Below are positions 1 to 64,000 of a stretch of 64,000 nt of DNA, in pieces. The stretch comes from an uncultured Fimbriimonadales bacterium (GTDB lineage: Bacteria > Armatimonadota > Fimbriimonadia > Fimbriimonadales > GBS-DC). The position numbers and the translations under genes were made by a program. How positions within the stretch are numbered: the stretch's first letter is position 1; each line of letters opens with the position of its first letter. The notes below the pieces were generated by a model. That model ran no database searches. It saw only the letters and a list, made by a program, of their open reading frames with translations, and had not been told where the DNA came from. Where the stretch lies: NCBI GenBank assembly GCA_937992175.1, contig CALKLF010000005.1, positions 695 through 64,694 of the forward strand, written 5' to 3'.

Positions 1-40
1 AGGAACAACGGAGTTGTCATTCCGAGCACAGCGAGGAACC

Positions 41-532
<492 letters not shown>

Positions 533-539
533 AGGGGGG

Positions 540-545
540 ATTGTA
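540..545 (-). promoter_or_regulatory. -10 box TACAAT (GGTACAAT), 7 nt upstream of the purE GTG; leaderless-type promoter
   Basis: Minus strand reads caGGTACAATcccccctGTG. Confidence 0.5.
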
Positions 546-587
546 CCTGAAGGAACAAGATTCCCCAACCAGTGGGCAAAGTGAAAC

Positions 588-671
588 TTAGTTACAAAGT
601 GACAGAAGGGTCGAATGATATCGAGGTTCTTGCTCCACGATGTAGATGATGATGTTGGAATCAATATACAC
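588..671 (-). pseudogene. PIN-domain (VapC-like) N-terminal remnant, 27 codons then stop
   Basis: Minus-strand GTG TAT ATT GAT TCC AAC... translates to (M)[26 protein letters not shown]. The hydrophobic-x-D-(S/T)-N start is typical of PIN toxins. The fragment sits in a low-GC spacer between lepA and purE. Confidence 0.3.
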
Positions 672-746
672 TGTACCAGTAAGTTGGTCTACTCCCATGC
701 GTCCCGTTCCTGGTTTTCATGGACGGTCTGATTATCCCACAGGTAG

Positions 747-2546
747 TTAGTCACCGACCTTCAGCACGCTCAGGAACGCCTCCTGCGGCACTTCCACTGC
801 GCCGACCTGTTTCATGCGCTTCTTGCCCTCTTTCTGGCGTTCCAGCAGCTTGCGCTTGCGCGTGATGTCGCCCCCGTAGCACTTGGCAATCACATTCTTG
901 CGGAACGGTTTAATCGTCTCGGAGGCAATTACACGCGCGCCAATCGCCGCCTGGATGCGCACCTCGAACTGCTGGCGCGGCACAACCTCTTTGAGCTTCT
1001 CGACCAGCGTGCGGGCGCGGGGGTAGGCACGCTCGCGCGGCGCAATAAAGCTCAGCGCGTCCACCGGGTCGCCGTTGATTAAGATATCGATTTTCACCAT
1101 ATCCGCCTCGCGGTAGCCTGCGGGTTCATAATCGAACGAGGCGTAGCCGCGCGTGCGGGTTTTGAGCTGGTCATAGAAGTCGAGCAGAATCTCGCTCAGT
1201 GGTAATCGGTAATACAGAATCACGCGCTGGGGCGTGGGGTACTCCATCTTCACGAACTCGCCGCGACGATTCATGCACAAGTCCATCACCGCGCCCACAT
1301 AGTCGTTCGGAACCATCACGGTCGCGTTCACAATCGGCTCCTCCACGCGCTCGATTTTGCCGGGATTGGGCCAGCGCGTGGGGTTGTCGATCTCCAGTAT
1401 CTCCCCGTCTTCCGTGTAGACGCGATAGGCGACGCTGGGCGCCGTGGCGATGAGTTCCAGCCCGAACTCGCGCTCCAGACGCTCCTGCACGATTTCCATA
1501 TGGAGCAGCCCCAGAAAACCGCACCGGAATCCGAACCCCAACGCCGCGCTATTTTCGGGTTCGAAGCTAATCGCGGCGTCATTCAGGCTCAGCTTCTCTA
1601 AGGCGTCGCGCAGGTCGGCGTACTTGTCGCCCTCCACAGGATACAGCCCGCAGAACACCATCGGCTTCACCTTGCGGAAGCCGGGCAGGGGTTCCCGCGC
1701 AGGGTTCTCCGCGGAGGTGATGGTATCGCCCACCTGCGCGTCCTTGACCGATTTGATCGACGCCGTGATGTAGCCCACTTCGCCCGTGTTCAGCGCGTTC
1801 GCAGGGCAGAGCTTCGGCGTGAAGTAGCCTACCTGCGCGACCTCAAAAGTCTTGCCGTTCGCCATGAACATAATCTTGTCGCCGGGCTTCACGCTGCCGT
1901 CCACCACACGCACATACGCCACCACGCCCACATAGGCGTCGTAGTGTGAGTCGTACACGAGGGCGCGCAGTGAGGCGTTCGGGTCGCCCTTCGGCGGCGG
2001 CACGCGCTCCACAATCGCGTCCAGAATCTCCTCGATGCCGATGCCTTCTTTCGCGCTCGCCAGAATCACCTCGTCGGGGTCGATGAGCAGCGCGTGTTCC
2101 ATCTCCTCTTTCACGCGCTCTGGCTCAGCGGCGGGCAGGTCGATTTTATTAATCACAGGCACAATCGCCAGCCCCTGATTATAGGCGAGGTTGGTGTTCG
2201 CAATCGTTTGCGCCTCCACGCCCTGCGCGGCGTCCACCACCAGAATCGCGCCCTCGCATGCAGCGAGGCTGCGCGACACCTCGTAGGTGAAGTCCACATG
2301 CCCCGGCGTGTCGATGAGATTCAGCTGGTAGGTGTTGCCGTCTTTGGCGGTATATTGCAGGCGCACGGCGGTCATCTTGATCGTGATGCCGCGCTCGCGT
2401 TCCAGGTCCATCGTGTCCAGTACCTGCTCGACGGGCGTCCCTTTCTGGATTGCGCCCGTGAACTCCAGCAGGCGGTCGGCTAAAGTGGACTTGCCGTGAT
2501 CCACATGAGCGATAATGCAGAAGTTGCGTATCAACGCCTGATTCAT
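747..2546 (-). CDS. lepA: Elongation factor 4 (LepA)
   Basis: 599-aa [38 protein letters not shown], and the C-terminal LepA region [23 protein letters not shown]. Confidence 0.97.
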
Positions 2547-2555
2547 AGCGAGGCA

Positions 2556-2561
2556 ATTGTA
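2556..2561 (-). promoter_or_regulatory. -10 box TACAAT, 9 nt upstream of the lepA ATG; leaderless-type promoter
   Basis: Minus strand reads caGGTACAATtgcctcgctATG. Confidence 0.5.
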
Positions 2562-2562
2562 C

Positions 2563-2763
2563 CTGAGCCAGTTTCAAGGAGCGTAGGGCGTAAAGAATCG
2601 CCTGCTCAATATCTTCTGACTGCAGATGAGGGTAGGCGCGCAGGATCTCTTCGTGAGTCGCGCCTGACGCGAGCAGCTCGAGGACAAACTCGACGCTGAT
2701 TCGTGTTCCCCGAATATGGGGTTTGCCTGATAGCACCTCGGGGTCAATGACAATTCTGTCCAG
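2563..2763 (-). pseudogene. DUF433-like (antitoxin-like) reading frame lacking a canonical start and its own stop
   Basis: Translation is LDRIVIDPEVLSGKPHIRGTRISVEFVLELLASGATHEEILRAYPHLQSEDIEQAILYALRSL, which fits the DUF433 pattern. The first ATG/GTG/TTG (GTG 2736) falls inside the conserved core. The frame has no stop until 2179, deep inside lepA. Confidence 0.4.
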
Positions 2764-2855
2764 TTGAGCGTCCTCACAAGTATTGTACCTAACACGCCTG
2801 TAAATCTGGTACTATACTGAGAGCAGGTTCTCCCAGTCTGTGGAACTGCTTCCTT

Positions 2856-4115
2856 GTGGCGTTGCCTCTAAACGATTCGATGTTGTGGCGGCGAGCGGAA
2901 ACCGAAGCGCGACAAGTGTCGCCCGACGAGTCCGAATGGTTCCTTCGGGTTCTGTGCGCGGGGTTCGGTCTCGATATGAATACGGCGCGACGCTTTTTTT
3001 ACGACGACCCCTATTTTGAGGTGAACCAGCGCTGGGGGTTGTGGCTCAACGAGCGCGGCGGTCAGACGCTCGTGTCGATTCTCACGGCGATTCCGCTCAC
3101 GATGTGGATTGGGGCGCGTCCTGTGCCGTTATACGGAATCGCGGGCGTGGCGACTTTGCCTGAGTATCGGCGACGGGGCTTCGCGGCGGAGTTGCTGCGT
3201 CAGACTTTGCAGAGCCTCTATCGCGAGGGCGCGCCGCTGGCGGTGCTACAGGCGTTTAATCACGAGTTCTACCGTAAGCTCGGCTGGGAGACAGTCGGCG
3301 CGATTGCCCATGCGCGCCTGACACCGAAGCAGTTGCCCCGTTATGACGGCGAGCCGCTGCGCCGCGCTGGAGCTGCTGACCACGAAGCAGTGATGAATTT
3401 GCACGCCCAGTATGGCGCTCGTCGCACAGGCAGCCTCGTCCGCGATAAACGCCGCTGGGAGTACCTGCTCTGGAACCTGCCGAACCTGTGGGTGTATGAG
3501 CGGAGCGGGCAGATAGAGGGGTACCTGTTTTACGACTTTCTCGATTCGGGCTGGACGCTGCGCGTGCGGGAGATGCTCTGGCGCAGCGAGCGGGCGCGGC
3601 GCGCAATTCTGGGCTGGCTTGCTGCGAACGAGGAGTCGGTACAGCAGGTGGAATTTCAGCTGCCTGTTGAAGCAGTCGCGTCGTTGGGGCTGCTGGGCTG
3701 GAGCGCGCCGCCGACCGAGCCGAGCCAGCCGTTTTACACGGTGCAGGTGCTGCCGAACTTCATGGCGCGACCTGTGCATGCGTCTGCGCTGCTGCGGGCG
3801 TTGCTGGAGGGCGCGCCCGCGCCTGAGGGATTTCAGCCGTTCAACTTGCGCGTGCGCGACAGCGTGCTGAAGGCAAATGGCGAAATGGCGAGCGTCAGCG
3901 CGGAAGGGGGACTATTGAAGGTGGGGAAAGCGTCGTCTGACTTGCCCGTTCTCAGCCTCGCGCCCACCAGTTTCGCGATGCTCGCTTTTGGCACGATGAG
4001 CGCGTCGGAACTCCATGCTCGCCGAATCCTGAACGCGCCCGAAACGCTGATAGAAACGCTGGAGCTGCTGTTCCCTGAACGCGCGCCCTGCCTCGCGCCG
4101 ATGGATTTTTTCTAA
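2856..4115 (+). CDS. GNAT N-acetyltransferase, Eis-like (GNAT plus C-terminal SCP2-like region)
   Basis: 419-aa ORF. Acetyl-CoA motif GIAGVATLPEYRRRGFAAELLRQ. The length and the tail ...LFPERAPCLAPMDFF fit the Eis/COG4552 architecture. Confidence 0.7.
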   Translation: MALPLNDSMLWRRAETEARQVSPDESEWFLRVLCAGFGLDMNTARRFFYDDPYFEVNQRWGLWLNERGGQTLVSILTAIPLTMWIGARPVPLYGIAGVATLPEYRRRGFAAELLRQTLQSLYREGAPLAVLQAFNHEFYRKLGWETVGAIAHARLTPKQLPRYDGEPLRRAGAADHEAVMNLHAQYGARRTGSLVRDKRRWEYLLWNLPNLWVYERSGQIEGYLFYDFLDSGWTLRVREMLWRSERARRAILGWLAANEESVQQVEFQLPVEAVASLGLLGWSAPPTEPSQPFYTVQVLPNFMARPVHASALLRALLEGAPAPEGFQPFNLRVRDSVLKANGEMASVSAEGGLLKVGKASSDLPVLSLAPTSFAMLAFGTMSASELHARRILNAPETLIETLELLFPERAPCLAPMDFF

Positions 4116-4141
4116 TACGATCGCGAGTTCAAGCGGCGCAT

Positions 4142-4206
4142 ATTGTCGGCGGGGGCGTCGACGCTGCGCACGCGCTTCGCGTAGCGTCGGCATCCCTGCC
4201 GACAAT
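4142..4206. repeat. Long imperfect nested inverted repeat downstream of the GNAT gene
   Basis: Outer arms are attgtcggcgggg (4142-4154) and ccctgccgacaat (4194-4206). Inner arms are gacgctgcgc and gcgtagcgtc. Confidence 0.6.
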
Positions 4207-4290
4207 ACACTTGAAACCCCCAAGCAGTGTGATAAAGGTACAACGCCTGGGTTCGAACACGCCGCCGATTTTTCCAACCTCCTCCCCAAT

Positions 4291-4419
4291 CCCTCTTCCG
4301 CGCCGTGGGAGGGGGGGAACGCCCCTCGCAGCGCACGCGCTCAATTCCCCTCTCCTACGTGGCGGGAGAGGGGCTGGGGGTGAGGGCGGAAAGGTGACAC
4401 TTGTTTTACAACCCTCACC
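4291..4419. repeat. G/C-run nested-hairpin repeat cluster (family copy A, three consecutive hairpins)
   Basis: Three hairpins: ccctcttccgcgccgtgggaggg; cccctctcctacgtggcgggagagggg; gggtgaggg-N27-ccctcaccc. The reverse complement closely matches copy B at 45662-45711. Confidence 0.7.
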
Positions 4420-4476
4420 CCTTAAGTCGGCGCAGCCTCTTCAATAGTGCCGTTGAGATTGGTATCGACAGCGAAC

Positions 4477-4913
4477 TTATCCGTGCTGCTGCCCAGGGTT
4501 GGGCGAGAAGAACATGCCCGCGTTAAAACTGCTCACGCTAATGCCAATCCACAAATTCTGCTTGCCGATTGTTGTTGGTGAACCAGGGAACTGCAATTGA
4601 AATGTGCCAAACGGCACGCTTGTGAGCAACGCTGTGTAAAGCAGATTACCGAAAAGACCGCTGCTGTCCGCCTCATACACGAACATCACCACATCCACCG
4701 TACTGACATTTATGTTCGTAACGCGATGTTCACCTGTTTGATTTCCAGAGCAGTGGTACGGTTCACATCATCCAGCATGATTAGGTACGGGCCACCGAGA
4801 TAGAATTGGGAATACCCACTACCTGGATCGTTATCGTAGTCGAGGGTGTTTCCATAGGTTAGGCTCAGCAGTGCGCCTGTTAAAGCCAAAAGACCGATGT
4901 AGCGTTTCATCAT
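4477..4913 (-). pseudogene. Small secreted beta-rich protein gene split by a frameshift (ORFs 4710..4913 and 4477..4698)
   Basis: The upstream ORF has a signal peptide MMKRYIGLLALTGALLSLT and stops at ...ALEIKQVNIALRT*. The downstream frame is open from just inside it (...VTNINVSTVDVVMFVYEADSSGLFGN...). The region is visibly lower in GC than its flanks. Confidence 0.4.
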
Positions 4914-5111
4914 TCACCTCTATTTAGTGAAGCGTATCAAGGAGCATCTGCTAATTGTCCACTGTTGTTCATGACTCAAAAATTGTCCCAAAGCGCACAG
5001 AAAAAATGCCAGATTCAGAGTTTTGGATTGCGCTTGCGTAAAAATGCTACTGAACAGACGCCCCCCGCATGAAGCAGGAACATCGCGTGCGGGCGAGAAT
5101 CTAACTGCAAT

Positions 5112-6362
5112 ATGCGATACTTCTGGGCGTTTGTACTGATTGCTTTCCTTATAGCTCAGGGCGGGGCGCAGACAGAGACCAAACCCGATGCGCCGCCTGC
5201 CGAAACCAAACCTGCCGCCCAAACTCGTGAAACGACGCTAATCTTCCCGCAGGAAGGCGAGCGCTGGTGGTGGGCGGAAAATAGCAAAGGGGAGCCGCTG
5301 AACGCCCCCCAGAAGACCAGCGACGCGAGCGTGAACATCAAGCTGCCTGAGGGCGCGGAGACGCTCTGGGTGTACGACGCAAAGTCGGGCAACCTCGCGC
5401 AACTCAAGGCATCTGAGTTGAAGGAAAAGACCGAACTCAAGAGCGAGAGCTGGACGCATGTCGCGCGAGTGCAGGTGAATGTGAAGTCGCAGGATAAGCC
5501 CGTCGCCAGCGCGATTGTGAGCCTGACCGACGCGAAGGGGGACACTCGAACGCAAGTACTGGAGCCGTCGGCGGAGGGGATTCTGGTGTTCGAGCGCGTG
5601 CCGTTGGGCAAGGTGGAGGTCACGGCGCGCTACGGGGACGAACAGAAAGCCTCGCAGGAGACGACGCTGAAAGCCGAGCGCGAGCTGCGCGTACCCGTGA
5701 TTGAACTCGCGCTAAGCGGAACGGTCGCCACACTGGAGCCGACGAAAAGGGCAGGGGAGACGGAAGCGAAGGCGGAGGAGACGCCGCAGGTCAGTCGCAT
5801 CGGCGCGATTGTGATGTTCATCATCGCGCTTGCGCTGGCGGTGGGCGTGGTTTACTTCCTGGTGCGATTGGCGACGCAGAAGCCGCAGCAGCTCGGCGAG
5901 GCGATGAGCAAGCTCGGCGTGGAGTTGCCGCAGGCGGCGACGAGCGGGGCAGTGGGGAGCGTCGGTTCCACCGCGCCCCCTGCGCCGCCGCAGCCCGACC
6001 TGCCGCCGCTGGACACGGCGGGCGTGCCGCCGACAGCGACCGCCGCGCCGACGGTTATGGTCGCGACAGAACCCGCCACGCGCATCGTCGCCACTCAGGG
6101 ACCCTACGCGGGGCAGGTGTTCGAGATTAGCGCTGACCTGATGACCATCGGGCGCGAGGCGGTTCATCCAATCGCGCTGGTGAACGATATGGGCGTCAGT
6201 CGCAACCATGCGCAGATTACCCGACAGGGCGACCAGACGCTCATCGAAGACCTCGGCAGCACGAACGGAACCTATGTGAACGGCGTGCGCATCAGTACGC
6301 CGACGCCAATCAAGCCGGGCGACACGATTCAGCTCGGCGCGAGCCTGTTCCGCGTGGAGTGA
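5112..6362 (+). CDS. Single-pass membrane FHA-domain protein (signal peptide, beta-sandwich ectodomain, TM, Pro-rich linker, C-terminal FHA)
   Basis: Signal peptide MRYFWAFVLIAFLIAQGGAQ. TM IGAIVMFIIALALAVGVVYFLV. FHA: MTIGREAVHPIALVNDMGVSRNHAQITRQGDQTLIEDLGSTNGTYVNGVRI. Confidence 0.8.
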   Translation: MRYFWAFVLIAFLIAQGGAQTETKPDAPPAETKPAAQTRETTLIFPQEGERWWWAENSKGEPLNAPQKTSDASVNIKLPEGAETLWVYDAKSGNLAQLKASELKEKTELKSESWTHVARVQVNVKSQDKPVASAIVSLTDAKGDTRTQVLEPSAEGILVFERVPLGKVEVTARYGDEQKASQETTLKAERELRVPVIELALSGTVATLEPTKRAGETEAKAEETPQVSRIGAIVMFIIALALAVGVVYFLVRLATQKPQQLGEAMSKLGVELPQAATSGAVGSVGSTAPPAPPQPDLPPLDTAGVPPTATAAPTVMVATEPATRIVATQGPYAGQVFEISADLMTIGREAVHPIALVNDMGVSRNHAQITRQGDQTLIEDLGSTNGTYVNGVRISTPTPIKPGDTIQLGASLFRVE

Positions 6363-6363
6363 G

Positions 6364-7761
6364 ATGGTCTCCAAACTGTTCTACCTGATGGTGTTCGGAG
6401 CGCTGGGCGGCTTGCTCGCGTGGTTTGTGAACGAGCCGTTCGTGAGCGACGACATCCGCCGCTCGGTGAACTGGGCGGAGATTGCGTTGTTCGGCTCAGT
6501 GTCGGGCGGGTTCATCGGCGCGATGATTGGCATGGCGTCGGGGCTGTCGCTGGGCACGGGCAAGCACATTATCCGAGGCGTCGCGCTCGGTGCGCTGGTG
6601 GGCATTCCCGGCGGCTGGATTGGGCTGACGGTGGGGCAGATACTTTTTAATGTGTTCGGCAGTGCGATCCCGATTGCGGGCTGGATTGTTGGGCGGATTA
6701 TCGGCTGGAGCGCGTTCGGGGCGTTGATTGGGCTGTCGGAGGGGGTGGTAGCGCGTTCGCCGAAGCGGATGCGCAACGGGCTGCTTGGTGGGGCGATTGG
6801 CGGGGCGTTAGGCGGCGCGCTGTTTGACTTTCTTGCGCTGACGGTCGGCTCGATTTTCGGGTTCGCGTTGCGGGCGGAGGGCGAAGCGGGCGCGCCTTCT
6901 CGCGCCGTCGCGCTCACGCTGGTCGGCGCGGGCATCGGGCTATTCATCGGCTTGCTGGAGCTGATCGCGCGCTCCGCGTGGATTCGCGTGATTTACGGGC
7001 GCAACGAGGGCAAGGACTACCCGATTGACCGCGACGGGGCGTACATCGGGCGCGACGAGCTGGCGGATGTGCCGTTGCGGGGCGACCCGCAGGTCGCCCC
7101 GCGCCACGCCGAGATCCGCATGGACAGGGGGGGCTATGCGCTCGTGCCCCTTGCGCCCCTGCTGGTAAACGGTCAGCCCGTCGCCGCGCCTGTGGAGCTG
7201 AGCGACGGGGACATGCTGCAGATTGGGCGTTTCCAGTTGCAGTTCCAGTTGCGCGAGGGTCAGGCGCAGCGGGTTCCGCGCGATGTGGCGCGTTCGTCGT
7301 TGCCGCCGCCCCCGCCGACGTCGCCTGGCGTGTGTCCATACTGCGGTCAGCGTCAGGATCCCGTCACGGGCGCGTGCGCCTGCACGCCTGTCGCCACTGC
7401 GCCGACGATGGCTGCGCCTACGCCGACTCCAACGCCCGCCTACGCCCCCGCGCCGTCGGGCGTCGCCGCCGTCGCGCTGGCGACCGCACTGGTGGGACTC
7501 GACGGCGCGCTCGCAGGACAGCGATTCGTCGTGCCCCCCACAGGACTGACTGTTGGACGCGAAACCGACAACGCGCTTATCGTACCCGACCTCTCCGTGA
7601 GCCGCCATCACGCCCGAATCGCCCTCGAAAACGGCGCACTGGTGGTCTACGACCTCAATAGCACGAACGGCGTGTTCGTGAACGAGCAGCGCGTGCAGAA
7701 GCAGATTCTCAAGCCGGGCGATGTGGTGCGCTTCGGCGTGGCGCGGTTTCGGGTGGAGTAA
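6364..7761 (+). CDS. Polytopic glycine-zipper membrane protein with two FHA domains and a Cys-rich (zinc-ribbon-like) linker
   Basis: The N-terminal ~200 aa are G/A-rich TM segments. FHA1: YIGRDELADVPLRGDPQVAPRHAEIRM. Linker CPYCGQRQDPVTGACAC. FHA2: LTVGRETDNALIVPDLSVSRHHARIALENGALVVYDLNSTNGVFVN. Its ATG lies 1 nt after the stop of the previous gene. Confidence 0.8.
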   Translation: MVSKLFYLMVFGALGGLLAWFVNEPFVSDDIRRSVNWAEIALFGSVSGGFIGAMIGMASGLSLGTGKHIIRGVALGALVGIPGGWIGLTVGQILFNVFGSAIPIAGWIVGRIIGWSAFGALIGLSEGVVARSPKRMRNGLLGGAIGGALGGALFDFLALTVGSIFGFALRAEGEAGAPSRAVALTLVGAGIGLFIGLLELIARSAWIRVIYGRNEGKDYPIDRDGAYIGRDELADVPLRGDPQVAPRHAEIRMDRGGYALVPLAPLLVNGQPVAAPVELSDGDMLQIGRFQLQFQLREGQAQRVPRDVARSSLPPPPPTSPGVCPYCGQRQDPVTGACACTPVATAPTMAAPTPTPTPAYAPAPSGVAAVALATALVGLDGALAGQRFVVPPTGLTVGRETDNALIVPDLSVSRHHARIALENGALVVYDLNSTNGVFVNEQRVQKQILKPGDVVRFGVARFRVE

Positions 7762-7770
7762 ATATCGAGG

Positions 7771-7776
7771 TACACT
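7771..7776 (+). promoter_or_regulatory. -10 box TACACT, 8 nt upstream of the nagA ATG; leaderless-type promoter
   Basis: Reads gaGGTACACTattaccgcATG. Confidence 0.45.
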
Positions 7777-7784
7777 ATTACCGC

Positions 7785-9002
7785 ATGGCGTTTCGGATTT
7801 ATTGCGGCGCGTTGGCGACCGACGGAAGTCGATACGAACAGCGCGCGCTGGTAGTCGATAAAGGGCGGATTGTCGCGTGGGAGCCGTATGACCCCCATCG
7901 CCTCGCGCGGATTGCGCCCCCTGATGTGGACGCGCGCGAGTATATCGCCCTACCTGGCATGATTGACCTCCACATCCACGGCGGCTTCGGACGCGATATG
8001 ATGGAGGGAACCCCCGAGGCAATTCAAGCCGTCGCGCAGCGTCTTGTGCAGCACGGCGTCACGGCGTTTCTGGCGACGCCGCTCACTGCGCCGTGGGACG
8101 CAATTAGAAATTGTATACGCGCCGCCCGCGAAGTGCGCGAACATGGCTCGGAAGGCGCGCGTGTGCTGGGATGCCACTTAGAGGGTCCCTTCATCAACCC
8201 CAAACGCGCAGGAGCGCAGCCCCCCGAATACATCCGCCCGCCCAGCGTGCGCGAACTGGAAACCGAACTGGGCGATTTGATGAGCGAGTTGCGCATCGTC
8301 ACTCTCGCCCCCGAGCTGGAGGGAGGGCTAGAGCTGACGCAGTATTTGACAGGGCAGGGGATTATCGTCTCCATCGGACACAGCGACGCGACCTACGAGC
8401 AGACCCTGCAGGCAATCGAACACGGCGCGCGCCACGCCACGCACACTTTCAACGCCATGCGCCCCTTCCAGCATCGCGACCCTAGCCTAGCGGGCGCGGT
8501 GATGCTGCGTGATGAGCTGACCGCTGAGATTATTTGGGACAATGTGCATACGCACCCCGCGACCGCGCACCTGCTGGTGAAGGCGAAGGGCATCGAGCGC
8601 GTCCTCTGCGTTTCGGACGGCACGACGGGCGTGGGCATGCCCGATGGGTACACATTTGAATTGTGGGGACATCGCGCCGTGGTACAGAATAGCGCGGCGC
8701 GTATGGTGGAGACGGGCGGACTGGCGGGCAGCACGATTGCGATGGACGCCTGCCTCATGCACTGCGCCGACACGCTGGGGCTGGAAGCCGCCTCGCTGCT
8801 GTGCGCCGCGAACCCCGCCCGCGCGCTGGGCTACGAAGGCGAACTGGGCACACTGCGACCCGGCGCGTGCGCGGACTTCATCCTCTGGAATCCGCGCACG
8901 CGGCAAATAGAGTATACTTTCATCGATGGCGTTCTAGAACAATTAGAATCGAAAACGGCAGGAGAACCTGTTTCTGCCACGAATCTCAATCCGTATCCCT
9001 GA
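7785..9002 (+). CDS. nagA: N-acetylglucosamine-6-phosphate deacetylase
   Basis: 405 aa. GMIDLHIHGGFG, HLEGPFINPKRAGAQ, SIGHSDATYEQ, THTFNAM. Confidence 0.9.
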   Translation: MAFRIYCGALATDGSRYEQRALVVDKGRIVAWEPYDPHRLARIAPPDVDAREYIALPGMIDLHIHGGFGRDMMEGTPEAIQAVAQRLVQHGVTAFLATPLTAPWDAIRNCIRAAREVREHGSEGARVLGCHLEGPFINPKRAGAQPPEYIRPPSVRELETELGDLMSELRIVTLAPELEGGLELTQYLTGQGIIVSIGHSDATYEQTLQAIEHGARHATHTFNAMRPFQHRDPSLAGAVMLRDELTAEIIWDNVHTHPATAHLLVKAKGIERVLCVSDGTTGVGMPDGYTFELWGHRAVVQNSAARMVETGGLAGSTIAMDACLMHCADTLGLEAASLLCAANPARALGYEGELGTLRPGACADFILWNPRTRQIEYTFIDGVLEQLESKTAGEPVSATNLNPYP

Positions 9003-9019
9003 AGGAGGTCCGTACAATC

Positions 9020-10642
9020 ATGTGGAACGACGAGCAGACCCGTGAGAACCTGTCAACCGAGTCGACCCTGACGACCGAGACGGCAACCGAGACCGTAGAG
9101 GAGACTGCCGTGATTGAAGCAAGTTCGGAAACGACCTCTGCGACAGAGCGCGTGCCTGAGCCGGTCAACGGGGAAGTGAGCAGCGCGCCCGAAGTCAGCG
9201 CAAGCGCGACGACGGCGTTCGAAAGCAGCGAGACTATTCAGGAGGCAGCTGGATCTCCCGCGCCGTCAGAGCCTGAAGCCACTGCGCCCGAACCGACGCC
9301 TGAGCCTGCGCCTGTGAGCGCGGCAACCCCGCCTGAGCCGACGCCTGTGAGCGCGGTATCGCAGACAGAAGCGCCCCGCGCCGCCGAAGAACCGCTCACG
9401 ATGGATAAAGCTATCGAGCAGAGTTTTCCGTCGTTTGAGCCAGGCGAGGTGATTCAGGCAACTGTGGTGCAGGTCGATCGCGACGCGATTATGGTCGATG
9501 TCGGCGCGAAGACCGAAGTGATGATCCCACGCAAGGAGCTCGCTATCGAGGAGGTCGCCTCGGCGGCGGATGTGGTTCAGGTGGGCGACACGATCGATGT
9601 TAAAGTAAAAGAGGTGCGTGGCGAAGCTGGCATGCCCGTGCTGTCCAAGCGCGCCGCTGACTTTGATAAACTCTGGGACTCCATCGTGACGGCGTACCAT
9701 AACAAAGAGACGCTGGAGGCGATGGTGGAGGACGCAGTGAAAGGCGGCGTGGTGGTGAATATCGGCGTGCGTTGCTTTGTGCCTGCCAGTCAGATTGCCC
9801 GACGCCTGCCGCCGAATCAGCTCGATCGGCTTGTGGGCGAAGTCATCCCCATCAAGATTATCGACATCGATGAGGACAAGCGCAAGGTCGTCGCCTCGAA
9901 CAAGTTGGCGGAAGAGGAGATTCGCAAGCAGCGCGAGGAAGAGGAGCGCCAGCGCCGTGAGCGCGTGTTCTCCACTCTGAAAGTCGGACAGCGGTTCCAA
10001 GGCGTGGTGAAGCGAATCACTTCCTACGGCGCGTTCGTGGACATCGGCGAATACGAGGGCTTGCTCCACATCAGCGAAATGTCGTGGGCGCGCGTGGACA
10101 ACCCGCGCGAGGTGCTTAAGGAAGGCGACGAAATTGAAGTCGTGGTGATTCGCCTGGAGCCAGAGAACGGCAAGGTCGCGCTCAGCCGCCGACAGGTGCT
10201 GCCCGATCCGTGGCAAATTGCCGCCCAGCAGTATAAGGTGGGCGACGAAATCGAGGTTCCCATCTCGCGTGTGGCGCGGACGGGCGCGTTTGCGCGGGTG
10301 ATGGAAGGCGTCGAGGCGTTCCTGCCCCTTTCGGAACTCTCCAGCAAGCGTGTGAAAAGCGCGGACGAGGTCGTGCAGGTGGGCGAAACTGTGAAAGGGC
10401 GCATCATCGAGCTGGATCCGCGCAAGCGTAGCATGAAGCTAAGCCTGCGCGCCCCCGAAGAGCAGCGCGCGGTGCAGGAGCATCGCCAGCGCGCCGCCAG
10501 CAAGAGCACGGGTATCACAATCGGCGAACGACTCTCGTCGCAACTACAGCAGTTGCGCAGCGAGGTGGATCAACCGCCTCAGAACGCGACTGAAAGCGAC
10601 GAACCCGCGACAGGAAACGAATCCGACGCCCCGAATGATTAA
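9020..10642 (+). CDS. rpsA: 30S ribosomal protein S1 (four S1 domains) with a ~130-aa acidic, Pro/Thr/Ser-rich N-terminal extension
   Basis: The internal ATG at 9020 of ORF 8801..10642 is preceded by GAAGGAGG. S1 motifs include GQRFQGVVKRITSYGAFVDIGEYEGLLHISEMSW and GDEIEVPISRVARTGAFARV. Confidence 0.85.
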   Translation: MWNDEQTRENLSTESTLTTETATETVEETAVIEASSETTSATERVPEPVNGEVSSAPEVSASATTAFESSETIQEAAGSPAPSEPEATAPEPTPEPAPVSAATPPEPTPVSAVSQTEAPRAAEEPLTMDKAIEQSFPSFEPGEVIQATVVQVDRDAIMVDVGAKTEVMIPRKELAIEEVASAADVVQVGDTIDVKVKEVRGEAGMPVLSKRAADFDKLWDSIVTAYHNKETLEAMVEDAVKGGVVVNIGVRCFVPASQIARRLPPNQLDRLVGEVIPIKIIDIDEDKRKVVASNKLAEEEIRKQREEEERQRRERVFSTLKVGQRFQGVVKRITSYGAFVDIGEYEGLLHISEMSWARVDNPREVLKEGDEIEVVVIRLEPENGKVALSRRQVLPDPWQIAAQQYKVGDEIEVPISRVARTGAFARVMEGVEAFLPLSELSSKRVKSADEVVQVGETVKGRIIELDPRKRSMKLSLRAPEEQRAVQEHRQRAASKSTGITIGERLSSQLQQLRSEVDQPPQNATESDEPATGNESDAPND

Positions 10643-11247
10643 TGCAACGGATTGCGGTCACGGGCGGCGTCGCCGAAGGCAAGACCACCATCTTGCAAAT
10701 CTTCGAGTCGCTGGGCGCAGTCACGCTTAGCAGCGACCGCATCGCGGCGACGCTCCTCCTTCCAGGGACGGACTTATGGAGAGAACTGATTCGGGAGTTT
10801 GGGCAGGCGATTATCGAGGCGGATGGCGCGCTGGCGCGCGAGCGGCTAGCGCAAATAGCGTTCGGCGACGCGCAGCTTCGCCGTCGCCTGAACCGCCTGA
10901 TGCACCCCGCGGTTGTTCGTGCGCTGGAGATGCAGCTCAACGCGCTGGAAACCGCCTCTGCATCTGCTGTTTTAATCGAGGTTCCGCTGCTCATCGAAAC
11001 AGGGTTGCAGGGCTGGTTCGACGGCGTGATTGTGGCGCAGGCGACCCCTGCGCTCCAGCGACGGCGACTTCTGGAACGAGGTGTTCCCCCAGAACGCGCA
11101 CGACAGATTATCCGGGCGCAACTCCCCACGCGCTGCAAGGTCGCCTTCGCCGACTGGGTAATCCGCACGCATCGCTCGCTGGAGCAGGTCGAGCGGCAGG
11201 CGCGTCGAATCTGGCAATCGCTGACCGAGTCGCGTGGGGTATACTGA
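10642..11247 (+). CDS. coaE: Dephospho-CoA kinase
   Basis: MQRIAVTGGVAEGKTTILQIF P-loop. 201 aa. TAATG overlap with the rpsA stop. Confidence 0.85.
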   Translation: MQRIAVTGGVAEGKTTILQIFESLGAVTLSSDRIAATLLLPGTDLWRELIREFGQAIIEADGALARERLAQIAFGDAQLRRRLNRLMHPAVVRALEMQLNALETASASAVLIEVPLLIETGLQGWFDGVIVAQATPALQRRRLLERGVPPERARQIIRAQLPTRCKVAFADWVIRTHRSLEQVERQARRIWQSLTESRGVY

Positions 11248-11299
11248 GCAACGCAACGGAATTCGGTCTCGTTCGTCAAAAACGGACAGGAGTTTCTGG

Positions 11300-14200
11300 A
11301 TGCTTATGGAATCGAGCAACGGAAGAGGAGGTTCGAACGCAGTGATACGACGATGGCAGCTGATACTGGCGGGGCTTTTGCTTAGTTTGGCGGGTCATGC
11401 GCAGGGCGGCGATGCGTCGCAGTCGCCCCTGCAGGATCGTCCCAGCCGTAATATCTTGCCGAACGCGCGGGTGCGGGAGATCCCGCCCCAGAACTACAGG
11501 GTTGCGCCGTCACGCGCACCCCAAGATACCTCGAATGTGCGCTGGCGCAAGAACGGGCTGTTTGACCCCAAACAGTTCCATCAGCAACTCCAGCAGCGTC
11601 AGCAGCGCACGCGCGCGGTTCGGTGGGACACCGACATCACCAACGCCGCGACGGATGAGATGCATCCTGTTTACAATCCGGGCGCGTCTAAAATGTATTT
11701 CGCCAGCAACGCGGCCGGCGTCGGCGCGGACGGACGGCTGATTAACCCCACCCCGCGCTATCGTATCTGGCGCGGTGATGTGGACGAAGGGTCGCAGCTC
11801 TATGTCGGCAACCTGACGAATTTGATCCCCATCACGGGCGATACCCCCGATGAGCAGTTCGGCAGCCAGATTCAGCCCTCCCTTAACACGGCGGCGAACA
11901 TCATCGTCTACGCGAACCGCAGCGCAGCCGGCAGCTACAACATCGTCGTGCGCAACCTCAGCACGGGACAGCGCGTCGTATTGACCTCCGACAACAACGG
12001 CGTCACGCAGAACCTCCGCCCCACGCTTAGCCCCGGCGGCAACCTGGTGATCTTCTCCTCGAACCGTTTGCTCTCTGGCGAGACGGAAGCCGACCGCCGC
12101 TATCGGCTCTATGTGGCGCGCGCCGACGGGCGCCCCTTCGAAGACGGAACCTTCTTCCGACGTGTCACCTTTCCCGCGCCAGGCGAAAATGATGTAGAAC
12201 CTGCCTGGTCGCCTGATGGGAATCGCGTCGCCTTCGCGCGGATCGCCGCCGACGGCAGCAGCTACATCTATATGCTCGATTTCAATACGCTGACGGTTGT
12301 GCAGTGGACGAATTTCGTGGACGCCAGCAACAACAAGCCGCGCGATCGTCAGCCTGCATGGACGCGCATCGGCAATACGCCAGTATTAATCTTTGCCTCT
12401 ACCCGAAAATCGGGAACTCCGCATCAGCTCGGGCAACCCTCAGATCGGGTCGATGTCACCGGCAATATCTACGATATTTATCGGATGAACGCCGAGTTGC
12501 CCGAGCCGCTGAGCGGTTCCGTGCTTTCTCTTACCGCAGATCCCAGTAGCGCGTCGCTGGCGCGCCCTGATGTGCCAGGCGTGAGTTTCTTCGTTCCCGC
12601 TGCGGGCGCGAAGTATCCCACGGGCGCCATCGCAGAGCGCAATCGTATCGCTTATCATTCCACCCGAACGCAGGGCGCAGAGTCGCCCGGTCCAGGCATT
12701 CACGACCTGTGGGAGACCCGCGCCTTTGACCAGACCCCGCCTGTGATGGAAATCCTGCCCATCGTCAGCCCGAAAGAGTCGTTCCCAGGCGATACAGTGA
12801 CGATTAAGGTGCGCGCCGTCGACCTCCAGAGCGGCGTGAACTTTGTGCGGGTGCAGTTCAAAGACCCCGACAGCGCGGAACAGGACGCCGAAGGGTTGGA
12901 ACATCGCCTCTATCAACTGTTCCAGTTCGATATCTTCTTCACGAACCGAATCTTGGTGGATCAGGGGCAGGCATATGTACCGCTCTTCGTGGAGGTAGGA
13001 CATCAGGCGATTCATCCGGAGACCTATGAGTATAAGGAGCCGTACAGTCTGGCGCGACTGGGCTTCGACGGCAGTCTGGACGACACCCTGCTGCTGCAGC
13101 CCGAGCTGGACGACAATGGCAATCCTACCGACTGGTATGTCGGCACTTGGCGCACGCCCGATGTTCCAAGCGACTTCTACCTCGATGTGATTGTGCGCGA
13201 TAACGCGGGCAACGAGTTTATCTACGATAATGTCTCTGGCTTCACTACCCAGCAGTTCACAGGGGCGCATAACATCTTGCTCGTGTCGGACTACATGGGC
13301 GGTCAGATTTTCGTGCAGAACCGCGTGGCGGCGATTGGCAACTCCATCACCCGCCCGACTTGGCAGCCTGTGGAGAGCTACTGGACAGATAACCCGACGG
13401 GTAAGCCGCCGTTCGATATCACCCAACCTCCAAGCGGCAGCGGGCTGATTATTCACGGCGACGGTGCAATTCCGCATCCGAACCTGCCGCCTGGCTTCTT
13501 TATTCGCTCCGATACTTTGGGCGAGAACACGACCTATGGCAATCGCTATAATATTTGGCGCGTGCAGTGCCGCAACCCGATTACTCCATCCGTGCTGGCG
13601 GGCTACCTGCCGCGCACGGAACGCGAGCCGACCGACCTGACGGGCGGTTTCCGCGAGAAACTCCATGCAACTCGTATCGTGGTCTGGGGCAGCCCCTACA
13701 GCGGAAATGTGTGGGCGGGTCCGGGGCATGTTCTGGACCCGGAAGTGCAGGCGCTTATCCGCAGCTTCCTGCAAAGCAGCGGACGCATGGTGTTCAGCGG
13801 GCAGGATATTGCCTGGGCACTGACCCTGCGCGGCGCAGTGGCGAACCAGTTCATGATCGACATCCTGCGCGTCGCATTTGACAGCGACTCGGCAGATGAT
13901 GTGTTTTTGACCCCCTATGACGGTCTGCGACATCAACTGGAAGGCGTTGCGCCCCCGAGCGGCGAGGATCCGAACCCCATTGCCAGCAATCCTGGAGGAA
14001 TTGGCATCTGGATTCGATTTGAAGGCAACACGGTCCGTGTTGATTCGCCTGCGGAGTTGCGATTGTCGCATCCCGCCGCCTACTTAGTGCTTCCTAACGC
14101 GGATCTGTTCGATGTGATTACCCCGATAACTGGAGGAACAGGACCTCTATATACCGATGCCGCGTGGAACCAGGTCTGGCTGGACACCGTGAATGTGAAC

Positions 14201-16849
14201 GAGAATGCGCGCCCCGTCTATCGCTACACGCGCCCGCGCAGCCCGGAGGTTGGCGGAACGCTTATAGGTACTTCCGATAGGGCAGGCTCGTATTACGCCG
14301 ACGCCGCGACCCACTCGAAAGTGGCGTTCCTCTCTTTCGGCTTGGAAGGTGTTAACTCAACTTACAATGACGGTCCGACAATCGGTGGACAGGGAACCCT
14401 CTGGTGCCGTTCCTACCGCAATAAGATACTGCATAACGCTTTCGGCTGGATGACGCACAGTGTGCTGGAGGGGCAGGTACGCCAGTACGACCCCGATACG
14501 CGCACTTTCACCCCGCTGCCGCGTGTGCTGGTGCGCGTGATTGGCATCGCGCCGATCAGCATCGCTGGAGTGAACGCGGGCTACGCCATCACCGACTCCA
14601 ACGGACTGTACCGCATCGTCGGACTGGAAGCGGGCGTCTATCTGGTCGATGCAGAACGCCCCGGCTTCAAGACCCAGCACCCTGAGACGATTACGCTCGT
14701 GGCGGATGCCGACCCGAATCCGGGCGTTATCAACCTGATTATGCTCGCCACGCCGCCCGGGCAGATTAGCGGGCGCGTCATCGATATCAATAATCAGCCC
14801 GTGCGTGGCGCCGTCATCCGTGCGACCAATACCGTGGATCCTGAACTGACCGTCGAGGTGTTCAGCGACCCCGACGGAACCTTCTTGATGCCGCGCGTGC
14901 CAGTCGGAAGCTGGGATGTAACGGTCGTCAGCCTCGCGTTCGGCGGCTACGCCCTGCCACCCATCCAGCCCACGCCCGACGGCGTCTACCGCAATGTGCA
15001 GGTACAGGCTGGAGAGACCACGAATGTTGGCGACTTCGTGCTAGAGCCTGAGCCGGGCACCGTAACGGGGACCGTGACAGATGTGAACACAGGGCAGCCA
15101 ATCGCCAACGCGCGTGTCACGGCGGTTGCAGGCACAAACACCCGCGCCGATGTGACCACCGACGCGAACGGACAATACACCTTCACTGTGCCCGCGGGCG
15201 AGTATGTGGTTACCGCCGTTGCACCCGGCTACGCGCCTGAGAGCCAGACGCTGAATGTGCCTGCGAACCAGACCACCACACTCAACTTCCAGCTGGCGCT
15301 GCTGCCGCCCGGCTCCGCTTCGGGCAAGATTACCCGACGCTTCGGCGGCGCACCTGAACCCGATGTGACGGTTGAATTGCGCTTCGGCACGGTGGTGGTT
15401 CAAACAGCGACAACCGACGCCAACGGCAACTACAGCTTCCCCAATGTGCCCCCCGGCGAGTATGTGGTTGTGCCCACCAAGACGGGGTTCACCTTTATCC
15501 CCAATCAGCGCACGATTACGGTGAATCCGAACCAGAACACCGTTATCGGCGAGTTCAAGTCGGAGCCGCTGCGCACCTTCTTCAAGGGACGCTTCCTGGT
15601 TTCCGCGCCGTATGACTACACGCAGGATGTGAAAGATCTGCTCGATGTGCCCGCGAGCGCGACCTTCCGCTTCTTCAGCTGGAATCCCGCGCAGTCGCGT
15701 TATGTGTTCTATCCGAACGCGCCGGCGAACCGCTTCGAGCTCGGACGCGGCTATTTCATCGAGACTTCGGTGGATCTACCCCTGACCACGCAGGGGACGC
15801 CTGCCAACACAAGTCAGCCGTTCCAGAGTCCGCTGCAGGCGGGCTGGACCATGATTGGCAATCCGTTCACTTTCGATGTGGACTGGAGCGCGGTGCAGGT
15901 GATTGACCCCGACACGAACTTGCCCGTCTCGCTGTCGACAGCGGTTGGCAAGGGCATCGTGGCGAACGCGCTGTGGGGCTACTCGTTCGGCGCGTACACG
16001 GCGACCACACGCATGAAAATCTGGGAAGGCTACTGGGTGTACGCCTACCGCAATACGACGCTGATTATCCCGCCGACGGCGCAAGCAGCGAGTGCGCCGA
16101 GCCGCAGCGCGAGCGCGAACGCAGGCGGCTGGCGGCTGACGCTAGAAGCGGAGTCGGGCGACCTGCGCGACCGCGCCTATGTGGGCGTCTCGCGCGCGGC
16201 GACGCCGGGCTATGACCGCGAGCATGACCTGCTCAAACCGCCCCCTGTCGGCTCGGACTATGTGCATATCAGCCTGCCGCGCCTCACCTGGGGCGAGCAG
16301 AGCGGCGTCTATGGCGTGGACATCCAGCCTGCAATCCGCAGCGCGAACTGGGAGTTCATCGTGGAGACCAGTCAGCCGAATCGGGAGGTCACCCTGCGCT
16401 GGCCCGACGCACAGCAACTGCCGCGCTCGGCGAACCTCGTGCTGATCAATCTCGACACAGGCGAGCGGCGCTACCTGCGCACCACAGGCGCGTACACCTT
16501 CCGCACGGGCGTAAGCGGCGTGAGCCGATTCCGCATCGAAATGACCTCCAGCGGCGGATTGCTGCGTATCCAGCAGGTGCAGGTGAACACTGGACGCGGC
16601 AATCAGCACACCATCGCGTTCCAGCTGACAGGAGATGCGACGGTGCAGGTGAATATTCTCTCCGGCGGCAGGGTGGTGCGCCAGCTGCTCCATCAGGCGA
16701 CGCGCAGCGGCGTGCAACAAGCCACCTGGGACGGGCGCGACCAGAGCGGCGTCGCGTTGCCGCCCGGCGCATACACGATTGAAATTCGAGCCGTGAGCGA
16801 GGATGGTCAGGTCGCGCGTGCGACCGCGCCGCTCATCCTCACGCGCTGA
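11300..16849 (+). CDS. Giant secreted multidomain protein: signal peptide, TolB-like PD40 beta-propeller, unassigned ~650-aa centre, 4x CarboxypepD_reg-like domains, shared C-terminal module ending in a FlgD-Ig-like domain
   Basis: The internal ATG at 11300 follows GGAG. Signal peptide WQLILAGLLLSLAGHAQG. PD40 blades EPAWSPDGNRVAFAR and RPTLSPGGNLVIFSSNR. CarboxypepD_reg repeats, e.g. VTGTVTDVNTGQPIANARVTA...DANGQYTFTVPAGEYVV. C-terminus ATWDGRDQSGVALPPGAYTIEIRA...APLILTR*. Confidence 0.85.
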   Translation: MLMESSNGRGGSNAVIRRWQLILAGLLLSLAGHAQGGDASQSPLQDRPSRNILPNARVREIPPQNYRVAPSRAPQDTSNVRWRKNGLFDPKQFHQQLQQRQQRTRAVRWDTDITNAATDEMHPVYNPGASKMYFASNAAGVGADGRLINPTPRYRIWRGDVDEGSQLYVGNLTNLIPITGDTPDEQFGSQIQPSLNTAANIIVYANRSAAGSYNIVVRNLSTGQRVVLTSDNNGVTQNLRPTLSPGGNLVIFSSNRLLSGETEADRRYRLYVARADGRPFEDGTFFRRVTFPAPGENDVEPAWSPDGNRVAFARIAADGSSYIYMLDFNTLTVVQWTNFVDASNNKPRDRQPAWTRIGNTPVLIFASTRKSGTPHQLGQPSDRVDVTGNIYDIYRMNAELPEPLSGSVLSLTADPSSASLARPDVPGVSFFVPAAGAKYPTGAIAERNRIAYHSTRTQGAESPGPGIHDLWETRAFDQTPPVMEILPIVSPKESFPGDTVTIKVRAVDLQSGVNFVRVQFKDPDSAEQDAEGLEHRLYQLFQFDIFFTNRILVDQGQAYVPLFVEVGHQAIHPETYEYKEPYSLARLGFDGSLDDTLLLQPELDDNGNPTDWYVGTWRTPDVPSDFYLDVIVRDNAGNEFIYDNVSGFTTQQFTGAHNILLVSDYMGGQIFVQNRVAAIGNSITRPTWQPVESYWTDNPTGKPPFDITQPPSGSGLIIHGDGAIPHPNLPPGFFIRSDTLGENTTYGNRYNIWRVQCRNPITPSVLAGYLPRTEREPTDLTGGFREKLHATRIVVWGSPYSGNVWAGPGHVLDPEVQALIRSFLQSSGRMVFSGQDIAWALTLRGAVANQFMIDILRVAFDSDSADDVFLTPYDGLRHQLEGVAPPSGEDPNPIASNPGGIGIWIRFEGNTVRVDSPAELRLSHPAAYLVLPNADLFDVITPITGGTGPLYTDAAWNQVWLDTVNVNENARPVYRYTRPRSPEVGGTLIGTSDRAGSYYADAATHSKVAFLSFGLEGVNSTYNDGPTIGGQGTLWCRSYRNKILHNAFGWMTHSVLEGQVRQYDPDTRTFTPLPRVLVRVIGIAPISIAGVNAGYAITDSNGLYRIVGLEAGVYLVDAERPGFKTQHPETITLVADADPNPGVINLIMLATPPGQISGRVIDINNQPVRGAVIRATNTVDPELTVEVFSDPDGTFLMPRVPVGSWDVTVVSLAFGGYALPPIQPTPDGVYRNVQVQAGETTNVGDFVLEPEPGTVTGTVTDVNTGQPIANARVTAVAGTNTRADVTTDANGQYTFTVPAGEYVVTAVAPGYAPESQTLNVPANQTTTLNFQLALLPPGSASGKITRRFGGAPEPDVTVELRFGTVVVQTATTDANGNYSFPNVPPGEYVVVPTKTGFTFIPNQRTITVNPNQNTVIGEFKSEPLRTFFKGRFLVSAPYDYTQDVKDLLDVPASATFRFFSWNPAQSRYVFYPNAPANRFELGRGYFIETSVDLPLTTQGTPANTSQPFQSPLQAGWTMIGNPFTFDVDWSAVQVIDPDTNLPVSLSTAVGKGIVANALWGYSFGAYTATTRMKIWEGYWVYAYRNTTLIIPPTAQAASAPSRSASANAGGWRLTLEAESGDLRDRAYVGVSRAATPGYDREHDLLKPPPVGSDYVHISLPRLTWGEQSGVYGVDIQPAIRSANWEFIVETSQPNREVTLRWPDAQQLPRSANLVLINLDTGERRYLRTTGAYTFRTGVSGVSRFRIEMTSSGGLLRIQQVQVNTGRGNQHTIAFQLTGDATVQVNILSGGRVVRQLLHQATRSGVQQATWDGRDQSGVALPPGAYTIEIRAVSEDGQVARATAPLILTR

Positions 16850-16879
16850 GACGCAGACTATGAAGGAGGAGCAATCAGG

Positions 16880-18658
16880 GTGAAAACACGGATGAGACGA
16901 ACTTGGGCGACGCGCACAGCGTATCTTGGTGTGATGAGTATGCTCGCGGTGGGGCTGCTCTTCCCGTCGGGCGCTGCGCGCGCCTACGCGCAGCTGGTGC
17001 AACTGCCGCGTATCGCGGTATTGGACTTCGAGAACAAGAGCGGGTACGGCGGCGCAAGCATCGCCCGCGCTGCAACCGACGCCGTCGCGGGCGAATACCA
17101 AAAAACAGGCAAGTATGAGGTGCTGGCGCGGGGCGAGGTGGAGCAACAGCTGAAAGATCTCGACCTCGCACCCCCACTCACAAAAACAGGTTTCCTTCGC
17201 CTCGGACGCGCACTGCAAGCCGAATCGATTATCACGGGCGAAGTGAGCGCCGTGACCTTTGTGGGCAGCCCGAAACAAGCACAGGTGGTGCTCACGGTGC
17301 GGGTCATCGATATCGCGTCGGGTGAACCCATCAACGGCGCAGTCGCCACAGGCTACAGTAATCGCCGCCCCGGCTACACAGGCGACGACGACACGCTCGT
17401 GCAGGAAGCCATCCGCAACGCCGCGTTCGAAGCCGTGCGCACCATCCAGAACTACACCATCCCCGAAGCGACCATCCTGACCACGCGCGCAGGCAAAGAG
17501 GTGCTGCTTAATCGCGGCATTCGCGGCGGATTGCAACCTGGCATGGAGATGATTGTCGTGCGCCGCGGCGAGGAAGTGGGGCGCATTCGCGTCACCCAAG
17601 TCTCCGATAGCGACGCGGTGGGCGAGATTATCGACTTCGGGCGCGGTATCCAGAGCGAAGACCGCGCGCGCGCAATCTATCGAGTGCCCACGGTGCAGGT
17701 GCGGGCAGGCAAAGTCAGAACGGAGCCATCGCGGCGCCCTGGTGAAGGGAACAAGCTCCTGCGCGCTCTGGGACCCGTCCTGATTATCGGGTTAATCGCT
17801 TTTGGCGTGGCGCGCGCCTCGTCGGGCGGCAACACGCCGGTGCAAACCGTGCTGGCGGAAGCAGGTGCGGACGGCAACTTCGAACCCTATGTGCGCATCT
17901 CGTGGAAAACCACTCTGTTCGCAAAAAGCGCACCCGACACGATTCAGTGGCAGATCTATCGCTCGGACTTTATTGGCACGGACGGCAACGGCAACCTGCT
18001 GCCTGTCGGCGTGACTCCAGGCAACCAAAATTTCTTCATCGATACCACAGTGCCGCGCACCTTCAGCTACGCCAGCCTGCTGCGTGAAGGCAGTGAGGAC
18101 TTGGAACTTGAAGAGCTGGAAGGTGCGCCTGGCGTTGCACCCGGACGCTCCTACACTTATCAAATCGCGTTGGTGTATCGCGAACGCATCGAGGCGGAAG
18201 GTGAAACGCTCATTCTGTTCAAGCTCTCCGACCGCGTGCGTTCGGGGCAGGTGACCGTGCTGCAGCCTGTGCAGTTGCTGACACCCGTCCAGCGCAGCGA
18301 AGATGTAGACCCCAAAGATGTGCGCTTCAGCTGGCTGGCAGCGGAAGGCGCGAACGCCTATCGCGTGGAGGTCTCGACCGATCCGACCTTCCGCGACCGA
18401 AGCCGTACCTTTGTTTCGAACGAGATTCTGTCAACCGCCGTAGGCGGCTCTCCAGTGTCTACAGACCGTATCAATCTGGAAACTGCCCTGCTCAATCGGC
18501 TGGGGCTGTTGGGGCAGCGCGTGACGCTCTACTGGCGCGTGGGTGCGCGCAACTTGGGTGATAACCCCGGACCAATCCCAGACCCCCAGAGCAAGCTGCG
18601 CTATGTGTGGAGCCGACCGTTCGAGTTCACCACGCAGGAGCTGCCGCCTGCTCCGTAG
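16880..18658 (+). CDS. Envelope protein: signal peptide, CsgG/LpoB-like alpha/beta domain, small beta domain, hydrophobic helix, two FN3/Ig-like domains
   Basis: GTG start 10 nt after GAAGGAGG. PRIAVLDFENKSGYGG...AGEYQKTGKYEVLARGEVEQQLKDLDL...AESIITGEVSAV fits the CsgG-family pattern. Hydrophobic helix LLRALGPVLIIGLIAFGVARA. Confidence 0.6.
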   Translation: MKTRMRRTWATRTAYLGVMSMLAVGLLFPSGAARAYAQLVQLPRIAVLDFENKSGYGGASIARAATDAVAGEYQKTGKYEVLARGEVEQQLKDLDLAPPLTKTGFLRLGRALQAESIITGEVSAVTFVGSPKQAQVVLTVRVIDIASGEPINGAVATGYSNRRPGYTGDDDTLVQEAIRNAAFEAVRTIQNYTIPEATILTTRAGKEVLLNRGIRGGLQPGMEMIVVRRGEEVGRIRVTQVSDSDAVGEIIDFGRGIQSEDRARAIYRVPTVQVRAGKVRTEPSRRPGEGNKLLRALGPVLIIGLIAFGVARASSGGNTPVQTVLAEAGADGNFEPYVRISWKTTLFAKSAPDTIQWQIYRSDFIGTDGNGNLLPVGVTPGNQNFFIDTTVPRTFSYASLLREGSEDLELEELEGAPGVAPGRSYTYQIALVYRERIEAEGETLILFKLSDRVRSGQVTVLQPVQLLTPVQRSEDVDPKDVRFSWLAAEGANAYRVEVSTDPTFRDRSRTFVSNEILSTAVGGSPVSTDRINLETALLNRLGLLGQRVTLYWRVGARNLGDNPGPIPDPQSKLRYVWSRPFEFTTQELPPAP

Positions 18659-18667
18659 GCTTACGCG

Positions 18668-18690
18668 GGGCGCAGGGGAAACCTGCGCCC
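18668..18690 (+). terminator. Stem-loop just after the stop of the 16880 gene (weak terminator or processing site)
   Basis: gggcgcagg-ggaaa-cctgcgccc. It is followed at a distance by tctttt. Confidence 0.35.
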
Positions 18691-18735
18691 TGTTCAAGCG
18701 TCTTTTCAACAGGCAATTATCGGGAGGAGATACCG

Positions 18736-21648
18736 ATGAAACGGATGTGGCGATGGCTGGTTGGAATAGTCATTGGAGTGCACTGCGCACTCGCGCAGAC
18801 GCTCACGCCCGACGATGTCGTGCCGGGTGAGATGTTGATGCGTCTCAAGCCGGGACGCACCATCGATACCGCGCGTGCAATTGCTAATAGCATCGACGCG
18901 GAGGTGCGTCCGATTGCGGTGCGTGATACCTATCTGTTGCGTCTGCGGGAGCAGGCAACGCCTTTGACCCTGCTCCAGAAGGTGCAGGATACTGTGAAAA
19001 CCCTTCAAGAGCACGCAGATGTCCTCTATATCGAACCGCACTACATCTTACAATATCATGACATCCCTAACGATCCACTGTTCTCGGAGCAGTGGGCGCT
19101 GCAGATGATGAAACTGCCCGCCGCGTGGGACATCGAAAAGGGCGCAACCGGGATTCGTGTTGCCTTCATCGACGATAACTTCCAGCGCTCACATCCTGAC
19201 CTTGCGGGGTTGTTCGACCCGCTTTCGCGCAACTTCGCTGCAGACACTCCCAACGACAATATCGACCCTGAAGGTCCAGGGTTTTCGCACGGCACCTCCA
19301 CAGTCGGCGTGGCAGCGGCTGTGACCAACAACGGCATCGGCATCGCGGGGCTCATCTGGGAGAATGTCAAAATTGTGGGGTTGAAAGTGACCCAGCGTCC
19401 GCTCGGTCCGCTGTTCACGCAGAATGTCCTGGAAGCCTACCAGCACGTGATTGACAACGCGGCGCAGATTCATGTGCTGAACATGAGTTATGGCGGCTAC
19501 TTCTTCTCGCCAATTGCGAACGATTTGATTCAGGAGATTTACCGTCGCGGCGTTGTACCCGTCGCTTCAGCAGGGAACGGCAACACCGACATTCCTTCCT
19601 ATCCTGCCAGTTATGACAATGTGGTGCGCGTCTCGGCAGTTGGACGCACGGGCGCGAAGGCGTCCTATTCCGATTATGGCAACATCGACCTCGCTGCGCC
19701 CGGCGGCGATCAGGCGAGCAGCTACTTCGATGGCGTGATTACCACCGCCTCGACCAGCCAGCTGTACGACTATGTGCAGGGGACTTCCTATTCGAGTCCC
19801 TATGTTGCTGCAGCGGTGGCGCTGCTGCTCTCTGCAGGTGCGCAGCGTCATGGACTGAACACGGTGGAGCCTGAGGCGGTTGTGGCGCTGAAAGAAACCG
19901 CCGATTCGCGCGGGCGTCCCGTGCCTGACCCGGAACTCGGCTACGGAATCATCGATTTGGATCAGGCGCTACGCGGCGTGGGCGGCGTCGGGATTGCGTT
20001 CATCGCGCCTGTCTCGGGCACGACCGTCGACACGCGCCAGGTGCGTGTTAATGTGGTTGTGCGCCGCGTGCTGAACAATAATCCGGCGAACATCTTGAAT
20101 GTGCGCCTGAACGATGACCCGCTGCCGCGCAGTCTCTGGGAGCCGACCGCCGTGGTGGATGTACCCCGAAAGACAATCACGCTGGACTTCGTCGTGACGC
20201 TTCCAGGCGAAGGGCGGCACACCATCTCGGTTGAGGCAATTGGGCAGGATGGCGTCACGGGCAGCCGCTCCACGCGCGTCGTCGCGAAAGCTTATGTGCA
20301 GAACGCGGGGTTGGCGATGTTCTCCACGCCCTACGATATCCAGCTCACTCCGGAGGAAGTGTTTGGCAACGATGTGATTCTGGCGCGCTATCTGCCCGAG
20401 GAGGGAACATACGCCCGCTACTCGGCGGTGTCGCAGGATCCCCGCGCGAGTTTCAATCCGCCTGGACTGGCAGTGCGTCCCGATGGCTCGAACACCCCAA
20501 CGCCGCCGCGCGGCGTGGGCTACTTCCTGCGCACCACTTCGCCCGCGTTCATTTTGGGGAATCAAGATGTGGACACCAATACCGCCTACCTGATCCCCCT
20601 CCAGGAAGGCTGGAACATGATTGGCAATCCGTTTCCCTTCAATGTGCCGTGGGCGGCGTGTGAGGTGGAAATCTTCAACGCAGGCGGGCAGACCCAGCGC
20701 ATCAGCCTGCAGGAAGCAGCCGACCGCGACTATATCCGACTACAGATTTATCGCTATGTCCCGCTCACTGGCGAATACACTTGGCGCACCGCGCCGCTGG
20801 GCGAGCTGCTTGCTTGGCAAGCGCACTGGGTGAAAGCCCTCAAACCCTGCACGCTCGTTGTGCCGCCCGTCGGCTCCGTGCGCAGTCGCGCCGATCAGTC
20901 GCCGCGCGTCGAAGCGAAGCAGTCGGACGGTTGGCTCATTCGCTTGATTGCCCGCAGCGGCGACCGCGAGGATGCCAATAACCTCATCGGCGTGACATCG
21001 CTTGCAAGCGACGAATTCGGACGCGAGGATGTGGAGAAACCGCCTGTATTCAAATCGTATGTCGCGGTGAACATCCTCGAACCGCGCACCCGCAGTGCGC
21101 TTGCGCACGACCTGCGACGCAACGCGAAACGGGCGCAGCGATGGGAAATTGAAGTTGCCACGGATCAGCCCGACGCAGAAACGACGCTGCAGTGGACTCA
21201 GGAACTCCCCGTGCCTAAAGGCACACGACTCACCCTGATTGACCAGGCGACGGGACAACGCGTCTCCATGCTGCAGCAAAGCTCCTATCGGTTCCGCACG
21301 GACGAAACCAGTCGCCGTCGTTTCGTGATTGAGGCGCAGCCCGCGCGCACGGGACGCCTGCAGGTGACGAATATCGCGGTGACGCAAACGCGCGGCAATC
21401 AGTACACCATCCAGTATATGCTCAACAGTGAGGCGTCCGTGCAAGTGTTGGTTCAGGATGCAACGGGGAAGACCATCGCGCGTCTACAGAATGGCACTCG
21501 CTCGGCGGGCGTCAGCACAGCGACCTGGAACGGACGCACCGATACGGGCATCGCCGTGCCTCCCGGAGCTTACCAGCTTCAGATTGTCGCGACGGGCGAT
21601 GAAGGCGAGGCAGTGCGCGTGGTTCGACCGCTGGTGGTCGCCCGCTAA
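18736..21648 (+). CDS. Secreted subtilisin-family (S8) serine peptidase with an I9-like propeptide and the shared C-terminal module
   Basis: ATG 18736 follows GGGAGGAG. Signal peptide MKRMWRWLVGIVIGVHCALA. Catalytic regions VAFIDDN (Asp), FSHGTSTVGV (His), GTSYSSPYVAAAVALL (Ser). C-terminus ATWNGRTDTGIAVPPGAYQLQIVA...RPLVVAR*. Confidence 0.9.
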   Translation: MKRMWRWLVGIVIGVHCALAQTLTPDDVVPGEMLMRLKPGRTIDTARAIANSIDAEVRPIAVRDTYLLRLREQATPLTLLQKVQDTVKTLQEHADVLYIEPHYILQYHDIPNDPLFSEQWALQMMKLPAAWDIEKGATGIRVAFIDDNFQRSHPDLAGLFDPLSRNFAADTPNDNIDPEGPGFSHGTSTVGVAAAVTNNGIGIAGLIWENVKIVGLKVTQRPLGPLFTQNVLEAYQHVIDNAAQIHVLNMSYGGYFFSPIANDLIQEIYRRGVVPVASAGNGNTDIPSYPASYDNVVRVSAVGRTGAKASYSDYGNIDLAAPGGDQASSYFDGVITTASTSQLYDYVQGTSYSSPYVAAAVALLLSAGAQRHGLNTVEPEAVVALKETADSRGRPVPDPELGYGIIDLDQALRGVGGVGIAFIAPVSGTTVDTRQVRVNVVVRRVLNNNPANILNVRLNDDPLPRSLWEPTAVVDVPRKTITLDFVVTLPGEGRHTISVEAIGQDGVTGSRSTRVVAKAYVQNAGLAMFSTPYDIQLTPEEVFGNDVILARYLPEEGTYARYSAVSQDPRASFNPPGLAVRPDGSNTPTPPRGVGYFLRTTSPAFILGNQDVDTNTAYLIPLQEGWNMIGNPFPFNVPWAACEVEIFNAGGQTQRISLQEAADRDYIRLQIYRYVPLTGEYTWRTAPLGELLAWQAHWVKALKPCTLVVPPVGSVRSRADQSPRVEAKQSDGWLIRLIARSGDREDANNLIGVTSLASDEFGREDVEKPPVFKSYVAVNILEPRTRSALAHDLRRNAKRAQRWEIEVATDQPDAETTLQWTQELPVPKGTRLTLIDQATGQRVSMLQQSSYRFRTDETSRRRFVIEAQPARTGRLQVTNIAVTQTRGNQYTIQYMLNSEASVQVLVQDATGKTIARLQNGTRSAGVSTATWNGRTDTGIAVPPGAYQLQIVATGDEGEAVRVVRPLVVAR

Positions 21649-21669
21649 CGGGAAGGAGGCGAACGGATT

Positions 21670-24363
21670 ATGAAACGATGGGTTTTGACATTACTGAGCA
21701 ACAGTATCCTGGTGGCGTCGCTCTGGGCGCAGGGGTCCTATCAGCCGGGACCTCTCGAGCCGTGTGGATGTCCCGATAACCAGAACCCTGTGAGCAGCGA
21801 CTACGGCGTTATCTTCGTCAGCAACGGCGTGCTGGGCGCGACGCTGGGCTTGAGCGGAACCGTGACCTGGTGGACGGGATGCTTCCCTATTGAGAACACC
21901 ACCTGTACGACGCGCCCTGCGGAGGGCAGTATCCAGCTCGGTACGGCAAGCGGCAGCAGTTTGCTGAACGACTCGGACATTGCCATGACCGCGGGCTACC
22001 CGTGGGCGGTTTATCCTGCAGGCATTTACATCACGATGCGCTCCGTGCGGGAAAACCAAACCCAGACTTTTGTCTGGGGACGTCAGGGGGGGCCTAATGT
22101 AACCTTTTCGCAAGCATGGCCTGGCGCCAGTGGCTACTACATTCGCCGCATCTGGAATGTAGAAGGATGGGATACTGACCTGCGCATCGACCTCATTCAG
22201 TCGGTGGCGCGGATTAGCCTGCGTGTGCGCAACAGCGGCGACACTGCAGCCTCGCTTGCGCTACGCCTGGCGTCGGATGTAGAGACCGGCGTCGAGGCAG
22301 GTTTTGTCCAGAATGGCGCGTCGCGACCGCCCTATGTCTATGTGCAGGGACAACGCCCAATCAAGATCGATTCCGACCTGCGCGGCTTGCAGATCCCCAA
22401 CGCCATCGAGTTCTATCTCGGGCGTGGTAACCTGCCTGGCTCGTCGCGCTACATGCTGCGACCCGTCAAAGGATTCGAAGACCAGACGCCCATCGACCGC
22501 CTGGTCATCGGGGACTGGTTCTTCGTACAGGGCACTACAATCTGGGAGCCCGTGTTATTCCCCGACTCGTTTATCGACGATGTGGCAATCAACCTGTTCG
22601 TCAACGCGCGCAACTTCGCGCCAGGGCAGACTCGCGAGTTTGTGTTTTATGTGACTCTGACTCCTGTGGATTTGGATGTTCAGCCTCCGATTGCGCTGGG
22701 TGTCGAGGCGCTGCCCGTTATCGAACCCGACCAGAGCAATCTGGGTCAGCTGGCGCAGGGTGGGCAGTTCCAGGTGTTTGCGAATGTAACCAATCAGTAT
22801 TTCATCGTCGGGCGCGAGATTGACCTGAATAATATCGTGGTCGACATCTCACTGCCGTCGGGATTGTCGCTCGCGCCGGGGCAGAGTCGTACTCGCACCA
22901 TCTCACGCCTTGCGCCGGGGCAAACCGCGCCTGTGAGCTGGGTTGTGGTTGCTGATCCCACCACCGTAGGGTTTACTACGATTCGGGTCTCCGTACAAGC
23001 CCCACCTGCGCCCACGAAATCGGTGACACGCACAATCCTCGTCTCCGCAACCGCGAACCGGAAGCTGGAATCGGGCTTTCAGATTGTCTCGATTCCGTTT
23101 ACGATGACGGGCACGCTGGAAGAGGTGTTGAACTTGCCCGTGGCGTATCAGGCGAAACGCTGGAACCCACAACGGGAACTGTACGAGACTATCGATACGA
23201 TTCAGCCGGGGCAGGGGTTCTGGCTCTTCTTGCCAGGCGACGCCATCATCGCGAACTACGATACGAGTGTCCTGCGGTTCCCTACTGGCGTGTTTGATGC
23301 CAGCCTGCCTGTGCCACTCAAGAAGGGCTGGAACCAGATTGGCAACCCCTATCCCTACCCGCTGGTGCTAGGGCAGGTGGTGGTCGTCGGCTCCAGTGAC
23401 CCGTCGTCCAGTCTAAGCTTCTTTGAGGCGGCGCAGCGGGGCGTGATTCGCGGCGTGCTGTATTACTGGGATGAGTTCACTAACGAGTATAAGTTCACTT
23501 CGGATCCCAACACGCCGCTGCTGCCCCATCGCGGCTACTGGATTAAGGTCAGTGAGGATGTGGAGTTCGTCTATCCTCCCGTCTTTCTGCCGGGCACAGG
23601 GTTTGGCGGTATCATTATCCGTTCAGCCAGTGAACCTGTGAACCGCCCCAACGACTGGCGATTGCAAATTGTCGCCCACACGAATCGCGGGGTGGATACG
23701 CAGAACTATATCGGCATTAGCAGTGGACGCTCGGCAGGCGATATCGAGGAGCCGCCCACGCCGCTGCCCGAACGCGCGGTGAACCTGACGATTCTCAAGT
23801 CGGGTACGGGAACGCCCCTAATGCAGGAAATCCGACCGCTGGCGAACCGACAACAGTTCGACCTGGTGGTGGAAGCCGCGCCAGGCGAGGAGGTCACACT
23901 GACCTTCCCGAACCTGAACACCGTGCCGCAGGGCTTCCGCCTCCGCCTGAACGACCTGAACACGGGACGCTCGATTGATCTGCGCACGACGCCCGAATAT
24001 CGGTTCGTCTCGACGGGACGCACGCGCCTGCAACTGACCGTGGAGCGCGCGGCGCGCACGGGCGCGTTGATTACCAGTGTGAATGTGGGCGCCGCGGGGC
24101 GCGGCGCGAACAGCGTCTCCATCTCCTATGTGCTGGCGGATAATGCCCAGACGAGCATCCAGATTCTGGGCTCCGACGGACGCACGGTTGCGAATCTGCA
24201 TCGCGGGCGTGCGGCGACGCGCGGCGTGAACACGGTTGCGTGGAACCTGCGCGACGACCAGGGACGCGCGGTACCGCCCGGAACCTATCAGGTGCAGGTG
24301 GAGGCGCGCACCGAAGACGGTCAGGTTGCTCGCGCGACGCGACCGCTCGTGCTGACGCGCTAA
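21670..24363 (+). CDS. Secreted protein of unknown function (novel N-terminal ~450 aa, CARDB/NEW3-like Ig domain) carrying the shared C-terminal module
   Basis: GAAGGAGG lies upstream. Signal peptide MKRWVLTLLSNSILVASLWAQG. GWNQIGNPYPYP...GYWIKV...VAWNLRDDQGRAVPPGTYQVQVEA...RPLVLTR*. Confidence 0.8.
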   Translation: MKRWVLTLLSNSILVASLWAQGSYQPGPLEPCGCPDNQNPVSSDYGVIFVSNGVLGATLGLSGTVTWWTGCFPIENTTCTTRPAEGSIQLGTASGSSLLNDSDIAMTAGYPWAVYPAGIYITMRSVRENQTQTFVWGRQGGPNVTFSQAWPGASGYYIRRIWNVEGWDTDLRIDLIQSVARISLRVRNSGDTAASLALRLASDVETGVEAGFVQNGASRPPYVYVQGQRPIKIDSDLRGLQIPNAIEFYLGRGNLPGSSRYMLRPVKGFEDQTPIDRLVIGDWFFVQGTTIWEPVLFPDSFIDDVAINLFVNARNFAPGQTREFVFYVTLTPVDLDVQPPIALGVEALPVIEPDQSNLGQLAQGGQFQVFANVTNQYFIVGREIDLNNIVVDISLPSGLSLAPGQSRTRTISRLAPGQTAPVSWVVVADPTTVGFTTIRVSVQAPPAPTKSVTRTILVSATANRKLESGFQIVSIPFTMTGTLEEVLNLPVAYQAKRWNPQRELYETIDTIQPGQGFWLFLPGDAIIANYDTSVLRFPTGVFDASLPVPLKKGWNQIGNPYPYPLVLGQVVVVGSSDPSSSLSFFEAAQRGVIRGVLYYWDEFTNEYKFTSDPNTPLLPHRGYWIKVSEDVEFVYPPVFLPGTGFGGIIIRSASEPVNRPNDWRLQIVAHTNRGVDTQNYIGISSGRSAGDIEEPPTPLPERAVNLTILKSGTGTPLMQEIRPLANRQQFDLVVEAAPGEEVTLTFPNLNTVPQGFRLRLNDLNTGRSIDLRTTPEYRFVSTGRTRLQLTVERAARTGALITSVNVGAAGRGANSVSISYVLADNAQTSIQILGSDGRTVANLHRGRAATRGVNTVAWNLRDDQGRAVPPGTYQVQVEARTEDGQVARATRPLVLTR

Positions 24364-24371
24364 ATTGGCAT

Positions 24372-24396
24372 GGGCTGGAGCCGCGCGCTCCAGCCC
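24372..24396 (+). terminator. Perfect stem-loop 9 nt after the stop of the 21670 gene
   Basis: gggctggagc-cgcgc-gctccagccc. No clear U-tract follows. Confidence 0.35.
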
Positions 24397-24415
24397 TTCT
24401 GTGAAGGAGGTAAAG

Positions 24416-25111
24416 GTGAAAAGTATCGGCGTACTAATCATCGCTTTACTTTTGATGAGGGGCTTCGCGGCGGATGAGGCGCGCGAGCTGGTGCTGTTCC
24501 CCTTCGGACAGGGAGCCGCCGTGCAGCCCGTGGAGGAGTTTAATGTCGAGGTAGAGGCTCTGAACGCGCTCTACGCCCAGCTGAAGGACCTTCCAAGCTT
24601 GTATGTGCTGCGCTATCGGGAGACGAACCCGTCCATCCGCCGCGCGATTGACGAGAACCGTATCCGCCGCGACCGCCTGACCCCGCCGTTCAACGAGCGC
24701 GAGGCGGACGGCACATGGCGCGCGGCGCGCGTGGGTGCGCTGCTCGGCGTCGACCTCGCGTTCGCCGGGCGCATCGAGGAGTCCAGCTACGACCCGAACT
24801 TGCGCGAGGCGATTGTGACCATCAGCGGCGACCTAATCGATGTGCAATCAGGCGAGGTGCTGGTCTCCGTTGCGGAAACCGGGCGCGGAAGGCTCGGCAC
24901 CGATCAGGACGATCCGAATGTCGCCCGCATCGCGGCGGTTGCGCAGGCGGCGGAGAAAATCGGCGCCGCCATTCGCACGCACCTCGCGCCGCCCGCCGAG
25001 CAACCGACCACCGTCGAGGAGCGAAAACAGCCTGACCGCAAGCGCGAGCGGGCGGCGGTCACGCTCTTCGTGCTGATTCTCGGCGCGGTGCTGGGCGGCG
25101 CCCAATTCTAA
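24416..25111 (+). CDS. Periplasmic CsgG/LpoB-like-fold protein with an N-terminal signal and a C-terminal tail-anchor helix
   Basis: The in-frame GTG at 24416 lies 5 nt after GAAGGAGG. (M)KSIGVLIIALLLMRGFA; ELVLFPFGQG...LGVDLAFAGRIEESSY...ISGDLIDVQSGEVL. The extreme C-terminus is AAVTLFVLILGAVLGGAQF*. Confidence 0.55.
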   Translation: MKSIGVLIIALLLMRGFAADEARELVLFPFGQGAAVQPVEEFNVEVEALNALYAQLKDLPSLYVLRYRETNPSIRRAIDENRIRRDRLTPPFNEREADGTWRAARVGALLGVDLAFAGRIEESSYDPNLREAIVTISGDLIDVQSGEVLVSVAETGRGRLGTDQDDPNVARIAAVAQAAEKIGAAIRTHLAPPAEQPTTVEERKQPDRKRERAAVTLFVLILGAVLGGAQF

Positions 25112-25115
25112 CTGA

Positions 25116-27056
25116 ATGCGCACGGGCAGTAAAATCCATCGATACTGGAGCGGGGCAGGGGGGTTGTGGCTCCTCTGCCTTTGCGCTTGCTGGGCAAACG
25201 GTGCGATTCGGCTCACCGCCTATCCGACCGCGGCAGTCGCCGATAGCGCGTCGCAGATTCTCATCACCGCCGAAGTGCGCACCGCGCAGGGCAAACCCGC
25301 GCCTGACGGAACCCAGATCGCCTTCAACACAACGCTCGGCGTGTTTCGGGAGTCTATCGTCGCGACCGAGAGCGGCGTCGCACGCGCAACGCTCATCGCC
25401 AGTCAGCTGCCTGGAACCGCGACCATCACGGCGACCGCCATCGGGCAGGGCGTCGTGGGCGAAGTGCAGGTGCTGTTCGTGGCGACTCAAGAGGAGCTGC
25501 GCAGCGCAACCGACTATGTGCAGGTGCTCGGCGAGTATCTTGCCTATGCCAACGAACAGCGCGTGATTGCTGCCTCTGGCAAGGAGCGCACCGCCAGCGT
25601 GCGATTCAGCTTCACACTGATTGAGGCAGATGACCTGCAACTGGAAGTCGACAGCCTGCGTGTCAAAGCCCGCAACGCCCGCTTGAAGTACGGCTCGGAG
25701 CAGCACGAGTTCGCGGAGCTGAGCTACGAGCTGCGCTCCTCGCAGGGGTTTGGGGTGCGCCAGCGCGAGAACCGCTGGGAAGTTGTACGAATCCGCTCTG
25801 GCGCGATTGAGCCGTTTGACGCCGTTGCCCCGCCTGAACTGTTCCAATTCGCCGACATTTCCGAATCGGAGCTGGTTATCAAAGCGGCGCAAATCTGGTT
25901 CTATCCGGGCGAACGCATCCAGTTCCATCGGGCGGAGTTCTATGTGGGCGAGGTGAGGTCGCTGAGCCTGCCGCTCTATTCGCAGAGCCTCTGGAGCGGC
26001 GGGGTGGGGAGCGACGCGCTGATTGGGGTGCAGAACGGGCAGGTGTATCTGGATGTGCCGTATTATTACGCGCTGACCCCGACGCAGATTGGGGCGTTGC
26101 GCCTGCGCACCGCGCAGGTCGGCGGGCGCACGATGGGCGCCGCGCGCGGAATGTTTCTGGATCTGGAGCATGAGTATCGTGTGGAACTGGGTACGGGGAT
26201 GTTCAGCATAACGGGTCTCGCGCGCGACGACTGGGGCGTGAATTGGCGACACCAGCAGCCGCTCTCGCCGACCACGCGCTTCACCATGTGGCTCGACTCA
26301 CCTGCCCATCGAGGCGTCTACGGCTCCGCGCAGCTCGCTCATCAGGCGCGGGGCTTCTCGACGGGCTTGACCCTCGCGGGCAGCACGCACTGGCAGGGCG
26401 TACGCGCCAGCAGCCTGCGTTCCGATTTGTTCATTGAAACCACCCCGCGCCGCGTATCTGACCTGCCCGTGCGCCAGAGCTTTTCGCTGAGTCTCACATC
26501 GAGCCGCACTCAAAACACGCTTGGCATTCAAAACCGCGAAGGGATCGGCGTGCGAGTGCGCTGGAACCTGATCCCGCAGTCGCTTGGACGCTCCACGACG
26601 CTCACAGGGGGCATGACCGTCGGGCGGTTCGTGGGCAACCTTCCTAATGCGGGCTGGAGCATTACGGGTACAGTGGGGATTACGCACGCGCTGGGGAACA
26701 GCGGCGCGCTCAGCCTGAACTATGACTACACGCAGGACGCCCTCGCCGCGAACCTGCTGGGCAGACATCGCCTCTCAGGGAGCCTCGGCTGGAGCCTGAG
26801 CGACCGCTTTTACCTCACGGGCTACATGAGCCGCGCACTGGATGCCGATTCTGTGAGTTATGTCGGGGATTTCTCGTGGCGAATCAGCCCCCTCTGGCGA
26901 ATAGGCGTCGGGTATACTTTGCAGTCGTACAATCAGTACGACTTTCGCGATCAGACCTTGACAATCGCATACCGCATCGGCTACCGTGAGGTGGCGCTGA
27001 CATGGTCGTCTTTCACCCGGCGATGGAGCTTCGACCTGCTCACAGCGTTTTATTAA
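25116..27056 (+). CDS. Outer-membrane beta-barrel protein with an N-terminal Big_1-type Ig domain and an LptD/OstA-like middle region
   Basis: Signal peptide GLWLLCLCACWANG. Ig domain: SQILITAEVRTAQGKPAPDGTQIAFNTTLGVF...GTATITATA. The C-terminal half is alternating-pattern beta strands ending ...WSFDLLTAFY* (aromatic terminus). FHRAEFYVGEVRSLSLPLYSQSL recalls the LptD jellyroll-barrel junction; this comparison is from memory. Confidence 0.5.
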   Translation: MRTGSKIHRYWSGAGGLWLLCLCACWANGAIRLTAYPTAAVADSASQILITAEVRTAQGKPAPDGTQIAFNTTLGVFRESIVATESGVARATLIASQLPGTATITATAIGQGVVGEVQVLFVATQEELRSATDYVQVLGEYLAYANEQRVIAASGKERTASVRFSFTLIEADDLQLEVDSLRVKARNARLKYGSEQHEFAELSYELRSSQGFGVRQRENRWEVVRIRSGAIEPFDAVAPPELFQFADISESELVIKAAQIWFYPGERIQFHRAEFYVGEVRSLSLPLYSQSLWSGGVGSDALIGVQNGQVYLDVPYYYALTPTQIGALRLRTAQVGGRTMGAARGMFLDLEHEYRVELGTGMFSITGLARDDWGVNWRHQQPLSPTTRFTMWLDSPAHRGVYGSAQLAHQARGFSTGLTLAGSTHWQGVRASSLRSDLFIETTPRRVSDLPVRQSFSLSLTSSRTQNTLGIQNREGIGVRVRWNLIPQSLGRSTTLTGGMTVGRFVGNLPNAGWSITGTVGITHALGNSGALSLNYDYTQDALAANLLGRHRLSGSLGWSLSDRFYLTGYMSRALDADSVSYVGDFSWRISPLWRIGVGYTLQSYNQYDFRDQTLTIAYRIGYREVALTWSSFTRRWSFDLLTAFY

Positions 27057-27076
27057 GAAATAAACGGAGGTACGCT

Positions 27077-27571
27077 ATGCAAGAGGTCATGCAGTTCAGC
27101 GTCGCCGCGCTGACGCAGCTCGCGCGTTTTTGCACGGCGGGCGCGGGCGTCGGCGTCTCGGCATTTGAACTGGTGTCATTCGATCGTGCTTTGAGGCAGG
27201 CAGGTTTCGCCGATTACAATCTGTTGCGTGTGTCCAGCATCCTGCCTGCGGGAGTGCAATTACGCCCCACTGTCGAGGCTTCAAAGGGGAGTCTTTTGCC
27301 CATTGCCTACGGCGCGTTCAGCTCCGACGAAGACGGACGCGCCATCGCCGCCGCCGTATCGATGGCGTTTCCTGCGGAGCCGAATGCCGTTGGCGTCATT
27401 ATGGAAGCCGCGGGCTACATGACCGAGCGCGAAGCCCGCGAGCTGGTTGCGGCGATGGCGGAAGAGGCGATGGAAGACCGAAACCTCCCGATAGCGCGCT
27501 TGGAGGTGGTCTCTGTCGAGGCGCAGGTGGATCTTTACACGACGGTCTTTGCGGGCGTCGCGCTGTGGTAG
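27077..27571 (+). CDS. pdaD: Pyruvoyl-dependent arginine decarboxylase (PdaD family)
   Basis: The internal ATG at 27077 follows GGAGG. ...SAFELVSFDRALRQAGFADYNLLRVSSILP... carries the Ser-Ser self-cleavage site typical of PvlArgDC. ~164 aa. Confidence 0.7.
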   Translation: MQEVMQFSVAALTQLARFCTAGAGVGVSAFELVSFDRALRQAGFADYNLLRVSSILPAGVQLRPTVEASKGSLLPIAYGAFSSDEDGRAIAAAVSMAFPAEPNAVGVIMEAAGYMTEREARELVAAMAEEAMEDRNLPIARLEVVSVEAQVDLYTTVFAGVALW

Positions 27572-27582
27572 CCTAAGGATTC

Positions 27583-28488
27583 TCAAAAACGCGCCAGTCG
27601 CTCGAACTGGAGCGCGAGGTCGGCAATCACGGAGCGCAGGTCTGAGAGCAAGGGCAGCTGCGCGCGGGCAATCGCCACATCGTCTAAATCAAGAGGCGCC
27701 ACCAGCAACGCTTCTTGATTAAGGGGACCTTGCGCGATTGCCTTGCCAAAGGGGTTCACAATCCACGATGCGCCGACGAACCCCTTGCCGCCCTCGAATC
27801 CGACCAGGCTCGACTGCACCACATAGATAGTATGCTCGCCCCCAATCTGGGTGAGCATGCGCCGATACGCCTCCACATTTTCGATCTGCTCCGTATGGAA
27901 GCCGCGTGCGGGCGAGGCGGTAGGCACATACAGCACCTGTGCCCCCTTCAACGCAACAATCGCGCTGGTGATGGAATGCCATACATCTTCACAGATCAGG
28001 ATTGCGGCGCGCCCGAAGCGGGTCGGGAACACCTCCAGCCTTCTACCGCGCGCTACAAACCGCTCCTCCTCGAACACCCCGTAGGTCGGCAGGAAGAATT
28101 TCTGATGTACATGCAGGATATTCGATTGTGTAGGTTCTGGCTCTAAAGTTGCATAGAGCGCGGAGTTGAAGTATTCGCCGTCCAGATATTCGTAAAAGCC
28201 GATGCAGACATCGAGGGAGCGTTTCGGTTGCTGGTCGGCGTAGAGGCGTGCGAGGTCGTGGAGCAGCTGAGACGCGGGCATCGCCAGTTCGCGCACGCCG
28301 CCCTCAATAAAGTAACCCGTCGTCGCGGTTTCAGGCAACGCCAGCACATCGACGCCCTCCTGCAGCGACTGGCGCATCAGTTGCCCAATCCGCTCCAGAT
28401 TGCGCTCATAATGCCCCTTAGTGGGCTTGAACTGCCCCACGCCTACCTTGAACTGGCGTTGCGTGCCTTCTATGTGATGGATTGGCAT
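27583..28488 (-). CDS. Carbon-nitrogen hydrolase; probable glutaminase subunit of a two-gene glutamine-dependent NAD synthetase
   Basis: E-K-C triad contexts LPETATTGY, HQKFFLPTYGVFEEERFVARG and AILICEDVWH. The K-region matches the KxxLPxYxVFDExRYFxxG pattern of NadE glutaminase domains. The ATG lies 4 nt after the nadE stop. Confidence 0.7.
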   Translation of the reverse strand: MPIHHIEGTQRQFKVGVGQFKPTKGHYERNLERIGQLMRQSLQEGVDVLALPETATTGYFIEGGVRELAMPASQLLHDLARLYADQQPKRSLDVCIGFYEYLDGEYFNSALYATLEPEPTQSNILHVHQKFFLPTYGVFEEERFVARGRRLEVFPTRFGRAAILICEDVWHSITSAIVALKGAQVLYVPTASPARGFHTEQIENVEAYRRMLTQIGGEHTIYVVQSSLVGFEGGKGFVGASWIVNPFGKAIAQGPLNQEALLVAPLDLDDVAIARAQLPLLSDLRSVIADLALQFERLARF

Positions 28489-28492
28489 CGCT

Positions 28493-29359
28493 TTAAAAAT
28501 CTACAGGTCTTAGATAATACTCGCCGATAGCCGTGGTGGAGAGCATCGCCACAGTGGGCAAATGCCGCTTCCAATGGGTGCTGTCCACCTTGTTTTTCAC
28601 GAGGCGGACATCCACCTCAGGGAAGCCCATTTCGACAAGTCGTTCAGGCGAATAGCCCTGCGTGAGATAGTGCAGGATACGGTCGGCGCGCTGATAGGAG
28701 ATGCCGAAATCGCCCTCGTCGGTCTGCCCGACAATCAGATCGGCGGAGGCGGGCTTTTCCACAATCACCGATGGCACGCCCAGATAGCGCGCGAGTTGCC
28801 AGACCTGTGTTTTAAAAAGGTCGCCCAGCGGGTTCACTGGCGGGGCGTCGTCGGCGTGCCAGGTGAAATAGCCGAACAGTCGTTCGCTTTTGTTGCCCGT
28901 GCCAATCGGCAGCGCGTTCAGCTTCGCCGACTGGTCAAACAGGATAATCATCCGCATCCGAGCGCAGATGTTGCCGATTCGCGTGGGGCTCGCGTCGGGT
29001 TCGAACCGCTCCAGATAGGCGTCCACCATCGGCGTAATCTCAATCACGCGATGATGGATGCCCAGCTCATTCACTACCAGCATTCCATGCTCCAGCGATT
29101 GGGGGCTGCTGATTTTGTAGGGCATCAGGAAGGCGTACACATTTTCGGGACCGAACGCGCGGGCGCACAGGTAGGCGACCAGCGACGAATCCACACCGCC
29201 CGACAGCCCCAGCAACGCCTTCGAGAAGCCCCGACGCCGATGCACCTCGTCGCGCAGGAACTCAATCAGCCACTCGGCGACTAGCGGCGCGTTGATTTTC
29301 AGCGGCTCGTCCGAGTTCGGGTCGTAAATCGTCGGTTTGATGACAGGAAAAGTTTGCAT
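28493..29359 (-). CDS. nadE: NAD+ synthetase (synthetase domain only)
   Basis: LLGLSGGVDSSLVAYLCARA PP-loop; GTGNKSERLFGYFT. Start set to ATG 29359, preceded by AGGAGG embedded in the thiO 3' end. Confidence 0.9.
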   Translation of the reverse strand: MQTFPVIKPTIYDPNSDEPLKINAPLVAEWLIEFLRDEVHRRRGFSKALLGLSGGVDSSLVAYLCARAFGPENVYAFLMPYKISSPQSLEHGMLVVNELGIHHRVIEITPMVDAYLERFEPDASPTRIGNICARMRMIILFDQSAKLNALPIGTGNKSERLFGYFTWHADDAPPVNPLGDLFKTQVWQLARYLGVPSVIVEKPASADLIVGQTDEGDFGISYQRADRILHYLTQGYSPERLVEMGFPEVDVRLVKNKVDSTHWKRHLPTVAMLSTTAIGEYYLRPVDF

Positions 29360-29363
29360 CGTC

Positions 29364-30467
29364 TTACCTCCTAAAGCGGTTGGGGTCAAACGGCTCGATA
29401 GGCAGCGTCGTCTTGCCGTCCAGAAGCATGTCCGCGACGGCGCGAGCAGTGGCGGGCGCCATCAGGATGCCGTGATAGGCGTGCCCTGCCGCGAGATACA
29501 GCCCCTCGTAGCCCGCGATTGCGCCGATGTAGGGGCTATGGTCGGGCGTGTCGGGGCGCAGCCCCACCAGGTGCCTTATCACAGTTGCGTGGAGCAGGGC
29601 AGGGGCGATTCGAGCCAGCGACTGCAAAAGATAGGCGTAGCCCTCGGCGGTCGCGCGCAGGTCGAACCCCGCCTGCTCGCGCGTCGCGCCCATGAGTACC
29701 GTCCCGTCCGCGCGCGGCACGATATAGCCCATCGAAGAGGAGAGGATACTTTTCACAGGCGCGAGCAAATCGCCGAGTCGCAAAATCACGCCGCGCACGG
29801 GTTCAATCGGCGCGTGGATCCCCAGCGGCTGCAGGAGCGCGCTCGCCCAAGCACCTGCCGCAACGACGACCGCGTCACCCTCAATGATGTCAAGCGCTGT
29901 GCGCACGCCGTGAACTCGATTGTGAAGCCGCTCGAGGCACAGAGCGGGGGTTCCTGTGTATAAGTTTACGCCTGAAAGTTGCGCCGCACAGTGCAGAGCG
30001 CGCATCAGGCGTTCGGTGTTGACCCAGCCTTCGCTGGGCAGGTGGATTGCGCCTACGATCTCGTTGCTTAGGGTGGGTTGCCGTTCCAGAGCAGCGTGAG
30101 GTTCGAGCCAGGTCGCGTTCGGTTCGTAGCGGCGAATCCACTCGAAATTCTCAGACAGGTGAGTCGCATCGGCAGGGGTCAGAGCGACGCGCAAACAGCC
30201 GCCCTGCCGCCACTCCACATCGATGTGAGTGAGCGATTGGAGTTGGTGCGCCCATTCGGGATACATCTGCAGGCTGTGCAGATAGAAGGGCAGGGCAGGG
30301 GTCTCGTGCGGAGTGAGGCTAAACGGGTTTACCATGCCTGCCGACGCCGCCGAGGTATGCCCGCCTTCAGCCTGACCTTCAATCAGGGCGACTTCTGCTC
30401 CGCGCCGACGCAGTTCCAGCGCAATCGCGCTGCCGATAATCCCCGCTCCAACGACGATCACACGCAT
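29364..30467 (-). CDS. thiO: FAD-dependent glycine oxidase
   Basis: MRVIVVGAGIIGSAIALELRRRG dinucleotide fold. 367 aa. Immediately downstream of thiS. Confidence 0.75.
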   Translation of the reverse strand: MRVIVVGAGIIGSAIALELRRRGAEVALIEGQAEGGHTSAASAGMVNPFSLTPHETPALPFYLHSLQMYPEWAHQLQSLTHIDVEWRQGGCLRVALTPADATHLSENFEWIRRYEPNATWLEPHAALERQPTLSNEIVGAIHLPSEGWVNTERLMRALHCAAQLSGVNLYTGTPALCLERLHNRVHGVRTALDIIEGDAVVVAAGAWASALLQPLGIHAPIEPVRGVILRLGDLLAPVKSILSSSMGYIVPRADGTVLMGATREQAGFDLRATAEGYAYLLQSLARIAPALLHATVIRHLVGLRPDTPDHSPYIGAIAGYEGLYLAAGHAYHGILMAPATARAVADMLLDGKTTLPIEPFDPNRFRR

Positions 30468-30468
30468 A

Positions 30469-30669
30469 TTAGCCCCCCGCTGTCATCTGAACAATCTCGA
30501 GGTTATCGCCCTCGCGGAGAGTAATCTCGCCGTAGCGTTCGCGGGGCAGGATTTCGTAGTTATATTCCACCACCACGGTGCGCGGATCGACGCCGCGTTC
30601 CTGAAGCAGCTGGAGCAGGGTAGTCGACTCAGGCAGTTCGCGCTCTTTGCCGTTAATGCGTACCAGCAT
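30469..30669 (-). CDS. thiS: Thiamine-biosynthesis sulfur-carrier protein ThiS
   Basis: 66 aa. MLVRINGKERELPE...EIVQMTAGG* with a C-terminal Gly-Gly. Confidence 0.85.
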   Translation of the reverse strand: MLVRINGKERELPESTTLLQLLQERGVDPRTVVVEYNYEILPRERYGEITLREGDNLEIVQMTAGG

Positions 30670-30678
30670 GGACAGCCA

Positions 30679-30684
30679 ATTATA
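30679..30684 (-). promoter_or_regulatory. -10 box TATAAT, 9 nt upstream of the thiS ATG; leaderless-type promoter
   Basis: Minus strand reads caGGTATAATtggctgtccATG. Confidence 0.5.
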
Positions 30685-30778
30685 CCTGATTGGGGGATTC
30701 GTCGGCTCGGCGCATGAGAACTTCCAGGTTCCACACGGGCGTAAGCAGGCGTCCTGTCGCGATAAGCGCCGCCCGCGC

Positions 30779-30922
30779 CTACTTTTGCATCTCCACGATA
30801 ATGCGCGGCTTTTCCTCTGGGGTCAGCTGCGCCAGCTGACGGCGTCGCGCCTCCTTGAACTCCAGCACGCGACGCACCACCTCAGGCAAATCCTCTACAT
30901 CTGGCTTCTGAATTGGTTCCAT
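30779..30922 (-). CDS. Small ORF (47 aa), hypothetical; overlaps the end of the 75-aa ORF
   Basis: Translated by hand and not in the ORF track: MEPIQKPDVEDLPEVVRRVLEFKEARRRQLAQLTPEEKPRIIVEMQK*. It overlaps the upstream ORF by 28 nt. Confidence 0.3.
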   Translation of the reverse strand: MEPIQKPDVEDLPEVVRRVLEFKEARRRQLAQLTPEEKPRIIVEMQK

Positions 30923-31122
30923 CGCTCAATCAAGCCATGTCGAGTGAGAATGTCGATAAGTTTGTTCTCGCCGAGAGACGCCTGTTGCCAGAGCAGGCGT
31001 GCGCGTTCGCGATCCTTATCAGGCTCCGTATAGAACACCAGCGCGGACGCACCCCCCAGTACAAAAGCGCGTATCACGCCATGCGCCTGTAGCTCGCGAA
31101 ACGCTTGAATTGCCATGTTCAC
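30895..31122 (-). CDS. Small hypothetical protein (75 aa)
   Basis: MNMAIQAFRELQAHGVIRAFVLGGASALVFYTEP... The VLGGASAL segment loosely recalls nucleotidyltransferase-fold N-termini. The GTG start lies 6 nt downstream of GGGTACACT. Confidence 0.4.
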   Translation of the reverse strand: MNMAIQAFRELQAHGVIRAFVLGGASALVFYTEPDKDRERARLLWQQASLGENKLIDILTRHGLIERWNQFRSQM

Positions 31123-31128
31123 ATCGAA

Positions 31129-31134
31129 AGTGTA
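31129..31134 (-). promoter_or_regulatory. -10 box TACACT, 6 nt upstream of the GTG of the 75-aa ORF
   Basis: Minus strand reads agGGTACACTttcgatGTG. Confidence 0.4.
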
Positions 31135-31140
31135 CCCTGA

Positions 31141-31171
31141 AGCAAAAGGGCTGAAGCGGTCGCTTCAGCCC
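31141..31171 (-). terminator. Rho-independent-type terminator on the minus strand with no annotated gene upstream
   Basis: Perfect 10-bp stem gggctgaagc/gcttcagccc with a 4-nt loop, followed on the minus strand by TTTTGCTT. Confidence 0.45.
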
Positions 31172-31287
31172 CACGCTCGTGCCTCATAAGTGTATGGTCG
31201 CGACCTCCTTATGAGGGCAGGCTTTGCTCTCCATCCGTAGTTCCTCTAACAGCAACTTTCGTGCCAAACGATTCGAGTAGGGCAAGG

Positions 31288-31293
31288 TATCCT
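31288..31293 (+). promoter_or_regulatory. -10 box TATCCT, 7 nt upstream of the rmlB ATG; leaderless-type promoter
   Basis: Reads aaGGTATCCTatggcatATG. Confidence 0.4.
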
Positions 31294-31300
31294 ATGGCAT

Positions 31301-32314
31301 ATGGGCAAGATTGTGCTGATTACGGGCGGCGCAGGGTTTATCGGCAGTCATTTCACGGAGTACCTCATCCAGAAGTACCCCGACTATCAGGTTCGCGTGC
31401 TGGACGCGCTGACCTATGCAGGCAGGCGCGAGAACCTCGCCGCAGTGGAAGGCAACTCTCGCTTTGCTTTTATTCACGGCGATGTGCGGGACAAGCAGGG
31501 CGTGGAGCAAGCGATGCAGGGCGTGAACTATGTCGTCCATTTCGCCGCCGAGACCCACGTTGACCGCTCGATTCTGGAGCCTGACGCCTTTATTACCACG
31601 GATGTCTACGGAACCTTTGTGATGCTGGAGACGGCGCGGCGGGTCGGCGTGGAACGATTCGTGCATGTCAGCACGGATGAGGTCTACGGCTCGGCGGAGC
31701 GAGGGGAGTTTACCGAACTGTCGCCACTGCAGCCCAGCAGCCCCTACGCCGCGAGCAAAGCGGGGGCGGATCTGCTCGCGCAGGCGTACTATCGCACTTA
31801 CGGCGTCCCCGTGCTGATTGTGCGCCCCAGCAACACCTTTGGATCACGCCAGTACCCTGAGAAACTCATCCCATTTTTCACCGTGCGTGCCCTGCATGAC
31901 GAACCCCTGCCGCTCTATGGGGATGGGCAACAGCGCCGCGACTGGCTCTATGTGGGCGATCATGTGCGCGCCATCGATACAGTGCTTCATCAAGGAAATA
32001 TCGGCGAAGCCTACAACATTGCAGGGGGCAATGAGCGCACGAATATAGAGGTTTCACGCCTAATCTTAAACACACTGGGCAAGCCAGAGAGCCTGATTCA
32101 GTTCGTGCAGGATCGTCCTGGTCACGACCGCCGCTATGCGCTAGATGACTCCAAACTCCGCGCGCTGGGCTGGAAGCCTGAAGCCGAGTTCGAGACCGCG
32201 TTGCACGAGACGGTGTTGTGGTACGCCCAGCATCCTGAATGGTGGCAGCCGATTCTGCAGAAGCAAGCGGAGTATCGGCGGTTTGTGGAGCAGTGGTATT
32301 CTCAGCGTGGATGA
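31301..32314 (+). CDS. rmlB: dTDP-glucose 4,6-dehydratase
   Basis: MGKIVLITGGAGFIGSHF; SPYAASKAGADLL (YxxxK); PLYGDGQQRRDWLYVGDH. Confidence 0.9.
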   Translation: MGKIVLITGGAGFIGSHFTEYLIQKYPDYQVRVLDALTYAGRRENLAAVEGNSRFAFIHGDVRDKQGVEQAMQGVNYVVHFAAETHVDRSILEPDAFITTDVYGTFVMLETARRVGVERFVHVSTDEVYGSAERGEFTELSPLQPSSPYAASKAGADLLAQAYYRTYGVPVLIVRPSNTFGSRQYPEKLIPFFTVRALHDEPLPLYGDGQQRRDWLYVGDHVRAIDTVLHQGNIGEAYNIAGGNERTNIEVSRLILNTLGKPESLIQFVQDRPGHDRRYALDDSKLRALGWKPEAEFETALHETVLWYAQHPEWWQPILQKQAEYRRFVEQWYSQRG

Positions 32315-32386
32315 ACCCGACAACTGGTGAAATCAGGCAGGAAATAAGTGTCTTTCCGTGAACATTAGTTGCAGAGGTATGCAACG

Positions 32387-34195
32387 ATGCAGAACGGTTT
32401 TGTCGTGAACCCGCCTGTGAACCGCTTACAGGGCACGCTGCCGAAGGTGGGCATTCGCCCCGTGATTGATGGACGCCGACAGGGCGTGCGCGAGAGTATA
32501 GAAGCCGCCACAATGCAGATGGCGCACGCTGCAGCAAAACTCATTACCGAGAACCTGCGCCACGCTTGCGGACTGCCTGTGGAGTGCGTGATTGCCGATA
32601 CCTGCATCGGCGGGATAGCCGAAGCCGCCGCGTGCGAGGCGAAGTTCGAGCGCGAGGGCGTCGGCGTGAGCCTCACGGTCGCGCGCAGCTGGTGCTACGG
32701 CTACGAGGTGATGGATACCCACCCCACGCGCCCCAAAGCCATCTGGGGCTTCAACGGCACGGAACGCCCCGGCGCCGTGTTTCTGGCAGCAGCGATGGCA
32801 GCGCACGCTAATAAGAAACTGCCTGCCTTCAGCATCTACGGGCGCGATGTGCAGGACGCCGACGACTTCAGCATCCCCCCCGATGTGGCGGAGCGACTGC
32901 TCCAGTTCGTGCGCTGCGGAATCGCCGTCGCCACGATGCAAGGTAAAACCTACGCCTCGATGGGCAATGTGTCGATGGGCATCGTCGGCTCGCTGGTGGA
33001 TCAGAACTTCCTGCAGCACTACCTCGGCATGCGCACGATGACCATCGACATGGTGGAGTTCGTGCGCCGCATGGAACGCGGGATTTACGACCCCGACGAG
33101 TTCGAACGCGCCTATCAGTGGGTAAAAACTTATTGCAAAGAGGGCAAGGACTATAACCCTCCTGAGAAGCAACTCTCGCCAGAGCAAAAAGAGCGCACCT
33201 GGCGACAGAGCATCCAGATGGCGTTGATTGCCCGCGACCTGATGGTGGGCAACCCCAAACTCGCCGAGCTGGGCTACGAGGAAGAAGCGCAGGGCTACAA
33301 CGCGATTGCAGGCGGCTTTCAGGGGCAACGCCAGTGGACGGATCACCTGCCCAACGGCGACTTTATGGAGGCGATTCTCTGCTCCAGCTTCGACTGGAAC
33401 GGCATCCGCCAGCCGTACATCTTAGCCACCGAGAACGACTACCTGAACGGCGTGTGTATGCTATTCGGGCATTTGCTGACGGGCGCGGCGCAGATTTTCG
33501 CCGATGTGCGCACCTACTGGTCGCCCGACGCAGTGCAGCGCGTCACGGGCTGGACACCGACGGGCATCGCAGAGGGCGGCTTTCTGCACCTGATTAACTC
33601 AGGTCCCGCCGCGCTGGACGGCACGGGCGAGCAAACCCTGCCTGACGGAACTCCTACAATGAAAGCCTGGTGGGAAGTCTCACCCGAAGAAGCCGAACGG
33701 TGTCTACAGGCGACCACATGGCACTGCGGGATGCTGGAATATTTCCGCGGCGGGGGCTGGAGTACCCGCTTTCACACGCGCGGGGGCATGCCCGCCACGA
33801 TGTTCCGACTGAATATTGTGGATGGACTGGGACCCGTGATGCAAATCGCCGAGGGCTACACGATAGAGCTGCCCGACGCGGTTCACACTGCGCTGGACGA
33901 GCGCACGAACCCCACCTGGCCCACCACATGGTTCGTACCGCGCACCACGGGGCACGGTGCGTTTCGGGATGTGTATACTGTGATGGCGCGCTGGGGGGCG
34001 AACCACTGCGTGCTGAGCGCAGGGCATATCGGCGACGCGCTCATTACCCTCTGCTCGATGCTGCGCATTCCTGTGGCGATGCATAACCTACCCCCTGAGC
34101 GCATTTTCCGCCCGCATCAGTGGGGCATGTTCGGCACTTCGGACGCTGAGAGCGCGGACTATCGGGCGTGCGCGGCGTATGGGGCGCTTTATTAG
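32387..34195 (+). CDS. fucI: L-fucose isomerase
   Basis: [29 protein letters not shown]...[28 protein letters not shown] closely parallels enterobacterial FucI (from memory). The ATG at 32387 was chosen over the TTG at 32369. Confidence 0.85.
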
Positions 34196-34296
34196 CGTCT
34201 ACACAGTGAAAACGCCTGTTTCAGATGCGACGGCATTCCTGCTGTTGCGGGGCAAGTAGGGGCTGACCGTGCAACGGTACGGATTGTCATAGAGTA

Positions 34297-34785
34297 CTAA
34301 CCTTTCGGAAACTCAGGGTGCATCCGAATCAGCCAGATTTGCCCCGTATGATAGGCGGCGTGCTGCGCCACGCGAACCAGCCCCTCGCGCCCCGTAATCG
34401 CGTCGCCGATGGGGCTGCGCAACGGCTTGGCTAACTGCTCTGGCGTGGGCGATTCGATAATCGGCGCGAGTTGCTCGTAAGAAAGGCTCAGCGCCCGCGC
34501 CACATCCTGCGCGTTGCAGAGCGACGGCGAGAGGGGAAACGGCTTCTCGTTCAGAAACGAGTCGGTGCAGCACGCCAGCACGCCCGCTTCGAACGCATCG
34601 GCAGGCTGCCAGTCGCCTAAGCGATGCGCCCAGTAAAGCTCCGCGCCCGCCACATGATAAAGATACTCGGCGATGGAGCGTGCGCCTTCAAACATCCGCC
34701 AGTTGAGCTGCATGTCGGTTAGCCCCTCGACTGCTTGTGCCAGTCGAACCCGCGTGAATTGCCAGATTATTGCCGTGTCGTTCAT
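34297..34785 (-). CDS. DinB-family (DinB_2) metal-dependent protein
   Basis: IAEYLYHVAGAELYW and VAQHAAYHTGQIWLIR. The ATG at 34785 lies 1 nt after the stop of the upstream small ORF. Confidence 0.7.
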   Translation of the reverse strand: MNDTAIIWQFTRVRLAQAVEGLTDMQLNWRMFEGARSIAEYLYHVAGAELYWAHRLGDWQPADAFEAGVLACCTDSFLNEKPFPLSPSLCNAQDVARALSLSYEQLAPIIESPTPEQLAKPLRSPIGDAITGREGLVRVAQHAAYHTGQIWLIRMHPEFPKG

Positions 34786-34786
34786 C

Positions 34787-35005
34787 TTAGTCATCCAGCA
34801 TATCGTAGTATTCGCGCTCACGCAGGGCAGCGCGCCGCTTCCAATGGCGGTACAAGCCGTATACGATGAACCCCGCGCCGACGAGGATCACCAGCGGGAA
34901 GAGCGCCAACACCACCCGCAGCCCCAGCGTAAAGATCGACAGCCCTACTCGCGCCAGTATCGCCAGCGCGAGGATGGCTAACCCAATCCGAACCCAGCGG
35001 TTCAT
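34787..35005 (-). CDS. Small two-TM membrane protein (72 aa)
   Basis: Two hydrophobic helices: IGLAILALAILARVGLSIF and LALFPLVILVGAGFIVYGL. ATGA overlap with the upstream ORF. Confidence 0.5.
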   Translation of the reverse strand: MNRWVRIGLAILALAILARVGLSIFTLGLRVVLALFPLVILVGAGFIVYGLYRHWKRRAALREREYYDMLDD

Positions 35006-35253
35006 CGTTTATCCTGTACCGATGTGCTCGCGGAGGTCTCCTGAGTCGTGGCAGCGGTGTCGTTGGCGATGGGCTTCGGTTTTCCGCTCTTTTGCATTTC
35101 CACGAACAGCCCAATCAAGATGAGCGCGACGCCCACCCCCGCCGCCCACGGCAGAAACCACTCGATCGTGCGGATAATCTGCCCTCCGATGTACAGCAGC
35201 GCCGCCGCCGCCACCACGAGCACGCCGACATAAATCAGTCTGTTGCGCGGCAT
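35002..35253 (-). CDS. Small two-TM membrane protein (83 aa)
   Basis: LIYVGVLVVAAAALLYIGG and WAAGVGVALILIGLFV. ATG lies 6 nt downstream of GGTATACT. Confidence 0.5.
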   Translation of the reverse strand: MPRNRLIYVGVLVVAAAALLYIGGQIIRTIEWFLPWAAGVGVALILIGLFVEMQKSGKPKPIANDTAATTQETSASTSVQDKR

Positions 35254-35259
35254 AACCTG

Positions 35260-35265
35260 AGTATA
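35260..35265 (-). promoter_or_regulatory. -10 box TATACT, 6 nt upstream of the ATG of the 83-aa membrane protein
   Basis: Minus strand reads caGGTATACTcaggttATG. It lies in the 18-nt gap after the pstB stop. Confidence 0.4.
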
Positions 35266-35271
35266 CCTGAA

Positions 35272-36054
35272 CTATCCGAATCGCCCACGAATATAGTCTT
35301 CGGTCTCCTGCTTTTGCGGGCGTTCGAAGAGCTGGGTCGTCTCGCCCCACTCCACTACCTCGCCATACATCAGGAAACCCGTGTAGTGGCTGATGCGCGC
35401 CGCTTGCTGGAGATTGTGCGTCACGACAATCACTGTGTATTGCTTGCCCAGCTCAACAATCAACTCCTCGATTTTCTGGGTGCTGATGGGGTCTAACGCA
35501 CTACAGGGTTCATCCATCAACAGGATACGGGGCTGCACGGCAAGCATGCGGGCGATGCAAAGCCGTTGCTGCTGCCCACCTGAAAGCGCAAGTCCGTTCT
35601 TTTTGAGGTCGTCTTTCACTTCGTCCCAAAGGGCGGCTTTGCGCAGGGCGTCTTCCACCACCTCTTCCAGCACACGCCCTTTCAGTCCGTAGTGCAGGCG
35701 CGGTCCCAGCGCGACATTTTCAAAAATGCTCATTGGGAACGGGTTCGGCTTCTGGAACACCATGCCCACCTCGCGGCGCAGGCGCGTGAGGTTCATACGG
35801 CGGTCATAGATGTCTTTGCCGTCAATCAGTACCTTGCCCTGCACCTGCGCGTCGGGGATGCGGTCGTTCATGCGGTTGAGGGCGCGTAGCAGCGTGCTTT
35901 TACCGCAGCCGCTGGGTCCAATCAGCGCGGTCACGGTGTTCTCGTAGAACTCGGCGTTCACCGCCTTGAGCGCGGGTTTGCCGTTATACGAGACCGACAG
36001 GTCAATCGTCTGAATTGCCGTTTTCGCTTTGGTGGGGGTCATGGCTGCAATCAT
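35272..36054 (-). CDS. pstB: Phosphate ABC transporter ATP-binding protein
   Basis: GPSGCGKSTLLRALNRMND, LSGGQQQRLCIAR, LLMDEP. ATGA overlap with the pstA stop sets the start at 36054. Confidence 0.95.
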   Translation of the reverse strand: MIAAMTPTKAKTAIQTIDLSVSYNGKPALKAVNAEFYENTVTALIGPSGCGKSTLLRALNRMNDRIPDAQVQGKVLIDGKDIYDRRMNLTRLRREVGMVFQKPNPFPMSIFENVALGPRLHYGLKGRVLEEVVEDALRKAALWDEVKDDLKKNGLALSGGQQQRLCIARMLAVQPRILLMDEPCSALDPISTQKIEELIVELGKQYTVIVVTHNLQQAARISHYTGFLMYGEVVEWGETTQLFERPQKQETEDYIRGRFG

Positions 36055-37019
36055 AGGTATCGCCTCCGTGTGCGCGAGCGGATGAAAATCGCCCCTGCAT
36101 TTAGCAGAAGCACAAGCATAATGAGGGTGAGGCATGCACCCCAGATAAGGTGGTCGGGCACGACGCCCGGTTGCCGATAGCCTTCAGCGAGGTAGTATGG
36201 CAGGTTCGCTACAGGCTGGCGTAGCGTTTCCCAGCCGAGCGTCAGTTGTGCAGTGGAGTAGTAGATGCTGGCAGTGAACAGCACAGGCGTCGCCTCGCCT
36301 GCGGCGCGCCCCAGCGAGAGGATAACGCCCGTCAGGATGCCCGACAGCGCGTAGGGCAGCGCGATGCGCCACAGCGTCTGCCAGCGCGATAGCCCCAGCG
36401 CAAGCCCTCCATCTATCAGCGCAGCTGGCGCGGTCTTGAGGGCGGTCTCAGTGGTCAGCACAATCACGGGCAGGCTGAACAGCGTGAGCGTACACCAACC
36501 CGCCAGCAGGCTCACGCCGAAGTGGAACTTCAGCACGAAAATCGCCAGTCCGAACAGCCCGTAGACGATGGGCGGCGTGCCCGCGAGCGCGGCGACGCTG
36601 GCGTGCATGAAGCGCATGATTCGGCTGCGCTCGCCATACTCTGCCAGACACACGCCGCCGAAGATGCCCAGCGGGGTCGCCAGCAAAAATGTGCCCAGCA
36701 TCAGCAGCAGCGAGCCGCGAATCATGGGCCACACGCCGCCTGCCGACATCCCTTCGCGCGGGGGTTGCGTCAGGAACTCCCAGCTGAGCGTCGGCGCGCC
36801 CTTGTAGGCAATCACGGCGATGAGCGCGAACACAAGCAGCGTGGTCAGCAGTCCCATGCCGCCGAATAGGGTAGTGAGCAGCGCGTTTTTGCGCAGTCGC
36901 TGCGCATCGCGCCGCGCCGCTCGCTGTTCCCACTCGCTTCGCTGAGCGATTCCGGTTAGCGTCGCTTCGGTTTGCATAACTCTCTCGTAGCTTGGACATT
37001 CTTTTCCAAGCCCCTCCAC
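36051..37019 (-). CDS. pstA: Phosphate ABC transporter permease PstA
   Basis: Polytopic permease downstream of pstC, with the EAA-like region ALGLSRWQTLWRIALP. The start is ambiguous (GTG 37019 or ATG 36977). Confidence 0.85.
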   Translation of the reverse strand: MEGLGKECPSYERVMQTEATLTGIAQRSEWEQRAARRDAQRLRKNALLTTLFGGMGLLTTLLVFALIAVIAYKGAPTLSWEFLTQPPREGMSAGGVWPMIRGSLLLMLGTFLLATPLGIFGGVCLAEYGERSRIMRFMHASVAALAGTPPIVYGLFGLAIFVLKFHFGVSLLAGWCTLTLFSLPVIVLTTETALKTAPAALIDGGLALGLSRWQTLWRIALPYALSGILTGVILSLGRAAGEATPVLFTASIYYSTAQLTLGWETLRQPVANLPYYLAEGYRQPGVVPDHLIWGACLTLIMLVLLLNAGAIFIRSRTRRRYL

Positions 37020-37040
37020 ACACGGACAGGATTGTCCGTG

Positions 37041-38522
37041 CTACAGTTGGAGCTGCGCTCGCTTACGGTAGACAAACCCCAGCAGGTTAATCCCCAGCGT
37101 CAGCACGAACAGGGTCAACCCCAGCAAGAACAGGTGTCCATAGTGGGGGCTTTCGAACTCGACATTCCCCATCTCAATGGCGATGGTGTCAGGAATGCCG
37201 CGCGTCGGTTTGACCAGCGTACCCAGCGCGGCGGTTGGCGAACTGAAGTCGGGCATCGTGGGCGTGCCGCCGCTAAGAATCCACACAATCATCGTCTCGC
37301 CCATTACCCGCGCCACGCCCAGCAACAGCGCGGCAATCAGTCCACTTTTCGCCGCGGGAAGTATCACCAACCGAATACGCTCGGCGAGGGTTAGACCCAA
37401 TGCCTCCGCGCCCTCACGCAGGCTGTTCGGCACGGCGCGCAGCGCGTCCTCCGAAAGCGAGATTATCGTGGGCAGGATAAATACGGTCATCATCAGCGCG
37501 GTCGCCAGCAAGCCGCGCCCCGAAGTGAGCTGTAGCCCTTCGGCAAAGAGCCGCTGCAGCCACGGCGCAATCAGCATCACGCCAAAGTAGCCCAGCACGA
37601 CCGTCGGAATCGCCGCCAGAATCTCCAGAATCGGCTTGAACCACTCCCGTACCCGCGGCGACGCCTGCTCGCTCAGGTACACGGCGGCAGCAATCCCCAG
37701 CGGCGTCGCGAATAACATCGAGAGCGCAGTAATCAGGAGCGTCGCCAGCAGCAGAGGCAGCATCCCGAAACGCGCGTACAGAATCGTCGGTGCCCAATCG
37801 GGCTTGAGGAACTGCTGGATCGTCGCCAGCGTCGTGGTGGTCGTCGGGCGCGCCTCCAGCTCAAAGAGGTAGCCCTTGAGATACTCCTCTGGCGAGTGCG
37901 CTTTCCACACAGGCAGCGCAAGGCGTCCCTTGGGCTGCTGGTTTAGGTTAACCTCGATGGGGTCAATTCGCACGCCTTCAGGAGCGCGTACCAAGCGCAG
38001 GCGGAACTCGTAGGGCGCGTAGGCAGGGTCAAAAGAGACATCGGGTTCCCACGCCAGCTCCATCGTGTCGCCGTTGTAGGTGGGCATCGCGAACGCAAGC
38101 AGCAGGAACCGCTCGCCCTGTTCAGCGCGTTTCGGCGCGCGCATGCAGTCGCGGAACAGTTCGTCAGGGCGCAGCCGATTGAGGTCCGCTGTCTGCGCTG
38201 TGGCTGTGACCAGCGGCTGCATCGAGACGAGTTCCTCGTGGAGAGGCAGGCGTGTGGCGTCTTCGGCGTCGTCTAACTCGTCGCTGCCCTCGCGGTGCGC
38301 CGCCAACAGGCTCGCCGTCGGATCCATCGAGATATCATCGCGATACTCGCTGTTGAGGGGCTGCAGCGCAACGCGAAACCCGAAAGGAAATTTGCGAGCG
38401 AAGGCATACTGCGACTCGGCGAACAGGTAGTAAAACACGGCGAGGATGGTCAGGATAAGCAAGCCTCCTGCCATCCATGTCGCCGCTTGCACAAGGTTAT
38501 CGAACAGTCGGGTACGCCACAT
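37041..38522 (-). CDS. pstC: Phosphate ABC transporter permease PstC, long form with a ~230-aa periplasmic insertion after TM1
   Basis: 493 aa. The C-terminal ~260 aa form a permease core (EGAEALGLTLAERIRLVILPAAKSG). The N-terminal extension has no match I recognise. Confidence 0.85.
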   Translation of the reverse strand: MWRTRLFDNLVQAATWMAGGLLILTILAVFYYLFAESQYAFARKFPFGFRVALQPLNSEYRDDISMDPTASLLAAHREGSDELDDAEDATRLPLHEELVSMQPLVTATAQTADLNRLRPDELFRDCMRAPKRAEQGERFLLLAFAMPTYNGDTMELAWEPDVSFDPAYAPYEFRLRLVRAPEGVRIDPIEVNLNQQPKGRLALPVWKAHSPEEYLKGYLFELEARPTTTTTLATIQQFLKPDWAPTILYARFGMLPLLLATLLITALSMLFATPLGIAAAVYLSEQASPRVREWFKPILEILAAIPTVVLGYFGVMLIAPWLQRLFAEGLQLTSGRGLLATALMMTVFILPTIISLSEDALRAVPNSLREGAEALGLTLAERIRLVILPAAKSGLIAALLLGVARVMGETMIVWILSGGTPTMPDFSSPTAALGTLVKPTRGIPDTIAIEMGNVEFESPHYGHLFLLGLTLFVLTLGINLLGFVYRKRAQLQL

Positions 38523-38569
38523 AGAGGATTAATAGGGTAGGAGCAGGGTCGCCCTGCCCCTCCCCCTGC

Positions 38570-39424
38570 TTACGGATTCAGACTGTAGTAGCCGACCTCT
38601 TCCACCAGCGACTGCCCCTCTTTGGACAGCACCCAGTTGATGAAGTTCGCGACCTCGCCGCGGGGTCTGCCGTTCGTGTAGAAGTAGAGGTAGCGCCAGA
38701 TGGGGTATTTACGGCTACGCACATTCTCCTCGGTCGGCGCGTAGGCGGTGTCGCCCTCCTTCGCCGCGATTTTGAGGATTTTGAGACCGGGACGATTCTT
38801 GAAGTAGGCTGCACCGCCGTAGCCAATCCCGCCGAGAGTACGGGCGACCTCGCGCGCCTCCTCGCTGGTGGAGGGCATAAAGCGCACGCCGCGCCCCCAG
38901 TTCTGGTTGCGCAACACATTCTGCTGGAAGAAGCCGTAGGTTCCCGAATTGCTGTCGCGACTGAACACGACGATGGGCAAATCGGGACCGCCGACCTGCT
39001 TCCAGTTGGTGATTTGTCCGATGTAGATGCGGCGCAGCTGATCTAATGTGAGCGACTCGACGGGGTTCGAGGCGTTTACACAGATTGCCAGACCGTCTAA
39101 CGCCACCGGGATCTCGTTCACCACGACGCCGCGGCTGCGCGCGCGATCCACTTCCGACTTGCGCATCGGGCGCGAGGCTGCACAGATATCCGTCACGCCG
39201 TTAATGAGCGCGTTGATGCCGATGCTCGACCCGCCGCCCGTGACAGAGACGCTTACGCGCGGGTTCACGCGCCCATACGCCTCCGCCCAGCGCTGGTTCA
39301 GAATCAGCATCGTATCCGAGCCTTTAATCGTGATGCTTTGCTGGCTCAGCCAGCTGGAAGCGGTCAGCCCGAGCAGCGCCGCCCCACTCCCTAAAACTAT
39401 AGCCAGTCGTTTGAGTGTCATCAT
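38570..39424 (-). CDS. pstS: Phosphate-binding protein PstS
   Basis: IKGSDTMLILNQRWAEAY...VTGGGSSIGINALINGVTDI. ATG 39424 is preceded by GGAGGGAGG. Confidence 0.9.
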   Translation of the reverse strand: MMTLKRLAIVLGSGAALLGLTASSWLSQQSITIKGSDTMLILNQRWAEAYGRVNPRVSVSVTGGGSSIGINALINGVTDICAASRPMRKSEVDRARSRGVVVNEIPVALDGLAICVNASNPVESLTLDQLRRIYIGQITNWKQVGGPDLPIVVFSRDSNSGTYGFFQQNVLRNQNWGRGVRFMPSTSEEAREVARTLGGIGYGGAAYFKNRPGLKILKIAAKEGDTAYAPTEENVRSRKYPIWRYLYFYTNGRPRGEVANFINWVLSKEGQSLVEEVGYYSLNP

Positions 39425-39438
39425 TTGCCTCCCTCCAA

Positions 39439-40758
39439 TCAGTAGCGATACTGCAGGCGAATCGTCCATGCGTTGTTGCGCACTTCCGTACCCTCTTCAT
39501 CGGGGATCTCATAGGCGGCGGTCAGGCGGGCGTTGGGGTTGATGAAGTAGCTATAGGCGAAGCCCCAGGTGCGCGTGCTGTCGCCGCCCCGTCCCGTGTC
39601 GGGGTCGAACACATCGTAGCGCACTGTGAAAAAGTTGCGATAGTTTAAGCGATAGGTGGTTTGCAGCTGGTAGCCCAGGATGTTGGTAGGACGAGTGTAT
39701 CGCGGCACAGTGACGCCGCTCACAGTGCGCGTGGTGGGTACGCGGTCCTTGCCCAGCATCAGCTCGCCGCGCAAAGTTAGCCCTTCAGTGAGGAAATCCA
39801 GCACCGAGGCGTCCACATAGATGAACTCACGGTCAGCAGGGCGCACCTGCGTCGGCTGATTGTTATTGTTCGGGTCGTTGAAAGTGAACCCCGGTCGCTT
39901 GCCGAAAAAGCCCGCGATCCCGAACTCGTAGCCGAGCGTGTAGTAGCGCCAACCTGCGTGCCACGCCGGCGTGCTGCCCACATTCCCGAAAGTGTTCGCT
40001 GCGGTCTGCTGCGGGTCGAGGAAAGTCAGGCTATTCCAGACCCCGAAGTGCGCGAACGAGTTATTGCTTAGCCCATAGCGCAAGAACACGCCGCGCCCGC
40101 GCTCGCCCGCGAACATCGTGCGGTTGTAAAGCGCACGCTCAGGCATCTCACGCTCGCCAGAAGAGCGTTCCAACTCATAGCCCAGCGGCAACGGCTGCTG
40201 CCCCACGAGCAGCTGCACGCCCACGCGCTCCACGGTCGGCTCGATGTCCCAGATGAGCTGCGCGTCGCGCAATTCCGCCGAAATGCGCTGCGATCCCGTC
40301 GACACATCGAACGCGAGACGCATCTGGGTACGCGGGTCGATGACATTCGTCTGGCTGATACGGAAACGGCGCATCTGGAACCCTTCGCCAGGGCGGTTCT
40401 CCTGCGAATCGAACCACTGGAACTGCATGTAGTTGCCAGGGCGGAACCGCAGCGCTTCCGCAAGGTTCGTTTGAATGACGGGGATGGTCTCCTGCGATTG
40501 CTCTTCAATATACAGGCGCACCTCCTCCATCTCGCGCTGCAGTGCTTCGAGTTGCTTTTGCAGCTCGTCGATGCGCCGTTGCAGTTCCTGTACGCGCTGG
40601 GTATCCTGCGCCGCAGTGCTGCGCTCGGCGCGAGTTTTGGCAGACAGGGTCGCTCGGGTCGCAGCGGTCTCCTCCGCCCGCGCCGCTGCGCCCAACCCGC
40701 TCATAACAAGACAACTCGCCACAAGAGTTGCACGACAGAACCTCCATGTAGGTCGCAT
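39439..40758 (-). CDS. Outer-membrane porin, phosphate-selective porin O/P-like, with an N-terminal coiled coil
   Basis: Signal peptide. Coiled coil QELQRRIDELQKQLEALQREMEEV. Beta-barrel body ending ...WTIRLQYRY*. First gene of the pst operon. Confidence 0.65.
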   Translation of the reverse strand: MRPTWRFCRATLVASCLVMSGLGAAARAEETAATRATLSAKTRAERSTAAQDTQRVQELQRRIDELQKQLEALQREMEEVRLYIEEQSQETIPVIQTNLAEALRFRPGNYMQFQWFDSQENRPGEGFQMRRFRISQTNVIDPRTQMRLAFDVSTGSQRISAELRDAQLIWDIEPTVERVGVQLLVGQQPLPLGYELERSSGEREMPERALYNRTMFAGERGRGVFLRYGLSNNSFAHFGVWNSLTFLDPQQTAANTFGNVGSTPAWHAGWRYYTLGYEFGIAGFFGKRPGFTFNDPNNNNQPTQVRPADREFIYVDASVLDFLTEGLTLRGELMLGKDRVPTTRTVSGVTVPRYTRPTNILGYQLQTTYRLNYRNFFTVRYDVFDPDTGRGGDSTRTWGFAYSYFINPNARLTAAYEIPDEEGTEVRNNAWTIRLQYRY

Positions 40759-40945
40759 TACTGCGCCTCCTTAAAGGAGAAGTTTTACTGCCCTTGCCTC
40801 ATCGCCCCGCGTTCAGAACCGTCTTAGCACACGCACAGAATGGGCTTCAGAGAATGCGCCGTCGGTTCTTTGAGGGGCGCGCCTGAAAGGGTCGCCAAAA
40901 CCGCCAGTGCGATCTTGGAAGCGGAAATAGTATTGACGAGTGGAT

Positions 40946-40962
40946 GTTAAGGCTGAGTTAAG
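40946..40962 (-). promoter_or_regulatory. Candidate Pho box: two CTTAAC hexamers with 11-bp periodicity, 13 nt upstream of a TACTAT -10 (40927-40932)
   Basis: Minus strand reads CTTAACtcagcCTTAACatccactcgtcaaTACTAT, about 190 nt upstream of the porin ATG. Confidence 0.35.
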
Positions 40963-41014
40963 GGAGAGCGCAGCGTGGTCTCGCCTGTTGCTTTGTGAAA
41001 AAATGCACAGACGC

Positions 41015-41044
41015 TTGCATGCGCTTCGGGGTTTCGGGTACAAT
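41015..41044 (+). promoter_or_regulatory. ctaB promoter: TTGCAT-N18-TACAAT, with the -10 box 8 nt upstream of the ATG (leaderless)
   Basis: Reads TTGCATgcgcttcggggtttcgggTACAATaagcgcgtATG. Confidence 0.55.
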
Positions 41045-41052
41045 AAGCGCGT

Positions 41053-41958
41053 ATGAAGACCGCCGTGCGTCTGACGGGCGCTTCGCAACTGGAGTGGGCG
41101 ATGCAGAAACTGCATGCGTACTGGCTCTTGAGCAAGCCGCGTGTGACGATCCTGGTCTGGCTCACGACGGCGGCGGGCTTGACGCTGGGGGGCTGGGGGC
41201 AGACGCTCTCGGCGGGGCTAATTGCAGCGACGCTGCTCGGCTCATGGCTGGTGATTGCGTCCGCGAACGCGCTCAATCAGGCGTATGAGTGGCGTCGAGA
41301 CGCTTTAATGACTCGCACGGCGCAGCGCCCGATTCCGTCGGGGCGCATCAGCCCGTGGGAAGGCTGGCTTGTGGGCACACTGTGGGGCGCATTGGGGACG
41401 CTTACACTTGCGCTCTGGGTGAACCTGCCAGTGGCGGTTCTGGGCGCGGTCTCGACTCTGCTCTATGCTTTTGCCTACACGCCGCTCAAGCAGCGCACGC
41501 ACTTCAGCACGGCGATTGGCGCGATTCCCGGCGCGATTCCCCCGATGGCGGGCTGGGTGGCGGCGCAGAGTGGGTTTTCTATTGAGGCTTGGCTTCTGTT
41601 CGCGTTGCAGTTCGTGTGGCAGTTCCCGCACTTCTGGGCGATTGCGTGGCTCTATCGCGACGAGTATGCGAAGGCGGGGTTCCATATGCTCCCATATCCC
41701 GACGCGACGGCGGAGGCGACGGCGCGACTCGCGCTCTGGTACACCCTCGCGATGATCGCGATTAGCCTGATGTTCGCGCCGTTCGCGACGCAAGGGTGGC
41801 TCTATCTGTTCGGCGCGGCGACACTGGGGCTATGGGCGTTGCGTGCAGCGTATCGGTTCCTCAAAACGCCTGAGGCGATTTCCAGTGCGCGCGGCGTGCT
41901 GATGAGCTCTGTGCTGTACCTGCCGTTGTTGTTTATCTGGATGATTGTCAGTCTATAG
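41053..41958 (+). CDS. ctaB: Protoheme IX farnesyltransferase (heme O synthase)
   Basis: YWLLSKPRVTILV; NALNQAYEWRRDALMTRTAQRPIPSGR. Polytopic UbiA-family protein. Confidence 0.9.
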   Translation: MKTAVRLTGASQLEWAMQKLHAYWLLSKPRVTILVWLTTAAGLTLGGWGQTLSAGLIAATLLGSWLVIASANALNQAYEWRRDALMTRTAQRPIPSGRISPWEGWLVGTLWGALGTLTLALWVNLPVAVLGAVSTLLYAFAYTPLKQRTHFSTAIGAIPGAIPPMAGWVAAQSGFSIEAWLLFALQFVWQFPHFWAIAWLYRDEYAKAGFHMLPYPDATAEATARLALWYTLAMIAISLMFAPFATQGWLYLFGAATLGLWALRAAYRFLKTPEAISSARGVLMSSVLYLPLLFIWMIVSL

Positions 41959-41960
41959 CT

Positions 41961-42596
41961 ATGAAACTCAAGAGTCGTCCTCAGGCATTTGGTCGGGGCG
42001 TGGGCGAGGGGGGCTTGCCCCCGCGCTATCGCGGCGACGGCGACAGCGGCGGCGAGCCGCCGTTCGATCGGTTTCAGGTGGCGCGGCTGGGGCTGTATAT
42101 CTTCCTCGGCGCGCTGACCGCCATGTTTGGGGCGTTGGCGGCGCTCTACCTGCTGCGCACGCCCGCGCGCTCCGACTTTGTGTTTCAGATGCCAAAGCTC
42201 AGCTGGATCAGCACGGCGGTCATCTTGCTGAGCAGTGTTCCATGCCAGGCGGCGCTGAACGCGGCGCGGGCAGACAACCCACGCGGCGTCTGGCGCGGCA
42301 TGGCGCTCACATTACTGCTCGGCGCCTTGTTCCTGAGCCTGCAGCTGGGCAGCTGGGGCGAGATTGCGCGCCAACTGCAGGGCGCACCCGCGCACTTCTT
42401 CACCTCAATGTTCTATGTCATCAGCGCGACGCACGGGTTACACCTGCTCGGCGGGCTGGTCTTTGTGGGCTACCTGCTTTATCAGGCGCAGGTGCAGTGC
42501 GCTGCCAACCCCCAGTATGTCGAACTCGGCGCGATTTACTGGCACTTTCTGGGCGTCCTCTGGGCGGCGCTGTTCGGCGTGCTGCTCATCAAGTGA
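41961..42596 (+). CDS. Heme-copper oxidase subunit III-family protein
   Basis: FFTSMFYVISATHGLHLLGGLV...YWHFLGVLWAALFGVLLIK. Confidence 0.75.
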   Translation: MKLKSRPQAFGRGVGEGGLPPRYRGDGDSGGEPPFDRFQVARLGLYIFLGALTAMFGALAALYLLRTPARSDFVFQMPKLSWISTAVILLSSVPCQAALNAARADNPRGVWRGMALTLLLGALFLSLQLGSWGEIARQLQGAPAHFFTSMFYVISATHGLHLLGGLVFVGYLLYQAQVQCAANPQYVELGAIYWHFLGVLWAALFGVLLIK

Positions 42597-42599
42597 GGC

Positions 42600-43211
42600 A
42601 TGGCGATGCGCGGCATGATGCTGTTTGCGTGGGGATTGCTAGCGCTGGCGATTGCGGCGTTCGTGTTCGCGCTCTACTCGCGTCAGGCGGCGCTCAACAA
42701 GGAGGAGCCGTTACCCATCCTCGGCGAGGTCAATACACCCTTTGAGTTCCAAAACCAGTGGGGCGAGACCATCACGCGCGACGCTTTCCAAGGCAAGGTG
42801 TGGGTCGCCTACTTCTTTTTCACCACCTGTCCCAGCATCTGCCCAATCATGAACCGCAATGCCACCGATGTGCAGACCGAGTTCGCCCAGAATCCCGATG
42901 TGCTGATTGCGGGATTCACGGTGGACCCCGAGAACGACACGGTCGCCGTGCTGAGGAAGTGGAGCGAACGACATAAGGCGCAGCGCAGCAAGTGGCACTT
43001 CCTCACGGGCAAACGCGAGACGCTCTACAACCTCTCGCGCGAAACCTTCAAACTCGGCGCGGAGCCAGGCGGTGAAGACCACCCAATCGTGCACAGCGAC
43101 AAACTGGTGCTGATTGACCGTCAGGGGCGTATTCGGGGCTACTACTCGGGCGTCAACCGCGAAGAGGTACAGCGGCTGCTGCAGGATATTTATCGGGTGT
43201 TGGAGAAGTGA
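42600..43211 (+). CDS. SCO1/SenC-family copper chaperone (thioredoxin fold)
   Basis: GKVWVAYFFFTTCPSICPIM (CxxxC) and HSDKLVLIDRQGRIRGYY. Confidence 0.85.
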   Translation: MAMRGMMLFAWGLLALAIAAFVFALYSRQAALNKEEPLPILGEVNTPFEFQNQWGETITRDAFQGKVWVAYFFFTTCPSICPIMNRNATDVQTEFAQNPDVLIAGFTVDPENDTVAVLRKWSERHKAQRSKWHFLTGKRETLYNLSRETFKLGAEPGGEDHPIVHSDKLVLIDRQGRIRGYYSGVNREEVQRLLQDIYRVLEK

Positions 43212-43256
43212 TTGGGTACGGATGTTCCTGTCCGTGCTACAAAATGGGGGACGCAG

Positions 43257-44501
43257 ATGACACAGACAACAGACGCCCGACCCGTGGGCGAGTCGGAGCG
43301 CATTCACGCGCTGGACGCCCTGCGGGGTATTGCGCTGCTGGGAATCTTGATGGTGAATATGGGTTCGTTCAAGGGGTTATCGACGCTGGAAATGTTCCCA
43401 CGCATAGAAAGCCTCGCGCAACCTGCCGACCAGATCGCCTTCTGGCTCATTCAGGCGTTGTTCGTGGCTAAGTTCTACCCGATTTTCGCCTTCCTGTTCG
43501 GACTGGGGTTCGCGTTGCAGATGGGGCGACTGGAGGCGCGCGGGCTGAATCCGACCGAGATTATGCTGCGGCGGCTACTGGTGCTGCTGGGTTTTGGCGC
43601 GCTCCACGGGCTGTTCATCTGGACGGGCGATGTGCTGTTGATTTACGCACTGTCGGGGATGATGCTTTTGCTGTTTCGCAATCTCAGTCCCCGCGCACTG
43701 CTCTACTGGGTATTGGGATTATGGGGTGTGCAGTCGCTCTGCTGTGTGAGTTGCAGCGGTCTTGTCTTTGTGAGCGCGCCTTTCGGGGGCGGCGGCACTG
43801 CAGGAAGCGACTTCCTTGCCTCCTATATCGAGCAGGGACGACAGGCATACGCCACAGGAAGCTACTGGGAAGCGCAGAAGTTCCGCTTCATCGAGTGGCT
43901 GCTGATGTTCACGAACGCGATTTTCTTCGCGCCGAATGTGCTGATGATGTTCCTGCTGGGGCTTTACTTCGGCAAGGTGGGAGTCTTTGAGCGGCTGCAC
44001 GAGTATCGTCGGCTGATGTTCTGGCTTGGGGGCGTTGGGCTAATCGTCGGACTGGCGACGAACGGGCTATACGCGACGGGCTTACTGAACGCGCTCCGCG
44101 CCGAGAACGAACTACTTAGCTACGCCTGGCTCACGCTGGAGGTTGTCTTCGGACCAATCCTTGCGCTGGGGTATATTGGCGCGTTCGGCTGGCTGTGGAC
44201 GGCGTGGGAGGGGCTACAACGCGCCCTCTCGCCCGTCGCCGCCGCGGGACGGATGGCGCTCACAAACTATCTGACGCAATCGGTGGTCTGCACGCTGCTC
44301 TTCTACGGCTATGGGATGGGGCTGCATGGCAAAGTCGGAATCGCGCAGGGTGTTGGGTTGACTGTGCTGGTCTGGGGCGTGCAGGTCGTGTTGAGTGCAC
44401 TCTGGCTGGTGCGCTACCAGTACGGTCCGATGGAGTGGCTGTGGCGGAGCCTCACCTACGGCAAGCGTCCGCCGATGCGTCGGTTGCCTGAGGCGACCTA
44501 A
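43257..44501 (+). CDS. DUF418 (YeiB-like) membrane protein
   Basis: ERIHALDALRGIALLGILMVNM; MALTNYLTQSVVCTLLFYGYG; GPMEWLWRSLTY. Confidence 0.75.
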   Translation: MTQTTDARPVGESERIHALDALRGIALLGILMVNMGSFKGLSTLEMFPRIESLAQPADQIAFWLIQALFVAKFYPIFAFLFGLGFALQMGRLEARGLNPTEIMLRRLLVLLGFGALHGLFIWTGDVLLIYALSGMMLLLFRNLSPRALLYWVLGLWGVQSLCCVSCSGLVFVSAPFGGGGTAGSDFLASYIEQGRQAYATGSYWEAQKFRFIEWLLMFTNAIFFAPNVLMMFLLGLYFGKVGVFERLHEYRRLMFWLGGVGLIVGLATNGLYATGLLNALRAENELLSYAWLTLEVVFGPILALGYIGAFGWLWTAWEGLQRALSPVAAAGRMALTNYLTQSVVCTLLFYGYGMGLHGKVGIAQGVGLTVLVWGVQVVLSALWLVRYQYGPMEWLWRSLTYGKRPPMRRLPEAT

Positions 44502-45511
44502 GCCGCCACGCGGTCGCGCCCCGCCTGCTTCGCCTGATAGAGGAGCGCGTCCGTGCGACGGAGCCATTCGTCCTCGCTCTCGTGGAGTTGCAGCTCGCTG
44601 ACGCCGATTGAGACCGTCAGGCGCAGCGGTTCGCCTTCGGAGAGCGACATCGGGCTTTTGCGCACCTGCTCGGCTAACTGCTGGGCGATTTTCTGGGCGT
44701 CGCGCAGCGAGGTCTCGCGCAGGATTATCACGAACTCCTCGCCGCCGTAGCGCGCGGCGAAGTCGCTCTTGCGCTTGCACACGCGCACTATCTGCTCGGC
44801 GACCCACTTCAACGCTGCATCGCCGACCGCGTGCCCATAGGCGTCGTTAATCTGCTTGAAATGGTCGATATCGAGTAGCAGCATGGTCGCGGGATAGCCA
44901 AAGAGCCGATTCAGCCCGACGGTGTGGCGCAGCGTCTCTTCAAATGCCCTGCGGTTGTAAAGTCCTGTGAGTGGGTCGGTCGTGCTTTCGCGACGCGCCT
45001 GCGCGAGTTCGCGCATCAAATGGTGTATCTGCCCTTGCAGTTGATTGAGGGTCTGGCGGTGGCGTTGCTCGCGCTGCTCGATCAGGCTTGTCAGCGACTG
45101 CAGGGTCTGGCGCAGGGTTTGAATATTTAGGGCGTCGGGGCGCTGAGTCTGCTGCGTGAGCTGTTGCACCTGCTGGCGCAGGGCGGCGTCGTCCTGCACT
45201 TCGCCCTGAGCGACTCTCGAAAGCGCGCTCAGCAGGCGCCACGCCAGATCGCGCAGGTCGTTCAAGTGTCCCTCGACGAACTGCTGCTCGTCGCGCCGCT
45301 GCTGACGGACAAACGGGATGATTCCGTCCAGTTCGCCTGCCTGCGCCTGCCCGCTCAGCTCGGAAAACGCCTGGCGCGTCGTCTGGGCGGCGCGGCGGTG
45401 CGTCTCGAAGGCATGTTCGCCCAGAATGGAGAGCAACTCGGCAAGGAGCATCCGTTCGTAGGGCGCGTCGCCCCCCGCGAGTTGCCAGAGCCACGACCTC
45501 AACCTGCTCAC
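44498..45511 (-). CDS. Diguanylate cyclase (GGDEF) with an N-terminal coiled-coil sensor region
   Basis: DPLTGLYNRRAFEE...LLLDIDHFKQINDAYGH...RYGGEEFVIIL. Confidence 0.9.
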   Translation of the reverse strand: MSRLRSWLWQLAGGDAPYERMLLAELLSILGEHAFETHRRAAQTTRQAFSELSGQAQAGELDGIIPFVRQQRRDEQQFVEGHLNDLRDLAWRLLSALSRVAQGEVQDDAALRQQVQQLTQQTQRPDALNIQTLRQTLQSLTSLIEQREQRHRQTLNQLQGQIHHLMRELAQARRESTTDPLTGLYNRRAFEETLRHTVGLNRLFGYPATMLLLDIDHFKQINDAYGHAVGDAALKWVAEQIVRVCKRKSDFAARYGGEEFVIILRETSLRDAQKIAQQLAEQVRKSPMSLSEGEPLRLTVSIGVSELQLHESEDEWLRRTDALLYQAKQAGRDRVAA

Positions 45512-45518
45512 GAAGGGT

Positions 45519-45524
45519 ATTATC
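45519..45524 (-). promoter_or_regulatory. -10 box GATAAT, 7 nt upstream of the GGDEF-gene GTG; leaderless-type promoter
   Basis: Minus strand reads ccGATAATacccttcGTG. Confidence 0.4.
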
Positions 45525-45661
45525 GGCAGAGGCGGGACGATTTATGGAGTGAGAATGCGCCTCCTAAGTTCGCAGCGGAGGCAGAGCCGTATCCTCTTAT
45601 CAGACCTGCAGGAGGGAAGAACATCTGAAAAATCACGAGAGTCGAGGCGCTACTGTTGTTT

Positions 45662-45711
45662 GCCCTCACCCCCAGCCTCTCTCCCACGGCGTGGGAGAGA
45701 GGACGAGGGCG
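45662..45711. repeat. G/C-run nested-hairpin repeat (family copy B)
   Basis: gccctcacccccagCCTCTCTCCCACggcGTGGGAGAGAGGacgagggc. It is near-identical to the reverse complement of 4346-4385. Confidence 0.7.
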
Positions 45712-45802
45712 AAAAAAGTGCTTCCTGCCTTCTCGCCGAGCTTAGCCGTTGTACCCTTATCAGAGAGGAGTCGAGGAATCTCGGCGTAGTGAGCAACTCA
45801 AA

Positions 45803-47215
45803 TTATGCCTTATGAATACAATGCCCCGCCGCGTCGTGGAAGGCTTCCATCAGCGACTCCACCAGCGTCGGATGCGGGTGAATCGTGTCCACCAGCTCGT
45901 CGAGCGTGGCTTCGAGCTTGATGGCAAGCACGGCTTCCTGCAGCAGGTCGCTGGCGTGTTCGCAGCAGATATGCACGCCCAGAATCTGCCCATATTTGGC
46001 GTCGGCGATGACCTTCACCAAGCCCTCTTTGACGCCCGCCGCCATCGCGCGCCCCAGAATACGCGGCGGGAACTTGCCGATTTTGAGCTCGTAGCCCTGC
46101 TCACGCGCCTGCTGCTCGGTCAGCCCGACGCCCGCCACTTCGGGCACGGTGTAGACCACATTCGGCACGGCGCGGTAGTCCATCGCGCGGTTCGCGCCGA
46201 AGCAGTTCTCGGCGGCGACGATGCCCTGCGCGCTCGCCACATGCGCCAGCGGGGCAATCCCCGTGATGTCGCCAATCGCGTAGATGTGCGGGATGTTCGT
46301 GCGCAGGTACTCGTCGACCGCCACATAGCGTTTGTTCATCTGAATCCCGACGGTCTCCAGCCCGATACCGTCTACATTCGGCTTGCGTCCGACGCCAATC
46401 AGCACGACCTGCACATCGATTTGTTGCATCCCTTTCGGCGTCTCCACATGGCAGCGCCACAGGTCGCCCACGCGCTCGGCGGATTTGAGTGTGCTGCCTG
46501 TAATGAACTGCACGCCCTGTCGCGAGAGGGCGCGCTCGACTTCCTTCGCGACCTCCTCGTCCATCGTAGGCAGAATCTGCGGCATCAGCTCCACGACCGT
46601 CACATGGCTGCCCAGCGCGTTGAACACGAAGCTGAACTCCACGCCGACCGCGCCCGCGCCCAGAATCAGCATACTGTCGGGCACGAAGCGGGCGTTCACC
46701 GCGTCGTCGCTTGTCCACACATTCTCGCCCTCTAAGCCCGGGATGTTAATCTTCATCACGCTGGAGCCGGTTGCGAGGATAATGTTCTTGCCGCGCACGA
46801 TGTCTTTACTGCCGTCGGCTTTTGTGACTTCAATCGTGTGCGGGTCGATGAGTTTGCCCGTGCCTTCCACGCTCTGCACGCCGTTTTTCTTGAACAGCAT
46901 GCCGATTCCGCCGCGCAGGGTCTGCACGATTTTGTCCTTACGGGCTTGCATCTGGTTGAAGTCGTAATCGATGGCGCCCTCAATCAGAATGCCCATCTCC
47001 TTCGCGTGCAGCACATGCTGGTAGCGTTCAGCGTGGGCAATCATTGCCTTGCTTGGGATACAGCCCCAGTTGAGACAGGTTCCGCCTAAATATTCGCGCT
47101 CAATACAGATGACGCTGCCGCCGTGTTCTTTCGCCAGCTGCCCAGCGCGGATGGCTGCCACATAGCCGCCAGGGCCCGCGCCCAGCACCACCACATCCGC
47201 TTCGTAATTCGTCAT
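45803..47215 (-). CDS. lpdA: Dihydrolipoyl dehydrogenase
   Basis: VVVLGAGPGGYVAAIRAGQL, GGTCLNWGCIPSKA, and the C-terminal HPHPTLVESL. ATG 47215 follows GAGGAGG, with GGTATACT further upstream. Confidence 0.95.
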   Translation of the reverse strand: MTNYEADVVVLGAGPGGYVAAIRAGQLAKEHGGSVICIEREYLGGTCLNWGCIPSKAMIAHAERYQHVLHAKEMGILIEGAIDYDFNQMQARKDKIVQTLRGGIGMLFKKNGVQSVEGTGKLIDPHTIEVTKADGSKDIVRGKNIILATGSSVMKINIPGLEGENVWTSDDAVNARFVPDSMLILGAGAVGVEFSFVFNALGSHVTVVELMPQILPTMDEEVAKEVERALSRQGVQFITGSTLKSAERVGDLWRCHVETPKGMQQIDVQVVLIGVGRKPNVDGIGLETVGIQMNKRYVAVDEYLRTNIPHIYAIGDITGIAPLAHVASAQGIVAAENCFGANRAMDYRAVPNVVYTVPEVAGVGLTEQQAREQGYELKIGKFPPRILGRAMAAGVKEGLVKVIADAKYGQILGVHICCEHASDLLQEAVLAIKLEATLDELVDTIHPHPTLVESLMEAFHDAAGHCIHKA

Positions 47216-47251
47216 AGAGAGCCTCCTCAAATACGCGGGTAGTATACCTGC

Positions 47252-48034
47252 TTATTCGCTCCAGAGGGCAGGTTGCAACGAGAGGCTTTCGGGCGACACA
47301 GTGCGTTTGATAAGGCAATACTCTTCCTGAATGCGTCCCGAGCGCAACCGCTCCAGAATCATCGCATGATAGGTCGGGTCTTTCTCCGCCGCAAGAAATC
47401 GCCGTCGGAGCCGTTGACACACCTCCAGCTCCGCTCCGCTGCCCCCAAAATGCACCAGCACCACATCTCCCGGCTGCGTGCAACTCAAAATCAACATCTC
47501 CGACAGCTTCTGAGGAATCTGGCACGAATGAAAAGTCTTCTCACGACTCACATTTTTCACCAGGTCAAAGAAGAACCAGCTGTAAGGCATTCGCCCCTTT
47601 TGCCCCTGCGCCAGACGCTGGCGAATGCGCCGGTCCGTCGGGTTCTGATACGGCTGCGCCACCTGCTCCTTGAAAAACTTGTTGTGCGCCGTCTTCTGGC
47701 AGTGCAGAATGCTCCGATGCGCCGTTGTGAACCGCTTCGGGCTGTGCCCGACATTCGTGTTGTAAACCCACACATAGTCCTGCACATCGTAGCACGCCTC
47801 GTCCAGAAAGCGCACGCGCAAATAAGCGTTCTGTTTGGGATAGTTGATGAAAAACATATTGCCGTCGTCTTTCAGCACACGCAGCGATTCCCGCGCAAGT
47901 TCGATGTACCATTCGATATATTCCTCGAACGCGCGAGTATAGGACTTACCGTTGTACTTGACGCCCACATTATAGTCAGGGTCGCTGAAGACCATATCCA
48001 CTGACTGGTCAGGCAGCTGGCACAACAGATCCAT
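47252..48034 (-). CDS. DNA methyltransferase, N4/N6 beta-class (PF01555-like), apparently orphan
   Basis: Motif IV variant SDPDY near the N-terminus and motif I VLVHFGGSGAE near the C-terminus. The gene is visibly lower in GC than its neighbours. No nuclease gene is adjacent. Confidence 0.75.
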   Translation of the reverse strand: MDLLCQLPDQSVDMVFSDPDYNVGVKYNGKSYTRAFEEYIEWYIELARESLRVLKDDGNMFFINYPKQNAYLRVRFLDEACYDVQDYVWVYNTNVGHSPKRFTTAHRSILHCQKTAHNKFFKEQVAQPYQNPTDRRIRQRLAQGQKGRMPYSWFFFDLVKNVSREKTFHSCQIPQKLSEMLILSCTQPGDVVLVHFGGSGAELEVCQRLRRRFLAAEKDPTYHAMILERLRSGRIQEEYCLIKRTVSPESLSLQPALWSE

Positions 48035-48110
48035 TCGAGCGAAGCAAGGAATCGCTTTTTGGCATCATCTCTTGCGGGCAGCACTTATACCTAAACCCCG
48101 ATTGGTAAGC

Positions 48111-48175
48111 CCTTCCCTGATGAAATCATTCTAAAAGCCCGCAGGGCGTGTCGCGGACGATTTTATCAGGGAAGG
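48111..48175. repeat. 17-bp-arm inverted repeat enclosing a minus-strand terminator
   Basis: Arms are ccttccctgatgaaatc (48111-48127) and gattttatcagggaagg (48159-48175), with 1 mismatch. Confidence 0.6.
48133..48158 (-). terminator. Rho-independent-type terminator after the capA-like gene
   Basis: Minus strand reads GTCCGCgacacgccctGCGGGCTTTT. Confidence 0.5.
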
Positions 48176-48226
48176 ACTTATCATAGGGGTAGCAACTTGG
48201 GTTATCGTATGGTAGAGAAATTGCAT

Positions 48227-49093
48227 CTATCCATCGATTCTGGATGTATGCTCAGTTGGGGGTATTGGACGCCCGCCCTCCAGCCAGAGGGGAATGGCGT
48301 CAATCGACTCGACACCTGTTTGGCTCACCTCTGCTTGCAGCAACACCGCCTGCCGACTGAGTTTGGAGCGTGGAGTGTGGATGAAGTTGCCGACGCTGTA
48401 GAACACATGGGCTTTCCCGACTCGCCCGTAGCCCTGCACCACATGGGGGTGATGCCCCACGATGAGATCGACGCCCGCCTTGGCGAGGGCGCGGGCGATG
48501 CGTTTTTGTTTGGCGCTGGGCTGCGTTTTGCCCTCGTCGCCCCAGTGGGGGACGGCAATCAGCACATCGGCGTTCTTCCGCGCGTCAGGCAGGAGGGGCA
48601 GCACATCGCTCAGAATCGCCACGCCGGGGGTTTTCTCGCCTGCAGGGAAGTGGCGCGGCACAATCGCCGTGAAGCACACAATCGCGATGCGCACATCCCC
48701 GAAGTCTACATACACGGGTTGCGCCGCCTCCGTTCGATTCGCGCCCGCGCCCGCCCACCATACGCCCGCACGCCAGAGATGCTCCACCGTGTCCATCAGC
48801 GCGACCCTGCCGTAGTCCACTGAGTGGTTGTTGCCGAGGGAGACCATCGTGACGCCTGCAAGACGCAGTTGCTCCGCCAGCTCAGGCGGGGCGCGGAAGG
48901 TGTATTCCTTGTCCAGCGGCGCGCCACGCGTGCTGATACAGCCCTCCATGTTCAGAATCGTCCAGTCCGCCCCGCGCAGCCGCGGCGCGACAGGCTCGAA
49001 CAGGTAGCTGATCCCGCGCGCCTGCACGATTTGACTCACTACTTTGCTGAAGATGATGTCGCCGCCGAACAAGATCCGCACGCGCTCGCGCAT
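48227..49093 (-). CDS. CapA-family metallophosphatase-fold protein (poly-gamma-glutamate capsule synthesis-like)
   Basis: ILFGGDIIF, LNMEGCIS, SLGNNHSVDYG, HWGDEG, LIVGHHPHVVQG. Confidence 0.8.
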   Translation of the reverse strand: MRERVRILFGGDIIFSKVVSQIVQARGISYLFEPVAPRLRGADWTILNMEGCISTRGAPLDKEYTFRAPPELAEQLRLAGVTMVSLGNNHSVDYGRVALMDTVEHLWRAGVWWAGAGANRTEAAQPVYVDFGDVRIAIVCFTAIVPRHFPAGEKTPGVAILSDVLPLLPDARKNADVLIAVPHWGDEGKTQPSAKQKRIARALAKAGVDLIVGHHPHVVQGYGRVGKAHVFYSVGNFIHTPRSKLSRQAVLLQAEVSQTGVESIDAIPLWLEGGRPIPPTEHTSRIDG

Positions 49094-50176
49094 TCAGCCC
49101 TCCAGAACCCGCAGGTACTGCGCCACGATGTGGTTCTCCTCAAACTGCTGCAGCCATTCGGGGGGCGTGGGGGGAATCCTGCCCTGCAAGCCCTGCAGGA
49201 TGGCGTCCGCGAGCGCGTCTACATCGCCCACGGGAACCAGCAAGCCGTACTTTCCATCCGCTAAAATCTCGCGTGGTCCGCTGGGACAGTCCGTCGCCAC
49301 AACGGGGCAACCGCACGCCATCGCCTGAATCAGCGCGTTGGGCAACCCCTCATAGCGCGAACTCAGCACGAACACTGCAGCGCGACGCATATACTTGAAT
49401 GGGTTCGGTTCGTAGCCGGGCATTTGCACGCTGTCGGCGACGCCAAGTTCGCGTGTCAGTCGCTCCAGTTCAGTGCGTTGTTCGCCCTCGCCCAAAATGA
49501 GCAGCCGAGCAGGCACAGGTAAACGAGCGAAGGCACGCAGCAGCGTCGGGAAATCTTTCTGTGGGGTCAGTCGCCCCACCGCTAGCACGACGGGCGGCGC
49601 ACCCGCCGCGAACCATGAGTGGTCTACAGGCTCTTCACGCTGTTGCAGCAGTTTCCGCGTGATGACGGGGTTGTAGATGCATGGGATGCGCGTTTCGGGC
49701 AGGCGCGTGAGACGCAGCAAGTCCGCCTGCACGCCCTGGGAGACGGCGACAACTGCATCGGCGTGGCGGTAGGCGCGGGCAATCAGTGCGGGTACGAGAC
49801 GGTCCTTAAGTTTGACCGCGCTGCCGAACTCGCGGGTGGGGGTATTCGCCTCACGCACAACAACGCGGGTAGATACACGCGCCAGCCGCCGCGCCAGAAT
49901 CGCGACCAGATTTGGCTGGCTGAGCGTGCTGAGCAGCGCGTCGGGACGCTCGCGACGCAAATAGCGGACAAGCGGCAATACCGTGCGCCAGATGCGATAG
50001 GTTTTCAGGTCTACAATCTGTACGGCAGGGCTGAGTTCTTTGCGCAACTCGCCTTCTGGTTTCATCAACACCATCTGCACGCTGTGTCCGCACTCGGCGA
50101 AGCGGTTCGCGAGCGTGACCAGCACGCGCTCCGCGCCCCCAACTTCAAGGCTGACCGTGAACAGGGCGATTCGCAT
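49094..50176 (-). CDS. Glycosyltransferase family 4 (GT-B)
   Basis: MRIALFTVSLEVGGAERV and EGLPNALIQAMACGCPVVATD. Confidence 0.85.
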   Translation of the reverse strand: MRIALFTVSLEVGGAERVLVTLANRFAECGHSVQMVLMKPEGELRKELSPAVQIVDLKTYRIWRTVLPLVRYLRRERPDALLSTLSQPNLVAILARRLARVSTRVVVREANTPTREFGSAVKLKDRLVPALIARAYRHADAVVAVSQGVQADLLRLTRLPETRIPCIYNPVITRKLLQQREEPVDHSWFAAGAPPVVLAVGRLTPQKDFPTLLRAFARLPVPARLLILGEGEQRTELERLTRELGVADSVQMPGYEPNPFKYMRRAAVFVLSSRYEGLPNALIQAMACGCPVVATDCPSGPREILADGKYGLLVPVGDVDALADAILQGLQGRIPPTPPEWLQQFEENHIVAQYLRVLEG

Positions 50177-50181
50177 GATGT

Positions 50182-51189
50182 TTACTGGCGAATGGCGACC
50201 ACGCGAAAGCTTTTCGCCCAGCGCAAACTAAGGGGCGTGAGGCGCATCAGCAAAGCGTTCGCAAGACGCACAATAGGTTTGCCGCTCGCCCCGCCAAAGT
50301 AAGCGTAGGCGCGCGCCCGAAAGCCGAACTGCTCGATATGGCGGGCTAACTCCACCGGGTGGAACAGTCGCTCAATCACTGCGCCCGAATAGGGGTTCAC
50401 GGGGCACTGCGTCGGGTCATACACCGAGTTCGGCAGCTCGCCTGTCTCGAGATATCGCTCTACCGCCTGGAAAATTGCATGGCGCGTCATCAGGCTGGTG
50501 CGCTGCGCCAGAGCCTGTACTGCCGCCTCAGGTAAGTCGGGGTACGCTTGCTGGATTATCTCGGCGCGCTGCTCCACATACGGTTTCTGGATAGTGTGCC
50601 CCTCAAACTCGCCAGCGGGACCGCTCTCGAAACGCTGCCAGAGTTGGCGAGTGTGCGCCGCGAGTTGGGGGTTCGCCGCGTTGTTGCCGTCGGCGATGAT
50701 GAGCGCGCCCCCGCGTTTGAGCCAGCGCGCCGCCCGCCTCAAAAGCTCGTCCACATCGGGATAGTGCGAAATCTCCTCGTTGGAGAGAATCAGATCGAAC
50801 GAAGCGAGTTCGTACTCTACTTCGTCCAGCGAAGCAAGCTGCGCCTGCATACCTTGCAGGTTGAAATCGGTAATCAGTCGCTGGAAGGTGCGCAGGCGGC
50901 TTTCGCTCAGATCGAAGCCAATCGCTTCACGCGCGCCCATAAAATACAACACGACGAGCTGCAAGCCGAATCCGCAGCCCGCGTCCAGCACACGCTTGCC
51001 TTCGGGGTCAAAACGCGCCAGCCGACACAGGTCGTACACATAGCGCGTCTCCTGAGTGCAACCCTGCGGGGTTTTCAGCTGCGGGTAGTAGCGCCAGAGT
51101 TCAGGATCATAGCGCGCCCGATTCTCAGGGCGCGCCGCCTGCTCAAACAGCGCGGCGACCTGCTGGCTTACACGGGCAAACTCGGGCAT
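50182..51189 (-). CDS. Class I SAM-dependent methyltransferase with a long C-terminal extension
   Basis: VLDAGCGFGLQLVVLYFMG motif I. Start set to ATG 51189, which lies 9 nt downstream of GGTATAAT. Confidence 0.75.
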   Translation of the reverse strand: MPEFARVSQQVAALFEQAARPENRARYDPELWRYYPQLKTPQGCTQETRYVYDLCRLARFDPEGKRVLDAGCGFGLQLVVLYFMGAREAIGFDLSESRLRTFQRLITDFNLQGMQAQLASLDEVEYELASFDLILSNEEISHYPDVDELLRRAARWLKRGGALIIADGNNAANPQLAAHTRQLWQRFESGPAGEFEGHTIQKPYVEQRAEIIQQAYPDLPEAAVQALAQRTSLMTRHAIFQAVERYLETGELPNSVYDPTQCPVNPYSGAVIERLFHPVELARHIEQFGFRARAYAYFGGASGKPIVRLANALLMRLTPLSLRWAKSFRVVAIRQ

Positions 51190-51198
51190 CAGAGGGTT

Positions 51199-51204
51199 AT
51201 TATA
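51199..51204 (-). promoter_or_regulatory. -10 box TATAAT, 9 nt upstream of the methyltransferase ATG; leaderless-type promoter
   Basis: Minus strand reads ttGGTATAATaaccctctgATG. Confidence 0.45.
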
Positions 51205-51217
51205 CCAACCCCCATCC

Positions 51218-51889
51218 TTACGGCACAATAATCAACCCACTGGTCGACGCGCCGCGCAGCACATGCTGTACGAACGCGGGCTCAGGCAGTGCGCCCTCGA
51301 AACTGTGGCGGTTGTTGATGACGGTCTTAGGCACTGCCATCACGCCGTACTGATTGGCTAACTCAGGGAACTCCTCGCTGCTGACGCCCTCGGCGGTAAT
51401 CAGGTCGCTCGCCATCGCCAGTTTATGCGCCAGTCGCACGGCGGCGGGGCAGTACGGGCAGCCGTAAGTCACAAACACGCGAATATGCACGGGATGGCGC
51501 AGGTTCGCCAGCATCAGGCGGCTGTCGGGCGAGAGACCAGGGTCGCCCCTGCCCACATCCTCAATCGCGCCCACCAGTGAGGCGAACTCGAAGCCCGCGG
51601 GCACGCCCAGATAGCGGATTCCGTAGTCCTTCTCTTCCGTGCGCACGACAATCGCGGGCGCGAGCGTGATGTTGTATTCCTGCGCAACCGTCGGCTCCGC
51701 TTCTACACTATGCTGCTCCAGCGTAATCTTGCCGCCCCCGATGCTCACTAAGTCCTGCGCGATTTGCGACAATAGCTCGCAGGTCTCAGGTTGCTCGTTC
51801 GTGGTGAACACGACCAGCTTCACGGTGTTCTGCAAACCGCTAAACCACTGCTGTAATGTCTGTCTATCTTTTTCCGGTAGAATGGTCAT
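51218..51889 (-). CDS. Two-unit thioredoxin-fold protein disulfide oxidoreductase (PDO/glutaredoxin-like, CPYC)
   Basis: VFVTYGCPYCPAAVRLAHKLA...GVMAVPKTVIN. The N-terminal unit lacks CxxC. AAGGAGG lies upstream. Confidence 0.7.
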   Translation of the reverse strand: MTILPEKDRQTLQQWFSGLQNTVKLVVFTTNEQPETCELLSQIAQDLVSIGGGKITLEQHSVEAEPTVAQEYNITLAPAIVVRTEEKDYGIRYLGVPAGFEFASLVGAIEDVGRGDPGLSPDSRLMLANLRHPVHIRVFVTYGCPYCPAAVRLAHKLAMASDLITAEGVSSEEFPELANQYGVMAVPKTVINNRHSFEGALPEPAFVQHVLRGASTSGLIIVP

Positions 51890-51956
51890 CGTCGCCTCCT
51901 TGTTGACTCCACTCGAGTAGAGTACCTAAAACGGAGTTTCGATTCGCCGAGAAGCC

Positions 51957-52571
51957 TCAACGTAGAAAATCGCCCACCCTGATTTCCCACTCAGGCTCGC
52001 ACAGAGGGCGAACCGTTTCATCTGCCGTGTAATGTTGCACGGTCTGATAGCCTTGCGGCGTCGGGTCTCGGTACACCTCCAGCCGCCGCGTTTCAAGATT
52101 CACAATCCAGTATTCAGGGATTCCTGCCTGCGCATACAGGCGAGCTTTTCTGGTCTGGTCATGCTCGACGGAAGTATCTGCAATCTCAATCACCAGTAGC
52201 GCGCTGGTGGGGTGGGCATGAGCATAATCGTCGAGGTCGCCCTCGACGATGCTGATGTCAGGTATGGGTTCGTTGTCGCCCAGTTGCAGGGGCGCTTCCA
52301 TGCGCACATGCCATCGGCTCGATTCGCGACGGGCGAACTGGCGTGTGGCGCGTAGACGAGTCGTTGCGTGGTCAGGTTCTTCGGGCGGCATAGTGTAGAT
52401 GTCCCCCTCAATCAGTTCCAGCCTCGCGTCGGCAGGGAACACGCCCAGCGCGCCCAGCCGATGGAACACATCAGGCGTGAATCGATAGCGCTGGGGCGCG
52501 CCCGCTCGGGCGGCGTCCGCAGAGGTCTTGGGACGCGGTTTCAGAACAGGCATAGCATAAGGATACCCCAC
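51957..52571 (-). CDS. Uma2-family (DUF820) endonuclease-fold protein
   Basis: LELIEGDIYTMPPEEPDHA...PDISIV...LLVIEIADTSVEHDQTRKARLYAQAGIPEYWIVNL. Confidence 0.8.
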   Translation of the reverse strand: MGYPYAMPVLKPRPKTSADAARAGAPQRYRFTPDVFHRLGALGVFPADARLELIEGDIYTMPPEEPDHATTRLRATRQFARRESSRWHVRMEAPLQLGDNEPIPDISIVEGDLDDYAHAHPTSALLVIEIADTSVEHDQTRKARLYAQAGIPEYWIVNLETRRLEVYRDPTPQGYQTVQHYTADETVRPLCEPEWEIRVGDFLR

Positions 52572-54668
52572 CTATCCCCTCCGCTGTGCGCCGTGCTGCG
52601 TTTCCAGCGCAACGAAAATCGCCTCCACGAGCGCGTTCACTTCCTCGTCCGTAAGGGTGCGGTTCGGGTCGCGGAACACGAGCGAGAACGCGAGGCTGTG
52701 ATGCCCTTCAGGCACGGGCGTACCCGTGTAGCGGTCGAAGAGGCGCAGCGACTCCAGCAGAGCGCCCCCCGCCTCGCGAATCGTCGCCTCCAGCGATGCA
52801 TAAGGCACAGACTGCTCGACCACGAACGCAATATCACGCAGCACAGGCGGGAAGGCGGGCAGCGGGCGATAATGCACAGTGTGCGCCGCCGCATGCATCA
52901 GCGGCGTCAAGCCAAACTCGGCTAAATAGACGCGCTGGCGGAACTCGTACTGCTTTTGCAACTCGGGATGCAACTCACCCAGCACGCCCAGCCGCTGGTC
53001 ATGGGCGTCATGCACATACGCCGAGCGCATGGGATGGAGCCGATGGTCACGCCCTTCAGCGGGAACGAACTGCGCGCTTATCCCCAGCTCGCTCAGCAGA
53101 TGCTCCACCACGCCCTTGAGCGCGTAGAAGTCGGCGGGCTGGGGCTTCAACGCCCAGTGTAGGACGTGCAGCAGCCCTGTCATCAGGATTCCCAGGCGCG
53201 TCCACTCGTGGAACTTGCCCTGTTCATCCTGTGCGAACACGCGCCCGATTTCGAACAGGTGCAGCTCGCGACGGTTGCGACGGCGGTTGTGGTCGGCGGC
53301 GCGAATCAGGCTGCTCATCAGCGAGTGGCGCAGGCAGCTGAGTTCATCGCTCATCGGGTTCTGCAGAGGCACAGGCTGATACATCAGCTCGCCAATCCCC
53401 TCGCCGCCGCTCTGCAAAGGTGAGGGAGCTTCTAAGGTGTGCCCCACAACCTCCTGCAAACCAGCGCTGAGCAACACAGTGCGCACGCGCTCGGCGAACG
53501 CGCCTTCAGGACTGTCTTTGCCCTGCGTCGTGTAGCCCTGCGGAGGAATTGCGGGGATCCGGTCGTAGCCGAGAATGCGCCCCAGCTCCTCGATCAGGTC
53601 TTCCTCGCGCAGTAGGTCGGCGCGATAGAACGGGATCTGCACGCGAAAGCCCCCCTCGATGGGTTCTGGGCGCAGGTTCAGCCGCTCCAGCACGGCACGC
53701 GCCGCATCGGGGGCGATCGAGAAGCCCAGCAGCCGTTCGGCGCGTTGCAGACGCACCGTGAGCGTGCGTGGCTCGTAAGGGCGCGGGTAAACATCGATAA
53801 TCCCAGGTACAGCCTTCACGCCCGTCCACTGCGCCAGCAGTTCACAGACGCGATGCTGCGCGACAATCACAAGGTTCGGGTCTACGAACCGTTCAAATCG
53901 GTACGACGACTCGGTGCGCAGCCCCAGCTGGCGGGCGGTGGAGCGAATCGACATGGGATGGAAGTGCGCCGATTCAATCAAGATATGGCGCGTGTCGTCC
54001 GTCACTTCGGTTTCTGCGCCGCCCATCACGCCGGCAACGGCAACGGGACGCTCGGCGTCGCAAATCATCAGCATATCGGAGCGGAGTTCGTGTACCTGCC
54101 CGTCGAGCGTCTGAATCCGCTCGTGGGGTTCGGCGCGGCGCACGATAATTGTGTGTTCCTTGAGTGTGTGCAGGTCGAAGGCGTGCAGGGGTTGCCCCAG
54201 TTCGAGCATGACATAGTTCGTGGCGTCCACGATGTTGTTGATGGGGCGCATGCCCGTCGCGAGCAGGCGATTCTGCACAGACGCAGGCGACGGCGCGGGC
54301 TTGATGTCGCGAATCACGCGCGCGGCGTAGCGGGGGCACAAGTCGGCGTCGCGGATTTCCACACGGGCATATTCAGCGGTCTGCAACGGCTCGGCGGGCG
54401 GCGGGTTCAGTATCTGCGCGTTGAGCCTGTGAAACAGCTCGGTTGGGCGCGCCTCCTCGCCCAGCAGGGCGTAAACCTCTCGCGCCACACCGAACACGCT
54501 CAAACAGTCGCCCCGATTGGGCGTGATGTACATCGACAGCACCGCGCTCTGCGGCGTGTCCAGCACTTCCTCCACTTCCAGCCCCGCCATCGTCAATCGC
54601 TCGGCGAGGGCTTCGGGCGACAGCTCCACCTGCACAAAATCCTTTAGCCACTCGATGGGTATGCGCAT
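52572..54668 (-). CDS. pheT: Phenylalanine-tRNA ligase beta subunit, short form lacking the N-terminal OB/tRNA-binding insert
   Basis: MRIPIEWLKDFV...ITPNRGDCLSVFGVAREV...GMRPINNIVDATNYVMLELGQPLHAFD. The internal ATG at 54668 lies 8 nt downstream of GGTACAAT. Confidence 0.9.
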   Translation of the reverse strand: MRIPIEWLKDFVQVELSPEALAERLTMAGLEVEEVLDTPQSAVLSMYITPNRGDCLSVFGVAREVYALLGEEARPTELFHRLNAQILNPPPAEPLQTAEYARVEIRDADLCPRYAARVIRDIKPAPSPASVQNRLLATGMRPINNIVDATNYVMLELGQPLHAFDLHTLKEHTIIVRRAEPHERIQTLDGQVHELRSDMLMICDAERPVAVAGVMGGAETEVTDDTRHILIESAHFHPMSIRSTARQLGLRTESSYRFERFVDPNLVIVAQHRVCELLAQWTGVKAVPGIIDVYPRPYEPRTLTVRLQRAERLLGFSIAPDAARAVLERLNLRPEPIEGGFRVQIPFYRADLLREEDLIEELGRILGYDRIPAIPPQGYTTQGKDSPEGAFAERVRTVLLSAGLQEVVGHTLEAPSPLQSGGEGIGELMYQPVPLQNPMSDELSCLRHSLMSSLIRAADHNRRRNRRELHLFEIGRVFAQDEQGKFHEWTRLGILMTGLLHVLHWALKPQPADFYALKGVVEHLLSELGISAQFVPAEGRDHRLHPMRSAYVHDAHDQRLGVLGELHPELQKQYEFRQRVYLAEFGLTPLMHAAAHTVHYRPLPAFPPVLRDIAFVVEQSVPYASLEATIREAGGALLESLRLFDRYTGTPVPEGHHSLAFSLVFRDPNRTLTDEEVNALVEAIFVALETQHGAQRRG

Positions 54669-54676
54669 CGGGGAAG

Positions 54677-54708
54677 ATTGTACCTGAATGCAGGTCGGCA
54701 GGTACAAT
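54677..54708. promoter_or_regulatory. Palindromic pair of divergent -10 boxes (pheT on the minus strand; histidine kinase on the plus strand)
   Basis: ATTGTACCTGaatgcaggtcggCAGGTACAAT: perfect 10-bp inverted repeat, each arm containing TACAAT. Confidence 0.5.
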
Positions 54709-54790
54709 TGTGGCACTCGGTATTCCGATTAATATGAGTAGGAAAACTTGTGAACTGCCATAATTCAAAGTAGGAAATCAGGAGGTTCCC

Positions 54791-55972
54791 ATGACTGAAC
54801 AGACGACTCAGTCGCTACAGCAAGAGTTAGAAAAGTTGCGTAGGCGTGTTGCGGAGCTGGAACATGCCCTCGAAGTGCAGGAGTGGGGGGGACAGCTGTT
54901 TCACGAAAGCAACATCCCGCAACTGTTGCTCGATTTCGAGACAGGGGCGATTCTCGCAGCGAACGCTGCGGCGCATCGGTTTTACGGCGAATCGCTCCGG
55001 ACTCATCCGCATGTGAACTGCATCTGTGCGGAGAATCTTGACTGGAATGCCGAGCTCAAGCCCGTCGTTGCCCAGCAGCGTTATGGGATGCGGGTCTCGC
55101 AACAGCATACCGAGAACGGCGTGCGCACGGTCGAGGCGCACTATGTTCTGGTGAATTTGCGTGGCAGACAGATTGTTCACCTAATCGCGTTCGATATTAC
55201 CGACCGTCTTCGGGCACAAGAGGAGTTGCAACGCACCTACCGTCTGGAAAGCATTGGGCGACTGGCTGGCGGGATTGCACACGACTTCAACAATGTGCTG
55301 ACCGCTGTGGTGGGGTTTGCGGAACTGGCGCGCGGGCGCGTGCAGGACGAAACCACACTGCGCTATCTGGACGGCATCCTCGCCGCCGCCGAGCGCGCGG
55401 CGAATCTCAACCGCCAGCTGCTTGCCTACGCCCGCCGACAGGTGGCGCAGCTCAGCCCTATTGATCTCGGTGTATGGCTGCACAACACGCTGGATATCCT
55501 GCGCCGTGTGCTGCCTGAGAATATTCGCCTCGAAACGTCGGTAGACCCCCAGCTGGGCTCGATTCAGGGCGACCCCAACCTGCTATTGCAGATTGTGCTG
55601 AACTTAGTGGTGAACGCACGCGACGCGATGCCCAACGGCGGCCCGATTACTCTTAGCTTAAAAAACCGCACACTCCGCCGCGCCTGTGGCGACGTCCCTG
55701 CAGGACGCTATGTCACGCTCACCGTGGCTGACACGGGCGTCGGTATCCCGCCCGAGGCACTGCCCCACATCTTCGAACCCTTCTACACCACGAAACCGCA
55801 GGGACATGGTACCGGGCTAGGACTGGCGGCGGTGCAGGGCGCAGTGCAACAACTGGGCGGCTATATTACGGTAGAGTCGGAAGTGGGCAAGGGAACCCGC
55901 ATCACGGTCTACTTCCCGCGCCTGACCCCGCCCACGCCGCCTCCGCGAACTGAAAATACTCAGGCGGAATAG
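54791..55972 (+). CDS. Cytoplasmic sensor histidine kinase (coiled coil, PAS, HisKA, HATPase_c)
   Basis: H-box GGIAHDFNNVLTAV, N-box VVNARDAM, G-boxes DTGVGI and GTGLGLAAV. AGGAGG lies upstream. No response regulator is adjacent. Confidence 0.9.
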   Translation: MTEQTTQSLQQELEKLRRRVAELEHALEVQEWGGQLFHESNIPQLLLDFETGAILAANAAAHRFYGESLRTHPHVNCICAENLDWNAELKPVVAQQRYGMRVSQQHTENGVRTVEAHYVLVNLRGRQIVHLIAFDITDRLRAQEELQRTYRLESIGRLAGGIAHDFNNVLTAVVGFAELARGRVQDETTLRYLDGILAAAERAANLNRQLLAYARRQVAQLSPIDLGVWLHNTLDILRRVLPENIRLETSVDPQLGSIQGDPNLLLQIVLNLVVNARDAMPNGGPITLSLKNRTLRRACGDVPAGRYVTLTVADTGVGIPPEALPHIFEPFYTTKPQGHGTGLGLAAVQGAVQQLGGYITVESEVGKGTRITVYFPRLTPPTPPPRTENTQAE

Positions 55973-56399
55973 CTGCGACCGCGCCGTCAGTGTAAAACGG
56001 CGGAACAAGCCCCTCTCGCTCTAGGCGCAGCAACTCGCGGTTCACAGGCGGATAGTTCGTTGGCTCGAAACGCTTAGCCAGCGCGTCGGGCACATTGATA
56101 CCTAAATGGAGTAACCCATACACTCCGAAATAGCCATATACCCCTGCGCGGGCGAGACGGCGCACTGTTTGCGGGCGTCGGCGCAGTCCCCACTCGATAA
56201 TTATCAGCGGTGCCGCCACCAGCAGCAGCTTCACCCCTACAAACGCGCCTAACCCATAGTCAAGATAGTACTGCATCAGGGGATTCGCCTCATTCGCCAG
56301 CCCGCGCGAGAGCAGCCATACCGTTAACGCCAAATCCGCCATACACAGGGCGAAAAGCGCCCAGCTTTCAACGCTCAGAAAACACAGTATGCTTCGCAT
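55902..56399 (-). CDS. DUF5658-like membrane protein
   Basis: [24 protein letters not shown]... followed by further TM helices. GAAGGAG lies upstream. The 3' end overlaps the kinase gene convergently by ~70 nt. Confidence 0.55.
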
Positions 56400-56531
56400 C
56401 GTTCACTCCTTCACAAAACCGACTGCACGGTTCTATATCCATTTTCGGCAGGAAGTATGGTATCCTTAAGGTGTCCCCTGCGCTGTCGCGTGGACGCTCA
56501 AGGCAGAGCCATAGGCTGGAGGAACAGAACG

Positions 56532-58097
56532 ATGTCGAAGCATGCTGATCGGACGACTGTACCAAGCAATTTAGAGATTGAGAATCTTTTAGGTCAAGCG
56601 AAACCCTTATATCACAATCTATCAGTAGCCAGTTTAGTAGAGCATGCAATTATCAACGGAGAAGCGCAGTTGGCATCGAACGGCGCGTTGGTGGCGCGCA
56701 CGGGGCAATACACAGGACGCTCCCCCAAAGACAAGTTCGTGGTGCGCCGCGCCGAGTATGAGTCGCTCATCGACTGGGGCGCGGTGAACCAGCCGATGGC
56801 TCCTGAGGTCTTTGACCGCTTGTTGCTACGCGTTTTGGCGTATCTGAGTAATCGCCCGCTGTATGTGCAGGATTGCTTCGCAGGCGCAGACCCGCGCTAT
56901 CGGCTCGGCGTGCGGGTGATTACCGAGCAGGCGTGGCATAACCTGTTCGCGAAGCAGCTCTTCATTCGTCCCACGCCTGAGGAACTGCCCGACTTTCGCG
57001 CCAACTTCACCGTGTTACACGCGCCGGGCTTCAAGACCGACCCGACGGTGGACGGAACGCGCAGCGAGGTGGTCGTCGCGCTTGATTTCACGCGGCGCAT
57101 CGTGCTGATTGCGGGCACAGCGTATGCCGGCGAAATCAAAAAGTCGATTTTCACGGTGATGAACTTCCTGCTGCCGTTGCAGGGCGTGTTTCCGATGCAC
57201 TGCTCGGCGAATATCGGCGCGGCGGGCGATGTCGCGCTCTTTTTCGGGCTGAGCGGCACGGGCAAGACCTCGCTCTCCGCCGACTGCGAGCGTCGCCTGA
57301 TTGGCGACGACGAACACGGCTGGAGCGACACAGGCGTGTTCAACTTCGAGGGCGGCTGCTACGCCAAGTGCATCAACCTCTCGCGCGAGCACGAACCGCA
57401 AATCTGGAACGCCATCCGCTTCGGCAGCGTGGTGGAGAATGTGGTCGTAGACGCCGACACACGCGAGCCAGACTACACCGACGCCTCGATCACCGAGAAC
57501 ACGCGCGCGGCATACCCTGTCGATTATATCGACGGCGCGGTGCTGCCGAGTGTGGGCGGGCATCCACGCCATCTGTTTTTCCTTGCGGCGGATGCGTTCG
57601 GCGTCCTGCCCCCTATCAGTCGCCTGAGCGTGGAGCAGGCGATGGATATGTTCCTGCTCGGTTACACAGCGAAGGTCGCGGGCACGGAGCGCGGCGTGAC
57701 GGATCCTGAGGCGACCTTCAGCGCGTGTTTCGGCGCGCCGTTCCTGCCCTTGCCCCCCGCCCGCTACGGCGAAATGCTCGCGGAGAAACTCAGTCAGCAC
57801 AAGGCGCAGGCGTGGCTGGTGAACACGGGCTGGACAGGCGGCGCGTATGGCGTGGGGCATCGAATCCCCATCCGCTATACCCGCGCGATGATCCGAGCCG
57901 CGCTGAACGGCGCTTTAGAGCAGGTTGGCTACCGCACCGACCCGATTTTCGGGCTGGAGACGCCTGTTTCTGTGCCCGATGTGCCCGACGACCTGCTCGT
58001 GCCGCGCGAAACCTGGCAGGATAAAACCGCCTACGAGGCGCAGGCGCGCCAGCTCGCCGAGCGGATGCAGCAGCAACTCAAGAAAGTGCGCGGCTAA
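56532..58097 (+). CDS. pckA: Phosphoenolpyruvate carboxykinase (ATP)
   Basis: [49 protein letters not shown] 56532 follows GGAGGA. Confidence 0.95.
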
Positions 58098-58131
58098 TCT
58101 GCTGCTTCGTCAACCATTAATCTTTGGAACC

Positions 58132-58179
58132 CCCTCCGTAGGTTCCCACTACGCAGTAGAGGGAACCTGTAGGAGCTGA
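58132..58179 (+). terminator. Long imperfect hairpin 35 nt after the pckA stop
   Basis: cctccgtAGGTTCCCACTACgcaGTAGAGGGAACCTgtaggag. No clear U-tract follows. Confidence 0.35.
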
Positions 58180-58226
58180 TAAGCAGACACCGACTAAGTA
58201 CACTCTCGCCGCGCGGGACGCCGACT

Positions 58227-58294
58227 GTTTCCACCTCACCCCCCTTGCCCTCCTCTCCGTTTACAGAGAGGGGGTTGGAGGGTAAGGTGGAAAC
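58227..58294. repeat. G/C-run nested-hairpin repeat (family copy C)
   Basis: GTTTCCACCtcaccccccttgccctCCTCTCcgtttacaGAGAGGgggttggagggtaaGGTGGAAAC. Confidence 0.6.
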
Positions 58295-58407
58295 AGCGTG
58301 GGAAATCGCCGGCGCGTTTCCCCCAGTTGAGGTCAGGTCGTGTACCATGATTAGACCTGTAGGAGCGGGTTCCAAAAATTGAGCGTGGACACAGCACTAC
58401 TTTCAGG

Positions 58408-58413
58408 TACACT
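58408..58413 (+). promoter_or_regulatory. -10 box TACACT, 7 nt upstream of ATG 58421; leaderless-type promoter
   Basis: Reads caGGTACACTttttgccATG. Confidence 0.45.
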
Positions 58414-58420
58414 TTTTGCC

Positions 58421-59632
58421 ATGGAAACCCTGCTTGCCGACGCGCTGCAATCTGTGCGCGAGCGACTGCTGCAGCCTGAAGGAGATGCGGAAACCCTGCG
58501 CGAACTCGCTATCCTGTTGCGTGACGCGAGTCTCGGCTGGACGCAGCTGCCCGAGGAAGTTCGCTCCAGCGTTCAACTCGCGTTGCAGAGTGCGCTGCCT
58601 CTGAACGAAGGCTCCATTCAGATTTTGCTGGAGGAGCTGAGCGCGCATCAGAAGGCGGTGGGACGCGCGGCGGCGCAGGCGCAAGCGCGCCGCTACCCCG
58701 CCCCGCGCGAGGCGCAACGCGCCTACGAACTGCTGACCGACGCTCCCGCCGATGCCCCGACAACGCGAATCGAAGGCGCGATTCTGGCGGCGGAACTCGT
58801 CGAGCCGAACGCTTCCCTTAGCGTACGCGCCGATAACCTCATCCGCGCTCTCTACGCCAAGCAGCCGTTTCCTGAATACAACGCCAGCGTCGCCGCGCTG
58901 CTTGGACTGGCGTTTCTGCAGGCGAACGGCGTCGCCGCCGAGCTGAGCGCGGCGCAGTCACAATCCCTAATCGAGGCGATTGTTCAGGGTGCGCCGCTGA
59001 ACCTGCCCGAAGCCACAGGTGTGCCCGACCCGCGCGTGTGGAGCGACATTCTGGATGAACTCGCGGCGCGCTATCGCGCTGCTTTCCTGCAAGCCGAGCG
59101 CGCTCTACAAGCAACCCAGCTCGTGCGCATCGAGAACCTGCCTGAGACCACGCGAGCGACGCTCCAGCCCGCGCCCGGACCTAGCTTCGAATGGCGGTAT
59201 CTCACTTTGCAAGACCTCATTTGGATTAACAGCGAGATTACGAAGTCGCCGCAGCCCTACAGCTATGACCGTCTGGAGGAGGCGACCCATTATCAATACA
59301 GTTATCGCCAGAGCCGTGATGTGCCGTTGCAGGCGGCGCGGTTCCTGTGGGGCTACCTGAAGTACCACCCCTTCGCACAGGGCAACCGGGCGACCGCTCT
59401 GATTGCGACGCTCGCATTTTTACACATCAACGGCTACGAGACGCGCCTGCCCGTTGAACACGCCGCAGAGTGGATCGAGCAGGTCGCCCTGCGCCGCAAG
59501 CATCCGCTGGACGCTATCCGCCAGATTGCCGCGCCTGCCCTGCCCGGTAAGCAGCCCGAACCTTTGCGTGAACTGGCGCACCATTTGATTGAGCATTACG
59601 AAGCGGCGTTGCATTCGCTCGCGGGGAAGTAA
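58421..59632 (+). CDS. Fido (Fic/Doc)-domain protein with a degenerate active-site motif and a long helical N-terminal region
   Basis: The C-terminal region carries YLKYHPFAQGNRATALIATLAFLHINGYE. Compare Fic HxFx(D/E)GNGRxxR and Doc HxFx(D/N)(A/G)NKR. Confidence 0.55.
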   Translation: METLLADALQSVRERLLQPEGDAETLRELAILLRDASLGWTQLPEEVRSSVQLALQSALPLNEGSIQILLEELSAHQKAVGRAAAQAQARRYPAPREAQRAYELLTDAPADAPTTRIEGAILAAELVEPNASLSVRADNLIRALYAKQPFPEYNASVAALLGLAFLQANGVAAELSAAQSQSLIEAIVQGAPLNLPEATGVPDPRVWSDILDELAARYRAAFLQAERALQATQLVRIENLPETTRATLQPAPGPSFEWRYLTLQDLIWINSEITKSPQPYSYDRLEEATHYQYSYRQSRDVPLQAARFLWGYLKYHPFAQGNRATALIATLAFLHINGYETRLPVEHAAEWIEQVALRRKHPLDAIRQIAAPALPGKQPEPLRELAHHLIEHYEAALHSLAGK

Positions 59633-59694
59633 TACCGACCGAGACTTCAAGTCCTACAAAGCGAGTAAAGGCGTCGTCGCTGCCCATGCGTTCG

Positions 59695-59757
59695 CTCCCC
59701 CCGCTTGCTGGCAGCCGCGACTCCTCCCCCGTTCACGGGGAGGTCGGGAGGGGGGAG
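59695..59757. repeat. G/C-run nested-hairpin repeat (looser family copy D)
   Basis: CTCCCCCCgcttgctggcagccgcgactCCTCCCCcgttcacGGGGAGGtcgggaGGGGGGAG. Confidence 0.5.
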
Positions 59758-59819
59758 AAAGAACAGCAGGCAAAAGGAACGATCAATCTTTGAAACGCTT
59801 ACCAATCTCGGAGCCTTTC

Positions 59820-59843
59820 ACCCGCAAATTTACGGGTTTTCTT
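59820..59843 (+). terminator. Weak Rho-independent-type terminator
   Basis: ACCCGcaaatttaCGGGTtttctt. Confidence 0.35.
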
Positions 59844-59862
59844 CCTAATCGCACCCTGAACC

Positions 59863-59892
59863 TTGACACCTGAGCAAAAACTGTGCTATAAT
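59863..59892 (+). promoter_or_regulatory. Near-consensus sigma-70-type promoter (TTGACA-N18-TGcTATAAT) for the PEP-CTERM gene
   Basis: Reads TTGACAcctgagcaaaaactgTGcTATAAT. Confidence 0.7.
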
Positions 59893-59896
59893 ATAA

Positions 59897-59940
59897 CCAG
59901 CGCAGGCTGCCCCCTGCGCTGGCAGTACCGGGACACCCGG
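59897..59940 (+). promoter_or_regulatory. Structured 5' UTR: perfect 10-bp 5'-terminal hairpin plus a 5-bp hairpin abutting the Shine-Dalgarno
   Basis: CCAGCGCAGGctgcccCCTGCGCTGG (59897-59922) and CCGGGacaCCCGG (59928-59940), then AAAGGAGG. Confidence 0.55.
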
Positions 59941-59956
59941 AAAGGAGGATATGGAT

Positions 59957-60523
59957 ATGAAACGACTGGCGATTGTAGCATTGAGCGCTTTGATGAGCGC
60001 GAACGCTTTCGCGCTGTTCGGCGAAACCGAGCCGAACGACACACGCGCGACGGCTGACATGGTGCTATACAACTTGCGTACAACGCCACCGAACGCGGAG
60101 GTGGGCGTGCTAAACCTTACTCAAAATGACAGCGACTTCTTCAAGATTCAGCTGCGAACAGGCGACTGGCTGACGGCAATTACCTTCCCGATTGGTACCA
60201 ACTACACCAGCCCCGACACCGTGATGGCGCTTTTTGACGAATTCGGAAACACCGCCATCGTGTGGAACGACGATGCGGGTATAGGCTTAGGCTCCGCCAT
60301 TCGCTGGCAAGCAGATCGAGACGGCGACTTCTACATCGCAATCACGGGCTATCGCGGAACCACTGGGCGAAACCTGTTGTCTTACTACGAGGGCGCAACC
60401 CACTCCCAGACTGGTCCGTATCTGCTGACTGTGAGCGTGGTGCCTGTGCCCGAGCCTGCGAGCATGATTGCGCTGGGCAGCGGTTTGGTGGGGCTGTTGG
60501 CGCTGCGCCGACGCCGCAAGTAA
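59957..60523 (+). CDS. PEP-CTERM-anchored secreted protein with a pre-peptidase C-terminal (PPC)-like domain
   Basis: Signal peptide MKRLAIVALSALMSANAFA. ETEPNDTRATAD. C-terminal VPVPEPASMIALGSGLVGLLALRRRRK* (PEP motif, TM, basic tail). Confidence 0.85.
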   Translation: MKRLAIVALSALMSANAFALFGETEPNDTRATADMVLYNLRTTPPNAEVGVLNLTQNDSDFFKIQLRTGDWLTAITFPIGTNYTSPDTVMALFDEFGNTAIVWNDDAGIGLGSAIRWQADRDGDFYIAITGYRGTTGRNLLSYYEGATHSQTGPYLLTVSVVPVPEPASMIALGSGLVGLLALRRRRK

Positions 60524-60550
60524 GGTTTGCTTGCGTTGCTTGCAACCATC

Positions 60551-60582
60551 CGCCCCCTGTCTTGCAGGGGGCGTTTTGTTTT
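60551..60582 (+). terminator. Rho-independent terminator
   Basis: CGCCCCCTGtcttgCAGGGGGCGTTTTGTTTT. The T-tract overlaps the stop of the convergent pfkB-family gene. Confidence 0.8.
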
Positions 60583-61519
60583 ATTGGGGGCAGCGGCGTT
60601 CCATAAATCGGACTGTCTCCTCGAGCGGTTTGACGCCCGTCGTTGCGCCTAACGCGGCGACGCAGAGCGCGCCGACCGCGTTGGCGAGCCGCGCCGTGCG
60701 CCGCAGATCCCAGCCCAACGAAACCCCCGCGAGCCAGCCCGCTGTGAAGCAGTCGCCCGCGCCCAGCATATCGACCACCGCTACCTCACACGCAGGCAGA
60801 TGGAACGCCACTTCGCGATTTTTGACAAAGCACCCCTGCGCGTCCATCTTAATCACAGCGGTTCCAATGCCTTCAGCAAGCAGTCGGTCAGCGATCTTTT
60901 CGGGATCCGTCTCGCCAGTGAGCATGCTCGCCTCGCCGTAGTTGGGAGTGATGTAGTCTAAATGAGGCAGGCACGGCAGAAGCAGGCGCATCCACTGTCC
61001 GCTAGCGTCCCAGGTGGTGTCGAGGCAGGTCGTCATCCCGCGCTGTTTCGCTTTCTGCAGCACGCGCGCGGCGGGTTCGCCGTCCATCCGCGGCATCAAG
61101 TACACGCCTGCCAGATGAAAAATCGCGCAGTCCGAGAGCAAGTTCCAGTCGATATCATCAGGGCAGAACTCGGCGTTTGCGCCCATGTGGTGAATGAACG
61201 ACCGCTCGCCGTCAGGATGCACCATCACCATCGTGCTGGAAGTGCCTGCTGACACGGTGCGCTGGATCCCGCGCGTGTCCACGCTGTAGCGTTGCAGTTC
61301 GCTGAGTATGAAATCGCCAAAAGCGTCCTGTCCTACCTTGCCGATGACGCTGACGGGCAGTCCCAGCTTCGCCAGCGCCAGCCCTGTGTTCGAGGCGCAG
61401 CCGCCTACATGGAGTGCCATGCGTTCCACATGAGCGCAGATTCCGCGTTCGGGGTAGTGGCTCACGGGTTTGGCGACTACATCGGCGACAAGGATGCCCA
61501 CCGAGGCGACTTTGCGCAC
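60581..61519 (-). CDS. PfkB-family carbohydrate kinase
   Basis: GGCASNTGLALAKLG and VVDMLGAGDCFTAGWLAG. Confidence 0.85.
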   Translation of the reverse strand: MRKVASVGILVADVVAKPVSHYPERGICAHVERMALHVGGCASNTGLALAKLGLPVSVIGKVGQDAFGDFILSELQRYSVDTRGIQRTVSAGTSSTMVMVHPDGERSFIHHMGANAEFCPDDIDWNLLSDCAIFHLAGVYLMPRMDGEPAARVLQKAKQRGMTTCLDTTWDASGQWMRLLLPCLPHLDYITPNYGEASMLTGETDPEKIADRLLAEGIGTAVIKMDAQGCFVKNREVAFHLPACEVAVVDMLGAGDCFTAGWLAGVSLGWDLRRTARLANAVGALCVAALGATTGVKPLEETVRFMERRCPQ

Positions 61520-61522
61520 AGC

Positions 61523-62650
61523 TCAATCCTCCTTCTTGACGCTGCGTTTGACTTTTTCGAAGAAGCTGGTTGGCTCCGCGCCCGCATACTTTTTGAGGCG
61601 CACGCCGCTCAACTCGGCGTACTGGCGCAGCAGGTTGCGCTGCGCGTCGGTGAGTTTTTTAGGCATTTTCAGCCCGATGCGCACATACAGGTCGCCACGC
61701 CTGCCCGTGCGGGGGTTCGGAAGTCCTCGTCCCGGGATAATTAGCTCGCTATACGGCTCCGTGAGTTCGGGGATTTCCAGCGTGGTTTTGCCGTCCAGCG
61801 TTTCGAGCTCCACTTCATCGCCGAGCGCGAGCTGTGGGTAGGTCAGGTTAACCTGAGTGGCGAGGTCGTCGCCGCGCCGTCGGAATCGGGGATGGGGCGC
61901 GATATGAACCACCACATACAGATCGCCGTCGCGTCCGCCGCGTAGCCCCGAATCGCCCTCGCCGCGCAGAAGAATTGCCGTCTCGTTCTCGATTCCGGGC
62001 GGAATCGCGACTGTGACCGCGTCGCGTTGTTGCACGAGTTTCTCGCCACGGCACTCGCGGCAGGGCGTGCGGATAATTTCGCCTTCGCCGTGGCAGCGTT
62101 CACAGGGAACCACGCGCGTGACTGTGCCCAGAATCGTGGTCTGCGTGAATCGCACGCGCCCGGAGCCAGCGCAGTCGGGGCAGCGTTCGGGCGTCGTGCC
62201 CGGCTCTGCCCCGACGCCTTTACAGCAGGCGCACAGGCGCAACCGCTCCACATCTACGGTTAGCGTCGCACCGTGCAGTACCTGCTCCAGAGTGATGGAA
62301 ACATCGGCGCGGCGGTCTGCGCCGTCGACAGGACCTCGCGTCGCGACACCCGCACCGCCGCCGAAAAACATCTGGAACAGGTTCTCCGCCATGCCGAACG
62401 GGTCGGCGGTCGGCGCGCTCTGCGACCCAGCGTGCCCGAACCGATCGTACACGGCGCGCGATTCGGGATCCGAAAGCACCTGATACGCCTCGTTGATGAG
62501 CTTGAACCGCTCTTCCGCCTGCGGGTCGTCTTTGTTCACATCGGGGTGGTACTGGCGCGCCAGTTTGCGAAACGCCGCCTTGATTTCGTCTTGACTCGCG
62601 CTTCGCTCGACGCCCAGCACCTCATAGTAGTCGGGTCTATTCATCGCCAC
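61523..62650 (-). CDS. dnaJ: Molecular chaperone DnaJ
   Basis: [34 protein letters not shown]. CxxCxGxG zinc-finger repeats [24 protein letters not shown] and CRECRGEK. Confidence 0.95.
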
Positions 62651-62662
62651 AAGAGATTATGG

Positions 62663-63007
62663 CTACTCGCGCAGGGTCGTCTCCTGCTCGTAGAACTGCA
62701 TCGCCTCTTCCTCGAACGCCTCGTCTGCTTCGGTTTGCTTGCTGAGTTGTTTGATGTCGCGTGCGGCTTGCCAGGTATGTTCAGGACCGTGAATAATCAC
62801 TTCCACAGTGTTCTCATCGATGATGCGGGGTCGGATTTTACCTTCGGCTATCTCTTGCAGGGCGACGGTCAGCGGATTGAAGTCGAGTCCATCGACGGGC
62901 ACGAGCGGTTTCGCGCCTTCGCGGAGCAGGCGCGCACGCTCGGCGGCGAGCAACGCCAGAATATAACGCGGATACTGACTGAGTTCGTCTGTTTCTGGGT
63001 AAATCAT
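62663..63007 (-). CDS. rpoZ: DNA-directed RNA polymerase omega subunit with an extended acidic C-terminal tail
   Basis: RYILALLAAERARLLREGAKPLV...LTVALQEIAEGKI matches the omega core. Start chosen at ATG 63007. Confidence 0.65.
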   Translation of the reverse strand: MIYPETDELSQYPRYILALLAAERARLLREGAKPLVPVDGLDFNPLTVALQEIAEGKIRPRIIDENTVEVIIHGPEHTWQAARDIKQLSKQTEADEAFEEEAMQFYEQETTLRE

Positions 63008-63253
63008 CCGTTCACCGTCCTTTTGGGGCGCGTGGGTGCTTGAATGCGTCAAGAAGCGCAGGAGCCGCCCCAGCTCCCGACGCTTCTAAGTTCTCGCCCA
63101 ACCGGCGGTTGTGCCATGTGGCGTTTATTAATATTACCCCCGCAGGGCGCAAAAAATCAAGGGGTGCATCGGCGTTTCAATCGGCGCAGTTCATGCGTTC
63201 CATGTCAATTCCGAGCAGGAGTTCTCGCAGTCAAAGCGAATTGAGCACCTGTT

Positions 63254-64000
63254 ATGAACCGTGAAGCGTTAATCCAGTGGATTGAAGACCACACAGAGGA
63301 GATGGTTCGTGATTTTCAGGCGTTGCTGCGTGCGCCCAGCGTACGCAGCGAAGATCAGTCACCCGGCGCGCCGTTCGGCAGGGGCGTCCGTGAGGCACTC
63401 GATGCCACGCTGGCGATGGGGGAGCGTTTCGGGTTGAACCCGCGTGATTTCGACGGCTATGCGTGCGATATGACGATTGGCGACGGCGCGGAGATGGTCG
63501 CCTCGCTGAGCCACATCGATGTCGTACCACCCGGCAACGACTGGAGTTATCCTCCCTTCGGCGCAGAGATTCACGACGGCTTCATCTATGCGCGCGGCGC
63601 AACCGACAATAAGGGCGCGACCTTAGCGAGTATCTACGCGATCCGGGCATTGAAAGAACTGGGCGTTCCACTCGCGCGGCGCGTGCGCCTGATTATCGGC
63701 TGTGACGAGGAGAGCCGCTGGGAGTGCATGCGCTACTACATGGAAAAAGAGACGGAGCGACCCGTGTGGGGGGTCAGTCCTGACGCCGGCTGGCCCTTCA
63801 TCTACGGCGAGAAGGGGATTGCGAACCTTTATCTGGAAAAGACAATAGAGCCGACCGACGGCGTGCGCGTCGTCTGGGCGAGAGGCGGTGAACGCCACAA
63901 TATGGTTCCTGACCGCGCCGAAGCGCTGCTCAATACGCCGCTGCAGCCGAACACGAGCATCGAGGGTGTGGAGTGGCAGCCCGACCCTGCGGGCTGGCGC
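63254..64000 (+). CDS. M20-family dipeptidase (PepV/Sapep-like), 3'-truncated by the window end
   Basis: Hand translation, not in the ORF track because no stop falls in the window: MNREALIQWIEDHTEEMV...SHIDVVPPGNDWSYPPFGAEIHDGFIYARGATDNKGA...IIGCDEESRWECM. Confidence 0.8.
   Translation, partial: MNREALIQWIEDHTEEMVRDFQALLRAPSVRSEDQSPGAPFGRGVREALDATLAMGERFGLNPRDFDGYACDMTIGDGAEMVASLSHIDVVPPGNDWSYPPFGAEIHDGFIYARGATDNKGATLASIYAIRALKELGVPLARRVRLIIGCDEESRWECMRYYMEKETERPVWGVSPDAGWPFIYGEKGIANLYLEKTIEPTDGVRVVWARGGERHNMVPDRAEALLNTPLQPNTSIEGVEWQPDPAGWR

Follow-up and report, generated by a model that had tools for sequence, protein, structure and literature searches.

We observed that an octamer, GGTAnnnT, recurs 6-9 nt before start codons in the window (the whole stretch of bacterial DNA analysed here, 64 000 nt), and we consider it quite probable that this box serves as -10 element to the main class of sigma-70-family promoters, with some 20% of the genes leaderless or expressed with leaders of 1-4 nt. 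The evidence observed directly consists of the motif itself, its position, the absence of Shine-Dalgarno (SD) sites at the genes concerned, the correctness of their start codons, the conservation in relatives and the lack of a -35 signal.

The first-pass annotation had listed 12 start codons with a TAnnnT hexamer at this distance, 11 of them with GG immediately 5′ of the hexamer. All 12 sites are present in the sequence as listed (Table 1), and GGTAnnnT indeed stands 6-9 nt before the start in 11 of them; the hexamer of the GGDEF gene, however, is not TAnnnT, has no GG and is the reverse complement of GGTATTAT at position 45516 of the forward strand. The 75-aa ORF is uncertain as a real gene: it is absent from the gene-caller set, has no Pfam match and shows a GC3 of 0.62. 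The box of the 83-aa membrane ORF begins 6 nt past the pstB stop codon.

Table 1. Start-adjacent boxes, boxes further upstream and a canonical promoter in the window (distances in nt, from box to start codon or gene)
Gene or site	Coordinates	Strand	Box	Distance	Start	Remarks
purE	530-547	-	GGTACAAT	7	GTG 532	spacer ccccccT
lepA	2544-2563	-	GGTACAAT	9	ATG 2546	caller start identical
nagA	7769-7787	+	GGTACACT	8	ATG 7785	box within 23-nt gap 3′ of FHA gene
thiS	30667-30686	-	GGTATAAT	9	ATG 30669	
75-aa ORF	31120-31136	-	GGTACACT	6	GTG 31122	ATG 6 nt further in
rmlB (dTDP-glucose 4,6-dehydratase)	31286-31303	+	GGTATCCT	7	ATG 31301	
83-aa membrane ORF	35251-35267	-	GGTATACT	6	ATG 35253	caller start identical
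ctaB	41037-41055	+	GGTACAAT	8	ATG 41053	caller start identical
GGDEF gene	45509-45524	-	ccGATAAT	7	GTG 45511	weak case
SAM methyltransferase	51187-51206	-	GGTATAAT	9	ATG 51189	caller start identical
pheT	54666-54684	-	GGTACAAT	8	ATG 54668	
Fic-domain gene	58406-58423	+	GGTACACT	7	ATG 58421	caller start identical
second purE-side box	670-677	-	GGTACAGT	137		upstream of purE
second lepA-side box	2782-2789	-	GGTACAAT	235		upstream of lepA, back-to-back with eis box
Eis-like acetyltransferase gene	2808-2815	+	GGTACTAT	64		
giant CarboxypepD_reg gene	11238-11245	+	GGTATACT	54		within coaE 3′ end
lpdA	47241-47248	-	GGTATACT	25		SD-led (GAGGAGG)
thioredoxin-like gene	51919-51926	-	GGTACTCT	29		SD-led (AAGGAGG)
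histidine kinase gene	54701-54708	+	GGTACAAT	82		SD-led
PEPCK	56459-56466	+	GGTATCCT	~65	56532	SD-led
DUF5658 gene	56556-56563	-	GGTACAGT	156		antisense in first PEPCK codons
PEP-CTERM gene	59863-59892	+	TTGACA-18-(TGc)TATAAT			SD-led; not a GG box
rpoZ	63131-63138	-	GGTAATAT	~125		TTGATT 18 nt upstream of box

The claim that the box is positionally locked to starts held when starts were taken only from an independent gene caller: GGTAnnnT occurred at a gap of 6-9 nt in 8 of the 54 genes, whereas 20 000 shuffles of the 60 nt before the starts averaged 0.21 such genes, with 4 as the maximum and eight never reached. For the first 44 genes the figures were 7 observed and 0.35 expected, and for TAnnnT as such 10 genes vs 2.5 expected (p = 5e-5), again with caller starts; an annotation-free test of the start-adjacent box returned 11 vs 1 in the control. 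Intergenic DNA makes up 6.9% of the window, yet it holds 22 of the 60 GGTAnnnT copies. In sense-oriented upstream DNA, GG before TAnnnT was enriched 18-fold over genic DNA (Fisher p = 1e-9), the highest enrichment among the 16 possible dinucleotide prefixes. About one-fifth of the genes carry a start-adjacent GGTAnnnT box and no ribosome-binding site.

Family models and PDB alignments place the starts of purE, lepA, nagA, thiS, rmlB and pheT at the claimed codon or a few residues from it. Position 1 of TIGR01162 aligns to residue 5 of the purE product begun at GTG 532, whereas the caller's ATG 508 would remove the first strand; position 3 of TIGR01393 falls on residue 6 of LepA, position 2 of TIGR01683 on residue 4 of ThiS and position 2 of TIGR01181 on residue 5 of RmlB. 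For pheT, residue 2 of the PDB sequence 2rhq_B aligns to the residue following the claimed Met, and the caller's GTG 54716 gives 16 aa extra. The homology fit is looser for ctaB, whose residue 22 aligns to model position 2. The suggestion that the motif helps in choosing starts was borne out, with purE and pheT improving on the caller by homology and the SAM methyltransferase and Fic-domain genes agreeing with it.

Alignment of 24 sites gave a fuller consensus, tTCAGGTAyAmT, with a near-invariant GG at -14/-13. The G at -14 follows from the definition of this set; the G at -13 is found at nearly all start-adjacent sites and in 7 of the 8 at caller starts. The informative positions that were not selected for are T at -17, C at -16, A at -15 (A 14, T 5, G 5 and C 0), Y at -10, A at -9 (19/24) and A or C at -8. 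The same 24 sites carry no information at -35 to -30. A scan of positions 40500-60000 for two canonical hexamers yielded seven matches with 5.1 ± 2.1 expected, and flagged a single box site, that of the Fic-domain gene (TGGACA-16-TACACT). The TTGCAT noted earlier at ctaB does lie 18 nt upstream of the hexamer and is one of the few -35-like matches. With paired hexamers unenriched in that interval, we rejected the canonical sigma-70 class (TTGACA-17-TATAAT, with a spacer of 16-18 bp); we rejected the extended -10 class (TGnTAnnnT) as well, since T stands at -15 in only 5 of the 24 sites, the five that read TGG. The only perfect canonical promoter in the window is at 59863-59892, in contrast to the other sites.

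Our preferred reading of these features is as follows. The housekeeping sigma factor would bind the GGTAnnnT box, which would work with little or no -35 element. At about 20% of the genes the box is 6-9 bp 5′ of ATG or GTG (in relatives, up to 11 bp); there, RNA polymerase would initiate at the start codon or 1-4 nt upstream of it, and the resulting mRNA would be too short at its 5′ end to hold an SD site; ribosome and initiator tRNA would then bind the 5′-terminal start codon by the leaderless route. The remaining genes would combine a more distant copy of the box with a strong SD of GGAGG type, or would depend on translational coupling in operons. Each sequence-level prediction of leaderless expression that we tested held, which lends support to the earlier interpretation.

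The length of the leaders is less certain, and leaders of strictly zero nucleotides are not assured. Spacers range over 6-11 nt, with a flat distribution from 7 to 10, and only 4 of 34 have 6 nt. Their last two positions, -1 and -2, are pyrimidine-rich (∼30% purine), while at -3 the commonest base is G (15/34). Such a spacer end fits initiation at the purine of the start codon or at a G located 1-3 nt before it, and spacers of 8-11 nt imply that some transcripts may carry leaders of 1-4 nt. It is possible, though we doubt it, that the boxes are real promoters of which most transcripts are not strictly leaderless, starting ∼7 nt past the hexamer, often at a G, with leaders such as G, GC or GCU, and being translated either by the leaderless route, less efficiently, or by an SD-independent 30S route. 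The range of gaps, the scarcity of 6-nt spacers, the G at -3 and, in lepA, nagA and ctaB, a G as the seventh nucleotide after the hexamer fit such a pattern. On the other hand, ∼70% pyrimidine at -1 and -2 followed by the purine of the start codon is the preferred Y(-1)R(+1) context (purine preference, PMC3898074); the purE spacer is all pyrimidine, so that the first purine is the G of GTG; and transcripts with very short leaders in D. deserti are classed, and translated, as leaderless (PMC4007540).

SD-led genes, inside the window and beyond it, have the same box 20-160 nt ahead of them, which agrees with the earlier proposal that it is a general -10 element. Among the SD-led genes cited for that proposal, lpdA and the histidine kinase gene stand, but the Eis-like gene has no SD at either candidate start; the gene cited as a methyltransferase, which does have box and SD, is apparently the thioredoxin-like gene at 51218-51889. 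The boxes of the histidine kinase gene and pheT are placed back-to-back as an inverted repeat (54677-54708). We found no coding ORF downstream of the second box on the lepA side (2782-2789, reverse strand), and the second purE-side box has an in-frame TTG at a gap of 6 nt, followed by a stretch that looks non-coding (GC3 0.45). Both box and SD are missing at the start of some genes that come first in their units (FHA1, the M20 peptidase, the N6 methyltransferase and the Eis-like gene), which speaks against our reading.

By its lepA homologues, a single marker, the source belongs to the Armatimonadota: the matches were at 92%, 81% (Fimbriimonadia), 76%, 74% (Chthonomonadetes) and 73% (Chthonomonas calidirosea), and the best genome match was to Chthonomonadales at 69%. 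In DNA of the same organism outside the window, three further genes have the box before caller starts at gaps of 8, 9 and 10 nt (L001, positions 15390, 19412 and 20758), and two SD-led genes have it 20-45 nt upstream. At lepA of relatives, GGTAnnnT lies 7-11 nt before the ATG in 8 further loci (among them L164, L165, L166, L167, L084, L085 and L160); in L002 the position aligned with the lepA box reads AGGAG. Taking the window and five relatives together, the box stands at a gap of 5-11 nt in 29 of 147 called genes. In sequence outside the window, relatives included, GG-TAnnnT was enriched 10-fold (p = 1e-9), the total sample being small: the window of ∼64 kb and roughly 115 kb from relatives. 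Divergent spacers of 44-46 bp in the relative L164 hold two boxes at a distance of 8-9 bp from each other. The motif is kept across classes of Armatimonadota.

This conservation bears on a further reading, in which an alternative sigma factor or a global DNA-binding regulator reads the motif, so that the genes would be members of a regulon and not examples of a general mode of initiation. We consider it unlikely. The tTCAGG flank is not what one expects beside a housekeeping -10 element, two of the sites are arranged as inverted repeats and the window has its one perfect TTGACA-18-TATAAT promoter without GG; still, most sites are single, non-palindromic copies, the genes (lepA, pheT, purE, thiS, ctaB, lpdA, rpoZ and PEPCK) are housekeeping genes of unrelated function, the motif stands at roughly 20 of ∼28 transcription-unit starts, and group-1 sigma factors have just this -10 signature, a T-A-n-n-n-T skeleton with A at -9.

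Most genes other than the box genes have GGAGG-type SD sites, including GAAGGAGG-type sites at S1, orf592, orf897, orf231, PfkB and others. The predicted pairing with the anti-SD averaged -4.3 kcal/mol for box genes vs -8.2 kcal/mol for the others (Mann-Whitney p = 0.002), in line with the two modes of initiation described earlier, box genes without SD and other genes with strong sites. One could suppose that the motif is itself a translation signal, with AGGT(A) acting as a degenerate SD or enhancer on longer mRNAs from upstream promoters: the AGGT of caGGTA pairs weakly with the anti-SD (-3.9 kcal/mol), three boxes lie in gaps of 18-28 nt behind co-oriented genes, where read-through is possible, and the AGGAG in L002 is at the aligned position. 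This is very improbable, as AGGT is 11-15 nt from the start codon, farther than SD sites usually lie, SD pairing involves neither the conserved T-A-n-n-n-T nor the A at -9, and the identical motif occurs 20-160 nt before genes with their own strong SD and back-to-back in divergent pairs; also, the equivalent box in D. radiodurans is not replaceable by a ribosome-binding site (PMC12340547).

Chance combined with motif-guided choice of starts in the first-pass annotation (4 of the 12 were chosen with the motif in mind) was tested and rejected as having a negligible probability, given the enrichment at independent caller starts, the backing of the motif-guided starts by homology or by the caller, and the recurrence of the pattern outside the window and in relatives.

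A -10 box serving leaderless genes is a known bacterial architecture, of which the Armatimonadota, where it was not described before, would be a new phylum-level instance with two local peculiarities, the near-invariant GG at -14/-13 and the rather long spacers of 6-11 nt. In D. radiodurans, a TANNNT hexamer (mostly TACACT) placed 6-7 bp ahead of ORFs functions as -10 element, in most cases without a -35 (PMC12340547). Across Deinococcus-Thermus (D. radiodurans, D. deserti and T. thermophilus; PMC12340547, PMC4007540), as here, TAnnnT directly precedes ATG or GTG in ∼20-30% or more of genes, TACACT and TACAAT are favoured, a -35 element is mostly missing, box genes have no SD while GGAG-type sites occur elsewhere, and the box is useful in correcting start codons. 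In contrast, the GG at -14/-13 and the A at -15 are unreported there, the spacers are 6-7 bp, and the architecture has been proven by experiment, as it has in Mycobacterium (PMC3898074), while here it is deduced from sequence.

Likewise, in Mycobacterium tuberculosis and other Actinobacteria (PMC3898074; Zheng et al. 2011, PMC3160421) a TANNNT -10 element without -35 consensus lies 6-8 nt before starts, GTG may serve as a leaderless start, and there is lineage-specific information 5′ of the hexamer; the flank in M. tuberculosis, however, is [G/C][A/G]N, mostly CGN, rather than A-G-G (PMC3898074). A comparable mixture defines group C of GeneMarkS-2 (PMC6028130), with 1028 of 4769 bacteria: a Pribnow box stands ∼10 nt ahead of the genes that open operons, SD sites occur elsewhere, and both signals share one distance from the start. 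For this group, whose main members are named as Actinobacteria and Deinococcus-Thermus, leaderless expression is predicted at 25-50% of operons. In extended -10 (TGn) promoters, known from E. coli, Bacillus and mycobacteria, bases directly 5′ of the hexamer, G at -14 among them, likewise go together with a weak or absent -35, but T at -15 is not favoured in our sites, and G occupies -13, where TGn leaves the base unspecified. In the Thermoleophilia loci that we sampled, the hexamer is immediately preceded by CC or CG.

The first-pass annotation listed twelve start codons that follow a TAnnnT hexamer and lack a Shine-Dalgarno (SD) sequence, and each of these sites reads in the sequence as listed, with respect to hexamer, gap (nucleotides between hexamer end and start codon) and start. 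Eleven of them have, as was claimed, GG before the hexamer, being GGTAnnnT (the box) followed after 6-9 nt by ATG or GTG. The twelfth, ccGATAAT-7-GTG at the GGDEF gene, has no GG, is not a TAnnnT and is the reverse complement of plus-strand GGTATTAT at 45516; we regard this site as a weak example.

To take out the influence of the annotation, enrichment was assessed only at starts set by an independent gene caller; these calls and Pfam hits were taken from matching contigs of the ENA metagenome assemblies ERZ6863514 and ERZ6864471. Among the first 44 genes, TAnnnT occurs at gap 6-9 eight times against ~1.5 expected from other gap positions, and GGTAnnnT seven times against 0.35; for all 54 genes the TAnnnT count is 10 against 2.5 expected (p = 5e-5). 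When the 60 nt upstream of each gene were permuted in 20,000 trials, GGTAnnnT appeared at gap 6-9 in a mean of 0.21 genes (maximum 4), compared with the observed 8 of 54; the positional recurrence proposed for the box thus holds at caller starts. The window (64 kb, 61% GC) contains 60 copies of GGTAnnnT on both strands, no excess over composition, and 22 of these are intergenic, though intergenic DNA makes up 6.9% of the sequence. The hexamers of intragenic copies are unremarkable (e.g. TAGCCT, TAGGCT, TAATCT). GG came top among the 16 dinucleotides compared as prefixes of TAnnnT in sense-oriented upstream versus genic DNA: the density of GG-TAnnnT per kb is 4.97 upstream and 0.28 in genes (18-fold), and GG accounts for 37% of the prefixes upstream against 6% in genes (Fisher p = 1e-9). 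Since Rfam and tRNA scans found no Rfam family and no tRNA in the window, structured RNA is excluded as an explanation of the motif; an origin in a repeat or mobile element is ruled out, as the sites share just 11-12 nt.

The octamer is also located 20-160 nt upstream of SD-led genes: lpdA (25 nt from the start), the thioredoxin-like gene (29 nt), the giant CarboxypepD_reg gene (54 nt), PEPCK (about 65 nt), the histidine kinase (82 nt), rpoZ (125 nt) and the DUF5658 gene (156 nt). Such locations bear out the suggestion that the box is probably the general housekeeping -10 element, a role that is predicted here. We aligned 24 sites (11 adjoining starts, 10 further upstream and 3 outside the window) and obtained the consensus tTCAGGTAyAmT. 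The columns on which the sites had not been selected show T at -17 (13/24), C at -16 (13/24), A at -15 (14/24, with C never), C or T at -10, A at -9 (19/24) and A or C at -8 (22/24). The pattern T-A-n-n-n-T with A in the fourth position is a signature of -10 elements read by group-1 sigma factors.

No column stands out between -35 and -30 in the 24 aligned sites. A scan of 40500-60000 for classical two-hexamer promoters returned 7 sites against 5.1 +/- 2.1 expected, the Fic gene being the sole box site flagged; the sole perfect site in this interval precedes a PEP-CTERM gene and does not belong to the GG boxes. Between divergent genes, boxes may stand back to back as inverted repeats, and at the paired boxes of L164 (the lepA locus of a relative) simultaneous binding of two polymerases would hardly be possible. 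The missing -35 signal and the back-to-back boxes together fit a promoter that consists of the extended -10 region alone.

Coordinates of features in the window and, where indicated, in lepA loci of related genomes
Feature	Position (strand)	Remarks
purE	41-532 (-)	motif-guided start GTG 532; caller start ATG 508
Extra box GGTACAGT	670-677 (-)	137 nt upstream of purE
lepA upstream region	2532-2596 (-)	aligned with L002 9951-10015
Extra box GGTACAAT	2782-2789 (-)	235 nt upstream of lepA
Back-to-back boxes, ATTGTACC-N16/18-GGTACnAT	2782-2815	between divergent genes
Back-to-back boxes, ATTGTACC-N16/18-GGTACnAT	54677-54708	between divergent genes
Paired boxes in L164	2976-3019; 15798-15843	divergent spacers of 44-46 bp; two boxes 8-9 bp apart, each 9-12 nt from ATG
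Run of very large secreted-type genes	11300-27056 (+)	co-oriented; all with very strong GAAGGAGG, none leaderless; includes 1849-aa CarboxypepD_reg/PD40, 592-aa protein, S8 peptidase with FlgD_ig, 897-aa FlgD_ig, Big_1/invasin
75-aa ORF and overlapping called 47-aa ORF	30779-31122 (-)	no family match
Terminator-like hairpin, GGGGCTGAAGCGaccGCTTCAGCCC then TTTTGCTT, and inverted repeat	31140-31216 (-)	hairpin immediately adjoins box of 75-aa ORF, repeat just upstream; no Rfam match
GGTATTAT	45516-45523 (+)	in GGDEF-lpdA spacer, oriented antisense into lpdA 3' end; no ORF behind
pheT	52572-54668 (-)	motif-guided start ATG 54668; 698 aa
pheT as called	52572-54716 (-)	caller start GTG 54716
PEPCK start	56532	ATG, SD-led
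TTGACA-18-TATAAT	59863-59892 (+)	perfect E. coli type, TGc before hexamer; ahead of strongly SD-led 188-aa PEP-CTERM gene

Over the 20 nt that precede the start, the mean predicted energy of anti-SD pairing is -4.3 kcal/mol in genes with a box at gap 5-10 (14 genes) and -8.2 in the remaining 40 (Mann-Whitney p = 0.002). The remaining genes had been described as carrying strong SD sites; this is true for most of them (GAAGGAGG, AAGGAGG or GGAGG) and fails for FHA1, the M20 peptidase, the N6 methyltransferase, which has AGGTATAAG ~50 nt upstream, and the Eis-like gene, all of which belong neither to the box type nor to the SD type. The Eis-like gene had been named as SD-led; there is no SD there, though the box is present. 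Translational coupling is suggested for several further non-box genes, which directly adjoin or overlap the gene before them. Of 28 genes whose upstream region is divergent or no shorter than 50 nt, 8 are of the box type; at three more, nagA, the 83-aa ORF and the SAM methyltransferase gene, the box lies within an 18-28 nt spacer behind a co-oriented gene.

To check the start codons we aligned NCBIfam equivalog models to the claimed products. Model position 1 falls on residue 5 of the product for purE, position 3 on residue 6 for lepA, position 2 on residue 4 for thiS, position 2 on residue 5 for rmlB, position 9 on residue 10 for nagA and position 2 on residue 22 for ctaB; judged by these alignments, a downstream start is not possible in any of the six genes. 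Motif-guided choice among alternative starts fared well. The GTG start of purE is to be preferred to the caller's ATG, which is a conserved Met within the first strand (V-I-M-G-S), the gene as called being 8 residues too short. For pheT, residue 2 of the solved PheT 2rhq_B matches the residue directly after the Met chosen by motif, and the called GTG, which adds 16 residues too many, is contradicted by homology. The starts proposed for the SAM methyltransferase and Fic genes were picked independently by the caller, and so was the start of the 83-aa ORF; at PEPCK the caller, SD and homology agree. The 75-aa ORF has a good box and modest codon bias, is absent from the gene calls and has no Pfam hit; whether it is a real gene is uncertain. 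The purE and pheT calls suggest that in this lineage start errors arise systematically at leaderless genes. PheT itself is only 698 aa long: alignment to solved bacterial chains covers residues 2-40 and resumes at ~158, and the TIGR00472 model picks up again at position 158, residue 40. As the alignments jump from ~40 to ~158, the N-terminal tRNA-binding (B2/OB-fold) domain of ~100 residues appears to be missing.

Armatimonadota genomes are almost all known from metagenomes. A large protein search gave as best LepA relatives Armatimonadota (92%), Fimbriimonadia (81%), Armatimonadetes (76%), Chthonomonadetes (74%) and Chthonomonas calidirosea (73%); pattern-based LepA scans of reference genomes and metagenomes found nothing above 69% (a Chthonomonadales MAG; Paenibacillus 66%) and no synteny. 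Judged by these LepA relatives, the source of the window is an uncultured armatimonadotal bacterium. On the longer contig of the same organism, three of seven genes called in the 9 kb past the left edge are of the box type at caller starts (GGTACAAT-8-ATG, GGTAAAAT-9-ATG and GGTAAAAT-10-ATG), and past the right edge GGTATACT and GGTATCAT stand 20-45 nt ahead of two SD-led genes. The region around lepA was retrieved for five relatives, named or close (L164-L168). L164 (LepA 92%) has the box at gap 9-10 in four genes and at 11-17 in three more, with three leadered genes also having a box; L165 (88%) has it at gap 8 in three genes and gap 11 in one; L167 (76%), counted by eye, at gap 7-10 in three genes plus lepA at gap 11, a further gap-11 octamer there overlapping GGAGG and looking like an SD. 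There is one such gene, lepA, in L166 (Fimbriimonadia, 81%) and one leaderless-type gene, an acetyltransferase gene at 16305-16871 with caGGTATAAT-6-ATG, in L168 (C. calidirosea, 73%), where GGTAAAAT and GGTATCAT precede SD-led genes. Of the 147 genes called in the window and these five loci, 29 (20%) show GGTAnnnT at gap 5-11. The leaderless-type fraction looks high in the clade of the window and low in Chthonomonas (1/20 genes) and in the Fimbriimonadia locus (1/15). In out-of-window sequence and relatives, the upstream enrichment of GG-TAnnnT is 10-fold (p = 1e-9).

The lepA box is kept at gap 7-11 in the window, in L164-L167 and in three further related loci (L084, L085 and L160); it is absent in C. 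calidirosea and in the Chthonomonadales locus L002. The aligned upstream region of L002 reads cAGGAGcAAT, an SD, where relatives read cAGGTAcAAT, and has a new TATAAT upstream; this alignment points to two substitutions as a possible switch between leaderless and SD-led expression of the same gene. With GGTA and GGAG two substitutions apart, a -10 box could turn into an SD and back.

In an annotation-free count we took TAnnnT at 6-10 nt from the first ATG/GTG of ORFs of at least 100 aa, with a gap of 16-20 nt as control. The window gave 11 sites against 1 in the control (prefix GG in 6/11), Armatimonadota relatives 26 against 12 (GG in 15/26), Thermoleophilia, which are Actinobacteria rich in leaderless genes, 19 against 1 (prefix CC or CG) and Bacillota 18 against 30 (no prominent prefix). 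This makes the GG flank a trait of the lineage and not one general to leaderless promoters.

Every available computational test agrees with the leaderless interpretation, which is thus supported. Transcription usually starts ~7 nt after the -10 hexamer; a box 6-9 bp before ATG/GTG would set the start point at or just ahead of the start codon. The purine share is ~30% at spacer positions -1/-2 and 41% over the whole spacer (p = 0.002), and such pyrimidine-rich spacer ends would favour initiation at the start-codon purine, the sole purine available in the case of purE (spacer ccccccT). At boxes in short spacers behind a co-oriented gene, mRNA that reads through would offer the downstream gene no SD, and the transcript derived from the box is probably the translatable one.

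The classical extended -10 motif is TGn. G at -14 is common to this motif, to the box and to the flank preferred in Mycobacterium tuberculosis, [G/C][A/G]N (PMC3898074), with T at -15 not being preferred in the box; G at -13 is nearly invariant in the box, whereas TGn leaves this base unspecified. Spacers are 6-7 bp in Deinococcus radiodurans (PMC12340547) and 6-8 nt in M. tuberculosis (PMC6028130), and are longer on average here. Given these longer spacers and the frequent G at spacer position -3, some transcripts may begin 1-4 nt upstream of the start codon; in D. deserti, where leaderless transcription was mapped by experiment, mRNAs with such short leaders are classed and translated as leaderless (PMC4007540).

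Leaderless genes were predicted in many phyla from TANNNT ~10 nt before starts by Zheng et al. in 2011 (PMC3160421), leaderless transcription was mapped experimentally in M. tuberculosis (PMC3898074) and GeneMarkS-2 placed 1028 of 4769 bacterial genomes in 'group C' (PMC6028130). In D. radiodurans the mechanism was proved by a study of 2025; Fimbriimonas ginsengisoli was among the genomes scanned, and we found no result for that species (PMC12340547). Promoters that lack a -35 and are borne by the -10 were demonstrated by experiment in D. radiodurans (PMC12340547) and inferred for M. tuberculosis (PMC3898074). Our literature search found no paper that ties Armatimonadota to leaderless mRNAs or describes their promoters, and no mention of the GGTANNNT consensus. 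The Armatimonadota box is a phylum-level instance of the established leaderless pattern with a local sequence flavour, not a new mechanism; it leaves general understanding of leaderless expression unchanged and would hold little surprise for a specialist. It extends frequent leaderless initiation past Actinobacteria and Deinococcus-Thermus to another phylum and supplies a testable promoter consensus, there being no characterised Armatimonadota promoter in the literature searched. Standard gene callers mis-set starts at leaderless genes, and the GGTAnnnT rule improves Armatimonadota annotation; the GG flank and long spacers are specific hypotheses on sigma-DNA contacts and start-site selection. 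We are more tentative, leaning slightly against, about an Armatimonadota-wide, -35-independent tTCAGGTAyAmT that has A-G-G at -15 to -13 instead of TGn, is placed against the starts of a fifth of genes and is interconvertible with SD. If this were true, transcription would need no more than a single compact element, and 44-46 bp divergent spacers could hold two promoters.

The extra good boxes upstream of lepA and purE may give rise to alternative long-leader transcripts or small RNAs. A leaderless 67-aa ORF behind the box at 2789 is ruled out by codon-position GC (GC3 0.69, GC1 0.37), and a TTG-initiated extension of purE behind the box at 677 by GC3 of 0.45. Upstream of the hairpin near the 75-aa ORF there is an inverted repeat, CCTCATAAGGAGG...CTTATGAGG, with an SD-like sequence and no start codon behind it. 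The 75-aa ORF contains a FVLGGASALVFYTEP motif reminiscent of nucleotidyltransferase folds, and together with the overlapping 47-aa ORF it resembles remnants of a small two-gene module.

Follow-up and report, generated by a model that had tools for sequence, protein, structure and literature searches.

The window analysed here, a 64,000-nucleotide stretch of DNA from a hot-spring Armatimonadota genome, carries six consecutive open reading frames on the + strand (g1 to g6; Table 1), and their re-derivation confirmed both the co-directional order reported in an earlier note and its gaps of 30, 77, 21, 52, and 4 nt from g1 to g6. The start of g1, previously placed at ATG 11300, is most likely GTG 11342, where the signal peptide starts and the orthologous proteins have their N-termini; this codon lies 10 nt 3' of GGAAGAGGAGG. 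Strong ribosome-binding sites had been ascribed to all six genes, and sites of the GGAGG type are found for five; g6, however, has no Shine-Dalgarno sequence and begins 4 nt past the g5 stop, which suggests translational coupling of g5 and g6. The two intergenic hairpins lack a U tract as described, but their GC-rich stems are strong, not weak; the one between g2 and g3, which is not called a terminator, may act in attenuation or stabilise the mRNA. A consensus scan returned no promoter- or terminator-like sites between the genes of the block, with counts not above those of shuffled sequences.

Table 1. Coordinates of the six genes, their flanks, and the intergenic hairpins.
Feature	Position (nt)	Strand	Description
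rpsA-like (ribosomal protein S1) and coaE	8801-11247	+	Upstream flank (Pfam); found ahead of the cluster at most Armatimonadota loci
coaE	10642-11247	+	Dephospho-CoA kinase (Pfam)
g1	11342-16849	+	1835 aa; accessory tail-bearing protein; orthologues in extended clusters only
g2	16880-18658	+	592 aa; core component
Hairpin, g2-g3 gap	18665-18692	+	GC-rich 12-bp stem, no U tract
g3	18736-21648	+	970 aa; accessory tail-bearing subtilase
g4	21670-24363	+	897 aa; core tail-bearing protein
Hairpin, g4-g5 gap	24372-24396	+	GC-rich 10-bp stem, no U tract
g5	24416-25111	+	231 aa; accessory; paralogous to the N-terminal domain of g2
g6	25116-27056	+	646 aa; core outer-membrane protein
Pyruvoyl-dependent arginine decarboxylase	27077-27571	+	Co-directional, about 20 nt 3' of g6

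The rpsA-like gene encodes four S1 domains (Pfam), and its true start is probably later than 8801. At the other end, the block reaches slightly past g6 to the arginine decarboxylase gene, which has its own GGAGG, keeps its position in close relatives only, and may be co-transcribed with the g6 block.

Tail-bearing proteins

The products of g1, g3, and g4 end in a common module of some 400 aa (29–33% identity over 350–500 aa, E 1e-31 to 1e-52), which upholds the shared tail recognised earlier; the window contains no other copy. The module is composed of three parts, namely A, B, and a CTD-like domain, and spans approximately nt 15587–16849 in g1, 20308–21648 in g3, and 23062–24363 in g4. Proteins of Bacteroidota, Marinimicrobia, and Calditrichia carry the same A-B-CTD arrangement, closed there by a genuine type A CTD of type IX secretion (T9SS) that scores above the TIGR04183 cutoff; the CTD-like domain encoded in the window remains below this cutoff (14.8 vs 23 bits). 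The tail profile matches the PorU CTD (E 7.8e-7), and the last tail domain shares homology with the Ig domain of FlgD as well as with the C-terminal sorting domains of T9SS. The tail is modular, with unrelated passengers preceding it here as well as in the FCB phyla. The earlier statement that the locus matches no known system thus understated its type IX link.

The passengers differ. In g1, a signal peptide is followed by PD40 (TolB-type) propeller repeats, an unassigned middle, and four CarboxypepD_reg domains; in g3, by a propeptide-like N-terminus and a Peptidase_S8 domain in which the subtilase motifs D147/H185/N281/S351 are present, and which appears active as judged from its sequence. 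In g4, the signal peptide leads into an N-terminal region of ~350 aa and a weak NEW3/CARDB-like Ig domain (residues ~386–442); outside the tail, no family, PDB relative, or enzyme domain was found. The g4 orthologues extend over the full length at 24–35% identity across the phylum, and g4 is the one tail-bearing gene kept in nearly every version of the cluster. Its earlier designation as a third cargo says too little for such a core member.

The barrel and its alpha/beta neighbours

The g6 protein begins with a signal peptide and an Ig domain (Big_1/Invasin_D3 in Pfam; Big_1 at residues 30–122), followed by a jellyroll-like all-beta domain (~135–290) and a barrel of ~22–24 strands with the C-terminal end ...TAFY in the AF2 model (pLDDT 80.8, pTM 0.71). 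The best 12 Foldseek matches are all full-length LptD (E 3e-16 to 1e-12); the usher barrels FimD and PapC come next (E 1e-7 to 1e-5), and then MtrB, all of which pass or sheath macromolecules. As modelled, the architecture (Ig, jellyroll, large barrel) is LptD-like and of the translocon type, so that the original label of Ig plus barrel was right in both parts but no longer describes an anonymous protein.

The g2 protein (AF2 pLDDT 81) consists of a signal peptide, an alpha/beta domain of the LptE/PelC/CsgG/FlgT fold (residues 44–191), a beta domain (196–282), a basic stretch, a hydrophobic helix (292–315), two FN3-like domains, and a Pro-rich end. Foldseek retrieves FlgT at 1e-9 in addition to CsgG, PelC, and LpoB, and the Pfam CsgG match is sub-threshold (17.5 bits vs a cutoff of 20.8). 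In the shorter g5, the signal peptide is followed by an alpha/beta domain of the PelC/LptE type, whose alignment shows the invariant motif ENRxRRDRxxPPFN, by a basic stretch, and by a hydrophobic helix at the C-terminus (211–231); no Pfam family matches it, its profile matches the PelC dodecamer (5t11/5t10, E 2e-4), and hhalign pairs it with g2 at a probability of 91.5% (E 9e-7). The two proteins are paralogous in their alpha/beta domains, each of which is followed by a hydrophobic helix, and neither has a lipobox. To our knowledge, this fold forms a plug or ring under or inside an outer-membrane barrel in every characterised case. In the literature, it is grouped among the outer-membrane transport partners of barrels (2026 JBC, PMC13631591). 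Profile, hhalign, and Foldseek matches accordingly support the earlier CsgG/LpoB/TolB-N-like assignment, and the remaining domain calls (PD40, FN3-like, Peptidase_S8, Big_1 plus barrel) were likewise confirmed; the notion of a split TolB holds at the fold level only.

The main rival explanation arises from the barrel: g6 would be the LptD of Armatimonadota, that is, an LPS inserter, with g5 and/or g2 in an LptE-like plug or assembly role. The cluster would then belong to housekeeping outer-membrane biogenesis, and the tail-bearing proteins would be co-expressed with it, or organised on or attached to LPS, much as T9SS cargo is attached to anionic LPS. Besides the Foldseek ranking, the sole PDB sequence match of the g6 family profile that is neither Ig nor repeat is LptD 7omm (E 0.11–0.12), in register over the jellyroll-barrel junction; weak matches to LptD_N, LptC, or OstA_2 occur in 6/70 family members; and the fold group of g2 and g5 takes in LptE-like proteins such as 7RXU. 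Residues P315 and G361 are invariant among more than 100 family representatives, and the invariant proline, which lies in the first long barrel strand, recalls the lateral-gate prolines of LptD. The conserved adjacency to rpsA-coaE also fits this explanation, as do the presence of core LPS synthesis genes in Armatimonadetes and the reported failure to recognise LptD/E by sequence in diderm Firmicutes, namely Negativicutes and Halanaerobiales (PMC5007114). However, the LptD barrel family PF04453 matches 0/70 family members even at E up to 1, and the conserved cysteines that are a feature of LptD (PMC4353691) are absent (zero cysteines in mature g6, and none in 75/113 family members). Moreover, g6 has ~22–24 strands instead of 26 and bears a Big_1 domain at its N-terminus in addition; neither g5 nor g2 is a lipoprotein; the vicinity of the cluster holds none of the lpt, lpx, or kds genes; and the near-obligate adjacency of g4 is left without a reason. 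An LptD identity for g6 is considered unlikely, although it is the strongest of the rival explanations.

Conservation and proposed function

Synteny, a check that the earlier note had proposed, was counted over GTDB species-representative loci holding g4 with enough flank: g6 lies downstream of g4 in 33/35 loci and g2 upstream in 31/32. The cluster is kept across Armatimonadota in the same gene order at 24–35% protein identity, usually adjoining rpsA-coaE, with g2-g4-g6 as the minimal core and g1, g3, and g5 as accessory genes. In lineage L085, g4 is missing and g2-g5-g6 are kept, so the barrel and the alpha/beta pair can exist without g4. There is apparently one locus per retrieved contig, and a literature search found no publication describing this system. 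Clear orthology of the barrel to a housekeeping outer-membrane protein with freely varying neighbours, named earlier as a possible refutation, is not what was found, for the barrel is no clear orthologue of LptD and its neighbours do not vary freely.

Chance clustering of envelope genes without a common function might be read from the flanking genes, which are unrelated housekeeping genes; yet order and orientation persist over dozens of species-level lineages at 24–35% identity, three genes have a tail module in common, g2 and g5 are paralogues, and g5 and g6 are 4 nt apart, which renders such a coincidence extremely improbable. Of the two options offered earlier, fortuitous clustering is thus rejected on the conserved synteny, and a display or secretion system is what we infer.

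Gene content, folds, tail homology, and conserved synteny are established. As the best explanation, we tentatively propose that the cluster encodes an outer-membrane apparatus dedicated to exporting or anchoring the proteins that bear the tail. If true, it would be an undescribed machine for surface proteins, encoded by an envelope operon present phylum-wide in Armatimonadota, by which a class of proteins exported by Sec is placed on the outer membrane or taken through it. The machinery would comprise the g6 barrel with its periplasmic Ig and OstA-like jellyroll domains, together with its partner g2 and, in extended versions, g5; A-B-CTD tail proteins would be the clients, with g4 as the constant client or subunit and g1 (propeller and CarboxypepD_reg) and g3 (S8 protease) as lineage-specific additions. 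In the scheme that we infer, including its physical interactions, transport direction, and surface exposure, Sec would carry all six products over the inner membrane, g2 and g5 would assemble at the periplasmic face of g6, the tail would dock to this complex, and the client would be passed through, or held at, the g6 barrel; g3 may also process the tail, like the CTD-bearing sortase PorU in T9SS.

This proposal draws on the conserved synteny, the translocon-type architecture of g6, the fold of g2 and g5, the 4-nt g5-g6 spacing, the modular tail, the operon-like layout, and a precedent in Borrelia. In addition, some Armatimonadota contigs (L044-L046, L048, and L050) carry tail-bearing genes outside the cluster, as expected of clients of a central machine. 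On the other side, neither a folded S8 domain nor a propeller can fit through a barrel of 22–24 strands, and clients to be transported would have to pass unfolded or domain by domain; the CTD-like domains of the window fall below the T9SS cutoff, and L085 lacks g4; g2 and g5 have no lipobox and carry a hydrophobic helix, whose role the proposal leaves unexplained; and the rpsA-coaE adjacency, phylum-wide conservation, and apparent single locus resemble a housekeeping gene set.

Alternatively, the products may build a static surface structure, in which g4 is an S-layer-like or sheath subunit whose tail is plugged into or bound to g6, g2 and g5 form a periplasmic collar like FlgT around the flagellar LP ring, and g1 and g3 are enzymes docked on the same g6 anchor. 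The constancy of g4, devoid of an enzyme domain, as the partner of g6 is compatible with this view, as are the best fold matches of g2, FlgT and the LPHT ring, both structural rings. Among the weak fold matches of g6 and g2 are an S-layer protein (7ptp) and the outer-membrane protein SlpA (8ae1), and the CarboxypepD_reg repeats of g1 partially match an anammox S-layer glycoprotein model. These S-layer matches are nonetheless weak and based on generic beta-sandwich repeats, g4 is absent in L085, and g4 would still require an export route, the very point at issue; a purely static structure is regarded as improbable.

Comparison with known systems

The export or anchoring apparatus proposed here resembles several characterised systems in part. 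With the chaperone-usher pathway (FimD/PapC), in which Ig-sized domains are exported singly, it has in common a large barrel with periplasmic Ig-like domains, the second-best fold class of g6; it differs in that no PapD-like chaperone gene and no evident plug or C-terminal domains are seen, and the clients are not pilins. The g2 and g5 proteins share the alpha/beta domain of the 12-mer PelC and 9-mer CsgG rings, which sit against the outer membrane on its inner side, and the pairing of a ring-type protein with a separate barrel recalls PelC-PelB of Pel exopolysaccharide export. In contrast to these systems, g2 and g5 have neither a lipobox nor CsgG-type membrane hairpins, g6 has no TPR domain, pel and csg genes are absent, and the neighbouring substrates are large folded proteins instead of a polysaccharide or the amyloid subunit of curli (type VIII secretion).

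The likeness to T9SS, for which PorU/PorZ subunits bound to PorV/PorQ barrels were also compared, lies in the C-terminal beta-sandwich sorting-type domain of the cargo, homologous to the PorU CTD, in the whole A-B-CTD module shared with bona fide FCB cargo, and in g3 as a tail-bearing protease that parallels PorU. A barrel gene also lies beside that of its client, just as T9SS cargo with a type B CTD has an adjacent PorP/SprF barrel. Nevertheless, the CTDs of the window fall short of TIGR04183 and lack the N-terminal NYPNPFN-type strand motif, the g6 barrel is LptD-like and not PorV/FadL-like or SprA-like, and no PorK/L/M/N or Sov homologues were seen in the window; Armatimonadota are not known to have T9SS.

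The closest architectural parallel in fold is LptD-LptE: g6 likewise joins a beta-jellyroll in the periplasm to a very large barrel at the C-terminus, its family gives marginal sequence signals to the OstA clan, and directly beside it is encoded a small alpha/beta protein that falls into the LptE/PelC/CsgG fold group. The differences are the extra Big_1 domain, the fewer strands, and the missing PF04453 match and conserved cysteines of g6, the hydrophobic helix of g2 and g5 in place of a lipid anchor, and the obligate link to tail-bearing proteins with no lpt gene near. Although no lipoproteins are among the clients proposed here and Armatimonadota appear to make LPS (PMC5007114), the LptD homologue that moves surface lipoproteins in Borrelia (bioRxiv 10.1101/2022.12.21.521298) likewise represents an LptD-type barrel that serves the surface localisation of protein rather than LPS.

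Layout and conservation of the gene cluster

The six + strand genes under study (g1 to g6) show a conserved envelope module, in which a translocon-type barrel is combined with alpha/beta proteins of the barrel-partner type and with proteins bearing a sorting-type tail, and which is probably co-transcribed. The block lies between coaE and a pyruvoyl-dependent arginine decarboxylase gene (from about 27077), in chromosomal DNA of ~61% G+C whose gene products have their closest relatives in Fimbriimonadales (Armatimonadota) MAGs, several of which carry a hot-spring bin label. The intergenic gaps of 30, 77, 21, 52, and 4 nt described in an earlier note were reproduced, as were both intergenic hairpins without U tracts, whose GC-rich stems measure 12 and 10 bp; of the strong ribosome-binding sites that the same note ascribed to all six genes, five were recovered as GGAGG-type motifs, with none for g6, which starts 4 nt past g5. 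A consensus scan of the gaps yielded no promoter- or terminator-like site and no excess over shuffled sequences, which, together with the layout, makes the block look like one operon. The arginine decarboxylase gene may ride on the g6 transcript, and its adjacency to g6 is kept in close relatives only.

Coordinates of the features discussed (window positions unless a locus is named)
Feature	Position	Strand	Remarks
Two adjoining FHA genes	5112-7761		FHA at the C-terminus of both products; lengths 416 and 465 aa, with two FHA domains in the latter; remainder of each protein unassigned
Amidohydrolase gene	7785-9002
S1 protein, longest ORF	8801-10642		Overlaps end of amidohydrolase gene by ~200 nt; true start probably further downstream
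coaE	10642-11247
g1	11342-16849	+	GTG 11342 most plausibly the start
g2	16880-18658	+
g3	18736-21648	+
g4	21670-24363	+
g5	24416-25111	+
g6	25116-27056	+
Pyruvoyl-dependent arginine decarboxylase	27054-27571	+	Start ~20 nt past g6 stop; own GGAGG
Phosphate uptake cluster	36051-40758	-	Phosphate-selective porin O/P homologue, PstS-like binding protein, two permeases
Possible small surface-polymer locus	47252-51228	-	DNA methylase (N6_N4_Mtase) beside PGA_cap capsule-synthesis homologue, GT4 glycosyltransferase, methyltransferase
g2 orthologue with low-complexity insert	L003:5074-6996
~600 aa protein after g6	L003:12009-13817		Also L013-L018, L020, L023-L026, L028, L029, L031, L032, L034, L039
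Variant cluster	L085:543-12088		On 5.07-Mb contig
Cytophagales cassettes	L056:910-8556; L071:5148-12467		Also L054, L072, L078 and others

Elsewhere in the window, the porin homologue of the phosphate uptake cluster confirms that the organism possesses outer-membrane porins. Pfam, NCBIfam, and PADLOC scans supplied no system name for the six proteins, and a defence system was rejected, the PADLOC match being a generic subtilase alone.

The earlier note had left it undecided whether the genes form a lineage-specific system or a chance cluster of envelope genes, and had proposed the conservation of the neighbourhood as the check. The gene order proved to be the same on the contigs of g6 homologues with 37% and 32% identity; moreover, scanning the g4 alignment over one genome per GTDB species returned ~45 Armatimonadota loci, at which neighbours were located by local tblastn with domain-level queries. 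Of the 35 such loci with enough flank, 33 have g6 on the strand of g4 and downstream of it, immediately adjoining in 18 and with g5 or another tail-bearing gene in between in the rest; g2 lies upstream of g4 in 31/32. The cluster is thus conserved across the Armatimonadota loci, and this order excludes fortuitous clustering. Of the six genes, g2 and g6 form an invariant pair, g4 comes close to invariance, and the other three are accessory: a minimal layout, rpsA-coaE-g2-g4-g6, occurs in Fimbriimonadaceae, 'Chthonomonas sp. UBA' bins, and Uphvl-Ar2; an intermediate one reads g2-g3-g4-g5-g6; and the full layout, g1-g2-g3-g4-(extra tail protein)-g5-g6, is found in the window and in Chthonomonadales. 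In 18 loci with minimal or intermediate clusters, g6 is directly followed by a conserved secreted protein of ~600 aa that has no Pfam family, is absent from the window and its close relatives, and may be a further component substituting for g5 or the accessory genes. A variant cluster (L085) lacks g4. Its g1-like protein (2040 aa) keeps tail domain A alone, with B and CTD absent, and is followed by proteins resembling g2 (717 aa, bearing inserts rich in Ser/Thr/Gly), g5 (283 aa), and g6 (695 aa).

The shared C-terminal tail

The products of g1, g3, and g4 are joined by their C-terminal 350-500 residues, which share 29-33% identity well beyond the FlgD_ig domain with which all three end (Pfam, E 3e-15 to 7e-10). 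In g1 this domain follows PD40 repeats and four CarboxypepD_reg domains; in g3 it is accompanied by a Peptidase_S8 domain that retains the subtilase D, H, N, and S motifs; in g4 it is the sole domain match, and neither the N-terminal region of g4 nor the middle region of g1 has a PDB or Pfam relative. Alignment with relatives reveals a three-part structure of the tail, consisting of domain A (~170 aa, motifs GxGYW and GWNxIGNP), domain B (~150 aa, motifs WxxxL and PP), and a terminal beta-sandwich whose last residues are nearly always ...xTR. This third part resembles the C-terminal sorting domain (CTD) of type IX secretion (T9SS): with a joint tail profile, the E value was 7.8e-7 for the PorU CTD and about 1e-13 for FlgD Ig domains. 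Against the TIGR04183 (Por_Secre_tail) cutoff of 23 bits, g3 scored 14.8, g1 and g4 gave no match, and an NYPNPFN-type first strand is missing from the window tails; despite the sub-cutoff score, profile comparison makes the tails clearly homologous to the CTD superfamily.

The same g4 scan also found the tail outside the phylum, ~90% covered at 21-28% identity, in Cytophagales and Cyclobacteriaceae, Neomarinimicrobiota, Calditrichia, Eisenbacteria, and WOR-3. These tails are attached to unrelated passengers and end in a genuine type A sorting domain of T9SS, with four out of five tested exceeding the TIGR04183 cutoff; local tblastn at those loci detected no g2 or g6 homologue near the tail genes. 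In Cytophagales and Cyclobacteriaceae, the T9SS cargo with the A-B-CTD tail stands inside a conserved cassette of three genes, for which no description was found: upstream, a small secreted protein that combines a Kre9_KNH Ig domain with a hydrophobic C-terminal helix after basic residues (8 loci), then the tail-bearing giant, and, downstream, a secreted caspase-like Peptidase_C14 of ~395 aa (11 loci). Set beside the Armatimonadota cluster, this cassette indicates that in two distant groups the tail is accompanied by a protease and by a small protein with a helix anchor.

The barrel and the alpha/beta proteins

In the structural model of g6 (pLDDT 80.8, pTM 0.71), the signal peptide is followed by a Big_1 Ig domain, then by an all-beta domain (~135-290), and lastly by a barrel to which DSSP assigns ~22-24 strands and which has an aromatic last residue. 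In Foldseek searches against the PDB, 12 full-length LptD entries ranked on top (E 3e-16 to 1e-12), followed by ushers and MtrB; barrel-only LptD entries score much lower, at about 1e-6, so much of the match comes from the N-terminal beta domain. All TM-scores are low, about 0.3. Sequence comparison points faintly the same way, since LptD 7omm is the sole non-Ig, non-repeat match of the g6 family profiles in the PDB (E 0.11-0.12), and weak LptD_N, LptC, or OstA_2 matches occur in 6 of 70 diverse members (best E 0.006-0.03), none of the 70 matching the LptD barrel family PF04453 at E up to 1. WD40 matches of a jellyroll-only profile were discarded as an artefact of a short repeated motif summed over stretches that are each insignificant alone. 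The conserved LptD cysteine pairs C31/C173/C726/C727 tie the N-terminal domain to the barrel (PMC4353691), whereas mature g6 has no cysteine, and in 75 of 113 family members cysteine is absent past the signal peptide; P315 and G361 are the only invariant residues across 70-113 members. With low TM-scores, marginal sequence matches, and the LptD cysteines absent, g6 is named LptD-like by architecture and is not called a member of the LptD family. The g6 family is large, as its profile, searched against 1.84 billion representatives, gave 702 matches at E<=1e-30, Big_1-repeat giants included; among the best 150, ~110 are full-length members, and these 150, filled by family members and giants, left no room for remote LptD relatives. 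Among distant relatives of g6, one cluster member is labelled Armatimonadota.

Of the six products, g2 and g5 alone have a strongly hydrophobic segment, either internal or C-terminal. In the g2 model (pLDDT 81), an alpha/beta domain and a small beta domain are followed by a helix at 294-314 and by two FN3-like domains; the closest folds to this model are those of FlgT and the Vibrio LPHT ring, the CsgG pre-pore (E 5e-6), CT253, the PelC dodecamer (TM about 0.6), GNA1162, LpoB, and Cj1090c. Pfam CsgG (PF03783) scores 17.5 bits on g2, below the gathering score of 20.8, and does not match g5, although some g2 orthologues carry a precomputed match. By sequence, the g5 family profile matches the PelC dodecamer 5t11 at E 2e-4, and g5 is homologous to the N-terminal domain of g2 (hhalign probability 91.5%, E 9e-7). 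PqiC-like, LptE-like (including 7RXU), CsgG-like, PelC-like, and FlgT proteins have been grouped in a 2026 paper as outer-membrane transport lipoproteins with one alpha/beta core (PMC13631591). The fold superfamily of g2 and g5 is that of LptE, the lipoprotein plug cognate to LptD, with a lipobox in neither; g5 as a lipoprotein LptE orthologue was rejected for want of a Cys or lipobox.

In both proteins, a signal peptide, a periplasm-type domain, and a basic cluster precede the hydrophobic helix (in the region of residues 283-320 in g2 and 195-231 in g5), and the FN3 domains of g2 are placed C-terminal to it, separated from each other in one orthologue (L003) by a long (Gly-Thr)n low-complexity insert. 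With the basic residues before the helix and not after it, an inner-membrane anchor would break the positive-inside rule and put the g2 FN3 domains in the cytoplasm; we speculate that the helix may instead sit in or beside the outer-membrane barrel.

Readings of the module and comparison with known systems

Armatimonadota are a diderm phylum of the Terrabacteria, abundant in hot springs and soils and poorly cultured, and to our knowledge their envelope is almost unstudied; no publication describing the cluster was found in the literature linking Armatimonadota to LptD, T9SS, or secretion. Judged from folds, homology, and gene order, the cluster may encode a dedicated apparatus that exports or anchors tail-bearing proteins at the outer membrane, a reading that is tentatively preferred because it accounts for the barrel, the alpha/beta proteins, the tail, and the conservation together. 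In such an apparatus, g4 would be a constant client or subunit and g3 a possible processing enzyme. A purely structural role, in which g6 would anchor an S-layer-like g4, appears quite improbable.

The main rival, in which g6 with g5 and/or g2 is the divergent LptD/LptE of the phylum, draws on the presence of core LPS genes in Armatimonadetes and on the case of diderm Firmicutes, where LptD/E were reported not to be recognisable by sequence (PMC5007114). The conserved place beside housekeeping genes also fits it, but the linkage to g4 is left unexplained and g6 departs from LptD in three tested features; this rival is rated unlikely. If it were true, the cluster would hold a candidate LptD/LptE pair, none having been found described for Armatimonadota, and would bear on the diderm-monoderm debate and on how bacteria other than Proteobacteria build their LPS outer membranes. 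The dedicated apparatus and the LptD/LptE pair are not mutually exclusive. T9SS cargo is attached to LPS. In Borrelia, an LptD homologue handles surface lipoproteins (bioRxiv 10.1101/2022.12.21.521298). It is conceivable, though doubtful, that an LptD/LptE-type outer-membrane translocon was recruited in Armatimonadota for protein export or anchoring through a T9SS-like C-terminal tail; this would constitute a previously undescribed pathway of protein secretion or surface attachment, joining the LPS translocon to type IX cargo sorting, two systems thought unrelated. The dedicated apparatus, if real, would mean that a conserved operon defines how Armatimonadota populate their cell surface, and that outer-membrane machineries of very different kinds share a tail that is older than they are or that passes between them.

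Among known systems, T9SS type A cargo has a CTD above the TIGR04183 cutoff, unlike the window tails, and no T9SS core component (PorK/L/M/N, Sov/SprA, PorV) was seen among the annotated window genes. The CsgG of curli (type VIII) combines PF03783 above the gathering score with a lipoprotein signal, whereas g2 and g5 show neither, and csgA, B, E, and F are not present. Similarly, the PelC-like domain of the PelC-PelB pair is present in g5 and g2, but g6 is without the TPR domain of PelB, and the annotated window genes include no pel genes near the cluster. Usher folds are secondary matches of g6, and the six genes gave no match to a PapD-like chaperone or pilin family; two-partner secretion/Omp85 proteins have POTRA domains ahead of a 16-strand barrel, and no POTRA and no IAT_beta match occurred in g6 or the family members scanned. 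An inverse autotransporter, considered for the Big_1 domain, was likewise rejected: intimin and invasin place the IAT barrel before Big_1 repeats, while g6, without an IAT barrel signature, places Big_1 before the barrel, and its sole intimin match is limited to the Ig domain. LptD, the top match of g6 by fold, has an OstA/LptA-like jellyroll, beside which g6 offers the all-beta domain of its model with weak sequence matches, and a 26-stranded PF04453 barrel and conserved cysteine pairs, in both of which g6 differs.

Follow-up and report, generated by a model that had tools for sequence, protein, structure and literature searches.

In Porphyromonas, PorU and PorZ keep their C-terminal domains (CTDs), which dock on barrels. 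FlgD, in turn, is a small flagellar scaffold (the flagellar hook cap) that leaves the cell via flagellar export and has its Ig-like domain (PF13860, FlgD_ig) at an internal position. The fold of the T9SS CTDs is a seven-strand (4+3) beta-sandwich (PMC11969387), and according to reviews the T9SS is confined to Bacteroidota or to the FCB group (PMC11611037, PMC12398890); a literature search for T9SS in Armatimonadota found no paper linking the two. The locus considered here comes from a Fimbriimonadales bacterium and thus from this latter phylum. Within the window (the whole stretch of DNA that was analysed, 64 kb), it encodes three proteins that end in one conserved C-terminal module, or tail, of ~430 residues, which consists of three beta-sandwich domains (D1, D2 and D3) and is mounted on unrelated payloads (Table 1).

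A six-frame HMM scan of the window returned exactly three carriers of the tail and no others, namely, a giant protein, a subtilisin-family (S8) peptidase and a protein of 897 residues (p897). Upon comparison of their C-terminal parts by BLASTP, the giant protein and the S8 protein share 32% identity over 452 aa (E 1e-52), the giant protein and p897 29% over 507 aa (E 2e-32), and the S8 protein and p897 33% over 366 aa (E 4e-44); the top score of 400 shuffled tails was 26 bits, as compared to 124-189 bits for the real pairs. Pairwise BLASTP of the N-terminal parts detected no similarity. An earlier note, made from the letters alone, had proposed precisely such a three-part module on otherwise unrelated proteins, and this proposal holds: the module starts given there (15578, 20308 and 23074) lie within a few codons of the recomputed ones, and the protein motifs it quoted are seen in the tail alignment, namely, GWN/TxIGNPF/Y in D1, the D2 starts GGWRL, DGWLI and NDWRL, the RGNQ and W(D/N)GR..G.A(V/L)PPG.Y motifs of D3, and the three similar ends. 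The short conservation at the nucleotide level noticed at that time was found as well, in the form of the stretch GGCTGGA(C/A)CATGATTGGCAATCCGTT at 15846-15871 (giant) and 20612-20637 (S8). The surrounding segment of 79 nt is only 72% identical, so that the DNA likeness goes no further than conserved motifs. An exchange between the tails by recent recombination or by gene conversion was rejected on this ground, and also because the tails track their own payloads throughout the phylum (see below).

Table 1. Coordinates (positions in the window) of the three carriers, their tail domains and the neighbouring envelope genes
Feature	Coordinates	Strand	Description
Giant protein ORF	11234..16849	+	1871 aa; 1834 aa by gene caller, computed start near 11345; signal peptide (by eye), PD40/TolB-like propeller, four CarboxypepD_reg (~aa 1170-1440), tail
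Giant D1	15581..16084	+	aa 1450-1617; bears GRGYFI and PLQAGWTMIGNPFTF
Giant D2	16121..16552	+	aa 1630-1773
Giant D3	16553..16849	+	FlgD_ig / CTD-like; C-terminus APLILTR*
p592	16880..18658	+	signal peptide; LpoB/TolB_N/CsgG-like alpha/beta domain; FlgT_C/TsaP-like beta domain; hydrophobic stretch; Fn3-like domains
S8 ORF, extending upstream of the called start	18607..21648	+	1013 aa
S8 (subtilisin-family) peptidase and tail	18736..21648	+	called product, 970 aa
S8 tail D1	20293..20877	+	model residues 1-195
S8 tail D1-D2 linker, disordered	20878..20922	+	model residues 196-210, pLDDT <50
S8 tail D2	20923..21348	+	model residues 211-352
S8 tail D3	21349..21648	+	seven-strand FlgD_ig / CTD-like sandwich; C-terminus RPLVVAR*
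p897	21670..24363	+	897 aa; signal peptide, ~465 aa payload, tail
p897 D1	23068..23598	+	
p897 D2	23647..24057	+	
p897 D3	24058..24363	+	FlgD_ig / CTD-like; C-terminus RPLVLTR*
p231	24416..25111	+	signal peptide; alpha/beta domain like the p592 N-terminal domain; C-terminal hydrophobic helix
p630	25164..27056	+	Big_1 domain; beta-jellyroll-like region; ~26-strand barrel; top fold match full-length LptD

All three carriers start with a hydrophobic, signal-like sequence, as judged by eye. The payload of the S8 protein is a Peptidase S8 (subtilase) domain by its PF00082 match (126.3 bits against a cutoff of 21.8, residues 181-447), and candidate catalytic Asp, His and Ser motifs can be picked out by eye. 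The payload of p897 gave no above-threshold Pfam match; in the giant protein, residues ~500-1170 form a region without domain assignment. That the cell has an outer membrane is supported by a gene for a phosphate porin in the window. The carriers could also reside in the periplasm.

The AlphaFold model of the S8 tail (451 residues; pLDDT 87.8, pTM 0.72) predicts an all-beta fold for each of the three domains: D1 (~170-195 aa), which bears the GWNxIGNPF motif, D2 (~140 aa) and D3 (~95 aa). The loop between D1 and D2 is the sole disordered one, whereas the D2-D3 junction is short and confidently modelled (pLDDT ~75). The predicted D3 has seven strands within residues 358-449, that is, the T9SS CTD number of strands at the extreme C-terminus. 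A fold search of the PDB with the whole tail yielded tandem-sandwich matches, weak and generic (TM<=0.2), which include the Vpr fibril, C5a peptidase, beta-glucuronidase, PorU and PorZ and were not used for assignment. Likewise, an internal duplication of a '...GxGYW' unit within D1 is not claimed (hhalign probability 35%, 21 columns).

By its sequence, D3 is a FlgD_ig domain that is homologous to the T9SS CTDs. The PF13860 scores of the three carriers, 39.2, 56.3 and 37.5 bits, all exceed the gathering threshold of 27, as the earlier note had anticipated for a FlgD-Ig-like last domain, and FlgD_ig is matched by all 108 related end domains (E<=0.01). At the same E-value, the PorU model is matched in its C-terminal CTD region by 88 of these 108 relatives, the PorZ model by 39 and TIGR04183 by 37. 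The only solved relatives of D3 detectable by sequence are FlgD (E 4.5e-12), the PorU CTD (6za2; E 6e-6) and the PorZ CTD (5m11; E 1.4e-3). Thus FlgD provides the strongest match; unlike in the flagellar protein, however, FlgD_ig is here the last domain of large enzymes and propeller proteins that are exported by the Sec pathway. The retained CTDs of PorU and PorZ are the closest matches on the T9SS side, and in both systems a peptidase and a propeller protein bear such a domain, but the peptidase here is of the S8 and not the C25 type, there is no homology outside the CTD, and no PorV or PorQ was identified in this locus.

The position of D3 is fixed. Among 188 carriers from 77 related loci, D3 follows D1-D2 directly in 171, and the ~1.3 Mb of these loci, mostly from Armatimonadota, contain D3 without D1-D2 in one ORF only, from a WOR-3 genome. 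Arginine is the last residue in 160 of 170 related end domains (consensus aVPaG.Ylvei...aravrP.v.tR), so that the common stop position is even more fixed than could be seen from three proteins. These observations bear on the possibility that the tail contains no signal at all, its domains being generic Ig-like spacers inherited by duplication on periplasmic proteins, with the fixed end reflecting nothing but common descent. The general nature of the FlgD_ig fold, which is also found in flagellar FlgD, the TolB-like, periplasmic-type domains of the giant protein, and the occurrence of D1-D2 with other endings or none (see below) would be compatible with such spacers. Nevertheless, this seems improbable, given that the last Arg and the precise point of termination persist across the phylum at 30% overall identity, that D3 occurs in strict association with D1-D2 and with the extreme C-terminus, and that other lineages have a known export signal in its place.

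Judged by TIGR04183 and PF18962, D3 does not belong to the type A sorting domains of the T9SS. With TIGR04183 (cutoff 23), a search that the earlier note had suggested, the whole S8 protein scores 14.6 bits and the isolated S8 CTD 16.4 bits, and neither the giant protein nor p897 gives a match; PF18962 is matched by none of the three carriers at E<=0.1 and by none of the 108 relatives at E<=0.01, while the positive controls P0020, P0035 and P0037 pass the type A test. Motif B (PxP/NPF type) is absent from the consensus of the 170 CTDs (strict PNP/NPF in 0/170, loose PNP/NPx in 3/170), its position being occupied by RGNQ or, in p897, by GRGAN. Conversely, motif D (GxY) is present as PPG(A/T)Y, and the R-P-L-V-x-x-R ends contain a motif E-like basic residue. 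Hence, of the previously suggested FlgD-Ig / T9SS-CTD-like end, the homology stands but the membership in the type A family does not. As with type A CTDs, the tail closes with a seven-strand beta-sandwich and is carried by Sec-exported proteins of several domains and diverse payloads. It differs from them, in addition to the above, in that the last hairpin of D3 is five residues longer, the terminal Arg is nearly invariant, D1-D2 (the WOR-3 ORF apart) always stand upstream, and the predicted flexible loop is located ~240 residues from the end instead of just before the CTD.

Could the carriers still be ordinary T9SS cargo? A canonical, possibly divergent T9SS would then be encoded elsewhere in the genome, PorV/SprA would recognise D3 as a type A CTD of divergent sequence, PorU would cleave it, and D1-D2 would belong to the cargo. 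The homology of D3 to T9SS CTDs and its motif D- and E-like features are in line with this reading, and so are the proteins of other bacteria in which D1-D2 lead into a genuine type A CTD. We nonetheless consider it distinctly unlikely. Apart from the failure of both family models and the absence of motif B, organisms with a T9SS have many free-standing CTD cargoes, as opposed to the single ORF found here; no gene of the T9SS machinery (SprA/Sov, PorV, PorU, PorK/L/M/N) was present among the ~40 ORFs scanned in the window; and the host phylum is one without a reported T9SS.

D1 and D2 (the ~340 residues upstream of D3) of the three carriers have no Pfam-A or NCBIfam match at E<=0.1-1, nor do D1-D2 of P0020, P0021, P0031, P0035 and P0037; a PDB profile search with the tail found matches in D3 but none for D1 or D2, and nothing relevant was retrieved in the literature on the GWNxIGNP motif or on FlgD-Ig C-terminal tails. 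The suggestion that these parts are not recognised named domains is therefore upheld. At the same time, a D1+D2 profile detects 15,277 protein clusters when sequences are grouped at 50% identity, and 2,512 of these have E<=1e-30. The payloads of carriers range from S8 and M6 peptidases to propellers, Ig arrays and others without assignment. In distant homologues (P0020, P0035 and P0037), what comes after D1-D2 is a genuine T9SS type A CTD, which passes PF18962, and a Gemmatimonadetes protein with this arrangement is named in NCBI as a T9SS type A sorting domain protein; elsewhere, D1-D2 are followed by a second D1 copy or by nothing further, which indicates that they have a role of their own. 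Thus, D1-D2 are not peculiar to this tail but represent a very large family with varied ends, a point on which the earlier note needs amending. Since D1-D2 adjoin secretion-type end domains in many uncultured phyla, large surface proteins could be annotated better, by the thousand, once the pair is defined.

The three carriers are ancient paralogues within a block that is conserved across the phylum together with envelope proteins. Specifically, the order of the block, which also comprises two LpoB/FlgT-like proteins (p592 and p231) and a predicted LptD-like outer-membrane barrel (p630), is kept across the classes of Armatimonadota and in candidate division WS1. The conserved synteny takes in rpsA and coaE as well, so that gene order alone is no proof of functional coupling. 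The tails track their payloads (giant 42/44, S8 40/42, p897 29/50), which points to an ancient triplication with co-retention. Accordingly, the three different payloads on a shared tail, described in the earlier note, are not a casual cargo set. Such co-retention in the same order raises the possibility that the three tails bind each other or polymerise into a hetero-oligomeric envelope complex, coat or fibre, D3 then serving assembly and not sorting. The top, though weak, fold match of the tail is to the S8 peptidase Vpr in its fibril state (8jmw; E 2e-6, TM 0.19), and the pTM value suggests a fairly rigid multi-domain rod; both agree with this alternative, which we nevertheless regard as unlikely. 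Against it stand the weak and generic nature of the fold matches, the single carriers with other payloads that these genomes have at other sites (e.g. L071 and L014, in one MAG, and a ~1070-aa family), and the great size of the family, whose many payloads argue for a general-purpose module.

We tentatively favour the explanation that envelope and surface proteins retain the tail as a docking or sorting module, with D1-D2 as a stalk and a partner in the outer membrane; the sorting or anchoring signal suggested in the earlier note is, in this general form, plausible. The carriers would first be exported by the Sec pathway. D3 would then be recognised, as a retained domain, by the outer-membrane partner, in the manner of the uncleaved CTDs of PorU and PorZ in T9SS bacteria, while D1-D2 would serve as a fixed stalk or adaptor joining the payload to the membrane-proximal end. 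As a result, the protease, the propeller/CarboxypepD_reg protein and p897 would be kept at the cell envelope or surface. What the analysis establishes is the homology of the tails, their domain structure, the fixed position of D3, the extent of the family, the old paralogy and the kept gene block; that the carriers cross the outer membrane or are anchored to it, what their partner is, and that the tail stays on instead of being cleaved are inferences. In having no motif B and a terminal Arg, the T9SS-CTD-like end of these envelope proteins has a signature of its own, and it is fixed in a phylum outside the group in which the T9SS has been described; D3 in Armatimonadota would point either to an unrecognised T9SS-like pathway or to a broader, older docking role of CTD-type domains.

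The phylum-wide block supplies concrete candidate components of an envelope machine yet to be characterised: the three tailed proteins, the two LpoB/FlgT-like proteins and the LptD-like barrel. The predicted fold of p630, a beta-jellyroll with a ~26-strand barrel, is like that of LptD, and 14 LptD entries head its fold search (E 1.8e-16 to 3e-13, with low TM-scores of ~0.3), followed by usher barrels at 5e-8; unlike LptD, p630 has an extra N-terminal Big_1 domain and no Pfam LptD / OstA match at E<=1. One could envisage, as a very unlikely case, that the block is a T9SS-independent surface-attachment apparatus, with the S8 peptidase as a functional analogue of PorU and the propeller protein and p897 as analogues of PorZ, held via D1-D2 by their retained PorU/PorZ-like ends at the LptD-like barrel, which would be ringed by LpoB/FlgT/TsaP-like proteins; the tail would then be evolutionarily related, or ancestral, to the sorting signal of the T9SS while lying outside the FCB group. 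If so, the block would couple protein anchoring or processing to lipopolysaccharide export. An assignment of p592 and p231 as LptE was rejected, the similarity being sub-threshold (LptE E 0.098) and the matches to LpoB, FlgT_C and TsaP better, albeit modest. In distant lineages, the counterparts of p231 have an extra Fn3-like domain, and p592 shows the highest identity to its counterparts in closely related loci.

The giant protein, the subtilisin-family peptidase protein (S8) and the 897-residue protein p897 are homologous over their last ~420-450 residues. Pairwise BLASTP aligned 452 residues of the giant and S8 proteins at 32% identity (E = 1e-52), 507 residues of the giant protein and p897 at 29% (E = 2e-32), and 366 residues of S8 and p897 at 33% (E = 4e-44), the top score among 400 shuffled control tails being 26 bits; comparison of the N-terminal parts of the three proteins, pair by pair, revealed no similarity. 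Thus, the shared tail described in the earlier note is confirmed as a whole, including every motif quoted there and the common stop, as all three proteins terminate in one and the same alignment column; the interpretation offered with it is supported in part, as detailed below. The conservation claimed at the nucleotide level is present but only motif-sized (a 79-nt segment, 72% identical). Since DNA identity is confined to such stretches, it is explained by selection on the GWNMIGNPF motif and not by recent exchange between the tails. A six-frame HMM scan of the window turned up these three carriers and no others.

An AlphaFold2 model of the S8 tail (input alignment of 22 homologues; mean pLDDT 87.8, pTM 0.72) consists of three domains, all-beta throughout: D1, which carries the GWNxIGNPF motif, D2, and the end domain D3 (see the table). 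Neither D1 nor D2 has any match in Pfam-A or NCBIfam, in the window proteins and in distant homologues alike, in line with the initial impression that these sub-modules are unnamed, and the whole tail, when compared by fold with the PDB, gave no more than weak tandem-sandwich matches of a generic kind (TM<=0.2). The FlgD-Ig-like character proposed for the third sub-module holds as well: D3 exceeds the FlgD_ig (PF13860) threshold in all three proteins, and its only sequence relatives with solved structures are FlgD and the C-terminal domains (CTDs, in the sense of type IX secretion, T9SS) of PorU (E = 6e-6) and PorZ (E = 1.4e-3).

Coordinates of the gene block (window positions) and of the tail domains (residues of the S8 tail model)
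Feature	Position	Strand	Description
giant	11234-16849	+	ORF, 1871 aa
p592	16880-18658	+	LpoB/TolB_N-like alpha/beta, FlgT_C/TsaP-like domain, Fn3-like domains
S8	18607-21648 (ORF)	+	called product 970 aa, start 18736
p897	21670-24363	+	897 aa
p231	24416-25111	+	signal peptide, alpha/beta domain, hydrophobic helix
p630	25164-27056 (630 aa; 646-aa form from 25116)	+	predicted Big_1, jellyroll-like region, ~26-strand barrel
D1	1-195		AlphaFold2
D1-D2 loop	196-210		disordered; AlphaFold2
D2	211-352		AlphaFold2
D3	353-451		seven strands; AlphaFold2

The description of the end domain as T9SS-CTD-like is right as to homology but fails as to type. On D3, the type A model TIGR04183 yields 14.6-16.4 bits (cutoff 23), S8 being the sole protein of the three with a score; the other type A model, PF18962, matches none of them; and the motif B (PNPF) site is occupied by RGNQ or a variant. 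Judged by the family's own tests, D3 does not belong to the T9SS type A sorting domains. When 108 related end domains of other genomes were surveyed (E<=0.01), FlgD_ig matched all 108 and PF18962 none, and the NCBIfam models matched 88 (PorU, C-terminal CTD part), 39 (PorZ) and 37 (TIGR04183). Given these matches, D3 is a T9SS CTD homologue that bears its own signature; the consensus of 170 D3-type domains reads ...WnGRd..G.aVPaG.Ylvei.A.t.DGq.aravrP.v.tR, with Arg as the very last residue in 160. D3 resembles the published T9SS CTDs in their seven-strand fold, GxY motif and basic residue near the C-terminus (PMC11969387).

This homology raises the possibility that the three proteins are normal cargo of a T9SS that went undetected in the genome. 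Reviews restrict the system to Bacteroidota or the FCB group (PMC11611037, PMC12398890), the literature searched contained no link between T9SS and Armatimonadota, and there were no T9SS genes among the window ORFs scanned; we regard this explanation as quite unlikely.

The payloads ahead of the tail are diverse, each protein starting with a hydrophobic, signal-like sequence (judged by eye). The giant protein comprises a PD40/TolB-like propeller, a long region without domain assignment and four CarboxypepD_reg domains, the unassigned region spanning ~670 residues (~aa 500-1170; window 12700-14750, +). S8 carries an S8 peptidase domain, and the p897 payload gave nothing above threshold in Pfam.

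The names of near-identical homologues identify the source organism as a member of Fimbriimonadales (Armatimonadota). A scan of species-representative genomes yielded at least 450 encoding loci, of which the best 77 were examined. Nearly all of these belong to Armatimonadota (Fimbriimonadales, Chthonomonadales including C. calidirosea, Armatimonadia, Abditibacteriales, Zipacnadia), the remainder to WS1, WOR-3 and Stahlbacteria. In the 77 loci, D3 immediately follows D1-D2 in 171 of 188 D1-D2 ORFs, most of the others being apparently cut by a contig end or devoid of D3 (WOR-3/Stahlbacteria); D3 without D1-D2 occurs in a single ORF, at the WOR-3 locus L052. The tails group with their own payload class in 42/44 giant, 40/42 S8 and 29/50 p897 cases and, because they track the payloads in this way, the triplication of the tail is ancient. 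Additional carriers elsewhere in those genomes include an M6 peptidase, Big_3 arrays and a ~1070-aa family of unknown type.

The order giant, p592, S8-type carrier, p897, p231, p630 is kept from Fimbriimonadales to Chthonomonadales, Armatimonadia, Zipacnadia and WS1, while identity falls to 22-35%. Since the upstream genes rpsA and coaE are syntenic too, conserved order alone does not prove functional linkage; the absence of terminator-like sites between the block genes is weak evidence in favour of co-transcription. In L044, L048, L051, L063 and L074 (Armatimonadia, Zipacnadia, WS1), the p630 orthologue is followed by two more large ORFs (~670-690 aa, then ~410-690 aa), which have no counterpart in the window.

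The three non-carriers of the block are predicted envelope proteins. In a fold search with the p630 model (pLDDT 78), 14 LptD entries came on top (E 1.8e-16 to 3e-13), followed by usher barrels (5e-8), with TM-scores of only ~0.3; LptD sequence models did not match p630. Among the relatives found here, the p630 family (630/646 aa) is restricted to Armatimonadota; its source annotation goes no further than 'Ig-like' or 'invasin domain 3' protein. Among closely related loci, p592 has the highest identity to its counterparts; its orthologues match LpoB (Pfam 8.5e-6; PDB 1.8e-4), FlgT_C and the TsaP C-terminal domain (PDB 2.9e-4), plus Fn3-like domains, and p231 resembles a shorter relative of p592. 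Both combine a signal peptide with an LpoB/TolB_N-like alpha/beta domain and a mid-protein or terminal hydrophobic helix; in p592 and distant p231 counterparts, Fn3-like domains follow this helix, a puzzling topology. With three paralogous tails in one conserved block, the tail could also be envisaged as a hetero-oligomeric assembly module, a reading that we find doubtful.

Beyond these loci, a profile of D1 and D2 alone, with D3 excluded, matched 15,277 cluster representatives (50% identity) at E<=1e-3, 8,653 at 1e-10 and 2,512 at 1e-30, proteins of 340-5087 aa in length. In most of the best 150 matches, 85-100 residues remain between the match end and the C-terminus (match ends at residue 890/978, 1742/1830 or 531/627, for example); in a second group, ~175-185 residues remain, and the sequences show a second D1 after D2 and no end domain. 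Six proteins of unclassified bacteria (P0065, P0066, P0073, P0086, P0098, P0104) run from payload through D1 and D2 to a second D1, ending a few residues past it without a FlgD_ig or T9SS end domain. In the distant P0020, P0035 and P0037, D1-D2 precedes a genuine T9SS type A CTD with an NYPNPFN motif that passes PF18962; P0031 has an NYPNPFN-type CTD scoring below that threshold. A ~600-630-aa family of strikingly constant length (P0020-P0032, P0035, loci L079-L081; Gemmatimonadetes and unclassified bacteria) carries a signal peptide and a conserved N-terminal domain of ~170 aa ahead of D1, D2 and a CTD of either T9SS or FlgD_ig type, and contains a Gemmatimonadetes protein named T9SS type A sorting domain protein by NCBI. 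Candidatus Hatepunaea is the source of another relative. In WOR-3, a PQQ-propeller/CarboxypepD_reg protein stops directly after D2, without an end domain (L052 7001-10801, L059 7001-10798). Because D1-D2 is followed variously by D3, a genuine T9SS CTD, a second D1 or nothing, it is an independent, very common, unnamed domain pair whose following domain differs between lineages. A tail made up of generic spacers that carry no signal would suit the variable endings after D1-D2; in view of the fixed terminal place of D3, it seems improbable.

The analysis establishes the homology, structure, positional fixity, family size, paralogy and conserved context, while the location of the proteins, the partner of D3 and the retention of the tail are inferred. 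In the likeliest reading, to which we give somewhat less than even weight, the tail would be kept on Sec-exported envelope or surface proteins as a docking or sorting module; an outer-membrane partner would recognise D3, and D1-D2 would serve as a fixed stalk. In sum, the feature couples a CTD-like end domain bearing its own signature to two domains that are unnamed but very widespread, within a conserved block of envelope genes from outside the FCB group.

The other scanned ORFs of the window are housekeeping genes, including a Pst operon (35272-40758, -) for a PstS-like binding protein, two permeases and an ATPase; the adjoining gene for a phosphate-selective porin O/P homologue supports the presence of an outer membrane. 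Amid the housekeeping genes lie those for an N6/N4 DNA methylase (47252-48034, -), a Uma2-family putative endonuclease (51957-52571, -) and a Fic-domain protein (58379-59632, +). Two adjacent proteins (5112-7761, +), each with an FHA domain at its end and the second with two FHA stretches, both match the cytoplasmic domain of the T3SS protein YscD, the first also showing a weak CarboxypepD_reg match.
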